DNA of 64,000 nucleotides from Eledone cirrhosa (Eukaryota): the NCBI GenBank assembly GCA_964016885.1, contig OZ024740.1, forward strand, positions 434,372,001 through 434,436,000, read 5' to 3'. The notes beneath the pieces are model-generated. The model had not been told where the DNA came from, did not search any database, and saw only the letters and a list, made by a program, of their open reading frames with translations. This document shows, piece after piece, positions 1-64,000 of the stretch. Position 1 is the first letter of the stretch; every line of letters begins with the position of its first letter. Both the position numbers and the translations under genes were made by a program.

Positions 1-992
1 GACTCTAGCTATATATAGGGTGTGATTTAATGGAGATTTGAATGATATTTCTAGCTATATTGAACCCAGGAGTTTCTGCTCCTTGACTCTAGCTATATAT
101 AGGGTGTGATTTAATGGAGATTTGACTGCTATTTCTAGCTATATTGAACCCAGGAGTTTCTGCTCCTTGACTCTAGCTATATATAGGGTGTGATTTAATG
201 GAGATTTGAATGATATTTCTAGCTATATTGAACCCAGGAGTTTCTGCTCCTAGACTCTAGCTATATATTAGGGGTGATGTGGTGGAGACTTGACTGCTAT
301 TTCTAGCTATATTGAACCCAGGAGTTTCTCCTCCTTGACTTTAGCTATATATAGGGTGTGATGTGATGGAGATTAAAACCGCTATTTCTAGCTATATTGA
401 ACCCAGGAGTTTCTGCTCCTAGACTCTAGCTATATATAGGGGATGATGTGGTGGAGACTTGACTGCTATTTCTAGCTATATTGAACCCAGGAGTTTCTGC
501 TCCTTGACTCTAGCTATATATAGGGGATGATGTGGTGGAGACTTGACTGCTATTTCTAGCTATATTGAACCCAGGAGTTTCTGCTCCTTGACTCTAGCTA
601 TATATTGGGGTGATGCGGTAGAGATTTGACTGCTATTTCTAGCTATATTGAACCCAGGAGTTTCTGCTCCTTGACTCTAGCCATATATAGGGGCGATGTG
701 GTGGAGATTTGACTGCTATTTCTAGCTATATTGAACCCAGGAGTTTCTGCTCCTTGACTCTAGTTTTATATTAGGGGTGATGTGGTGGAGATTTGACTGC
801 TATTTCTAGCTATATTGAACCCAGGAGTTTCTGCTCCTTGACTCTAGCTATATATAGGGTGTGATTTAATGGATATTTGACTGCTATTTCTAGCTATATT
901 GAACCCAGGAGTTTCTGCTCCTTCACTCTAGCTATATAGAGGGGGTGATGTGGTGGAGATTTGACTGCTATTTCTAGCTATATTGAACCCAG
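1..992. repeat. Satellite A, 84-bp unit, ~12 copies visible (runs off the window start)
   Basis: Unit GACTCTAGCTATATATAGGG(T/G)GTGAT..TGGAGATTTGACTGCTATTTCTAGCTATATTGAACCCAGGAGTTTCTGCTCCTT restarts at 1, 85, 169 and onward. TCTAGCTATAT occurs twice per unit. Confidence 0.97.
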
Positions 993-3900
993 TGTATGTC
1001 ATGGCTGTGACCTGTTGGTCATTGACATGGTGTATGTCATGGCTGTGACATGTTGGTCATCGACATGGTGTATGTCATGGCTGTGACCTGTTGGTCATTG
1101 ACATGGTGTATGTCATGGCTGTGACTTGTTGGTCATTGATATGGTGTATGTATGACTGACTTGTTGGTCATTGACATGGTGTATGTCATGGCTGTGACTT
1201 GTTGGACATTGACATGGTGTATATCATCACAGTGACTTGTTTGTCATTGACATGGTGTATGTAATGGCTCTGACTTGTTGGTCATTGACATGGTGTATGT
1301 CATGGCGGTGACTTGTTGGTCATTGACATGGTGTATGTCATGGCTGTGATTGTTGGTCATTGACATGGTGTATGTCATGGCTGTGACTTGTTGGTCATAG
1401 ACATGGTGTATGTCATGGCTGTGATTGTTGGTCAGTGACATGGTGTATATCATCACTTTGACTTGTTTGTCATTGACATGGTGTATGTCATGGCTGTGAC
1501 TTGTTGGTCATTGATATGGTGTATGTATGACTGACTTGTTGGTCATTGACATGGTGTATGTCATGGCTGTTACTTATTGGTCATTGACATTGTGTATGTC
1601 ATGGCTGTGACTTGTTGGTCATTGACATGGTGTATGTCATGGCTGTGACTTGTTGTTCATTGACATGGTGTATGTCATGGCTGTGACTTGTTGGTAATTG
1701 ACATGGTGTATATCATCACTGTGACTTGTTTGTCATTGACATGGTGTATGTAATGGCTGTGACTTGTTGGTCATTGACATGGTGTATGTCATGGCGGTGA
1801 CTTGTTGGTCATTGACATGGTGTATGTCATGGCGGTGACTTGTTGGTCATTGACATGGTGTATATAATCACTGTGACTTTTGGTCATTGACATGGTGTAT
1901 GTCATGGCTGTGATTGTTGTTCATTGACATGGTGTATGTCATAGCTGTGACTTGAAGGGTCATTGACATGTATGTCATGGCTGTGATTGTTGTTCATTGA
2001 CATAGTGTATGTCATGGCTGTGACTTGTTGGTCATTGACATGGTGTATGTCATGGCTGTGACTCTTGGTCATTGACATGGTGTATCTCATGGCTGTGACT
2101 TGTTGGTCATTGACATGGTGTATGTCGTGGCTGTGACTTGTTGGTCATTGACATGGTGTATGTCATGGCTGTGATTGGTGGTCAGTGACATGGTGTATTT
2201 CATGGCTGTGACTTGTTGGTCATTAACATGGTGTATGTCATGGCTGTGACTGTTGGTCATTGACATGGTGTATGTCATGGCTGTGATTGTTGGTCATTAA
2301 CATGGTGTATGTCATGGCTGTGACTGTTGGTCATTGACATGGTGTATGTCATGGCTGTGACTGTTGGTCATTGACATGGTGTATGTCATGGCTGTGATTG
2401 TTGGTCATTGACATGGTGTATATCATCACTGTGACTTGTTTATCATTGACATGGTGTATTTAATGGCTGTGACTTGTTGGTCATTGACATGGTGTATGTC
2501 ATGCGGTGACTTGTTGGTCATTGACATGGTGTATGTCATGGCTGTGATTGTTGGTCATTGACATGGTGTATGTCATGGCTGTGACTTGTTGGTCATTGAC
2601 ATGGTGTATGTCATGGCTGTGATTGTTGGTTAGTGACGTGGTGTATATCATCACTTTGACTTGTTTGTCATTGACATGGTGTATGTCGTGGCTGTGACTT
2701 GTTGGTCATTGACATGGTGTATGTCATGGCTGTGATTGGTGGTCAGTGACATGGTGTATTTCATGGCTGTGACTTGTTGGTCATTAACATGGTGTATGTC
2801 ATGGCTGTGACTGTTGGTCATTGACATGGTGTATATCATCACTGTGACTTGTTTGTCATTGACATGTTGTATGTAATGGCTGTGACTTGTTGGTCATTGA
2901 CATGGTGTATGTCATGGCGGTGACTTGTTGGTCATTGACATGGTGTATATAATCACTGTGACTTTTGGTCATTGACATGGTGTATGTCATGGCTGTGATT
3001 GTTGGTCATTGACATGGTGTATATCATGCCCGTTACTGTTGGTCATTGACATGGTGTATGTCATGGCTGTGACTTGTTCGTCATTGACTTGGTGTATGTC
3101 ATGGCTGTGACTTGAAGGGTCATTGACATGTATGTCATGGCTGTGATTGTTGTTCATTGACATAGTGTATGTCATGGCTGTGACTTGTTGGTCATTGACA
3201 TGGTGTATGTCATGGCTGTGACTCTTGGTCATTGACATGGTGTATGTCATGGCTGTGACTTGTTGGTCATTGACATGGTGTATGTCATGGCTGTGACTTG
3301 TTGGTCATTGACATCTATGTCATGGCTCTGACTTGTTGGTTATTGACATGGTGTATAACATGGCGGTGATTGTTGGTTATTGGCATGGTGTATGTCATGG
3401 CAGTGATTGTTGGTCATTGACATGGTGTATGTCATGGCTGTGATTGGTGGTCAGTGACATGGTGTATGTCATGGCTGTGACTTGTTGGTCATTAACATGG
3501 TGTATGTCATGGCTGTGACTGTTGGTTATTGACATGGTGTATGTCATGGCTGTGATTGTTGATCATTAACATGGTGTATGTCATGGCTGTGACTGTTGGT
3601 CATTGACATGGTGTATGTCATGGCTGTGACTGTTGGTCATTGACATGGTGTATGTCATGGCTGTGACTTGTTGGTCATTAACATGGTGTATGTCATGGCT
3701 GTGACTGTTGGTCATTGACATGGTGTATGTCATGGCTGTGACTGTTGGTCATTGACATGGTGTATGTCATGGCTGTGATTGTTGGTCATTGACATGGTGT
3801 ATGTCATGGCTGTGATTGTTGGTCATTAACATGGTGTATGTCATGGCTGTGACTGTTGGTCATTGACATGGTGTATGTCATGGCTGTAATTGTTGGTCAT

Positions 3901-6900
3901 TAACATGGTGTGTCATGGCTGTGACTGTTGGTCATTGACATGGTGTATGTCATGGCTGTGACTGTTGGTCATTGACATGGTGTATGTCATGGCTGTGATT
4001 GTTGGTCATTGACATGGTGTATGCCATGGTTGTGACTTGTTGGTCATTGACATGGTGTATTTCATGGCTGTGATTGGTGGTCATTGTCATGGAGTACGTC
4101 ATGGCTGTGATTGTTGTTCATTGAAATGGTGTATGTCATGGCTGTGACTTATTGGTCATTGGCATGGTGTATGTCATGGCTGTGACTTATTGGTCATTGA
4201 CATGGTGTATGTCATGGCTGTGACTTATTGGTCATTGGCATGGTGTATGTCATGGCTGTGACTGTTGGTCATTGACATGGTGTATGTCATGGCTGTGACT
4301 TGTTGGTCATTGACATGGTGTATGTCATGGCTGTGACCTGTTGGTCATTGACATGGTGTATGTCATGGCTGTGATTGTTGGTCATTGACATGGTGTATTT
4401 CATGGCTGTGACTTGTTGGTCATTGACATGGTGTATGTCATGGCTGTGATAGTTGGTCATTGACATGGTGTATGTCATGCCCGTTACTGTTGGTCATTGA
4501 CATGGCTGTGACTGTTGGTCATTGACATGGTGTATGTCATGGCAGTGATTGTTGGTCATAGACATGGTGTATGTCATGGCTGTGATTGATGGTCAATGAC
4601 ATTGTGTATGTCATCACCGTGACTTGTTGGTCATTGACATGGTGTATGTCATGGCTGTGACTGTTGATCATTGACATGGTGTATGTCATGGCTGTGACTT
4701 GTTGGTCATTGAGATGGTGTATGGCATGGCTATGACATGGTGTATGTCATGGTCGTGACTTGTTGGTCATTGACATGGTGTATGTCATGGCTGTGACTTC
4801 TTGGTCATTGCCATGGTGTATATCATCACTGTAACTTGTTGGTCATTGACATGTATGTCATGGCTCTAATTTGTTGGTCATTGACATGTTGTATGTCATG
4901 GCTGTGATTGTTGGTCATTGACATGGTGTATGTCATGGCTGTGACTTGTTGGTCATTGACATGTATGTCATGGCTGTGATTGTTGTTCATTGACATAGTG
5001 TATGTCATGGCTGTGACTTGTTGGTCATTGACATGGTGTATGTCATGGCTGTGACTTGTTGGTCATTGACATGGTGTATGTCATGGCTGTGACTTGTTGG
5101 TCATTGACATCTATGTCATGGCTCTGACTTGTTGGTTAGTGACATGGTGTATATCATGGCGGTGATTGTTGGTTATTCGCATGGTGTATGTCATGGCAGT
5201 GATTGTTGGTCATTGACATGGTGTATGTAATGGCTGTGATTGGTGGTCAGTGGCATGGTGTATGTCATGGCTGTGACTTGTTGTTCATTGACATGGTGTA
5301 TGTCATGGCTGTGACTTGTTGGTCATTAACATGGTGTATGTCATGGCTGTGACTGTTGGTCATTGACATGGTGTATGTCATGGCTGTGATTGTTGTTCAT
5401 TAACATGGTGTATGTCATGGCTGTGACTGTTGGTCATTGACATGGTGTATGTCATGGCTGTGACTGTTGGTCATTGACATGGTGTGTGTCATGGCTGTGA
5501 CTTGTTGGTCATTGACATGGTGTATGTCATGGCTGTGACTGTTGGTCATTGACATGGTGTATATCATGGCTGTGATTGTTGGTCATTGACATGGTGTATG
5601 ACATGGCTGTGACTTGTTGGTCATTGACATGGTGTATTTCATGGCTGTGATTGGTGGTCATTGACATGGAGTACGTCATGGCTGTGATTGTTGTTCATTG
5701 ACATGGTGTATGTCATGGCTGTGACTTATTGGTCATTGGCATGGTGTATGTCATGGCTGTGACTTATTGGTCATTGACATGGTGTATGTCATGGCTGTGA
5801 CTTATTGGTCATTGGCATGGTGTATGTCATGGCTTTGACTGTTGGTCATTGACATGGTGTATGTCATGGCTGTGACTTGTTGGTCATTGACATGGTGTAT
5901 GTCATGGCTGTGACCTGTTGGTCATTGACATGGTGTATGTCATGGCTGTGATTGTTGGTCATTGACATGCTTTATGTCATGGCTGTGACCTATTGGTCAT
6001 TGACATGCTGATTGTTGGTCATTGACATGGTGTATGTCATGCCCGTTACTGTTGGTCATTGACATGGCTGTGACTGTTGGTCATTGACATGGTGTATGTC
6101 ATGGCAGTGATTGTTGGTCATAGACATGGTGTATGTCATGGCTGTGATTGATGGTCAATGACATGGTGTATGTCATCACCGTGACTTGTTGGTCATTGAC
6201 ATGGTGTATGTCATGGCTGTGACTGTTGATCATTGACATGGTGTTTGTCATGGCTGTGACTTGTTGGTCATTGAGATGGTGTATGGCATGGCTATGACAT
6301 GGTGTATGTCATGGTCGTGACTTGTTGGTCATTGCCATGGTGTATATCATCACTGTAACTTGTTGGTCATTGACATGGTGTATGTCATGTCTGTGAATAT
6401 CGGACATTGACATGGTGTATGTCATGGCTGTGACTTGTTGGTCATTGACATGGTGTATGTCATGGCTGAGACTTGTTGGTCATTGACATGTATGTCATGG
6501 CTCTAACTTGTTGGTCATTGACATGTTGTATGTCATGGCTGTGATTGTTGGTCATTGAGATGGTCTATGTCATGGCTGTGATTGTTGGTCATTGACATGG
6601 TCTATGTCATGGCTGTGATTGTTGGTCATTGACACGGTGTATGTCATGGCTGTGACTGTTGGTCATTGACATGGTGTATGTCATGACTGTGACTTGTTGG
6701 TCATTGATATGGTGTATGTCATGACTGTGACTTCTTGGTCCTTGACATGGTGTATGTCATGGCTGTGACTTGTTGGTCATTGATATGGTGTATGTCATGG
6801 CTGAGACTTATTGGTCATTGACATGGTGTATGTCATGGCTGTCATTGTTGGTCATTGACATGCTGTATGTCATGGCTGTGATTTTTGGTCATTGACATGG

Positions 6901-9900
6901 TGTATGTCATGGCTGTGACTGTTGGTCATTGACATGGTATATGTCATGGCTGTGACTTGTTGGTCATTGACATAGTATATGTCATGGCCGTGACTGTTGG
7001 TCATTGACATGGTGTATGTCATGGCTGTGATTGTTCGTCATTGACATGGTGTATGTCATGACTGTGACTTGTTGGTCATTGACATGATGTAAGTCATGGC
7101 TGTGACCTGTTGGTTATTGTCATGGCTGTGACTTGTTGGTCATTGACATGGTGTATATCATGGCTGTGTCTTGCTGGTCATTGACATGTTGTATGCCATG
7201 GCTGTGACTTGTTGGTCATTGACATGGTGTATGTCATTGCTGTGACTTGTTGGTCATTGACATGATGTATGTCACGACTGTGACATGTTGGTCATTGACA
7301 TGGTGTATGTCATGGCTGTGACTTGTTGGTAATTGACATGGTGTATGTCATGGTTGTGATTGTTGGTCATTGACATGGTGTATGTCATGGCTGTGACTTG
7401 TTGGTCATTGACATGGTGTATGTCATGGCTGTGACTTGTTGGTAATTGACATGGTGTATGTCATGGTTGTGAGTGTTGGTCATTGACATGGTGTATGTCA
7501 TGGCTGTGACTTGATCGTCATTGACACGGTGTATGTCATGGCTGTGACTTGTTCGTCATTGACATGGTGTATGTCATGGCTGTGACTTGTTGGTCATTGA
7601 CATGGTGTATGTCATGGTTGTGACTGTTGGTCATTGACATGGTGTATGCCATGGCTGTGATTTTTGGTCATTGACATGGTTGTCTATTGTTGGTCATTGA
7701 GATCGTGTATGTCATGACTGTGACTTGTTTGTCATTGACATGGTGTATGTCATGGCTGTGACTTGTTGGTCATTGACATGGTGTATGTCATGGCTGTGAT
7801 TGTTGATCAGTGACATGGTGTATACCATCACTTTGACTTGTTTGTCATTGACATGGTGTATGTCATGGCTGTGACTTGTTGGTCATTGATATGGTGTATG
7901 TATGACGGACTTGTTGGTCATTGACATGGTGTATGTCATGGCTGTGACTTATTGGTCATTGACATGGTGTATGTCATGGCTGTGACTTGTTGGTCATTGA
8001 CATGGTGTATGTCATGGCTGTGACTTGTTGTTCATTGACATGGTGTATGTCATGGCTGTGACTTGTTGGTCATTGACATGGTGTATGTCATGGCTGTGAT
8101 TGTTGGTCATTGACATGGTGTATATCATCACTGTGACTTTTTTGTCATTGACATGGTGTATGTAATGGCTGTGACTTGTTGGTCATTGACATGGTGTATG
8201 TCATGGCGGTGACTTGTTGGTCATTGACATGGTGTATATAATCACTGTGACTTTTGGTCATTGACATGGTGTATGTCATGGATGTGATTGTTGTTCATTG
8301 ACATGGTGTATATCATGCCCGTTACTGTTGGTCATTGACATGGTGTATGTCATGGCTGTGACTTGAAGGGTCATTGACATGTATGTCATGGCTGTGATTG
8401 TTGTTCATTGACTTAGTGTATGTCATGGCTGTGACTTGTTGGTCATTGACATGGTGTATGTCATGGCTGTGACTCTTGGTCATTGACATGGTGTATGTCA
8501 TGGCTGTGACTTGTTGGTCATTGACATGGTGTATGTCATGGCTGTGACTTGTTGGTCATTGACATCTATGTCATGGCTCTGACTTGTTGGTTATTGACAT
8601 GGTGTATATCATGGCGGTGATTGTTGGTTATTGGCATGGTGTATGTCATGGCTGTGATTGGTGGTCAGTGACATGGTGTATGTCATGGCTGTGACTTGTT
8701 GGTCATTAACATGGTGTATGTCATGGCTGTGACTGTTGGTCATTGACATGGTGTATGTCATGGCTGTGATTGTTGGTCATTAACATGATGTATGCTATGG
8801 CTGTGATTGTTGGTCATTAACATGGTGTATGTCATGGCTGTGACTGTTGGTCATTGACATGGTGTATGTCATGGCTGTGACTGTTGGTCATTGACATGGT
8901 GTATGTCATGGCTGTGACTGTTGGTCATTGACATGGTGTATGTCATAGCTGTGATTGTTGGTCATTGACATGGTGTATGTCATGGCTGTGACTTGTTGGT
9001 CATTGACATGGTGTATGTCATGGCTGTGATTGTTGGTTAGTGACGTGGTGTATATCATCACTTTGACTTGTTTGTCATTGACATGGTGTATGTCGTGGCT
9101 GTGACTTGTTGGTCATTGACATGGTGTATGTCATGGCTGTGATTGGTGGTCAGTGACATGGTGTATTTCATGGCTGTGACTTGTTGGTCATTAACATGGT
9201 GTATGTCATGGCTGTGACTGTTGGTCATTGACATGGTGTATATCATCACTGTGACTTGTTTGTCATTGACATGTTGTATGTAATGGCTGTGACTTGTTGG
9301 TCATTGACATGGTGTATGTCATGGCGGTGACTTGTTGGTCATTGACATGGTGTATATAATCACTGTGACTTTTGGTCATTGACATGGTGTATGTCATGGC
9401 TGTGATTGTTGGTCATTGACATGGTGTATATCATGCCCGTTACTGTTGGTCATTGACATGGTGTATCTCATGGCTGTGACTTGTTCGTCATTGACATGGT
9501 GTATGTCATGGCTGTGACTTGTTGGTCATTGACATGGTGTATGTCATGGCTGTGATTGTTGGTTAGTGACGTGGTGTATATCATCACTTTGACTTGTTTG
9601 TCATTGACATGGTGTATGTCGTGGCTGTGACTTGTTGGTCATTGACATGGTGTATGTCATGGCTGTGATTGGTGGTCAGTGACATGGTGTATTTCATGGC
9701 TGTGACTTGTTGGTCATTAACATGGTGTATGTCATGGCTGTGACTGTTGGTCATTGACATGGTGTATATCATCACTGTGACTTGTTTGTCATTGACATGT
9801 TGTATGTAATGGCTGTGACTTGTTGGTCATTGACATGGTGTATGTCATGGCGGTGACTTGTTGGTCATTGACATGGTGTATATAATCACTGTGACTTTTG

Positions 9901-12900
9901 GTCATTGACATGGTGTATGTCATGGCTGTGATTGTTGGTCATTGACATGGTGTATATCATGCCCGTTACTGTTGGTCATTGACATGGTGTATGTAATGGC
10001 TGTGACTTGTTGGTCATTGACATGGTGTATGTCATGGCGGTGACTTGTTGGTCATTGACATGGTGTATATAATCACTGTGACTTTTGGTCATTGACATGG
10101 TGTATGTCATGGATGTGATTGTTGTTCATTGACATGGTGTATATCATGCCCGTTACTGTTGGTCATTGACATTGTGTATGTCATGGCTGTGACTTGAAGG
10201 GTCATTGACATGTATGTCATGGCTGTGATTGTTGTTCATTGACTTAGTGGATGTCATGGCTGTGACTTGTTGGTCATTGACATGGTGTATGTCATGGCTG
10301 TGACTCTTGGTCATTGACATGGTGTATGTCATGGCTGTGACTTGTTGGTCATTGACATGGTGTATGTCATGGCTGTGACTTGTTGGTCATTGACATCTAT
10401 GTCATGGCTCTGACTTGTTGGTTATTGACATGGTGTATATCATGGCGGTGATTGTTGGTTATTGGCATGGTGTATGTCATGGCTGTGATTGGTGGTCAGT
10501 GACATGGTGTATGTCATGGCTGTGACTTGTTGGTCATTAACATGGTGTATGTCATGGCTGTGACTGTTGGTCATTGACATGGTGTATGTCATGGCTGTGA
10601 TTGTTGGTCATTGACATGGTGTATGTCATGGCTGTGACTCTTGGTCATTGACATGGTGTATGTCATGGCTGTGACTTGTTGGTCATTGACATGGTGTATG
10701 TCATGGCTGTGACTTGTTGGTCATTGACATCTATGTCATGGCTCTGACTTGTTGGTTATTGACATGGTGTATATCATGGCGGTGATTGTTGGTTATTGGC
10801 ATGGTGTATGTCATGGCTGTGATTGGTGGTCAGTGACATGGTGTATGTCATGGCTGTGACTTGTTGGTCATTAACATGGTGTATGTCATGGCTGTGACTG
10901 TTGGTCATTGACATGGTGTATGTCATGGCTGTGATTGTTGGTCATAAACATGATGTATGCTATGGCTGTGATTGTTGGTCATTAACATGGTGTATGTCAT
11001 GGCTGTGACTGTTGGTCATTGACATGGTGTATGTCATGGCTGTGACTGTTGGTCATTGACATGGTGTATGTCATGGCTGTGACTGTTGGTCATTGACATG
11101 GTGTATGTCATGGCTGTGATTGTTGGTCATTAACATGGTGTATGTCATGGCTGTGACTGTTGGTCATTGACATGGTGTATGTCATGGCTGTGACTTGTTG
11201 GTCATTGACATGGTGTATGTCATGGCTGTGATTGTTGATCAGTGACATGGTGTATACCATCACTTTGACTTGTTTGTCATTGACATGGTGTATGTCATGG
11301 CTGTGACTTGTTGGTCATTGATATGGTGTATGTATGACGGACTTGTTGGTTATTGACATGGTGTATATCATGGCGGTGATTGTTGGTTATTGGCATGGTG
11401 TATGTCATGGCTGTGATTGGTGGTCAGTGACATGGTGTATGTCATGGCTGTGACTTGTTGGTCATTAACATGGTGTATGTCATGGCTGTGACTGTTGGTC
11501 ATTGACATGGTGTATGTCATGGCTGTGATTGTTGGTCATTAACATGATGTATGCTATGGCTGTGATTGTTGGTCATTAACATGGTGTATGTCATGGCTGT
11601 GACTGTTGGTCATTGACATGGTGTATGTCATGGCTGTGACTGTTGGTCATTGACATGGTGTATGTCATGGCTGTGACTGTTGGTCATTGACATGGTGTAT
11701 ATCATGGCTGTGATTGGTGGTCAGTGACATGGTGTATTTCATGGCTGTGACTTGTTGGTCATTAACATGGTGTATGTCATGGCTGTGACTGTTGGTCATT
11801 GACATGGTGTATATCATCACTGTGACTTGTTTGTCATTGACATGTTGTATGTAATGGCTGTGACTTGTTGGTCATTGACATGGTGTATGTCATGGCGGTG
11901 ACTTGTTGGTCATTGACATGGTGTATGTCATGGCTGTGATTGTTGGTCATTGACATGGTGTATGTCATGGCGGTGACTTGTTGGTCATTGACATGGTGTA
12001 TATAATCACTGTGACTTTTGGTCATTGACATGGTGTATGTCATGGATGTGATTGTTGTTCATTGACATGGTGTATATCATGCCCGTTACTGTTGGTCATT
12101 GACATGGTGTATGTCATGGCTGTGACTTGAAGGGTCATTGACATGTATGTCATGGCTGTGATTGTTGTTCATTGACTTAGTGTATGTCATGGCTGTGACT
12201 TGTTGGTCATTGACATGGTGTATGTCATGGCTGTGACTCTTGGTCATTGACATGGTGTATGTCATGGCTGTGACTTGTTGGTCATTGACATGGTGTATGT
12301 CATGGCTGTGACTTGTTGGTCATTGACATCTATGTCATGGCTCTGACTTGTTGGTTATTGACATGGTGTATATCATGGCGGTGATTGTTGGTTATTGGCA
12401 TGGTGTATGTCATGGCTGTGATTGGTGGTCAGTGACATGGTGTATGTCATGGCTGTGACTTGTTGGTCATTAACATGGTGTATGTCATGGCTGTGACTGT
12501 TGGTCATTGACATGGTGTATGTCATGGCTGTGATTGTTGGTCATTAACATGATGTATGCTATGGCTGTGATTGTTGGTCATTAACATGGTGTATGTCATG
12601 GCTGTGACTGTTGGTCATTGACATGGTGTATGTCATGGCTGTGACTGTTGGTCATTGACATGGTGTATGTCATGGCTGTGACTGTTGGTCATTGACATGG
12701 TGTATGTCATAGCTGTGATTGTTGGTCATTGACATGGTGTATGTCATGGCTGTGACTTGTTGGTCATTGACATGGTGTATGTCATGGCTGTGATTGTTGG
12801 TTAGTGACGTGGTGTATATCATCACTTTGACTTGTTTGTCATTGACATGGTGTATGTCGTGGCTGTGACTTGTTGGTCATTGACATGGTGTATGTCATGG

Positions 12901-15900
12901 CTGTGATTGGTGGTCAGTGACATGGTGTATTTCATGGCTGTGACTTGTTGGTCATTAACATGGTGTATGTCATGGCTGTGACTGTTGGTCATTGACATGG
13001 TGTATATCATCACTGTGACTTGTTTGTCATTGACATGTTGTATGTAATGGCTGTGACTTGTTGGTCATTGACATGGTGTATGTCATGGCGGTGACTTGTT
13101 GGTCATTGACATGGTGTATATAATCACTGTGACTTTTGGTCATTGACATGGTGTATGTCATGGCTGTGATTGTTGGTCATTGACATGGTGTATATCATGC
13201 CCGTTACTGTTGGTCATTGACATGGTGTATGTAATGACTGTGACTTGTTGGTCATTGACATGGTGTATGTCATGGCGGTGACTTGTTGGTCATTGACATG
13301 GTGTATATAATCACTGTGACTTTTGGTCATTGACATGGTGTATGTCATGGATGTGATTGTTGTTCATTGACATGGTGTATATCATGCCCGTTACTGTTGG
13401 TCATTGACATGGTGTATGTCATGGCTGTGACTTGAAGGGTCATTGACATGTATGTCATGGCTGTGATTGTTGTTCATTGACTTAGTGTATGTCATGGCTG
13501 TGACTTGTTGGTCATTGACATGGTGTATGTCATGGCTGTGACTCTTGGTCATTGACATGGTGTATGTCATGGCTGTGACTTGTTGGTCATTGACATGGTG
13601 TATGTCATGGCTGTGACTTGTTGGTCATTGACATCTATGTCATGGCTCTGACTTGTTGGTTATTGACATGGTGTATATCATGGCGGTGATTGTTGGTTAT
13701 TGGCATGGTGTATGTCATGGCTGTGATTGGTGGTCAGTGACATGGTGTATGTCATGGCTGTGACTTGTTGGTCATTAACATGGTGTATGTCATGGCTGTG
13801 ACTGTTGGTCATTGACATGGTGTATGTCATGGCTGTGATTGTTGGTCATTAACATGATGTATGCTATGGCTGTGATTGTTGGTCATTAACATGGTGTATG
13901 TCATGGCTGTGACTGTTGGTCATTGACATGGTGTATGTCATGGCTGTGACTGTTGGTCATTGACATGGTGTATGTCATGGCTGTGACTGTTGGTCATTGA
14001 CATGGTGTATGTCATAGCTGTGATTGTTGGTCATTAACATGGTGTATGTCATGGCTGTGACTGTTGGTCATTGACATGGTGTATGTCATGGCTGTGATTG
14101 TTGGTCATTAACATGGTGTATGTCATGGCTGTGACTGTTGGTCATTGACATGGTGTATGTCATGGCTGTGATTGTTGGTCATTAACATGATGTATGCTAT
14201 GGCTGTGATTGTTGGTCATTAACATGGTGTATGTCATGGCTGTGACTGTTGGTCATTGACATGGTGTATGTCATGGCTGTGACTGTTGGTCATTGACATG
14301 GTGTATGTCATGGCTGTGACTGTTGGTCATTGACATGGTGTATGTCATGGCTGTGATTGTTGGTCATTAACATGGTGTATGTCATGGCTGTGACTGTTGG
14401 TCATTGACATGGTGTATGTCATGGCTGTGATTGTTGGTCATTAACATGGTGTATGTCATGGCTATGACTGTTGGTCATTGACATGGTGTATGTCATGGCT
14501 GTCATTGTTGGTCATTGACATGCTGTATGTCATGGCTGTGATTTTTGGTCATTGACATGGTGTATGTCATGGCTGTGACTGTTGGTCATTGACATGGTAT
14601 ATGTCATGGCTGTGACTTGTTGGTCATTGACATAGTGTATGTCATGGCCGTGACTGTTGGTCATTGACATGGTGTATGTCATGGCTGTGATTGTTCGTCA
14701 TTGACATGGTGTATGTCATGACTGTGACTTGTTGGTCATTGACATGATGTAAGTCATGGCTGTGACCTGTTGGTTATTGTCATGGCTGTGACTTGTTGGT
14801 GATTGACATGGTGTATATCATGGCTGTGTCTTGCTGGTCATTGACATGTTGTATGCCATGGCTGTGACTTGTTGGTCATTGACATGGTGTATGTCATTGC
14901 TGTGACTTGTTGGTCATTGACATGGTGTATGTCACGACTGTGACATGTTGGTCATTGACATGGTGTATGTCATGGCTGTGACTTGTTGGTAATTGACATG
15001 GTGTATGTCATGGCTGTGACTTGATCGTCATTGACACGGTGTATGTCATGGCTGTGACTTGTTCGTCATTGACATGGTGTATGTCATGGCTGTGACTTGT
15101 TGGTCATTGACATGGTGTATGTCATGGTTGTGACTGTTGGTCATTGACATGGTGTATGCCATGGCTGTGATTTTTGGTCATTGACATGGTTGTCTATTTT
15201 TGGTCATTGAGATCGTGTATGTCATGACTGTGACTTGTTTGTTTTTGACATGGTGTATGTCATGGCTGTGACTTGGTCATTGATATGGTGTATGTCATGA
15301 CTGTGATTGTTGGTCATTGACATGATGTATGTCATGGCTGTGACTTGTTGGTCATTGACATGGTGTATGTCATGGCTGTGACTTGTTGGTCATTGACATG
15401 GTGTATGTCATGGCTGTGATTGTTGGTCAGTGACATGGTGTATATCATCACTTTGACTTGTTTGTCATTGACATGGTGTATGTCATGGCTGTGACTTGTT
15501 GGTCATTGACATGTATGTCATGGCTGTGATTGTTGTTCATTGACATAGTGTATGTCATGGCTGTGACTTGTTGGTCATTGACATGGTGTATGTCATGGCT
15601 GTGACTCTTGGTCATTGACATGGTGTATGTCATGGCTGTGACTTGTTGGTCATTGACATGGTGTATGTCATGGCTGTGACTTGTTGGTCATTGACATCTA
15701 TGTCATGGCTCTGACTTGTTGGTTAGTGACATGGTGTATATCATGGCGGTGATTGTTGGTTATTCGCATGGTGTATGTCATGGCAGTGATTGTTGGTCAT
15801 TGACATGGTGTATGTAATGGCTGTGATTGGTGGTCAGTGACATGGTGTATGTCATGGCTGTGACTTGTTGGTCATTAACATGGTGTATGTCATGGCTGTG

Positions 15901-18900
15901 ACTGTTGGTCATTGACATGGTGTATGTCATGGCTGTGATTGTTGTTCATTAACATGGTGTATGTCATGGCTGTGACTGTTGGTCATTGACATGGTGTATG
16001 TCATGGCTGTGACTGTTGGTCATTGACATGGTGTGTGTCATGGCTGTGACTTGTTGGTCATTAACATGGTGTATGTCATGGCTGTGACTGTTGGTCATTG
16101 ACATGGTATATGTCATGGCTGTGACTGTTGGTCATTGACATGGTGTATGTCATGGCTGTGATTGTTGGTCATTGACATGGTGTATTTCATGGCTGTGATT
16201 GTTGGTCATTAACATGGTGTATGTCATGGCTGTGACTGTTGGTCATTGACATGGTGTATGTCATGGCTGTAATTGTTGGTCATTAACATGGTGTATGTCA
16301 TGGCTGTGACTGTTGGTCATTGACATGGTGTATGTCATGGCTGTGACTGTTGGTCATTGACATGGTGTATATCATGGCTGTGATTGTTGGTCATTGACAT
16401 GGTGTATGCCATGGCTGTGACTTATTGGTCATTGACATGGTGTATTTCATGGCTGTGATTGGTGGTCATTGACATGGAGTACGTCATGGCTGTGATTGTT
16501 TTTCATTGACATGGTGTATGTCATGGCTGTGACTTATTGGTCATTGGCATGGTGTATGTCATGGCTGTGACTTATTGGTCATTGACATGGTGTATGTCAT
16601 GGCTGTGACTTATTGGTCATTGGCATGGTGTATGTCATGGCTTTGACTGTTGGTCATTGACATGGTGTATGTCATGGCTGTGACTTGTTGGTCATTGACA
16701 TGGTGTATGTCATGGCTGTGACCTGTTGGTCATTGACATGGTGTATGTCATGGCTGTGATTGTTGGTCATTGACATGCTTTATGTCATGGCTGTGACCTA
16801 TTGGTCATTGACATGCTGATTGTTGGTCATTGACATGGTGTATGTCATGCCCGTTACTGTTGGTCATTGACATGGCTGTGACTGTTGGTCATTGACATGG
16901 TGTATGTCATGGCAGTGATTGTTGGTCATAGACATGGTGTATGTCATGGCTGTGATTGATGGTCAATGACATGGTGTATGTCATCACCGTGACTTGTTGG
17001 TCATTGACATGGTGTATGTCATGGCTGTGACTGTTGATCATTGACATGGTGTATGTCATGGCTGTGACTTGTTGGTCATTGAGATGGTGTATGGCATGGC
17101 TATGACATGGTGTATGTCATGGTCGTGACTTGTTGGTCATTGACATGGTGTATGTCATGGCTGTGACTTCTTGGTCATTGCCATGGTGTATATCATCACT
17201 GTAACTTGTTGGTCATTGACATGGTGTATGTCATGTCTGTGAATGTCGGACATTGACATGGTGTATGTCATGGCTGTGACTTGTTGGTCATTGACATGGT
17301 GTATGTCATGGCTGAGACTTGTTGGTCATTGACATGTATGTCATGGCTCTAATTTGTTGGTCATTGACATGTTGTATGTCATGGCTGTGATTGTTGGTCA
17401 TTGAGATGGTCTATGTCATGGCTGTGATTGTTGGTCATTGACATGGTCTATGTCATGGCTGTGATTGTTGGTCATTGACACGGTGTATGTCATGGCTGTG
17501 ACTGTTGGTCATTGACATGGTGTATGTCATGACCGTGACTTGTTGGTCATTGATATGGTGTATGTCATGACTGTGACTTCTTGGTCATTGACATGGTGTA
17601 TGTCATGGCTGTGACTTGTTGGTCCTTGACATGGTGTATGTCATGGCTGTGACTTGTTGGTCATTGATATGGTGTATGTCATGGCTGAGACTTATTGGTC
17701 ATTGACATGGTGTATGTCATGGCTGTCATTGTTGGTCATTGACATGCTGTATGTCATGGCTGTGATTTTTGGTCATTGACATGGTGTATGTCATGGCTGT
17801 GACTGTTGGTCATTGACATGGTATATGTCATGGCTGTGACTTGTTGGTCATTGACATAGTATATGTCATGGCCGTGACTGTTGGTCATTGACATGGTGTA
17901 TGTCATGACTGTGACTTGTTGGTCATTGACATGATGTAAGTCATGGCTGTGACCTGTTGGTTATTGTCATGGCTGTGACTTGTTGGTCATTGACATGGTG
18001 TATATCATGGCTGTGTCTTGCTGGTCATTGACATGTTGTATGCCATGGCTGTGACTTGTTGGTCATTGACATGGTGTATGTCATTGCTGTGACTTGTTGG
18101 TCATTGACATGATGTATGTCACGACTGTGACATGTTGGTCATTGACATGGTGTATGTCATGGCTGTGACTTGTTGGTAATTGACATGGTGTATGTCATGG
18201 TTGTGATTGTTGGTCATTGACATGGTGTATGTCATGGCTGTGACTTGTTGGTCATTGACATGGTGTATGTCATGGCTGTGACTTGTTGGTCATTGACATG
18301 GTTGTCTATGGTTGGTCATTGATATCCTGTATGTCATGACTGTGACTTGTTTGTCATTGACATGGTGTATGTCATGGCTGTGACTTGTTGGTAATTGACA
18401 TGGTGTATGTCATGGTTGTGAGTGTTGGTCATTGACATGGTGTATGTCATGGCTGTGACTTGATCGTCATTGACACGGTGTATGTCATGGCTGTGACTTG
18501 TTCGTCATTGACATGGTGTATGTCATGGCTGTGACTTGTTGGTCATTGACATGGTGTATGTCATGGTTGTGACTGTTGGTCATTGACATGGTGTATGCCA
18601 TGGCTGTGATTTTTGGTCATTGACATGGTTGTCTATTGTTGGTCATTGAGATCGTGTATGTCATGACTGTGACTTGTTTGTCATTGACATGGTGTATGTC
18701 ATGGCTGTGACTTGTTGGTCATTGACATGGTGTATGTCATGGCTGTGATTGTTGATCAGTGACATGGTGTATACCATCACTTTGACTTGTTTGTCATTGA
18801 CATGGTGTATGTCATGGCTGTGACTTGTTTGTCATTGATATCGTGTATGTATGACTGACTTGTTGGTCATTGACATGGTGTATGTCATGGCTGTGACTTA

Positions 18901-21900
18901 TTGGTCATTGACATGGTGTATGTCATGGCTGTGACTTGTTGGTCATTGACATGGTGTATGTCATGGCTGTGACTTGTTGTTCATTGACATGGTGTATGTC
19001 ATGGCTGTGACTTGTTGGTCATTGACATGGTGTATGTCATGGCTGTGATTGTTGGTCATTGACATGGTGTATATCATCACTGTGACTTGTTTGTCATTGA
19101 CATGGTGTATGTAATGGCTGTGACTTGTTGGTCATTGATATGGTGTATGTCATGGCGGTGACTTGTTGGTCATTGACATGGTGTATATAATCACTGTGAC
19201 TTTTGGTCATTGACATGGTGTATGTCATGGATGTGATTGTTGTTCATTGACATGGTGTATACCATGCCCGTTACTGTTGGTCATTGACATGGTGTATGTC
19301 ATGGCTGTGACTTGAAGGGTCATTGACATGTATGTCATGGCTGTGATTGTTGTTCATTGACTTAGTGTATGTCATGGCTGTGACTTGTTGGTCATTGACA
19401 TGGTGTATGTCATGGCTGTGACTCTTGGTTATTGACATGGTGTATGTCATGGCTGTGACTTGTTGGTCATTGACATGGTGTATGTCATGGCTGTGACTTG
19501 TTGGTCATTGACATCTATGTCATGGCTCTGACTTGTTGGTTATTGACATGGTGTATATCATGGCGGTGATTGTTGGTTATTGGCATGGTGTATGTCATGG
19601 CTGTGATTGGTGGTCAGTGACATGGTGTATGTCATGGCTGTGACTTGTTGGTCATTAACATGGTGTATGTCATGGCTGTGACTGTTGGTCATTGACATGG
19701 TGTATGTCATGGCTGTGATTGTTGGTCATTAACATGGTGTATGCTATGGCTGTGATTGTTGGTCATTAACATGGTGTATGTCATGGCTGTGACTGTTGGT
19801 CATTGACATGGTGTATGTCATGGCTGTGACTGTTGGTCATTGACATGGTGTATGTCATGGCTGTGACTGTTGGTCATTGACATGGTGTATGTCATGGCTG
19901 TGATTGTTGGTCATTAACATGGTGTATGTCATGGCTGTGACTGTTGGTCATTGACATGGTGTATGTCATGGCTGTGACTGTTGGTCATTGACATGGTGTA
20001 TGTCATGGCTGTGACTGTTGGTCATTGACATGGTGTATGTCATGGCTGTGACTGTTGGTCATTGACATGGTGTATGTCATGACTGTGATTGTTGGTCATT
20101 GACATGGTGTATGTCATGGCTGTGACTTGTTGGTCATTGACATGGTGTATGTCATGGCTGTGACTTGTTGGTCATTGACATGGTGTATGTAATTCCTGTA
20201 ACTTGTTGGTCATTGACATGGTGTATGTCATGGCTGTGATTGTTGGTCAGTGACATGGTGTATATCATCACTTTGACTTGTTTGTCATTGACATGGTGTA
20301 TGTCATGGCTGTGACTTGTTGGTCATTGATATGGTGTATGTATGACTGACTTGTTGGTCATTGACATGGTGTATGTCATGGCTGTGATTGTTGGTCATTG
20401 ACATGCTGTATGTCATGGCTGTGATTTTTGGTCATTGACATGCTGTATGTCATGGCTGTGACTGTTGGTCATTGACATGGTATATGTCATGGCTGTGACT
20501 TGTTGGTCATTGACATAGTGTATGTCATGGCCGTGACTGTTGGTCATTGACATGGTGTATTTCATGGCTGTGATTGGTGGTCATTGACATGGAGTACGTC
20601 ATGGCTGTGATTGTTTTTCATTGACATGGTGTATGTCATGGCTGTGACTTATTGGTCATTGGCATGGTGTATGTCATGGCTGTGACTTATTGGTCATTAA
20701 CATGATGTATGTCATGGCTGTGACTTATTGGTCATTGACATGGTGTATGTCATGGCTGTGACTTATTGGTCATTGGCATGGTGTATGTCATGGCTTTGAC
20801 TGTTGGTCATTGACATGGTGTATGTCATGGCTGTGACTTGTTGGTCATTGACATGGTGTATGTCATGGCTGTGACCTGTTGGTCATTGACATGGTGTATG
20901 TCATGGCTGTGATTGTTGGTCATTGACATGCTTTATGTCATGGCTGTGACCTATTGGTCATTGACATGCTGATTGTTGGTCATTGACATGGTGTATGTCA
21001 TGCCCGTTACTGTTGGTCATTGACATGGCTGTGACTGTTGGTCATTGACATGGTGTATGTCATGGCAGTGATTGTTGGTCATAGACATGGTGTATGTCAT
21101 GGCTGTGATTGATGGTCAATGACATGGTGTATGTCATCACCGTGACTTGTTGGTCATTGACATGGTGTATGTCATGGCTGTGACTGTTGATCATTGACAT
21201 GGTGTATGTCATGGCTGTGACTTGTTGGTCATTGAGATGGTGTATGGCATGGCTATGACATGGTGTATGTCATGGTCGTGACTTGTTGGTCATTGACATG
21301 GTGTATGTCATGGCTGTGACTTCTTGGTCATTGCCATGGTGTATATCATCACTGTAACTTGTTGGTCATTGACATGGTGTATGTCATGTCTGTGAATGTC
21401 GGACATTGACATGGTGTATGTCATGGCTGTGACTTGTTGGTCATTGACATGGTGTATGTCATGGCTGAGACTTGTTGGTCATTGACATGTATGTCGTGGC
21501 TCTAATTTGTTGGTCATTGACATGTTGTATGTCATGGCTGTGATTGTTGGTCATTGAGATGGTCTATGTCATGGCTGTGATTGTTGGTCATTGACATGGT
21601 CTATGTCATGGCTGTGATTGTTGGTCATTGACACGGTGTATGTCATGGCTGTGACTGTTGGTCATTGACATGGTGTATGTCATGACCGTGACTTGTTGGT
21701 CATTGATATGGTGTATGTCATGACTGTGACTTCTTGGTCATTGACATGGTGTATGTCATGGCTGTGACTTGTTGGTCCTTGACATGGTGTATGTCATGGC
21801 TGTGACTTGTTGGTCATTGATATGGTGTATGTCATGGCTGAGACTTATTGGTCATTGACATGGTGTATGTCATGGCTGTCATTGTTGGTCATTGACATGC

Positions 21901-24900
21901 TGTATGTCATGGCTGTGATTTTTGGTCATTGACATGGTGTATGTCATGGCTGTGACTGTTGGTCATTGACATGGTATATGTCATGGCTGTGACTTGTTGG
22001 TCATTGACATAGTATATGTCATGGCCGTGACTGTTGGTCATTGACATGGTGTATGTCATGACTGTGACTTGTTGGTCATTGACATGATGTAAGTCATGGC
22101 TGTGACCTGTTGGTTATTGTCATGGCTGTGACTTGTTGGTCATTGACATGGTGTATATCATGGCTGTGTCTTGCTGGTCATTGACATGTTGTATGCCATG
22201 GCTGTGACTTGTTGGTCATTGACATGGTGTATGTCATTGCTGTGACTTGTTGGTCATTGACATGATGTATGTCACGACTGTGACATGTTGGTCATTGACA
22301 TGGTGTATGTCATGGCTGTGACTTGTTGGTAATTGACATGGTGTATGTCATGGTTGTGATTGTTGGTCATTGACATGGTGTATGTCATGGCTGTGACTTG
22401 TTGGTCATTGACATGGTGTATGTCATGGCTGTGACTTGTTGGTCATTGACATGGTTGTCTATGGTTGGTCATTGATATCCTGTATGTCATGACTGTGACT
22501 TGTTTGTCATTGACATGGTGTATGTCATGGCTGTGACTTGTTGGTAATTGACATGGTGTATGTCATGGTTGTGAGTGTTGGTCATTGACATGGTGTATGT
22601 CATGGCTGTGACTTGATCGTCATTGACACGGTGTATGTCATGGCTGTGACTTGTTCGTCATTGACATGGTGTATGTCATGGCTGTGACTTGTTGGTCATT
22701 GACATGGTGTATGTCATGGTTGTGACTGTTGGTCATTGACATGGTGTATGCCATGGCTGTGATTTTTGGTCATTGACATGGTTGTCTATTGTTGGTCATT
22801 GAGATCGTGTATGTCATGACTGTGACTTGTTTGTCATTGACATGGTGTATGTCATGGCTGTGACTTGTTGGTCATTGACATGGTGTATGTCATGGCTGTG
22901 ATTGTTGATCAGTGACATGGTGTATACCATCACTTTGACTTGTTTGTCATTGACATGGTGTATGTCATGGCTGTGACTTGTTGGTCATTGATATGGTGTA
23001 TGTATGACTGACTTGTTGGTCATTGACATGGTGTATGTCATGGCTGTGACTTATTGGTCATTGACATGGTGTATGTCATGGCTGTGACTTGTTGGTCATT
23101 GACATGGTGTATGTCATGGCTGTGACTTGTTGTTCATTGACATGGTGTATGTCATGGCTGTGACTTGTTGGTCATTGACATGGTGTATGTCATGGCTGTG
23201 ATTGTTGGTCATTGACATGGTGTATATCATCACTGTGACTTGTTTGTCATTGACATGGTGTATGTAATGGCTGTGACTTGTTGGTCATTGATATGGTGTA
23301 TGTCATGGCGGTGACTTGTTGGTCATTGACATGGTGTATATAATCACTGTGACTTTTGGTCATTGACATGGTGTATGTCATGGATGTGATTGTTGTTCAT
23401 TGACATGGTGTATATCATGCCCGTTACTGTTGGTCATTGACATGGTGTATGTCATGGCTGTGACTTGAAGGGTCATTGACATGTATGTCATGGCTGTGAT
23501 TGTTGTTCATTGACTTAGTGTATGTCATGGCTGTGACTTGTTGGTCATTGACATGGTGTATGTCATGGCTGTGACTCTTGGTTATTGACATGGTGTATGT
23601 CATGGCTGTGACTTGTTGGTCATTGACATGGTGTATGTCATGGCTGTGACTTGTTGGTCATTGACATCTATGTCATGGCTCTGACTTGTTGGTTATTGAC
23701 ATGGTGTATATCATGGCGGTGATTGTTGGTTATTGGCATGGTGTATGTCATGGCTGTGATTGGTGGTCAGTGACATGGTGTATGTCATGGCTGTGACTTG
23801 TTGGTCATTAACATGGTGTATGTCATGGCTGTGACTGTTGGTCATTGACATGGTGTATGTCATGGCTGTGATTGTTGGTCATTAACATGGTGTATGCTAT
23901 GGCTGTGATTGTTGGTCATTAACATGGTGTATGTCATGGCTGTGACTGTTGGTCATTGACATGGTGTATGTCATGGCTGTGACTGTTGGTCATTGACATG
24001 GTGTATGTCATGGCTGTGACTGTTGGTCATTGACATGGTGTATGTCATGGCTGTGATTGTTGGTCATTAACATGGTGTATGTCATGGCTGTGACTGTTGG
24101 TCATTGACATGGTGTATGTCATGGCTGTGACTGTTGGTCATTGACATGGTGTATGTCATGGCTGTGACTGTTGGTCATTGACATGGTGTATGTCATGGCT
24201 GTGACTGTTGGTCATTGACATGGTGTATGTCATGACTGTGATTGTTGGTCATTGACATGGTGTATGTCATGGCTGTGACTTGTTGGTCATTGACATGGTG
24301 TATGTCATGGCTGTGACTTGTTGGTCATTGACATGGTGTATGTAATTCCTGTAACTTGTTGGTCATTGACATGGTGTATGTCATGGCTGTGATTGTTGGT
24401 CAGTGACATGGTGTATATCATCACTTTGACTTGTTTGTCATTGACATGGTGTATGTCATGGCTGTGACTTGTTGGTCATTGATATGGTGTATGTATGACT
24501 GACTTGTTGGTCATTGACATGGTGTATGTCATGGCTGTGATTGTTGGTCATTGACATGCTGTATGTCATGGCTGTGATTTTTGGTCATTGACATGCTGTA
24601 TGTCATGGCTGTGACTGTTGGTCATTGACATGGTATATGTCATGGCTGTGACTTGTTGGTCATTGACATAGTGTATGTCATGGCCGTGACTGTTGGTCAT
24701 TGACATGGTGTATGTCATGGCTGTGATTGTTCGTCATTGACATGGTGTATGTCATGACTGTGACTTGTTGGTCATTGACATGATGTAAGTCATGGCTGTG
24801 ACCTGTTGGTTATTGTCATGGCTGTGACTTGTTGGTCATTGACATGGTGTATATCATGGCTGTGTCTTGCTGGTCATTGACATGTTGTATGCCATGGCTG

Positions 24901-27900
24901 TGACTTGTTGGTCATTGACATGGTGTATGTCATTGCTGTGACTTGTTGGTCATTGACATGGTGTATGTCACGACTGTGACATGTTGGTCATTGACATGGT
25001 GTATGTCATGGCTGTGACTTGTTGGTAATTGACATGGTGTATGTCATGGCTGTGACTTGATCGTCATTGACACGGTGTATGTCATGGCTGTGACTTGTTC
25101 GTCATTGACATGGTGTATGTCATGGCTGTGACTTGTTGGTCATTGACATGGTGTATGTCATGGTTGTGACTGTTGGTCATTGACATGGTGTATGCCATGG
25201 CTGTGATTTTTGGTCATTGACATGGTTGTCTATTGTTGGTCATTGAGATCGTGTATGTCATGACTGTGACTTGTTTGTTTTTGACATGGTGTATGTCATG
25301 GCTGTGACTGTTGGTCATTGATATGGTGTATGTCATGACTGTGATTGTTGGTCATTGACATGGTGTATGTCATGGCTGTGACTTGTTGGTCATTGACATG
25401 GTGTATGTAATTCCTGTAACTTGTTGGTCATTGACATGGTGTATGTCATGGCTGTGATTGTTGGTCAGTGACATGGTGTATATCATCACTTTGACTTGTT
25501 TGTCATTGACATGGTGTATGTCATGGCTGTGACTTGTTGGTCATTGATATGGTGTATGTATGACTGACTTGTTGGTCATTGACATGGTGTATGTCATGGC
25601 TGTGATTATTGGTCATTGCCATGGTGTATGTCATGGCTGTGACTTGTTGGTCATTGACATGGTGTATGTCATAGCTGTGATTGTTGGTCAGTGACATGGT
25701 GTATATCATCACTTTGACTTGTTTGTCATTGACATGGTGTATGTCATGGCTGTGACTTGTTGGTCATTGATATGGTGTATGTATGACTGACTTGTTGGTC
25801 ATTGACATGGTGTATGTCATGGCTGTTACTTATTGGTCATTGACATGGTGTATGTCATGGCTGTGACTTGTTGGTCATTGACATGGTGTATGTCATGGCT
25901 GTGACTTGTTGTTCATTGACATGGTGTATGTCATGGCTGTGATTGTTGGTCATTGACATGGTCTATGTCATGGCTGTGATTGTTGGTCATTGACACGGTG
26001 TATGTCATGGCTGTGACTGTTGGTCATTGACATGGTGTATGTCATGACTGTGACTTGTTGGTCATTGATATGGTGTATGTCATGACTGTGACTTCTTGGT
26101 CATTGACATGGTGTATGTCATGGCTGTGACTTCTTGGTCATTGACATGGTGTATGTCATGGCTGTGACTTGTTGGTCATTGATATGGTGTATGTCATGGC
26201 TGTGACTTGTTGGTCATTGATATGGTGTATGTATGACTGACTTGGTCATTGACATGGTGTATGTCATGGCTGTTACTTATTGGTCATTGACATGGTGTAT
26301 GTCATGGCTGTGACTTGTTGGTCATTGACATGGTGTATGTCATGGCTGTGACTTGTTGTTCATTTACATGGTGTATGTCATGGCTGTGACTTGTTGGTCA
26401 TTGACATGGTGTATGTCATGGCTGTGATTGTTGGTCATGACATGGTGTATATCATCACTGTGACTTGTTTGTCATTGACATGGTGTATGTAATGGCTGTG
26501 ACTTGTTGGTCATTGACATGGTGTATATAATCACTGTGACTTTTTGTCATTGACATGGTGTATGTCATGGCTGTGATTGTTGGTCATTGACATGGTGTAT
26601 ATCATGCCCGTTACTGTTGGTCATTGACATGGTGTATCTCATGGCTGTGACTTGTTCGTCATTGACTTGGTGTATGTCATGGCTGTGACTTGAAGGGTCA
26701 TTGACATGTATGTCATGGCTGTGATTGTTGTTCATTGACATAGTGTATGTCATGGCTGTGACTTGTTGGTCATTGACATGGTGTATGTCATGGCTGTGAC
26801 TCTTGGTCATTGACAGGGTGTATGTCATGGCTGTGACTTGGTGGTCATTGACATGGTGTATGTCATGGCTGTGACTTGTTGGTCATTGACATCTATGTCA
26901 TGGCTGTGACTTGTTGGTTATTGACATGGTGTATATCATGCCGGTGATTGTTGGTTATTGGCATGGTGTATGTCATGGCAGTGATTGTTGGTCATTGACA
27001 TGGTGTATGTCATGGCTGTGATTGGTGGTCAGTGACATGGTGTATGTCATGGCTGTGACTTGTTGGTCATTGACATAGTGTATGTCATGGCCGTGACTGT
27101 TAGTCATTGACATGGTGTATGTCATGGCTGTGACTTGTTGGTCATTGACATGGTGTATGTCATGGCTGACTTGTTGGTCATTGACATGGTGTATGTCATG
27201 GCCGTGACTTGTTGGTCATTGACATGATGTATGTCATGGCTGTGACCTGTTGGTTATTGACATGGAGTATGTCATGGCTGTGACTTGTCGGTCATTGACA
27301 TGGTGTATATCATGGCTGTGACTTGCTCGTCATTGACATGGTGTATGTCATGGCTGTGTCTTGCTGGTCATTGACATGGTGTATGCCATGGCTGTGACTT
27401 GTTGGTCATTGACATGGTGTATGTCACGACTGTGACATGTTGGTCATTGACATGGTGTATGTCATGGCTGTGACTTGTTGGTCATTGACATGGTGTATGT
27501 CATGGCTGTGACTTGTTGGTCATTGACATGGTGTATGTCATGGTTGTGATTGGTGGTCATTGGCATGGTGTATTTCATTGTTGTGACTTGTTGGTCATTG
27601 ACATGGTTTATGTCATGGCTGTGACTTGTTGGTCATTGACATGGTGTATGTCATGGCTGTGACTTGTTGGTCATTGACGTGGTGTATGCCATGGCTGTGA
27701 TTTTTGGTCATTGACATGGTTGTCTATTGTTGGTCATTGAGATCGTGTATGTCATGACTGTGACTTGTTTGTCATTGACATGGTGTATGTCATGGCTGTG
27801 ACTGTTGGTCATTGACATGGTATATGTCATGGCTGTGACTTGTTGGTCATTGACATGGTGTATGTCATGGCTGCGACTTGTTGGTCATTGGCATGGTGTA

Positions 27901-29320
27901 TGTCATGGCTGTGACTTGTTGGTCATTCAAGTGGTGTATGTCATGACTGACCTGTTGGTCATTGACATTGTGTATGTCATGGCTGTGACTAGTTGGTCAT
28001 TGACATGGTGTATGTCATGGTTGTGACTAGTTGGTCATTGACATGGTGTATGTCATGGTTGTGACCTGTTGGTCATTGACATGAAGTATGTCATGCTGTA
28101 TGTCATGGCTGCGATTTTTGGTCATTGACATGGTGTATGTCATGGCTGTGACTTGTTGGTCATTGACATGGTGTATGTCATGGCTGTGACTCGTTGGTCA
28201 TTGACATGGTGTATGTCATGGTTGTGACCTGTTGGTCATTGACTTGAAGTATGTCATGACTGACTTGTTGGTTATTGACATAGTGTATGTCATGGCTGTG
28301 ACTTGCTCGTCATTGACATGGTGTATGTCACGGCTGTGTCTTGCCGGTCATTGACATGGTGTTTGTCATGACTGTTACTTGTTGGACATTGACATGGTGT
28401 ATGTTATTGACATGGTGTGTGTCATGGCTCTGACTTGTTGGTAATTGACATGGTGTATATCATGGCTGTGACTTGTTGGTCATTGACATGGTGTATGTCA
28501 TGGTTGTGATTGTTGGTCATTGACATAGTATATGTCATGGCTGTGATTGTTGGTCATTGACATGGTGTATGTCATGGCTGTGATTGCCGTCATTGACATG
28601 GTGTATGTCATGGCTGTGATTGCGGTCATTGACATGGTGTATGTCATGGCTGTGACTTGTTGGTCATTGACGTGGTGTATGTCATGGCTGTGACGTGTTG
28701 GTCATTGACATGGCGTATGTCCTGGCTGTGACGTGTTGGTCATTGACATGGCGTATGTCCTGGCTGTGACTTGTTGGTCATTGACATGGTGTATGTCATG
28801 GCTGTGACTTGTTGGTCATTGACATGGTGTATGTCATGACTGTTACTTGTTGGTCATTGACATGGTGTATGTCACGACTGTGACATGTTGGTCATTGACA
28901 TGGTGTATGTCATGGCTGTGACTTGTTGGTAATTGACATGGTGTATATCATGGCTGTGACTTGTTGGTCATTGAATTGGTGTATGTCATGGCTGTGACTT
29001 GTTGTTCATTGACATGGTGTATGTCATGGCTGTGATTGTTGGTCATTGACATGGTGTATGTCATAGCTGTGACGTGTTGGTCATTGACATGGTGTATGTC
29101 ATGGTTGTGATTGTTGGTCATTGACATGGTGTATGTCATGACCGTTACTTGTTGGTCATTGACATGGTGTATGTCATGGCTGTGACTTGTTGGTCATTGA
29201 CATGGTGTATGTCATGACTGTTACTTGTTGGTCATTAACATGGTGCATGTCCTGGCTGTGACTTGTTGGTCATTGACATTGTGTATGTCATGGCTGTGAC
29301 ATGGTGTATGTCATGACATG
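992..29320. repeat. Satellite B, 38-bp unit (37- and 35-bp variants), roughly 750 copies, with kb-scale duplicated blocks
   Basis: Consensus GGTGTATGTCATGGCTGTGACTTGTTGGTCATTGACAT repeated head-to-tail in one orientation. Diagnostic variants (TTGAAGGGTC, GCCCGTTACT, TATCATCACT, GGAGTACGTC) recur in ordered blocks. Confidence 0.98.
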
Positions 29321-32300
29321 TATTTTTTTCTATATCCCTGTTCAATGTATCTTGTTTTATATCCCTGTTTAATATATCTTGTTCTATATCCCTGTTTAAT
29401 ATATCTTGTTCTATATCCCTCTTCAATGTATCTTGTTGTATATCCCTGTTCAATGTATCTTGTTCAATGTATCTTGTTCTATATCCCTGTTTACTACATT
29501 TTGTTCTATATCCCTGTTCAATGTATCTTGTTCTATATCCCTGTTTAATACATTTTGTTCTATATCCCTGTTCAATGTATCTTGTTCTATATCCCTCTTC
29601 AATGTTTCTCGTTCTATATCCCTGTTTAATATATCTTATTCTATATCCCTCTTCAATGTATCTTGTTGTATATCCCTGTTCAATGTATCTTGTTCTATAT
29701 ATCTTGTTCAATGTATCTTGTTCTATATCCCTGTTTAATACATTTTGTTCTATATCCCTGTTTAATACATTTTGTTCTATATCCCTGTTCAATGTATCTT
29801 GTTCTATATCCCTGTTTAATACATTTTGTTCTATATCCCTCTTCAATGTATCTTGTTCTATATCCCTGTTTAATACATTTTGTTCTATATCCCTCTTCAA
29901 TGTATCTTGTTCTATATCCCTGTTCAATATATCTTGTTCTATATCCCTGTTCAATATATCTTGTTCTCTCTCCCTGTTCAATATATCTTGTTCTATATCC
30001 CTGTTCAATGTATGTTGTTCTATATCCCTGTTTAATATATCTTGTTCTATATCCCTGTTTAATACATTTTGTTCTATATCCCTGTTCAATGTATCTTGTT
30101 CTATATCCCTGTTCAATGTATCTTGTTCTATATCCCTGTTCAATATATCTTGTTCTATATCCCTGTTCAATATATCCTGTTCTATATCCCTGTTCAATGT
30201 ATCTTGTTCTATATCCCTGTTTAATATATCTTGTTCTATATCCCTGTTCAATGTATCTTGTTCTATATCCCTGTTCAATGTATCTTGTTCTATATCCCTC
30301 TTCAATGTATCTTGTTCTATATCCCTGTTCAATATATCTTGGTCTATATCCCTGTTCAATGTATCTTGTATTATATCCCTGTTCAATGTATCTTGTTCTA
30401 TATCCCTGTTCAATATATCTTGGTCTATATCCCTGTTCAATGTTTCTTGTATTATATCCCTGTTCAATGTATCTTGTTCTATATCCCTGTTCAATATATC
30501 TTGTTCTATATCCCTGTTCAATATATCTTGTTCTATATCCCTGTTTAATATATCTTGTTCTATATCCCTGTTCAATATATCTTGTTCTATATCCCTGTTT
30601 AATATATCTTGTTCTATATCCCTGTTCAATGTATCTTGTTCTATATCCCTGTTCAATGTATCTTGTTCTATATCCGTGTTCAATGTATCTTGTTCTATAT
30701 CCCTGTTCAATGTATCTTGTTCTATATCCCTGTTCAATATATCTTGTTCTATATCCCTGTTCAATGTATCTTGTTCTATATCCCTGTTCAATGTATCTTG
30801 TTCTATATCCCTGTTCAATATATCTTGTTCTATATCCCTGTTCAATGTATCTTGTATTATATCCCCATTCAATGTATCTTGTTCTATATCCCTGTTCAAT
30901 ATATCTTGTTCTATATCACTGTTTAATATATCTTGTTCTATATCCCTGTTCAATATATCTTGTTCTATATCCCTGTTTAATATATCTTGTTCTATATCCC
31001 TGTTCGATATATCTTGTTCTATATCCCTGTTCAATATATATTGTTCTATATCCCTGTTCAATATATCTTGTTCTATATCCCTGTTTAATATATCTTGTTC
31101 TATATCCCTGTTTAATATATCTTGTTCTATATCCCTGTTCAATATATCTTGTTCTATATCCCTGTTCAATATATATTGTTCTATATCCCTGTTCAATATA
31201 TCTTGTTCTATATCCCTGTTCAATGTATGTTGTTCTATATCCCTGTTCAATGTATCTTGTTCTATATCCCTGTTCAACATATCTTGTTCTATATCCCTGT
31301 TCAATATATCTTGTTCTATATCCCTGTTCAATATATCTTGTTCTATATCCCTGTTCAATATATCTTGTTCTATATCCCTGTTTAATGTATCTTGTTCTAT
31401 ATCCCTGTTCAATATATCTTGTTCTATATCCCTGTTCAATATATCTTGTTCTATATCCCTCTTCAATGTATCTTGTTCTATATCCCTGTTCAATGTATCT
31501 TGTTCTATATCCCTGTTTTATATATCTTGTTCTATATATCTTGTTTAATATATCTTGTTCTATATCCCTGTTCAATGTCTCTTGTTCTATAACCCTGTTC
31601 AATGTATCTTGTTCTATATCCCTGTTCAATGTATGTTGTTCTATATCCCTGTTCAATATATCTTGTTCTATATCCCTCTTCAATGTATCTTGTTCTATAT
31701 CCCTGTTCAATGTATGTTGTTCTATATCCCTGTTCAATGTCTCTTGTTCTATAACCCTGTTCAATGTATGTTGTTCTATATCCCTGTTCAATATATCTTG
31801 TTCTATATCCCTGTTCAATATATCTTGTTCTCTATCCCTCTTCAATGTATCTTGTTCTATATCCCTGTTTAATATATTTTGTTCTCTATCCCTCTTCAAT
31901 GTATCTTGTTCTATATCCCTGTTCAATGTATCTTGTTCTATATCCCTGTTCAATATATATTGTTCTATATCCCTGTTCAATATATCCTGTTCTATATCCC
32001 TGTTCAATGTATGTTGTTCTATATCCCTGTTCAATGTATGTTGTTCTATATCCCTGTTTCATATATCTTGTTCTATATCCCTGTTTAATATATCTTGTTC
32101 TATATCCCTGTTCAATATATCTTGTTCTATATCCCTGTTCAATATATCTTGTTCTATATCCCTGTTCAATATATCTTGTTCTATTTCCCTGTTCAATATA
32201 TCTTGTTCTATATCCCTGTTCAATATATCTTGTTCTCTCTCCCTGTTTAATATATCTTGTTCTATATCCCTGTTCAATGTATCTTGTTCTATATCCCTGT

Positions 32301-33230
32301 TTAATGTATCTTGTTCTATATCCCTGTTCAATATATCTTGTTCTATATCCCTGTTTAATATATCTTGTTCTATATCCCTGTTTAATATATCTTGTTCTAT
32401 ATCCCTGTTCAATGTATCTTGTTCTATATCCCTGTTCAATGTATCTTGTTCTATATCCCTGTTTAATATATATTGTTCTATATCCCTCTTCAATGTATCT
32501 TGTTCTATATCCCTTTTTGATATATCTTGTTCTATATCCCTCTTCAATGTATGTTGTTCTATATCCATGTTCAATATATCTTGTTCTATATCCCTGTTCA
32601 ATGTATCTTGTTCTATATCCCTGTTTAATATATATTGTTCTATATCCCTCTTCAATGTATCTTGTTCTATATCCCTGTTTAATATATATTGTTCTATATC
32701 CCTCTTCAATGTATCTTGTTCTATATCCCTGTTCAATATATCTTGTTCTATATCTCTGTTTAATATATATTGTTCTATATCCCTCTTCAATGTATCTTGT
32801 TCTATATCCCTGTTCAATATATCTTGTTCTATATCCCTGTTTAATATATATTGTTCTATATCCCTCTTCAATGTATCTTGTTCTATATCCCTGTTCAATG
32901 TATCTTGTTCTATATCCCTGTTTAATATATATTGTTCTATATCCCTCTTCAATGTATCTTGTTCTATATCCCTGTTCAATATATCTTGTTCTATATCTCT
33001 GTTTAATATATATTGTTCTATATCCCTCTTCAATGTATCTTGTTCTATATCCCTGTTCAATATATCTTGTTCTATATCCCTGTTTAATATATCTTGTTCT
33101 ATATCTCTGTTTAATATATATTGTTCTATATCCCTGTTCAATGTATCTTGTTCTATATCCCTGTTCAATGTATCTTGTTCTATATCCCTGTTCAATGTAT
33201 CTTGTTCTATATCCAGGTTCAGTGTATCTT
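29318..33230. repeat. Satellite C, 27-bp unit, ~145 copies
   Basis: Consensus TTCAAT(G/A)TATCTTGTTCTATATCCCTG. The 9-aa periodicity of the overlapping ORFs (NRDIEQDIL) reflects the 27-bp unit. Confidence 0.98.
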
Positions 33231-33313
33231 TTCTTTCTTTTTTTAAATACAGTAGAGGATGGTATGAGGTAGTTTTGTATATGTATAAAGTTCTGTTCCC
33301 TTTTCTTTTTCAG

Positions 33314-33404
33314 CTTCTACATCAACCACAATACTAGGAAGACTCAATGGGAATCTCCTCAATGGGAGTCTGCTGATACTACATCACACCAAACAGCTTC
33401 AGAA
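33314..33404 (+). CDS. Internal coding exon (91 nt) of a WW-domain protein gene; encodes the C-terminal half of the WW domain
   Basis: Polypyrimidine tract and acceptor TTCTGTTCCCTTTTCTTTTTCAG (33291-33313); donor GAA|GTAAGT at 33405. One nt plus 30 open codons give FYINHNTRKTQWESPQWESADTTSHQTASE, matching the WW signature (Y/F)(Y/F)x(N/D)HxTxxTxWxxP. The gene itself cannot be identified from this exon. Confidence 0.85.
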
Positions 33405-33666
33405 GTAAGTACCTGATTATTATAAATATTAGGGATATACTATGTATGATGTCAACAATGGGAGTAGTTCTCTAAACTTCTCCCATCCTATCCTAATTTT
33501 CTCAGAGCACAGAGGATGACTTAATCTGCTGGTTAAGTCACCTAGATAGTAGAAGCTATCAACCATTTCTATGGACCCTTCTTCCTGTGACTTGAAGAAG
33601 TTTATATCACTTACCGTTCTTCCCTTTGATTACTCCTGTACATCTGCTATATACAAAAAGAGCACC

Positions 33667-33720
33667 CAGTCCACAATGTAAATGTGGTTGGCGTTAGGAA
33701 GGGCATCCAGCTGTAGAAAC
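33667..33720 (+). mobile_element. Short fragment of the RTE LINE/SINE 3'-UTR module
   Basis: CCACAATGTAAATGTGGTTGGCGTTAGGAAGGGCATCCAGCTGTAGAAAC is near-identical to 61849-61897 and 35430-35480. Confidence 0.75.
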
Positions 33721-33950
33721 AAAAATCTGACTAATACACTCACACATATATCCTTAAATTGAATCTCTGATCCTATAAAATACTCCATTGATGTAATATA
33801 ATTTGATTGTAATCTTTTATAAAATAAAAAAGATATTCTTAGTTTCTTAGATTTGGAATCATTCCAAACCATAACTTGGCTGTTGCTTGCAGAAGATGAT
33901 GAGGTACTAAATACAACTATTAATTTTTCTTAGTTACAATCTAAAAATGT

Positions 33951-34402
33951 GGGGGGAGAGGGGTCATGTAGAAATACATTATTGGAGGCGGGGTCATGAT
34001 GAAATACATCATTGGGGTCATGTAGAAATATAACATAATTGGAGGGGCTGGGTCATGAAGGAATACAATGTTATTGGAAGGTGGGGGCGGGGGTCATAAT
34101 GAAATACAAGGATAGTGGGGGAGGGGGTTATGAATAAATACATTATTGGAAGGTTGGGGGGGGGGGGGTCATGAAGGAATATAACATTATTGGAAGGTGG
34201 GGAGGTTATGAAGGAATACAACATTATTGGAAGGTGGGGGGGTTCATGAAGGAATACAGCATTATTGGAAGGGGGGGGGTCATGAAGGAATATAACATTA
34301 TTGGAAGTTTGGGGGGGGGGGGGTCATGAAGGAATATAACATTATTGGAAGGTGGGTGGGGGTCATGAAGGAATATATTGGAAGATGGGGTCATGTAGAA
34401 AT
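33951..34402. repeat. G-tract minisatellite, ~35-45-bp unit, ~11 degenerate copies
   Basis: Unit G(n)TCATGAAGGAATATAACATTATTGGAAGGT with G-runs of up to ~13 nt. Confidence 0.9.
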
Positions 34403-34783
34403 CCGCCAATAATGGAAGTTATTTGTTGCTGACATATGTAAACAGATTTATGGATTTTTTGCCAATGATTTTGTTATTGTTGTGTATTCTACATCGGCAT
34501 CCAATTCTTCTGGTGATTGCCTATGGCCAGATGTCTTCAAAGAATCATCAATTTTAATATTTTAACTTCCACAGAAATACTTTGTCTATGATTTATTGAG
34601 CTGTTGCTGAAGCTACATTCTTTGGTTTATGTCTACAAACTCTTTCTTCTCAGGAATCTTCACTGTATTTCGTACTGAATGAATGTCTTGTTTAGATTCT
34701 ATCAAACGTATGCAAAGGAATATATATATAAAATTACAAGAAATGTAGTACCATGCAGTGACCGTACTATATATATATATATA

Positions 34784-35240
34784 GTCAGGTCGCTCTCGAG
34801 TGCTACTGGTAACATGTAACCCAGTACTACCTATCTCATGGTTGGATTGTTAGCGACTAAACCGGCAACCCCACCAATATTGCTTGGTGAGGAGGGTGAT
34901 ATTTGACACCTTGTGGGATGAAATACAAGACCCAGCAAAGGTGGCGGAATTCAGCAGAGTCAACGGCCATCCAAATAGTATTTTTTTTTTGTGAGGGCTG
35001 TCGTATTTTCTGTGGCAAACATTTACACCAAAGATAGGTGTCGTCAGTTCCAAAAAAGTGTGGTTGATCCTACACAATCCTGCACCACTTAAAAGTTTGT
35101 GTGGGTAGTTCAACATCAGTTCACTTTCTCACATTTCCGCCGGTCTTTTGCGGGATTGAATGTCACATGAGACACCGCCATCTAGAGAGCTGAACTTTTG
35201 TTGGACACTCATACGTTGAATATCGACGAGAGAGTCCATC
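34784..35240 (+). mobile_element. Putative non-autonomous retroelement (RTE-related SINE-like) inserted in (TA)n
   Basis: ~457-bp GC-richer island flanked on both sides by (TA)n. It ends in a nested stem-loop (TGGAC..CGTTGA-ATA-TCGACG..GTCCA) followed by TC(AT)n, the same end architecture as 62662-62700. Confidence 0.5.
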
Positions 35241-35255
35241 ATATATATATATATA

Positions 35256-35354
35256 TAAGATAGTAATATGGACGTAAGCGTTGAAACATCTATGATCACA
35301 GTTAACAGCTGATGAAGGGTTTCTTCTCTTGTTTATGTCCATATTACTATCTTA
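35256..35354 (+). other. 24-bp inverted repeat enclosing hammerhead-core-like boxes (degenerate Penelope-like remnant?)
   Basis: Arms 35256-35279 and 35331-35354 pair with two G-T wobbles. GAAAC (35283-35287) and CTGATGA (35309-35315) lie inside. Confidence 0.4.
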
Positions 35355-35372
35355 CACTTTGTTTACAATAAC

Positions 35373-35602
35373 CACACAGTCCACGCTGTAATGTGGCCGT
35401 GTAGGTAACACGGTAAAAACCTCCCAGACCCACACTGTAAATGTGGTTGGTGTTAGGAAGGGCATCCAGCCATAGAAAACCTGCCAGACAGTCCTATATG
35501 AGCGAGACACGGTCACCCGACCAAGTTTGCCTCAAGTGGGACAACTCCTGTCTAACCCATGCTAGCGTGGAAGATGGACGTTAAACGAAGATGATGATGA
35601 TG
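35373..35602 (+). mobile_element. 5'-truncated RTE LINE 3' UTR (or related SINE) with (GAT)n tail
   Basis: Homologous to ~61905-62127 and to the reverse complement of part of 36217-36640. Ends GGACGTTAAACGAAGATGATGATGATG. Confidence 0.85.
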
Positions 35603-35603
35603 G

Positions 35604-35604
<1 letters not shown>

Positions 35605-35636
<32 letters not shown>

Positions 35637-35770
35637 TATATCTATATATGTATATGAGTATATATATGTATATGCGTATATATGTATATGCGCCTATATA
35701 TATATGTATATACATATGTATATATATATATGTATATACGTATATATATATATATATATATGTATATATA
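35605..35770. repeat. Compound (TA)n/(TATG)n microsatellite
   Basis: Directly visible. Confidence 0.95.
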
Positions 35771-36065
35771 GTTGTATGGGTGCATGAAAAATGGGTCCGT
35801 AGGCGGTATGCCGGTTGAGCAGTCGATGCTCACGCAGAGCAGACTAAAATACTAAAAGGATAAGGAACAAGGATTCAGTGTTGCATCATAACATATTACA
35901 TATGTTTCACTATCGATCAGCTCAAGGCAAGACCTATTATACATCGAACCTGACTCTGTAATCGAAAGGTCGTGAGGTACGCTTAGTAAACGAGTTTCTC
36001 TCCAATTCTGTGTGTTCAAATCTCTAGCTATTATCTACAACGTCCGTTCATTCGTTCAATTATCC

Positions 36066-36200
36066 CATCATCATCATCATTCTATCCTCGAGGTGGTGGC
36101 GGGGCGGCTGTCTGTACTCTGGTCCAGCTGTCGTTCATGCGTGGGAGGTTGTTGGTCTGCCATTTATTGCTCGATTTAATGTTCATATACCACTAATATC
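36066..36200 (-). mobile_element. Possible degenerate 3' end of another non-LTR element with (GAT)n tail
   Basis: (CAT)5 at 36066-36080 next to a GC-richer segment whose minus strand ends ..RMNDSWTRVQTAAPPPPRG* just before the tail. The resemblance to an RTE C-terminus is weak. Confidence 0.35.
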
Positions 36201-36216
36201 TCCACACACACACACA

Positions 36217-37370
36217 CATCATCATCATCATCAACGTTTAACGTCCGTGTTCCACGCTTGCATGGGTTTGGACGGGGGTTTTCCCACTTGAGGCAAGAGT
36301 GGTTGTCTTGCTCGCATAGGACTGTCTGGCAGGTTTTCTACAGTTGGATGCCCTTCCTAACACCAACCACATTTACAGTGTGGGTCTGGGAGGTTTTTAC
36401 CGTGTTGCCTACACGGCCACATTACAGCATGGGTCTGGGAGGTTTTTAACCGTGTTGCCTACACGGCCACATTACAGCGTGGGTCTGGGAGGTTTTTACC
36501 ATGTTGCCTACACGGCCACATTACAGTGTGGGTCTGGGAGGTTTTTACCGTGTTGCCTACACGGCCACATTACAGTGTGGGTCTGGGAGGTTTTTACCGT
36601 GTTGCCTACACGGCCACATTACAGCGTGGACTGTGTGTCTTTTTTGTCGTGACACCTACACGATCTCATTTGTTTCGGCCTGGATGGTGTGGCACCAACA
36701 TAACTTTACATAGAACGGGGTGGTGTGGATGGGGTGGGGGTGGTGGGACGGGGGTGTATTTTGTTAGAGATGCCTACTGACTGTAGTAGGTTTTACTTTG
36801 TATTTAGGTAAGGCGGGTCTTCTCTGTTACTGAGTACCGCCAAAGGTCTCGGTCCAGTGACATTGTCTTGGTGAGGTGTAAGTGTGTGAGGTCGGAGTTT
36901 ATCAACTCGTCCCAGGTTTTTCTAGGTCTGCCTATTCCGTGGCTACCGTCTATCTTTATTGCCCTGCACTTTGTTATACAGTTATCGTCCTTCATGCGCA
37001 TCACGTGACCATACCAACGTAGCCTGCTCTCTAGTAAACAGCATCTGATCCCTCTTATTTCTAATTTTTTCCTTAGTTCGTTTATGCTTTGTCGTTCACG
37101 TATATTACTATTACACATCCAGCGGAGCATGCAAGCTTCGTTTCTCTCTAGTCTGCGTATATCCTCTGCACACAATGCCCAGGTCTCACTGCCATGCAAC
37201 ATTGCTGTTCGTATGCAGGCATCGTACAACCTGCCTTTCATTTTTAGGGAGAACCCTTTAGCGGCTAATAGTGGTATAAGCTCTCTGAACTTTTTCCACC
37301 CAGTTCTGACTCTAGCTACTGTACTTTCAGAGCACCCTCCCCCACTGCTGATTTTGTCACCCAGGTAACG
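36217..37370 (-). mobile_element. 5'-truncated RTE-clade LINE (RT C-terminal part 37370-36804, 3' UTR, (GAT)n tail)
   Basis: Translation RYLGDKISSGGG..RVRTGWKKF..LHGSETW..RLRWYGHVMRM..GRPRKTW..DRDLWR carries the canonical RTE motifs. Tail (CAT)n at 36217-36233. Homology to the + copy stops abruptly at 37370. Confidence 0.95.
36372..36630. repeat. 49-bp tandem repeat (~5 copies) inside the RTE 3' UTR
   Basis: ATTACAGTGTGGGTCTGGGAGGTTTTTACCGTGTTGCCTACACGGCCAC restarts at ~36372, 36421, 36471, 36520 and 36569, with a partial copy at 36618. Confidence 0.93.
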
Positions 37371-37444
37371 ATATATATATAGGACTCTCCTACACGATAT
37401 ATATATAGACTCTCCTACACGATATATATATAGGACTCTCCTAC
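37368..37444. repeat. Junction repeat, 3 x 25-26 bp, between the LINE truncation point and satellite D
   Basis: ACGATATATATATA(G)GACTCTCCTAC at 37368, 37394 and 37419. Confidence 0.9.
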
Positions 37445-40400
37445 ACACCAGTTTCTCCATATACCAACAGTCTTCTCTCCTACACACCAGTTTCTCCATA
37501 TACCAACAGTCTTCTCCCCTACACACCAGTTTCTCCATATACCAACAGTCTTTTCCCCTACACACCAGTTTTTCCATATACCAACAGTCTTCTCCCCTAC
37601 ACACCAGTTTCTCCATATACCAACAGTCTTCTCCCCTACACACCAGTTTCTCCATATACCAACAGTCTGCTCTCCTACACACCAGTTTCTCCATATACCA
37701 ACAGTCTTCTCTCCTACACACCAGTTTCTCCATATACCAACAGTCTTCTCCCCTACACACCAGTTTCTCCATATACCAACAGTCTTTTCCCCTACACACC
37801 AGTTTTTCCATATACCAACAGTCTTCTCCCCTACACACCAGTTTCTCCATATACCAACAGTCTTCTCCCCTACACACCAGTTTCTCCATATACCAACAGT
37901 CTGCTCTCCTACACACCAGTTTCTCCATATACCAACAGTCTTCTCTCCTACACACCAGTTTCTCCATATACCAACAGTCTTCTCCCCTACACACCAGTTT
38001 CTCCATATACCAACAGTCTTCTCTCCTACACATCAATTTCTCCATATACCAACAGTCTTCTCTCCTACACACCAGTTTCTCCATATACCAACACAGTCTT
38101 CTCCCCTACACACCAGTTTCTCCATATACCAACAGTCTTCTCCCCTACACATCAATTTCTCCATATACCAACAGTCTTCTCTCCTACACACCAGTTTCTC
38201 CATATACCAACACAGTCTTCTCCCCTACACACCAGTTTCTTCATATACCAACAGTCTTCTCTCCTACACACCAGTTTCTCCATATACCAACAGTCTGCTC
38301 TCCTACACACCAGTTTCTCCATATACCAACAGTCTTCTCTCCTACACACCAGTTTCTCCATATACCAACAGTCTTCTCTCCTACACACCAGTTTCTCCAT
38401 ATACCAACAGTCTTCTGCCCTACACACCAGTTTCTCCATATACCAACAGTCTTCTCTCCTACACACCAGTTTCTTCATATACCAACACAGTCTTCTCTCC
38501 TACACACCAGTTTCTCCATATACCAACAGTCTTCTCTCCTACACACCAGTTTCTCCATATACCAACAGTCTTCTCCCCTACACACCAGTTTCTCCATATA
38601 CCAACACAGTCTTCTCTCCTACATACCAGTTTCTCCATATACCAACAGTCTTCTCTCCTACACACCAGTTTCTCCATATACCAACAGTCTTCTCTCCTAC
38701 ACACCAGTTTCTCCATATACCAACAGTCTTCTCCCCTACACACCACTTTCTCCATATACCAACAGTCTTCTCTCCTACACACCAGTTTCTTCATATACCA
38801 ACACAGTCTTCTCTCCTACACACCAGTTTCTCCATATACCAACAGTCTTCTCTCCTACACACCAGTTTCTCCATATACCAACAGTCTTCTCTCCTACACA
38901 CCAGTTTCTTCATATACCAACACAGTCTTCTCTCCTACACACCAGTTTCTCCATATACCAACAGTCTTCTCTCCTACACACCAGTTTCTCCATATACCAA
39001 CAGTCTTCTCCCCTACACACCAGTTTCTCCATATACCAACAGTCTTCTCCCCTACACACCAGTTTCTCCATATACCAACAGTCTTCTCTCCTACACACCA
39101 GTTTCTCCATATACCAACAGTCTTCTCCCCTACACACCAGTTTCTTCATATACCAACACAGTCTTCTCTCCTACACACCAGTTTCTCCATATACCAACAG
39201 TCTTCTCTCCTACACACCAGTTTCTCCATATACCAACAGTCTTCTCCCCTACACACCAGTTTCTCCATATACCAACACAGTCTTCTCTCCTACACACCAG
39301 TTTCTCCATATACCAACAGTCTTCTCTCCTACACACCAGTTTCTTCATATACCAACACAGTCTTCTCTCCTACACACCAGTTTCTCCATATACCAACAGT
39401 CTTCTCTCCTACACACCAGTTTCTCCATATACGAACAGTCTTCTCCCCTACACACCAGTTTCTCCATATACCAACAGTCTTCTCCCCTACACACCAGTTT
39501 CTCCATATACCAACAGTCTTCTCTCCTACACACCAGTTTCTCCATATACCAACAGTCTTCTCCCCTACACATCAATTTCTCCATATACCAACAGTCTTCT
39601 CTCCTACACACCAGTTTCTCCATATACCAACAGTCTTCTCTCCTACACACCAGTTTCTCCATATACCAACAGTCTTCTCCCCTACACACCAGTTTCTCCA
39701 TATACCAACAGTCTTCTCTCCTACACACCAGTTTCTTCATATACCAACACAGTCTTCTCTCCTACACACCAGTTTCTCCATATACCAACAGTCTTCTCTC
39801 CTACACACCAGTTTCTCCATATACCAACAGTCTTCTCCCCTACACACCAGTTTCTCCATATACCAACACAGTCTTCTCTCCTACATACCAGTTTCTCCAT
39901 ATACCAACAGTCTTCTCTCCTACACACCAGTTTCTCCATATACCAACAGTCTTCTCCCCTACACACCAGTTTCTCCATATACCAACAGTCTTCTCCCCTA
40001 CACACCAGTTTCTCCATATACCAACAGTCTTCTCTCCTACACACCAGTTTCTTCATATACCAACAGTCTTCTCCCCTACACACCAGTTTCTCCATATACC
40101 AACACAGTCTTCTCTCCTACATACCAGTTTCTCCATATACCAACAGTCTTCTCTCCTACACACCAGTTTCTCCATATACCAACAGTCTTGTCTCCTACAC
40201 ACCAGTTTCTCCATATACCAACAGTCTTCTCTCCTACACACCAGTTTCTCCATATACCAACAGTCTTCTCTCCTACACACCAGTTTCTTCATATACCAAC
40301 ACAGTCTTCTCTCCTACACACCAGTTTCTCCATATACCAACAGTCTTCTCTCCTACACACCAGTTTCTCCATATACCAACAGTCTTCTCCCCTACACACC

Positions 40401-43400
40401 AGTTTCTCCATATACCAACAGTCTTCTCCCCTACACACCAGTTTCTCCATATACCAACAGTCTTCTCTCCTACACACCAGTTTCTCCATATACCAACAGT
40501 CTTCTCCCCTACACACCAGTTTCTTCATATACCAACACAGTCTTCTCTCCTACACACCAGTTTCTCCATATACCAACAGTCTTCTCTCCTACACACCAGT
40601 TTCTCCATATACCAACAGTCTTCTCCCCTACACACCAGTTTCTCCATATACCAACACAGTCTTCTCTCCTACACACCAGTTTCTCCATATACCAACAGTC
40701 TTCTCTCCTACACACCAGTTTCTTCATATACCAACACAGTCTTCTCTCCTACACACCAGTTTCTCCATATACCAACAGTCTTCTCTCCTACACACCAGTT
40801 TCTCCATATACGAACAGTCTTCTCCCCTACACACCAGTTTCTCCATATACCAACAGTCTTCTCCCCTACACACCAGTTTCTCCATATACCAACAGTCTTC
40901 TCTCCTACACACCAGTTTCTCCATATACCAACAGTCTTCTCCCCTACACATCAATTTCTCCATATACCAACAGTCTTCTCTCCTACACACCAGTTTCTCC
41001 ATATACCAACAGTCTTCTCTCCTACACACCAGTTTCTCCATATACCAACAGTCTTCTCCCCTACACACCAGTTTCTCCATATACCAACAGTCTTCTCTCC
41101 TACACACCAGTTTCTTCATATACCAACACAGTCTTCTCTCCTACACACCAGTTTCTCCATATACCAACAGTCTTCTCTCCTACACACCAGTTTCTCCATA
41201 TACCAACAGTCTTCTCCCCTACACACCAGTTTCTCCATATACCAACACAGTCTTCTCTCCTACATACCAGTTTCTCCATATACCAACAGTCTTCTCTCCT
41301 ACACACCAGTTTCTCCATATACCAACAGTCTTCTCCCCTACACACCAGTTTCTCCATATACCAACAGTCTTCTCCCCTACACACCAGTTTCTCCATATAC
41401 CAACAGTCTTCTCTCCTACACACCAGTTTCTTCATATACCAACAGTCTTCTCCCCTACACACCAGTTTCTCCATATACCAACACAGTCTTCTCTCCTACA
41501 TACCAGTTTCTCCATATACCAACAGTCTTCTCTCCTACACACCAGTTTCTCCATATACCAACAGTCTTGTCTCCTACACACCAGTTTCTCCATATACCAA
41601 CAGTCTTCTCCCCTACACACCAGTTTCTTCATATACCAACACAGTCTTCTCTCCTACACACCAGTTTCTCCATATACCAACAGTCTTCTCTCCTACACAC
41701 CAGTTTCTCCATATACCAACAGTCTTCTCCCCTACACACCAGTTTCTCCATATACCAACACAGTCTTCTCTCCTACACACCAGTTTCTCCATATACCAAC
41801 ACAGTCTTCTCTCCTACACACCAGTTTCTTCATATACCAACACAGTCTTCTCTCCTACACACCAGTTTCTCCATATACCAACAGTCTTCTCTCCTACACA
41901 CCAGTTTCTCCATATACCAACAGTCTTCTCCCCTACACACCAGTTTCTCCATATACCAACAGTCGTCTCCCCTACACACCAGTTTCTCCATATACCAAAA
42001 GTCTTCTCTCCTACACACCAGTTTCTCCATATACCAACAGTCTTCTCCCCTACACATCAATTTCTCCATATACCAACAGTCTTCTCTCCTACACACCAGT
42101 TTCTCCATATACCAACAGTCTTCTCTCCTACACACCAGTTTCTCCATATACCAACAGTCTTCTCCCCTACACACCAGTTTCTCCATATACCAACAGTCTT
42201 CTCTCCTACACACCAGTTTCTTCATATACCAACACAGTCTTCTCTCCTACACACCAGTTTCTCCATATACCAACAGTCTTCTCTCCTACACACCAGTTTC
42301 TCCATATACCAACAGTCTTCTCCCCTACACACCAGTTTCTCCATATACCAACACAGTCTTCTCTCCTACATACCAGTTTCTCCATATACCAACAGTCTTC
42401 TCTCCTACACACCAGTTTCTCCATATACCAACAGTCTTCTCCCCTACACACCAGTTTCTCCATATACCAACAGTCTTCTCTCCAACACACCAGTTTCTTC
42501 ATATACCAACAGTCTTCTCCCCTACACACCAGTTTCTCCATATACCAACACAGTCTTCTCTCCTACATACCAGTTTCTCCATATACCAACAGTCTTCTCT
42601 CCTACACACCAGTTTCTCCATATACCAACAGTCTTCTCTCCTACACACCAGTTTCTCCATATACCAACACAGTCTTCTCTCCTACACATCAGTTTCTCCA
42701 TATACCAACAGTCTTCTCTCCTACACACCAGTTTCTCCATATACCAACACAGTCTTCTCTCCTACACACCAGTTTCTTCATATACCAACACAGTCTTCTC
42801 TCCTACACACCAGTTTCTCCATATACCAACAGTCTTCTCTCTTACACACCAGTTTCTCCATATACCAACACAGTCTTCTCTCCTACACACCAGTTTCTCC
42901 ATATACCAACACAGTCTTCTCTCCTACACACCAGTTTCTTCATATACCAACACAGTCTTCTCTCCTACACACCAGTTTCTCCATATACCAACAGTCTTCT
43001 CCCCTACACACCAGTTTCTCCATATACCAACAGTCTTCTCCCCTACACACCAGTTTCTCCATATACCAACAGTCTTCTCTCCTACACACCAGTTTCATCA
43101 TATACCAACACAGTCTTCTCTCCTACACACCAGTTTCTGCATATACCAACAGTCTTCTCTCCTACACACCAGTTTCTCCATATACCAACAGTCTTCTCTC
43201 CTACACACCAGTTTCTCCATATACCAACAGTCTTCTCTCCTACACACCAGTTTCTCCATATACCAACAGTCTTCTCTCCTACACACCAGTTTCTCCATAT
43301 ACCAACAGTCTTCTATCCTACACACCAGTTTCTCCATATACCAACAGTCTTCTCTCCTACACACCAGTTTCTCCATATACCAACACAGTCTTCTCCCCTA

Positions 43401-46400
43401 CACACCTGTTTCTCCATATACCAACAGTCTTCTCTCCTACACACCAGTTTCTCCATATACCAACAGTCTTCTCTCCTACACACCAGTTTCTCCATATACC
43501 AACAGTCTTCTCTCCTACACACCAGTCTCTCCATATACCAACAGTCTTCTCCCCTACACACCAGTTTCTCCATATACCAACAGTCTTCTCTCCTACACTC
43601 CAGTTTCTTCATATACCAACACAGTCTTCTCTCCTACACACCAGTTTCTCCATATACCAACACAGTCTTCTCTCCTACACACCAGTTTCTCCATATACCA
43701 ACAGTCTTCTCTCCTACACACCAGTTTCTCCATATACCAACAGTCTTCTCCCCTACACACCAGTTTCTCCATATACCAACAGTCTTCTCCCCTACACATC
43801 AATTTCTCCATATACCAACAGTCTTCTCTCCTACACACCAGTTTCTCCATATACCAACAGTCTTCTCCCCTACACACCAGTTTCTCCATATACCAACAGT
43901 CTTCTCTCCTACACACCAGTTTCTTCATATACCAACACAGTCTTCTCTCCTACACACCAGTTTCTCCATATACCAACACAGTCTTCTCTCCTACACACCA
44001 GTTTCTCCATATACCAACAGTCTTCTCTCCTACACACCAGTTTCTCCATATACCAACAGTCTTCTCTCCTACACACCAGTTCCTCCATATACCAACAGTC
44101 TTCTCTCCTACACACCAGTTTCTCCATATACCAACACAGTCTTCTCTCCTACACACCAGTTTCTCCATATACCAACACAGTCTTCTCTCCTACACACCAG
44201 TTTCTCCATATACCAACAGTCTTCTCTCCTACACACCAGTTCCTCCATATACCAACACAGTCTTCTCTCCTACACACCAGTTTCTCCATATACCAACAGT
44301 CTTCTCTCCTACACACCAGTTTCTCCATATACCAACACAGTCTTCTCCCCTACACACCAGTTTCTCCATATACCAACAGTCTTCTCTCCTACACACCAGT
44401 TTCTCCATATACCAACAGTCTTCTCTCCTACACACCAGTTTCTCCATATACCAACAGTCTTCTCTCCTACACACCAGTTTCTCCATATACCAACAGTCTT
44501 CTCCCCTACACACCAGTTTCTCCATATACCAACACAGTCTTCTCTCCTACACACCAGTTTCTCCATATACCAACACAGTCTTCTCTCCTACACACCAGTT
44601 TCTCCATATACCAACACAGTCTTCTCCCCTACACACCACTTTCTCCATATACCAACACAGTCTTCTCTCCTACACACCAGTTTCTCCATATACCAACACA
44701 GTCTCCTCTCCTACACACCAGTTTCTCCATATACCAACACAGTCTTCTCCCCTACACACCAGTTTCTCCATATACCAACACAGTCTTCTCTCCTACACAC
44801 CAGTTTCTCCATATACCAACAGTCTTCTCTCCTACACACCAGTTCCTCCATATACCAACACAGTCTTCTCTCCTACACACCAGTTTCTCCATATACCAAC
44901 AGTCTTCTCTCCTACATACAAGTTTCTTGATATACCAACAGTCTTCTCTCCTACACACCAGTTTCTCCATATACCAACAATCTTCTCTCCTACACATCAG
45001 TTTCTCCATATACCAACACAGTCTTCTCCCCTACACACCAGTTTCTCCATATACCAACAGTCTTCTCTCCTACACACCAGTTTCTCCATATACCAACAGT
45101 CTTCTCTACTACACACCAGTTTCTCCATATACCAACAGTCTTCTCCCCTACACACCAGTTTCTCCATATACCAACAGTCTTCTCTCCTACACACCAGTTC
45201 CTCCATATACCAACACAGTCTTCTCTCCTACACACCAGTTCCTCCATATACCAACAGTCTTCTCTCCTACACACCAGTTTCTCCATATACCAACACAGTC
45301 TTCTCTCCTACACACCTGTTTCTCCATATACCAACAGTCTTCTCTCCTACACACCAGTTCCTCCATATACCAACACAGTCTTCTCTCCTACACACCAGTT
45401 TCTCCATATACCAACACAGTCTTCTCTCCTACACACCAGTTTCTGCATATACCAACAGTCTTCTCTCCTACACACCAGTTTCTCCATATACCAACAGTCT
45501 TCTCTCCTACACACCAGTTTCTCCATATACCAACAGTCTTCTCTCCTACACACCAGTTTCTCCATATACCAACAGTCTTCTCTCCTACACACCAGTTTCT
45601 CCATATACCAACAGTCTTCTATCCTACACACCAGTTTCTCCATATACCAACAGTCTTCTCTCCTACACACCAGTTTCTCCATATACCAACACAGTCTTCT
45701 CCCCTACACACCTGTTTCTCCATATACCAACAGTCTTCTCTCCTACACACCAGTTTCTCCATATACCAACAGTCTTCTCTCCTACACACCAGTTTCTCCA
45801 TATACCAACAGTCTTCTCTCCTACACACCAGTCTCTCCATATACCAACAGTCTTCTCCCCTACACACCAGTTTCTCCATATACCAACAGTCTTCTCTCCT
45901 ACACTCCAGTTTCTTCATATACCAACACAGTCTTCTCTCCTACACACCAGTTTCTCCATATACCAACACAGTCTTCTCTCCTACACACCAGTTTCTCCAT
46001 ATACCAACAGTCTTCTCTCCTACACACCAGTTTCTCCATATACCAACAGTCTTCTCCCCTACACACCAGTTTCTCCATATACCAACAGTCTTCTCCCCTA
46101 CACATCAATTTCTCCATATACCAACAGTCTTCTCTCCTACACACCAGTTTCTCCATATACCAACAGTCTTCTCCCCTACACACCAGTTTCTCCATATACC
46201 AACAGTCTTCTCTCCTACACACCAGTTTCTTCATATACCAACACAGTCTTCTCTCCTACACACCAGTTTCTCCATATACCAACACAGTCTTCTCTCCTAC
46301 ACACCAGTTTCTCCATATACCAACAGTCTTCTCTCCTACACACCAGTTTCTCCATATACCAACAGTCTTCTCTCCTACACACCAGTTCCTCCATATACCA

Positions 46401-49400
46401 ACAGTCTTCTCTCCTACACACCAGTTTCTCCATATACCAACACAGTCTTCTCTCCTACACACCAGTTTCTCCATATACCAACACAGTCTTCTCTCCTACA
46501 CACCAGTTTCTCCATATACCAACAGTCTTCTCTCCTACACACCAGTTCCTCCATATACCAACACAGTCTTCTCTCCTACACACCAGTTTCTCCATATACC
46601 AACAGTCTTCTCTCCTACACACCAGTTTCTCCATATACCAACACAGTCTTCTCCCCTACACACCAGTTTCTCCATATACCAACAGTCTTCTCTCCTACAC
46701 ACCAGTTTCTCCATATACCAACAGTCTTCTCTCCTACACACCAGTTTCTCCATATACCAACAGTCTTCTCTCCTACACACCAGTTTCTCCATATACCAAC
46801 AGTCTTCTCCCCTACACACCAGTTTCTCCATATACCAACACAGTCTTCTCTCCTACACACCAGTTTCTCCATATACCAACACAGTCTTCTCTCCTACACA
46901 CCAGTTTCTCCATATACCAACACAGTCTTCTCCCCTACACACCACTTTCTCCATATACCAACACAGTCTTCTCTCCTACACACCAGTTTCTCCATATACC
47001 AACACAGTCTCCTCTCCTACACACCAGTTTCTCCATATACCAACACAGTCTTCTCCCCTACACACCAGTTTCTCCATATACCAACACAGTCTTCTCTCCT
47101 ACACACCAGTTTCTCCATATACCAACAGTCTTCTCTCCTACACACCAGTTCCTCCATATACCAACACAGTCTTCTCTCCTACACACCAGTTTCTCCATAT
47201 ACCAACAGTCTTCTCTCCTACATACAAGTTTCTTGATATACCAACAGTCTTCTCTCCTACACACCAGTTTCTCCATATACCAACAATCTTCTCTCCTACA
47301 CATCAGTTTCTCCATATACCAACACAGTCTTCTCCCCTACACACCAGTTTCTCCATATACCAACAGTCTTCTCTCCTACACACCAGTTTCTCCATATACC
47401 AACAGTCTTCTCTACTACACACCAGTTTCTCCATATACCAACAGTCTTCTCCCCTACACACCAGTTTCTCCATATACCAACAGTCTTCTCTCCTACACAC
47501 CAGTTCCTCCATATACCAACACAGTCTTCTCTCCTACACACCAGTTCCTCCATATACCAACAGTCTTCTCTCCTACACACCAGTTTCTCCATATACCAAC
47601 ACAGTCTTCTCTCCTACACACCTGTTTCTCCATATACCAACAGTCTTCTCTCCTACACACCAGTTCCTCCATATACCAACACAGTCTTCTCTCCTACACA
47701 CCAGTTTCTCCATATACCAACACAGTCTTCTCTCCTACACACCAGTTTCTCCATATACCAACACAGTCTTCTCCCCTACACACCAGTTTCTCCATATGCC
47801 AACAGTCTTCTCTCCTACACACCAGTTTCTCCATATACCAACAGTCTTCTCTCCTACACACCAGTTTCTGCATATACCAACAGTCTTCTCTCCTACACAC
47901 CAGTTTCTCCATATACCAACAGTCTTCTCTCCTACACACCAGTTTCTCCATATACCAACAGTCTTCTCTCCTACACACCAGTTTCTCCATATACCAACAG
48001 TCTTCTCTCCTACACACCAGTTTCTCCATATACCAACAGTCTTCTCTCCTACACACCAGTTTCTCCATATACCAACACAGTCTTCTCTCCTACACACCAG
48101 TTTCTCCATATACCAACAGTCTTCTCTCCTACACACCAGTTTCTCCATATACCAACAGTCTTCTCTCCTACACACCAGTCTCTCCATATACCAACAGTCT
48201 TCTCCCCTACACACCAGTTTCTCCATATACCAACAGTCTTCTCTCCTACACACCAGTTTCTTCATATACCAACACAGTCTTCTCCCCTACACACCAGTTT
48301 CTCCATATACCAACAGTCTTCTCTCCTACACACCAGTTTCTCCATATACCAACAGTCTTCTCTCCTACACACCAGTTTCTCCATATACCAACAGTCTTCT
48401 CTCCTACACACCAGTTTCTCCATATACCAACAATCTTCTCTCCTACACACCAGTTTCTCCATATACCAACAGTCTTCTCTCCTACACACCAGTTTCTCCA
48501 TATACCAACAGTCTTCTCCCCAACACACCAGATTCTCCATATACCAACAGTCTTCTCCCCTACACACCAGATTCTCCATATACCAACAGTCTTCTCCCCT
48601 ACACACCAGTTTCTCCATATACCAACAGTCTTCTCCCCTACACACCAGTTTCTCCATATACCAACAGTCTTCTCCCCTACACATCAATTTCTCCATGTAC
48701 CAACAGTCTTCTCTCCTACACACCAGTTTCTCCATATACCAACAGTCTTCTCCCCTACACACCAGTTTCTCCATATACCAACAGTCTTCTCTCCTACACA
48801 CCAGTTTCTTCATATACCAACACAGTCTTCTCTCCTACACACCAGTTTCTCCATATACCAACACAGTCTTCTCTCCTACACACCAGTTTCTCCATATACC
48901 AACAGTCTTCTCTCCTACACACCAGTTTCTCCATATACCAACAGTCTTCTCTCCTACACACCAGTTTCTCCATATACCAACACAGTCTTCTCTCCTACAC
49001 ACCAGTTTCTCCATATACCAACAGTCTTCTCTCCTACACACCAGTTTCTCCATATACCAACAGTCTTCTCTCCTACACACCAGTCTCTCCATATACCAAC
49101 AGTCTTCTCCCCTACACACCAGTTTCTCCATATACCAACAGTCTTCTCTCCTACACACCAGTTTCTTCATATACCAACACAGTCTTCTCCCCTACACACC
49201 AGTTTCTCCATATACCAACAGTCTTCTCTCCTACACACCAGTTTCTCCATATACCAACAGTCTTCTCTCCTACACACCAGTTTCTCCATATACCAACAGT
49301 CTTCTCTCCTACACACCAGTTTCTCCATATACCAACAATCTTCTCTCCTACACACCAGTTTCTCCATATACCAACAGTCTTCTCTCCTACACACCAGTTT

Positions 49401-52400
49401 CTCCATATACCAACAGTCTTCTCCCCAACACACCAGATTCTCCATATACCAACAGTCTTCTCCCCTACACACCAGATTCTCCATATACCAACAGTCTTCT
49501 CCCCTACACACCAGTTTCTCCATATACCAACAGTCTTCTCCCCTACACACCAGTTTCTCCATATACCAACAGTCTTCTCCCCTACACATCAATTTCTCCA
49601 TGTACCAACAGTCTTCTCTCCTACACACCAGTTTCTCCATATACCAACAGTCTTCTCCCCTACACACCAGTTTCTCCATATACCAACAGTCTTCTCTCCT
49701 ACACACCAGTTTCTTCATATACCAACACAGTCTTCTCTCCTACACACCAGTTTCTCCATATACCAACACAGTCTTCTCTCCTACACACCAGTTTCTCCAT
49801 ATACCAACAGTCTTCTCTCTTACACACCAGTTTCTCCATATACCAACACAGTCTTCTCTCCTACACACCAGTTTCTCCATATACCAACACAGTCTTCTCT
49901 CCTACACACCAGTTTCTTCATATACCAACACAGTCTTCTCTCCTACACACCAGTTTCTCCATATACCAACAGTCTTCTCCCCTACACACCAGTTTCTCCA
50001 TATACCAACAGTCTTCTCCCCTACACACCAGTTTCTCCATATACCAACAGTCTTCTCTCCTACACACCAGTTTCATCATATACCAACACAGTCTTCTCTC
50101 CTACACACCAGTTTCTGCATATACCAACAGTCTTCTCTCCTACACACCAGTTTCTCCATATACCAACAGTCTTCTCTCCTACACACCAGTTTCTCCATAT
50201 ACCAACAGTCTTCTCTCCTACACACCAGTTTCTCCATATACCAACAGTCTTCTCTCCTACACACCAGTTTCTCCATATACCAACAGTCTTCTCTCCTACA
50301 CACCAGTTTCTCCATATACCAACAGTCTTCTCTCCTACACACCAGTTTCTCCATATACCAACACAGTCTTCTCCCCTACACACCTGTTTCTCCATATACC
50401 AACAGTCTTCTCTCCTACACACCAGTTTCTCCATATACCAACAGTCTTCTCTCCTACACACCAGTTTCTCCATATACCAACAGTCTTCTCTCCTACACAC
50501 CAGTCTCTCCATATACCAACAGTCTTCTCCCCTACACACCAGTTTCTCCATATACCAACAGTCTTCTCTCCTACACACCAGTTTCTTCATATACCAACAC
50601 AGTCTTCTCTCCTACACACCAGTTTCTCCATATACCAACACAGTCTTCTCTCCTACACACCAGTTTCTCCATATACCAACAGTCTTCTCTCCTACACACC
50701 AGTTTCTCCATATACCAACAGTCTTCTCCCCTACACACCAGTTTCTCCATATACCAACAGTCTTCTCCCCTACACATCAATTTCTCCATATACCAACAGT
50801 CTTCTCTCCTACACACCAGTTTCTCCATATACCAACAGTCTTCTCCCCTACACACCAGTTTCTCCATATACCAACAGTCTTCTCTCCTACACACCAGTTT
50901 CTTCATATACCAACACAGTCTTCTCTCCTACACACCAGTTTCTCCATATACCAACACAGTCTTCTCTCCTACACACCAGTTTCTCCATATACCAACAGTC
51001 TTCTCTCCTACACACCAGTTTCTCCATATACCAACAGTCTTCTCTCCTACACACCAGTTCCTCCATATACCAACAGTCTTCTCTCCTACACACCAGTTTC
51101 TCCATATACCAACACAGTCTTCTCTCCTACACACCAGTTTCTCCATATACCAACACAGTCTTCTCTCCTACACACCAGTTTCTCCATATACCAACAGTCT
51201 TCTCTCCTACACACCAGTTCCTCCATATACCAACACAGTCTTCTCTCCTACACACCAGTTTCTCCATATACCAACAGTCTTCTCTCCTACACACCAGTTT
51301 CTCCATATACCAACACAGTCTTCTCCCCTACACACCAGTTTCTCCATATACCAACAGTCTTCTCTCCTACACACCAGTTTCTCCATATACCAACAGTCTT
51401 CTCTCCTACACACCAGTTTCTCCATATACCAACAGTCTTCTCTCCTACACACCAGTTTCTCCATATACCAACAGTCTTCTCCCCTACACACCAGTTTCTC
51501 CATATACCAACACAGTCTTCTCTCCTACACACCAGTTTCTCCATATACCAACACAGTCTTCTCTCCTACACACCAGTTTCTCCATATACCAACACAGTCT
51601 TCTCCCCTACACACCACTTTCTCCATATACCAACACAGTCTTCTCTCCTACACACCAGTTTCTCCATATACCAACACAGTCTCCTCTCCTACACACCAGT
51701 TTCTCCATATACCAACACAGTCTTCTCCCCTACACACCAGTTTCTCCATATACCAACACAGTCTTCTCTCCTACACACCAGTTTCTCCATATACCAACAG
51801 TCTTCTCTCCTACACACCAGTTCCTCCATATACCAACACAGTCTTCTCTCCTACACACCAGTTTCTCCATATACCAACAGTCTTCTCTCCTACATACAAG
51901 TTTCTTCATATACCAACAGTCTTCTCTCCTACACACCAGTTTCTCCATATACCAACAGTCTTCTCTCCTACACAGCAGTTTCTCCATATACCAACACAGT
52001 CTTCTCCCCTACACACCAGTTTCTCCATATACCAACAGTCTTCTCTCCTACACACCAGTTTCTGCATATACCAACAGTCTTCTCTCCTACACACCAGTTT
52101 CTCCATATACCAACAGTCTTCTCCCCTACACACCAGTTTCTCCATATACCAACAGTCTTCTCTCCTACACACCAGTTCCTCCATATACCAACACAGTCTT
52201 CTCTCCTACACACCAGTTCCTCCATATACCAACAGTCTTCTCTCCTACACACCAGTTTCTCCATATACCAACACAGTCTTCTCTCCTACACACCTGTTTC
52301 TCCATATACCAACAGTCTTCTCTCCTACACACCAGTTCCTCCATATACCAACACAGTCTTCTCTCCTACACACCAGTTTCTCCATATACCAACACAGTCT

Positions 52401-55400
52401 TCTCTCCTACACACCAGTTTCTCCATATACCAACACAGTCTTCTCCCCTACACACCAGTTTCTCCATATGCCAACAGTCTTCTCTCCTACACACCAGTTT
52501 CTCCATATACCAACAGTCTTCTCTCCTACACACCAGTTTCTGCATATACCAACAGTCTTCTCTCCTACACACCAGTTTCTCCATATACCAACAGTCTTCT
52601 CTCCTACACACCAGTTTCTCCATATACCAACAGTCTTCTCTCCTACACACCAGTTTCTCCATATACCAACAGTCTTCTCTCCTACACACCAGTTTCTCCA
52701 TATACCAACAGTCTTCTCTCCTACACACCAGTTTCTCCATATACCAACACAGTCTTCTCTCCTACACACCAGTTTCTCCATATACCAACACAGTCTTCTC
52801 CCCTACACACCAGTTTCTCCATATGCCAACAGTCTTCTCTCCTACACACCAGTTTCTCCATATACCAACAGTCTTCTCTCCTACACACCAGTTTCTGCAT
52901 ATACCAACAGTCTTCTCTCCTACACACCAGTTTCTCCATATACCAACAGTCTTCTCTCCTACACACCAGTTTCTCCATATACCAACAGTCTTCTCTCCTA
53001 CACACCAGTTTCTCCATATACCAACAGTCTTCTCTCCTACACACCAGTTTCTCCATATACCAACAGTCTTCTCTCCTACACACCAGTTTCTCCATATACC
53101 AACACAGTCTTCTCTCCTACACACCAGTTTCTCCATATACCAACAGTCTTCTCTCCTACACACCAGTTTCTCCATATACCAACAGTCTTCTCTCCTACAC
53201 ACCAGTTTCTCCATATACCAACAGTCTTCTCTCCTACACACCAGTCTCTCCATATACCAACAGTCTTCTCCCCTACACACCAGTTTCTCCATATACCAAC
53301 AGTCTTCTCTCCTACACACCAGTTTCTTCATATACCAACACAGTCTTCTCCCCTACACACCAGTTTCTGCATATACCAACAGTCTTCTCTCCTACACACC
53401 AGTTTCTCCATATACCAACAGTCTTCTCTCCTACACACCAGTTTCTCCATATACCAACAGTCTTCTCTCCTACACACCAGTTTCTCCATATACCAACAAT
53501 CTTCTCTCCTACACACCAGTTTCTCCATATACCAACAGTCTTCTCTCCTACACACCAGTTTCTCCATATACCAACAGTCTTCTCCCCAACACACCAGATT
53601 CTCCATATACCAACAGTCTTCTCCCCTACACACCAGATTCTCCATATACCAACAGTCTTCTCCCCTACACACCAGTTTCTCCATATACCAACAGTCTTCT
53701 CCCCTACACATCAATTTCTCCATGTACCAACAGTCTTCTCTCCTACACACCAGTTTCTCCATATACCAACAGTCTTCTCCCCTACACACCAGTTTCTCCA
53801 TATACCAACAGTCTTCTCTCCTACACACCAGTTTCTTCATATACCAACACAGTCTTCTCTCCTACACACCAGTTTCTCCATATACCAACACAGTCTTCTC
53901 TCCTACACACCAGTTTCTCCATATACCAACAGTCTTCTCTCCTACACACCAGTTTCTCCATATACCAACAGTCTTCTCTCCTACACACCAGTTCCTCCAT
54001 ATACCAACAGTCTTCTCTCCTACACACCAGTTTCTCCATATACCAACACAGTCTTCTCTCCTACACACCAGTTTCTCCATATACCAACACAGTCTTCTCT
54101 CCTACACACCAGTTTCTCCATATACCAACAGTCTTCTCTCCTACACACCAGTTCCTCCATATACCAACACAGTCTTCTCTCCTACACACCAGTTTCTCCA
54201 TATACCAACAGTCTTCTCTCCTACACACCAATTTCTCCATATACCAACATAGTCTTCTCCCCTATACACCAGTTTCTCCATATACCAACAGTCTTCTCTC
54301 CTACACACCAGTTTCTCCATATACCAACAGTCTTCTCTCCTACACACCAGTTTCTCCATATACCAACAGTCTTCTCTCCTACACACCAGTTTCTCCATAT
54401 ACCAACAGTCTTCTCTCCTACACACCAGTTTCTCCATATACCAACAGTCTTCTCTCCTACACACCAGTTTCTCCATATACCAACAGTCTTCTCTCCTACA
54501 CACCAGTTTCTCCATATACCAACAATCTTCTCTCCTACACACCAGTTTCTCCATATACCAACAGTCTTCTCTCCTACACACCAGTTTCTCCATATACCAA
54601 CAGTCTTCTCCCCAACACACCAGATTCTCCATATACCAACAGTCTTCTCCCCTACACACCAGATTCTCCATATACCAACAGTCTTCTCCCCTACACACCA
54701 GTTTCTCCATATACCAACAGTCTTCTCCCCTACACACCAGTTTCTCCATATACCAACAGTCTTCTCCCCTACACATCAATTTCTCCATGTACCAACAGTC
54801 TTCTCTCCTACACACCAGTTTCTCCATATACCAACAGTCTTCTCCCCTACACACCAGTTTCTCCATATACCAACAGTCTTCTCTCCTACACACCAGTTTC
54901 TTCATATACCAACACAGTCTTCTCTCCTACACACCAGTTTCTCCATATACCAACACAGTCTTCTCTCCTACACACCAGTTTCTCCATATACCAACAGTCT
55001 TCTCTCCTACACACCAGTTTCTCCATATACCAACAGTCTTCTCTCCTACACACCAGTTTCTCCATATACCAACACAGTCTTCTCTCCTACACACCAGTTT
55101 CTCCATATACCAACAGTCTTCTCTCCTACACACCAGTTTCTCCATATACCAACAGTCTTCTCTCCTACACACCAGTCTCTCCATATACCAACAGTCTTCT
55201 CCCCTACACACCAGTTTCTCCATATACCAACAGTCTTCTCTCCTACACACCAGTTTCTTCATATACCAACACAGTCTTCTCCCCTACACACCAGTTTCTC
55301 CATATACCAACAGTCTTCTCTCCTACACACCAGTTTCTCCATATACCAACAGTCTTCTCTCCTACACACCAGTTTCTCCATATACCAACAGTCTTCTCTC

Positions 55401-58400
55401 CTACACACCAGTTTCTCCATATACCAACAATCTTCTCTCCTACACACCAGTTTCTCCATATACCAACAGTCTTCTCTCCTACACACCAGTTTCTCCATAT
55501 ACCAACAGTCTTCTCCCCAACACACCAGATTCTCCATATACCAACAGTCTTCTCCCCTACACACCAGATTCTCCATATACCAACAGTCTTCTCCCCTACA
55601 CACCAGTTTCTCCATATACCAACAGTCTTCTCCCCTACACACCAGTTTCTCCATATACCAACAGTCTTCTCCCCTACACATCAATTTCTCCATGTACCAA
55701 CAGTCTTCTCTCCTACACACCAGTTTCTCCATATACCAACAGTCTTCTCCCCTACACACCAGTTTCTTCATATACCAACACAGTCTTCTCTCCTACACAC
55801 CAGTTTCTTCATATACCAACACAGTCTTCTCTCCTACACACCAGTTTCTCCATATACCAACACAGTCTTCTCTCCTACACACCAGTTTCTCCATATACCA
55901 ACAGTCTTCTCTCTTACACACCAGTTTCTCCATATACCAACACAGTCTTCTCTCCTACACACCAGTTTCTCCATATACCAACACAGTCTTCTCTCCTACA
56001 CACCAGTTTCTTCATATACCAACACAGTCTTCTCTCCTACACACCAGTTTCTCCATATACCAACAGTCTTCTCCCCTACACACCAGTTTCTCCATATACC
56101 AACAGTCTTCTCCCCTACACACCAGTTTCTCCATATACCAACAGTCTTCTCTCCTACACACCAGTTTCATCATATACCAACACAGTCTTCTCTCCTACAC
56201 ACCAGTTTCTGCATATACCAACAGTCTTCTCTCCTACACACCAGTTTCTCCATATACCAACAGTCTTCTCTCCTACACACCAGTTTCTCCATATACCAAC
56301 AGTCTTCTCTCCTACACACCAGTTTCTCCATATACCAACAGTCTTCTCTCCTACACACCAGTTTCTCCATATACCAACAGTCTTCTCTCCTACACACCAG
56401 TTTCTCCATATACCAACAGTCTTCTCTCCTACACACCAGTTTCTCCATATACCAACACAGTCTTCTCCCCTACACACCTGTTTCTCCATATACCAACAGT
56501 CTTCTCTCCTACACACCAGTTTCTCCATATACCAACAGTCTTCTCTCCTACACACCAGTTTCTCCATATACCAACAGTCTTCTCTCCTACACACCAGTCT
56601 CTCCATATACCAACAGTCTTCTCCCCTACACACCAGTTTCTCCATATACCAACAGTCTTCTCTCCTACACACCAGTTTCTTCATATACCAACACAGTCTT
56701 CTCTCCTACACACCAGTTTCTCCATATACCAACACAGTCTTCTCTCCTACACACCAGTTTCTCCATATACCAACAGTCTTCTCTCCTACACACCAGTTTC
56801 TCCATATACCAACAGTCTTCTCCCCTACACACCAGTTTCTCCATATACCAACAGTCTTCTCCCCTACACATCAATTTCTCCATATACCAACAGTCTTCTC
56901 TCCTACACACCAGTTTCTCCATATACCAACAGTCTTCTCCCCTACACACCAGTTTCTCCATATACCAACAGTCTTCTCTCCTACACACCAGTTTCTTCAT
57001 ATACCAACACAGTCTTCTCTCCTACACACCAGTTTCTCCATATACCAACACAGTCTTCTCTCCTACACACCAGTTTCTCCATATACCAACAGTCTTCTCT
57101 CCTACACACCAGTTTCTCCATATACCAACAGTCTTCTCTCCTACACACCAGTTCCTCCATATACCAACAGTCTTCTCTCCTACACACCAGTTTCTCCATA
57201 TACCAACACAGTCTTCTCTCCTACACACCAGTTTCTCCATATACCAACACAGTCTTCTCTCCTACACACCAGTTTCTCCATATACCAACAGTCTTCTCTC
57301 CTACACACCAGTTCCTCCATATACCAACACAGTCTTCTCTCCTACACACCAGTTTCTCCATATACCAACAGTCTTCTCTCCTACACACCAGTTTCTCCAT
57401 ATACCAACACAGTCTTCTCCCCTACACACCAGTTTCTCCATATACCAACAGTCTTCTCTCCTACACACCAGTTTCTCCATATACCAACAGTCTTCTCTCC
57501 TACACACCAGTTTCTCCATATACCAACAGTCTTCTCTCCTACACACCAGTTTCTCCATATACCAACAGTCTTCTCCCCTACACACCAGTTTCTCCATATA
57601 CCAACACAGTCTTCTCTCCTACACACCAGTTTCTCCATATACCAACACAGTCTTCTCTCCTACACACCAGTTTCTCCATATACCAACACAGTCTTCTCCC
57701 CTACACACCACTTTCTCCATATACCAACACAGTCTTCTCTCCTACACACCAGTTTCTCCATATACCAACACAGTCTCCTCTCCTACACACCAGTTTCTCC
57801 ATATACCAACACAGTCTTCTCCCCTACACACCAGTTTCTCCATATACCAACACAGTCTTCTCTCCTACACACCAGTTTCTCCATATACCAACAGTCTTCT
57901 CTCCTACACACCAGTTCCTCCATATACCAACACAGTCTTCTCTCTACACACCAGTTTCTCCATATACCAACAGTCTTCTCTCCTACATACAAGTTTCTTC
58001 ATATACCAACAGTCTTCTCTCCTACACACCAGTTTCTCCATATACCAACAGTCTTCTCTCCTACACAGCAGTTTCTCCATATACCAACACAGTCTTCTCC
58101 CCTACACACCAGTTTCTCCATATACCAACAGTCTTCTCTCCTACACACCAGTTTCTGCATATACAACAGTCTTCTCTCCTACACACCAGTTTCTCATATA
58201 CCAACAGTCTTCTCCCCTACACACCAGTTTCTCCATATACCAACAGTCTTCTCTCCTACACACCAGTTCCTCCATATACCAACACAGTCTTCTCTCCTAC
58301 ACACCAGTTCCTCCATATACCAACAGTCTTCTCTCTACACACCAGTTTCTCCATATACCAACACAGTCTTCTCTCCTACACACCTGTTTCTCCATATACC

Positions 58401-60692
58401 AACAGTCTTCTCTCCTACACACCAGTTCCTCCATATACCAACACAGTCTTCTCTCCTACACACCAGTTTCTCCATATACCACACAGTCTTCTCTCCTACA
58501 CACCAGTTTCTCCATATACCAACACAGTCTTCTCCCCTACACACCAGTTTCTCCATATGCCAACAGTCTTCTCTCCTACACACCAGTTTCTCCATATACC
58601 AACAGTCTTCTCTCCTACACACCAGTTTCTGCATATACCAACAGTCTTCTCTCCTACACACCAGTTTCTCCATATACCAACAGTCTTCTCTCCTACACAC
58701 CAGTTTCTCCATATACCAACAGTCTTCTCTCCTACACACCAGTTTCTCCATATACCAACAGTCTTCCTCTCCTACACACCAGTTTCTCCATATACCAACA
58801 GTCTTCTCTCCTACACACCAGTTTCTCCATATACCAACACAGTCTTCTCTCCTACACACCAGTTTCTCCATATACCAACACAGTCTTCTCCCCTACACAC
58901 CAGTTTCTCCATATGCCAACAGTCTTCTCTCCTACACACCAGTTTCTCCATATACCAACAGTCTTCTCTCCTACACACCAGTTTCTGCATATACCAACAG
59001 TCTTCTCTCCTACACACCAGTTTCTCCATATACCAACAGTCTTCTCTCCTACACACCAGTTTCTCCATATACCAACAGTCTTCTCTCCTACACACCAGTT
59101 TCTCCATATACCAACAGTCTTCTCTCCTACACACCAGTTTCTCCATATACCAACAGTCTTCTCTCCTACACACCAGTTTCTCCATATACCAACACAGTCT
59201 TCTCTCCTACACACCAGTTTCTCCATATACCAACAGTCTTCTCTCCTACACACCAGTTTCTCCATATACCAACAGTCTTCTCTCCTACACACCAGTTTCT
59301 CCATATACCAACAGTCTTCTCTCCTACACACCAGTCTCTCCATATACCAACAGTCTTCTCCCCTACACACCAGTTTCTCCATATACCAACAGTCTTCTCT
59401 CCTACACACCAGTTTCTTCATATACCAACACAGTCTTCTCCCCTACACACCAGTTTCTGCATATACCAACAGTCTTCTCTCCTACACACCAGTTTCTCCA
59501 TATACCAACAGTCTTCTCTCCTACACACCAGTTTCTCCATATACCAACAGTCTTCTCTCCTACACACCAGTTTCTCCATATACCAACAGTCTTCTCTCCT
59601 ACACACCAGTTTCTCCATATACCAACAGTCTTCTCTCCTACACACCAGTTTCTCCATATACCAACAGTCTTCTCCCCAACACACCAGATTCTCCATATAC
59701 CAACAGTCTTCTCCCCTACACACCAGATTCTCCATATACCAACAGTCTTCTCCCCTACACACCAGTTTCTCCATATACCAACAGTCTTCTCCCCTACACA
59801 CCAGTTTCTCCATATACCAACAGTCTTCTCCCCTACACATCAATTTCTCCATGTACCAACAGTCTTCTCTCCTACACACCAGTTTCTCCATATACCAACA
59901 GTCTTCTCCCCTACACACCAGTTTCTCCATATACCAACAGTCTTCTCTCCTACACACCAGTTTCTTCATATACCAACACAGTCTTCTCTCCTACACACCA
60001 GTTTCTCCATATACCAACACAGTCTTCTCTCCTACACACCAGTTTCTCCATATACCAACAGTCTTCTCTCCTACACACCAGTTTCTCCATATACCAACAG
60101 TCTTCTCTCCTACACACCAGTTCCTCCATATACCAACAGTCTTCTCTCCTACACACCAGTTTCTCCATATACCAACACAGTCTTCTCTCCTACACACCAG
60201 TTTCTCCATATACCAACACAGTCTTCTCTCCTACACACCAGTTTCTCCATATACCAACAGTCTTCTCTCCTACACACCAGTTCCTCCATATACCAACACA
60301 GTCTTCTCTCCTACACACCAGTTTCTCCATATACCAACAGTCTTCTCTCCTACACACCAATTTCTCCATATACCAACATAGTCTTCTCCCCTATACACCA
60401 GTTTCTCCATATACCAACAGTCTTCTCTCCTACACACCAGTTTCTCCATATACCAACAGTCTTCTCTCCTACACACCAGTTTCTCCATATACCAACAGTC
60501 TTCTCTCCTACACACCAGTTTCTCCATATACCAACAGTCTTCTCCCCTACACACCAGTTTCTCCATATACCAACACAGTCTTCTCTCCTACACACCAGTT
60601 CCTCCATATACCAACACAGTCTTCTCTCCTACACACCAGTTCCTCCATATACCAACAGTCTTCTCTCCTACACACCAGTTTCTCCATATACC
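37436..60692. repeat. Satellite D, 39-bp unit with 41-bp (+AC) variant, ~590 copies, with nested higher-order duplications; truncated by gap
   Basis: Consensus CCAGTTTCTCCATATACCAA(CA)CAGTCTTCTC(T/C)CCTACACA. Only 2 G per unit on the + strand. Identical ORF blocks recur at offsets 1379, 2306, 905, 355 and ~6090 bp. Confidence 0.98.
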
Positions 60693-60892
60693 NNNNNNNN
60701 NNNNNNNNNNNNNNNNNNNNNNNNNNNNNNNNNNNNNNNNNNNNNNNNNNNNNNNNNNNNNNNNNNNNNNNNNNNNNNNNNNNNNNNNNNNNNNNNNNNN
60801 NNNNNNNNNNNNNNNNNNNNNNNNNNNNNNNNNNNNNNNNNNNNNNNNNNNNNNNNNNNNNNNNNNNNNNNNNNNNNNNNNNNNNNNNNNNN
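60693..60892. other. Assembly gap (200 N)
   Basis: Run of N. The round size suggests a placeholder, so true distance and orientation across it are uncertain. Confidence 0.99.
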
Positions 60893-62127
60893 AAAGTATG
60901 GGTGCATAAAAAATGTAGTGGGATCACAGGTAAGCTAACTAAGAACATAGATTTTACATGTGGCCGGTGCTCTGGTGCAATAAGTAGCAGCAAGTGCCCA
61001 CAAAATACTAGCTCCTTCAACTGCGCAGAGGGTTCTATAGAAATAGTGGACAGCTTCCGTTACCTGGGTGACAAAATCAGCAGTGGGGGAGGGTGCTCTG
61101 AAAGTACAGTAGCTAGAGTCAGAACTGGATGGAAAAAGTTCAGAGAGCTTATACCACTATTAGCCGCTAGAGGATTCTCCCTAAAAATGAAAGGCAGGTT
61201 ATACGATGCCTGCATACGAACAGCAATGCTGCATGGCAGTGAGACCTGGGCATTGTGTGCAGAGGATATACGCAGACTAGAGAGGAACGAAGCTTGCATG
61301 CTCCGCTGGATGTGCAATAGTAATATACGTGAACGGCAAAGCATAAACGAACTAAGGAAAAAATTAGAAATAAGAGGGATCAGATGTTGTTTACTCGAGA
61401 GAAGGCTACGTTGGTACGGTCACGTGATGCGCATGAAAGACGACAGCTGTATAACAAAGTGCAGGGCAATAAAGATAGACGGTAGCCACGGAGTAGGCAG
61501 ACCCAGAAAAACATGGGACGAGCTGATAAATTCCGACCTCACCCGCTTACACCTCTCCAAGACAATGTCACTGGACCGAGACCTTTGGCGGTACTCAGTA
61601 ATAGAGAAGACCCGCCTTACCTAAATACAAAGTAAAAACCTACTACAGTCAGTAGGCATCTCTATCAAAACACCCCCCGTCCCACCACCTCCACCCCATC
61701 CACACCGCTCCTTCCAATGTAAAGTTATGTTGGTCCCACAACATCCAGGCCGAAACAAATGAGATCGTGTAGGTGTCACGACAAAAAAACACACAATCCA
61801 CGCTGTAAATGTGGCCGTGTAGGCAACACGGTAAAAACCTCCCAGCCCCACACTGTAAATGTGGTTGGTGTTAGGAAGGGCATCCAGCTGTAGAAAACCC
61901 GCCAGACAGTCCACGCTGTAATGTGGCCGTGTAGGCAACACAGTAAAAACCTCCCAGCCCCACACTGTAAATGTGGTTGGTGTTAGGAAGGGCATCCAAC
62001 TGTAGAAAACCCGCCAGACAGTCCTATGCGACCAAGACAACCACTCTTGCCTCAAGTGGGAAAACCCCTGTCCAAACCCATGCAAGCGTGGAACACGGAC
62101 GCTAAACCTGATGATGATGATGATGAT
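60893..62127 (+). mobile_element. RTE-clade LINE 3' portion (ORF open to stop at 61624, 3' UTR, (GAT)n tail); 5' part lost in gap
   Basis: WVHKKCSG..CGRC..IEIVDSFRYLGDKI..LHGSETW..RRLRWYGHVMRM..GRPRKTW with no stops or frameshifts. Highly similar to the minus-strand copy at 36217-37370. Confidence 0.95.
61798..62023. repeat. 113-bp tandem duplication in the RTE 3' UTR
   Basis: CCACGCTGTAA..GGAAGGGCATCCA(G/A)CTGTAGAAAACCCGCCAGACAGT starts at 61798 and 61911. Confidence 0.9.
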
Positions 62128-62290
62128 ATATATACACATACATATATATATATATACACACATACATATATATATACACACATATATATATATATACACA
62201 CACATACATATATATATACACACATATATATATATACACACACATATATATATATATATACACACATATATATATATATATATACACACA

Positions 62291-62324
<34 letters not shown>

Positions 62325-62342
62325 CATATATATATACACACA

Positions 62343-62376
<34 letters not shown>

Positions 62377-62397
62377 CATATATATATACACACATAC

Positions 62398-62428
<31 letters not shown>

Positions 62429-62603
62429 CATATATATATACACACATACATATATACACACATACATATATATATATATACATATACACACATACATATA
62501 TACATATATATATACACACATACATATATACATATATATATACACACATACATATATACATATATACACACATACATATACACATATATATATACACACA
62601 TAC

Positions 62604-62634
<31 letters not shown>

Positions 62635-62661
62635 CACACATACATATATATATATATATAT
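62126..62661. repeat. Compound (TA)n/(CA)n microsatellite
   Basis: Directly visible. Confidence 0.96.
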
Positions 62662-62700
62662 GATGGCTGCCCCCTCGTTATCGAGTATGGCCATTGCACA
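62662..62700 (-). mobile_element. 39-bp isolated RTE/BovB-like 3'-terminal stem-loop
   Basis: Minus strand TGTGCAATGGCCATACTCGATAACGAGGGGGCAGCCATC(AT)n: CTCG-ATAA-CGAG hairpin inside an ATGGC/GCCAT stem. It resembles RTE-BovB-type 3' ends from memory, not from a search. Confidence 0.45.
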
Positions 62701-62712
62701 AGAAAAAAAAAA

Positions 62713-62772
<60 letters not shown>

Positions 62773-62803
62773 AAAAGAAAAGAAATATATATATATATAT
62801 ATA
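62701..62803. repeat. A-rich simple repeats: poly(A), (TAA)n, (TAAA)n, (TA)n
   Basis: Directly visible. Confidence 0.93.
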
Positions 62804-62846
62804 TACAATATTAAATAAATGGAAACTATATTTATAAAACCATATT

Positions 62847-62912
62847 TATTTCATTATATATATTTCGGGGATATCATATTAACAATATGCTATGCCTTCC
62901 TCAGACAAAATA
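62847..62912 (-). ncRNA. Minimal type I hammerhead ribozyme (mirror copy)
   Basis: Exact reverse complement of 62964-63029. Confidence 0.65.
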
Positions 62913-62963
62913 CAATATAAACAGTTTTATAGAATCTATTTATCTATAAAACTGTTTATATTG

Positions 62964-63029
62964 TATTTTGTCTGAGGAAGGCATAGCATATTGTTAATAT
63001 GATATCCCCGAAATATATATAATGAAATA
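62964..63029 (+). ncRNA. Minimal type I hammerhead ribozyme
   Basis: Stem I TATTTTGT (62964-71) / ATGAAATA (63022-29). Core CTGAGGA (62972-78) plus an extra A. Imperfect stem II GGCATAGCATATT-GTT-AATATGATATCCCC. GAAA at 63010-13. Self-complementary stem III ATATATAT. UA cleavage site predicted after 63021. Confidence 0.65.
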
Positions 63030-63159
63030 AATATGGTTTTATAAATATAGTTTCCATTTATTTAATATTGTAAATATACTCCAAATATTTGTCGAGTGCT
63101 TTTATATCAGTTATAAATATTTACTAGTTGTAACCCAACAATTTTAAATATAACTTTCC

Positions 63160-63206
<47 letters not shown>

Positions 63207-63386
63207 TATATACATACATACATACATATATACATACACACATACATACACATACACTCACACATATACACACACATACATTAATAACAATAATAATAAT
63301 AATAATAGCAATAATAATAATAACGACAACAACAATAATAATATACATATTCATATATATATACACACACACGCACGCACATAAGC

Positions 63387-63424
<38 letters not shown>
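63160..63424. repeat. Compound microsatellite (TA)n/(TACA)n/(AAT)n/(CA)n
   Basis: Directly visible. (AC)n at 63393-63424 abuts the 3' end of the next LINE. Confidence 0.94.
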
Positions 63425-63426
<2 letters not shown>

Positions 63427-64000
63427 TAGCAACTAACAGTGCTGCGATCGAATGTGGCTTTTTAGCCCAGCCAATGATCTAAAATGTCTTGCACAGAGTC
63501 GGCAACCAAAACATTCACTGGGAATAGTCGGCTGTGGTTGGAGTTTGTGTACTTTTGCATGTCGCTTGAGCCCTCCTGCTGATTTACATTCTCTACCACA
63601 TGTTTGGCAAGCATGATGGGTAGCATCTCCAACTGCAGCCTGGTAGTCAACCACTGGTCTTACTTTATGACTGCGAAGATGACTTTCGAGTCCAGCTTTG
63701 CTTAGGCAGAGTCTCGCACAGACGCTGCATGTCAGCACCATAGGAGGACCCTCGCCGTCTGGAAGTGCAACAGCAATGCCCTTCCTCACGTCCCGCTTTA
63801 CATTCTCGTGTGCGATTCGAGATGCCTCAAAGGCAACTTTTCCCTCATATACAGTCTTTCTCCATTTATTACGATCAGCAGCAATATTTTCCCATGTATC
63901 AGTAGAGATGTTAGCGTCTTTCAGAGAGGCTTTCAAGGAATCCTTATACCTCTTTTTTGGTTTATGTGGCGGTCGTTTTCCTTTAACCAACTCTCCATAG
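63425..64000 (-). mobile_element. RTE (BovB-like) LINE ORF C-terminus with three C2H2-type zinc fingers; runs off window end
   Basis: YGELVKGKRPPHKPKKRYKDSLKASLK..TWENIAADRNKWRKTVYEG..FE is the RTE-BovB-type C-terminal signature. It is followed by three CxxC-x12-H fingers. Stop at 63435-63433. Confidence 0.9.

What the first reader, a model, noticed from the sequence alone, without database searches (positions are those of the whole stretch)
1..33410. A lone WW-domain exon implies a host gene with a giant satellite-filled intron
Seen: a 91-nt exon (33314-33404) with a strong acceptor and GTAAGT donor encodes FYINHNTRKTQWESP, the second half of a WW domain. It sits ~85 nt after satellite C and is absent from the ORF track. 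No exon for the first half of the domain is visible upstream. Inference: the WW domain is split by an intron of more than 33 kb made almost wholly of three abutting satellites, and satellite D may lie in the next intron. Known parallel: satellite-filled giant introns of Drosophila Y fertility genes. The satellites would then be transcribed as pre-mRNA.
Basis: partly seen in the sequence, partly recalled or inferred. Interest (0 to 1): 0.75.

Follow-up and report, generated by a model that had tools for sequence, protein, structure and literature searches.

The report
Octopod WW gene with satellite-swollen introns
The lone exon is exon 2 of an intact 13-exon octopod gene whose coding exons are predicted to span about 700 kb once a likely flipped piece of the assembly is turned round, with about three quarters of its intron DNA made of some 30 unrelated tandem repeats that likely grew in place, a pattern common in this genome rather than special to this gene.

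Summary
Confirmed, with corrections. The 91-nt exon (33314-33404) is real and single-copy. It is exon 2 of the orthologue of Octopus sinensis LOC115218689 (WW plus CUE-like; 88% identical, 13 coding exons, no internal stops). Exon 1 lies 47.6 kb before the window in matching phase, so the WW domain is split by an 80,940-nt intron. That intron is 72% tandem repeat; the three abutting satellites make up 58%, not almost all. Exons 3-13 lie 0.8-1.4 Mb upstream on the opposite strand. Satellite D runs into a 200-N gap and resumes, reversed, at another gap 1 kb from exon 3, so the contig holding exons 1-2 is likely flipped in the assembly and D lies in intron 2. Introns total about 699 kb, 77% tandem; intron 3 is one 130-kb array. 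Satellites B, C and D match exactly nowhere else in the genome. The state is not gene-specific: 6 of 20 evenly spaced samples of this chromosome are one long array, and this scan noted the same in other genes of this genome. It resembles chicken intron 'stuttering' more than Drosophila Y-loops. No RNA evidence was obtained.

The parts
1..33313 (+). 3' part of intron 1 (whole intron 80,940 nt, G000:C1:434324374-434405313; coding exon 1 with the ATG and first half of the WW domain is at 434324294-434324373, before the window)
   Evidence: phase-2 donor and acceptor match
1..992 (.). Satellite A, 84-nt unit; last 1 kb of a 14.6-kb array that starts 13.6 kb before the window
992..29300 (.). Satellite B, 38-nt unit, about 755 copies, with internal multi-kb duplications (commonest offset 4,153 nt)
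   Evidence: 250 exact matches of a 30-mer in the genome equal the local count
29318..33234 (.). Satellite C, 27-nt unit, about 145 copies
   Evidence: 32 of 32 exact matches of a 30-mer lie here
33294..33313 (+). Splice acceptor of exon 2 (pyrimidine tract and CAG)
33314..33404 (+). Exon 2 (91 nt; begins with the last base of a split codon, ends in phase 0): second half of the WW domain plus linker
   Evidence: (79% identity to P0015 residues 28-56)
33405..33410 (+). Splice donor GTAAGT
33405..60692 (+). 5' part of intron 2 (27,288 nt); inferred to continue, across the gap, in the reversed 16,579 nt before exon 3 (G000:C1:433596887 down to 433580309); at least 43.9 kb, 91% tandem
37436..60692 (.). 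Satellite D, 39/41-nt unit; 23.3 kb here plus 15.6 kb reversed at C1:433581309-433596886, at least 38.8 kb if joined
   Evidence: 225+113 of 338 exact matches are in these two halves
60693..60892 (.). 200-N assembly gap; right edge of the 301-kb contig (C1:434131669-434432692) inferred to be misoriented; window sequence after it is inferred not to belong to this gene

Best explanation
This is exon 2 of an intact, single-copy octopod WW/CUE-like gene whose introns hold many unrelated tandem arrays that likely grew in place by repeated local duplication, are predicted to be transcribed and spliced out as ordinary introns, and likely reflect a regional tendency of this genome rather than a control device. 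Shown: 13 coding exons with GT-AG ends and matching phases give 607 aa without stops, 88% identical to the O. sinensis protein; intron 1 is 81 kb; introns total about 699 kb and are 77% tandem; the 30 units tested are unrelated to each other and to the exons; B, C and D have no exact match elsewhere; large arrays contain kb-scale exact internal duplicates. Inferred: a short stretch duplicates by slippage, then unequal exchange or break repair adds multi-kb blocks; selection keeps only exons and splice sites. Inferred: the opposite strands of exons 1-2 and 3-13 are a scaffolding error at a contig break inside satellite D. Inferred from domain names only: the protein is an adaptor that binds proline-rich motifs (WW) and possibly ubiquitin (CUE-like).
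For: Orthologue found blind with the 30-aa peptide and named. Exons mapped; identity 535 of 607 to O. sinensis, 433 of 518 to Argonauta hians. Flip: both ends of the displaced block are 200-N gaps; the two gap-facing 6-kb ends are 95% identical in reverse, the only long high-identity match among the six contig ends compared apart from repeat matches of 87% or less; exon 2's phase-0 donor fits exon 3's phase-0 acceptor 1 kb beyond the reversed array. Local growth: 435 unit pairs score at most 26 against a shuffled maximum of 25; exact counts; longest exact internal duplicates 1.0-4.8 kb in 6 of 6 large arrays. Regional: 6 of 20 evenly spaced 10-kb samples of C1 and 1 of 20 on other chromosomes are at least 90% long array; the 560 kb read beside the gene is 51% long arrays; 3 of 4 samples inside a myosin locus near the start of C3 are arrays, each a different unit.
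Against: No RNA from this organism was seen, so splicing across the arrays is not shown. No read spans either gap. The gene is richer in long arrays (72%) than its neighbourhood (36-51%) or C1 (30%), and gene content of the neighbourhood is unknown, so some intron-specific enrichment is not excluded. Long introns are not generally array-filled: 14 samples from the other kinesin and WW loci plus 2 from a shorter intron gave 0 of 16 at 90% or more. Exact-match counts miss diverged copies; A and the 32-mer of intron 3 were not counted genome-wide. Array edges were not clearly more diverged than interiors. Orthologous intron sizes in other species could not be fetched. Pfam finds no CUE domain in P0015.
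Confidence: 0.8

Rival explanations
1. The inversion is real: exons 1-2 were cut off from exons 3-13, so the exon is an orphan of a broken allele or is joined by trans-splicing.
For: As assembled, exons 1-2 are on + and exons 3-13 on -, 0.8-1.4 Mb apart. No read was available to bridge the gaps.
Against: Both breakpoints are 200-N gaps, not contiguous sequence. Satellite D faces both gaps in the orientation needed for a join. All exons and splice sites are intact. Orthologues in three Octopus species and Argonauta are single proteins.
Confidence: 0.06
2. The arrays are a regulatory device as in Drosophila Y-loop genes: intron length times or gates expression and needs dedicated RNA-binding proteins.
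For: About 700 kb against a median gene of 20 kb and median intron of 2.5 kb in O. vulgaris (PMC10700109 table). Array density exceeds the neighbourhood. Only 5 of 44 kinesin and myosin motor domains span 100 kb or more.
Against: No shared repeat that one protein could read. No robust strand bias for poly(A) or splice signals. Arrays are common along C1. No evidence of tissue restriction or sex linkage.
Confidence: 0.07
3. The arrays are real but their lengths are inflated or scrambled by the assembler, so the introns are much shorter than they look.
For: Exact internal duplicates of up to 4.8 kb; gaps fall inside arrays; the locus already holds one likely scaffolding error.
Against: Units differ by 5-15% within arrays, which gives long reads anchors. 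Introns 1, 3 and 4 (81, 133, 153 kb) have no gap. Gaps in arrays usually hide sequence rather than add it (general knowledge).
Confidence: 0.07

Closest known systems
Octopus sinensis LOC115218689 / O. bimaculoides LOC106869314 (XP_029644485, auto-named 'mucin-5AC isoform X2'; one cluster member named 'CUE domain-containing protein')
   Same: 88% identity over 607 aligned residues, same N-terminal WW, colinear exons, single copy.
   Different: Intron sizes of the orthologues could not be fetched. Function is uncharacterised; none of the 12 titles listed (of 18 papers) for 'WW domain' + 'CUE domain' is about this family (listing only).
Intron 'sequence stuttering' on chicken dot chromosomes (Hron et al. 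2026, PMC12954441; abstract, part 1 of section 7 and part 1 of the Discussion read)
   Same: [quoted passage not shown]
   Different: Here an invertebrate's largest chromosome and moderate GC (about 30-44% in the window); single arrays reach 130 kb; no exon-derived array found in this gene; length variation between individuals untested.
Intron gigantism of Drosophila Y-loop genes kl-3, kl-5 (Fingerhut et al. 2019, PMC6508621; 12 passages read)
   Same: Small exons separated by satellite-rich introns that must be transcribed through.
   Different: Y-loop introns are megabases of simple repeats such as AATAT and AAGAC, Y-linked, expressed over about 90 h in spermatocytes and need Blanks and Heph. 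Here the longest intron is 167 kb and the units are 17-84 nt and differ from array to array.

Membership tests
WW domain (PF00397) | Pfam match at or above the curated cut-off | tested here: met
   exon 2 alone 27.0 vs 26.9 bits; orthologue 51.1 bits over positions 1-31
WW domain (PF00397) | Both signature tryptophans and the closing proline, joined in frame | tested here: met
   first Trp in exon 1, second Trp and Pro in exon 2, phase-2 intron between
Orthologue of LOC115218689 | High identity over the whole length, colinear exons, single copy | tested here: met
WW + CUE proteins | CUE domain (PF02845) | tested here: inconclusive
   no Pfam CUE hit on P0015 at E 0.1; two relatives are named CUE-containing; top three Atlas hits 0.92-0.93 are clusters with CUE in 20-78% of members, a lead only
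Drosophila Y-loop intron gigantism | Megabase-sized introns | tested here: not met
   longest 167 kb; introns 2, 9 and 10 contain gaps and are minima
Drosophila Y-loop intron gigantism | Simple satellites (AATAT, AAGAC type) filling the introns | tested here: not met
   30 unrelated units of 17-84 nt
Drosophila Y-loop intron gigantism | Y-linkage and spermatocyte-specific expression | not testable with these tools
   no RNA run listed; gene is on the largest scaffold; sex linkage not tested
Drosophila Y-loop intron gigantism | Dependence on dedicated RNA-binding proteins | not testable with these tools
   needs experiments
Sequence stuttering (chicken dot chromosomes) | Locally expanded repeats confined to introns, exons intact | tested here: met
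Sequence stuttering (chicken dot chromosomes) | Extensive intron length variation between individuals | not testable with these tools
   one assembly only
Sequence stuttering (chicken dot chromosomes) | Occasional arrays copied from exon edges | tested here: not met
   best exon-versus-unit score 28, shuffled maximum 31, 13 exons x 30 units; the paper calls this feature occasional
Sequence stuttering (chicken dot chromosomes) | GC-rich dot microchromosome setting | tested here: not met
   443-Mb scaffold; GC of satellites A-D about 0.30-0.44

The most novel reading that the evidence does not exclude
This octopod has a genome-wide, invertebrate form of intron stuttering on a far larger scale than in birds: ordinary conserved genes carry private arrays of 10-130 kb whose lengths differ between individuals and species and change how long a gene takes to transcribe, giving a fast-evolving, gene-by-gene timer of expression. 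This gene, with about 30 such arrays, would be a direct test locus.
Probability: 0.15. Interest if true: 0.72.

Novelty: new variant of a known kind. Interest (0 to 1): 0.4.

Why it matters
It shows an ordinary conserved invertebrate gene tolerating about half a megabase of unrelated tandem arrays with an intact reading frame. I found no description of such arrays in the cephalopod papers searched (term look-ups in six papers; supplements not read, subscription papers not held). It also gives a practical tool: a repeat confined to one locus works as a barcode that exposes and corrects a flipped contig, and annotation would otherwise split this gene in two. Interest is moderate because this scan has already noted the same state in several genes of this genome, and no function or expression is shown.

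Tried and rejected
No RNA holder listed for the exon region; three coded runs of one sample, laid on 33240-34000, gave no joints and no cover of the exon, which proves nothing. A word-index protein search with the exon's open frame found no candidate; the index-free search found the orthologue. NEDD4/ITCH/MAGI hits are generic WW matches, rejected once the orthologue was found. An ab initio search for exon 3 in the 130 kb right of exon 2 found nothing convincing; the first filter also missed exon 2 itself, so it was too strict. Idea that arrays are filtered against splice donors on the sense strand: a pattern test gave 7 vs 0 of 31 arrays (p 0.016, one of four tests, satellite D counted twice), but a U1-pairing score gave 6 vs 7, 5 vs 6 and 4 vs 2 of 30; rejected. 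AG bias 21 vs 9 (p 0.04) is not significant after four tests. Poly(A) signals 2 vs 3: no bias. Exon-derived arrays: none. Edge-to-centre divergence gradient: not seen. A BLAST self-comparison of satellite B gave no useful rows. What joins the other end of the flipped contig is unresolved; C1:433610001-433712000 and 433013001-433020000 were not read.

Full report
Observation. Window 33314-33404 is flanked by a pyrimidine tract with CAG and by GTAAGT. It matches WW positions 17-31 at 27.0 bits. Exon plus flanks match in full once in the genome; the eight other hits are 30-50 nt of intron flank. TRF gives arrays A (84 nt, 1-992), B (38 nt, 992-29300), C (27 nt, 29318-33234) and D (39 nt, 37436-60692). 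The window is G000:C1:434372001-434436000, about 8.4 Mb from the end of a 442.9-Mb scaffold.

The partner exon. A motif scan of the window plus 100 kb each side gave 3 hits, one a WW first half. It starts with ATG at 434324294 and ends two bases into a codon before GTAAGT; exon 2 supplies the third base. Intron 1 is 80,940 nt, gap-free, 72% tandem. A+B+C abut over 46,855 nt (58%); the 5' 34 kb is 33% tandem.

The gene. A blind search with the 30-aa peptide returned mostly multi-WW proteins and one single-stretch hit at 79% identity, P0015, which is O. sinensis XP_029644485 of LOC115218689. Relatives occur in O. vulgaris, O. bimaculoides, Argonauta hians and two unnamed records. Searching P0015 in the genome placed exons 1-2 on + and ten more exons on - between 433.58 and 433.00 Mb; an eleventh 53-nt exon was found locally. 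The 13 exons have GT-AG ends, matching phases, 607 codons, no internal stop and 88% identity to P0015. Boundaries were chosen by best fit to P0015, so a few could be off by some bases. The organism is therefore likely an octopod other than the three Octopus species compared (which are 98-99% alike). Pfam shows only WW; CUE rests on names and Atlas neighbours.

The strand paradox. D ends at a 200-N gap. Its exact 39-mer occurs 225 times forward, all in the window, and 113 times reversed, all at 433581361-433596842. That reversed array ends at another 200-N gap and begins 1,001 nt from exon 3. The two gap-facing 6-kb ends are 95% identical in reverse, and the share of the 41-nt variant is 0.41 and 0.51 on the two sides. 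A further gap at 434131469 makes the exon 1-2 contig 301 kb. The simplest reading is a contig break inside D and a wrong orientation at scaffolding. Whether only this contig or the whole 836-kb block is flipped is open.

Intron content. Lengths in kb (tandem share): 80.9 (0.72), at least 43.9 (0.91), 132.8 (0.99), 152.8 (0.57), 35.5 (0.36), 5.5 (0.07), 1.1 (0.83), 5.4 (0.69), 167.2 (0.92), 23.6 (0.58), 43.8 (0.76), 6.2 (0.10). Total 698,674 nt, of which 691,274 were read: 77% tandem, 72% in arrays of 1 kb or more. Intron 3 is one gap-free array of about 4,070 copies of a 32-mer. There are 35 merged arrays of 1 kb or more; after dropping four with units of 10 nt or less and the second half of D, 30 units were compared and are no more alike than shuffles, nor like the exons. 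B and C have no exact 30-mer match elsewhere. All 6 large arrays tested hold exact duplicates of 1.0-4.8 kb, which fits stepwise growth by unequal exchange (inference), though assembly error could mimic it.

Controls. Evenly spaced 10-kb samples: 6 of 20 on C1 and 1 of 20 on other chromosomes are at least 90% long array; mean cover 30% and 12%. The 560 kb read beside the gene is 51% long arrays, the 52 kb before exon 1 is 38% and the 103 kb beyond the window's gap is 36%. Motor-domain spans, grouped into genes by hand (single-exon hits and unplaced contigs left out): median 13 kb for 26 kinesins and 26 kb for 18 myosins; 5 of 44 reach 100 kb, and 4 of those 5 lie within 7 Mb of a scaffold end (lengths). 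Of 20 samples from six long-intron loci, 3 were at least 90% array, all in the C3 myosin locus. So this gene is at the extreme end, but arrays are a common regional feature and long introns are not always array-filled.

Mechanism. Shown: intact gene, intron sizes, unrelated units, confinement of B, C and D. Inferred: local origin and growth; read-through transcription and normal splicing, since the exons would otherwise not be expected to stay intact; at a recalled elongation rate of 1-4 kb/min the gene would take roughly 3-12 h. A splice-signal filter on the sense strand did not survive a second test. No RNA evidence was obtained.

Comparison. It works most like chicken sequence stuttering (PMC12954441) but fails the dot-chromosome setting and lacks the population test, so it is not filed as a member. 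It is not a Y-loop gene (PMC6508621). O. vulgaris has a median intron of 2,467 nt (PMC10700109, one passage); O. minor is reported with enlarged introns and 14.7% simple repeats (PMC6279123, 7 passages). Word look-ups for 'satellite' gave 0 in PMC13282606 (part 1 of 3 also read), PMC10700109, PMC13218726, PMC12682272 and PMC13652810. Supplements were not read and may hold repeat tables. Earlier notes of this scan report the same state in DCP2, SRA1, LHPP, unc79 and APLF of this genome; I did not check those loci, and one of them gave me the chicken paper.

Verdict. Real exon, real giant intron, intact gene, one likely assembly flip; a new variant of a known kind, already seen repeatedly in this genome. 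Interest 0.40.

Noticed in passing
G000:C1:433596888-434432892 (window gap 60693-60892): Likely scaffolding error: the 301-kb contig holding exons 1-2, or the whole 836-kb block between two gaps, is reversed. Annotation would split this gene.
   Followed up: yes
G000:C1:433450108-433579902: A single gap-free 129.8-kb array of a 32-nt unit fills 98% of intron 3, with exact internal duplicates up to 4.8 kb at 37-40 kb offsets.
   Followed up: partly
L013/L012, about 41.2-40.6 kb before the window (intron 1): A 620-nt repeat gives a stop-free Pro-Ser-Pro-Ala frame of about 220 codons on the gene's strand; it is absent from the orthologue proteins aligned and no splice sites were sought.
   Followed up: no
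window 36217-37370 and 60893-62100: Fragments that look like RTE-type LINE reverse-transcriptase ends (label recalled) in opposite orientations, 87% alike; satellite D starts directly at the end of the first.
   Followed up: no
L100 (C1:252 Mb) and L131 (C2:250 Mb): Two samples on different chromosomes hold what looks like the same, more diverged 25-nt satellite, unlike the locus-confined arrays; possibly a shared, centromere-type repeat.
   Followed up: no
G000:C3:886075-1200575; C1:5887925-6422728; C15:247141-401499; C12:50256282-50379124: Myosin and kinesin motor domains stretched over 123-535 kb near scaffold ends (grouping by hand); the C3 locus is array-filled, the C15 and C12 introns are not.
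   Followed up: partly
G000:C1:435324474-435370300: Another WW domain appears split by about 46 kb on the minus strand, 0.9 Mb beyond the window; one of two samples is 80% AT microsatellite.
   Followed up: partly
G000:C1:433712001-433805791 and 433844837-433926704: Further arrays of at least 94 kb (20-nt unit) and 82 kb beside the gene; host genes unknown.
   Followed up: no
G000:C1:434129772-434131468: The contig end left of the inner gap has near-identical direct and inverted copies of a 310-nt-period segment, possibly an assembly artefact or a foldback.
   Followed up: no
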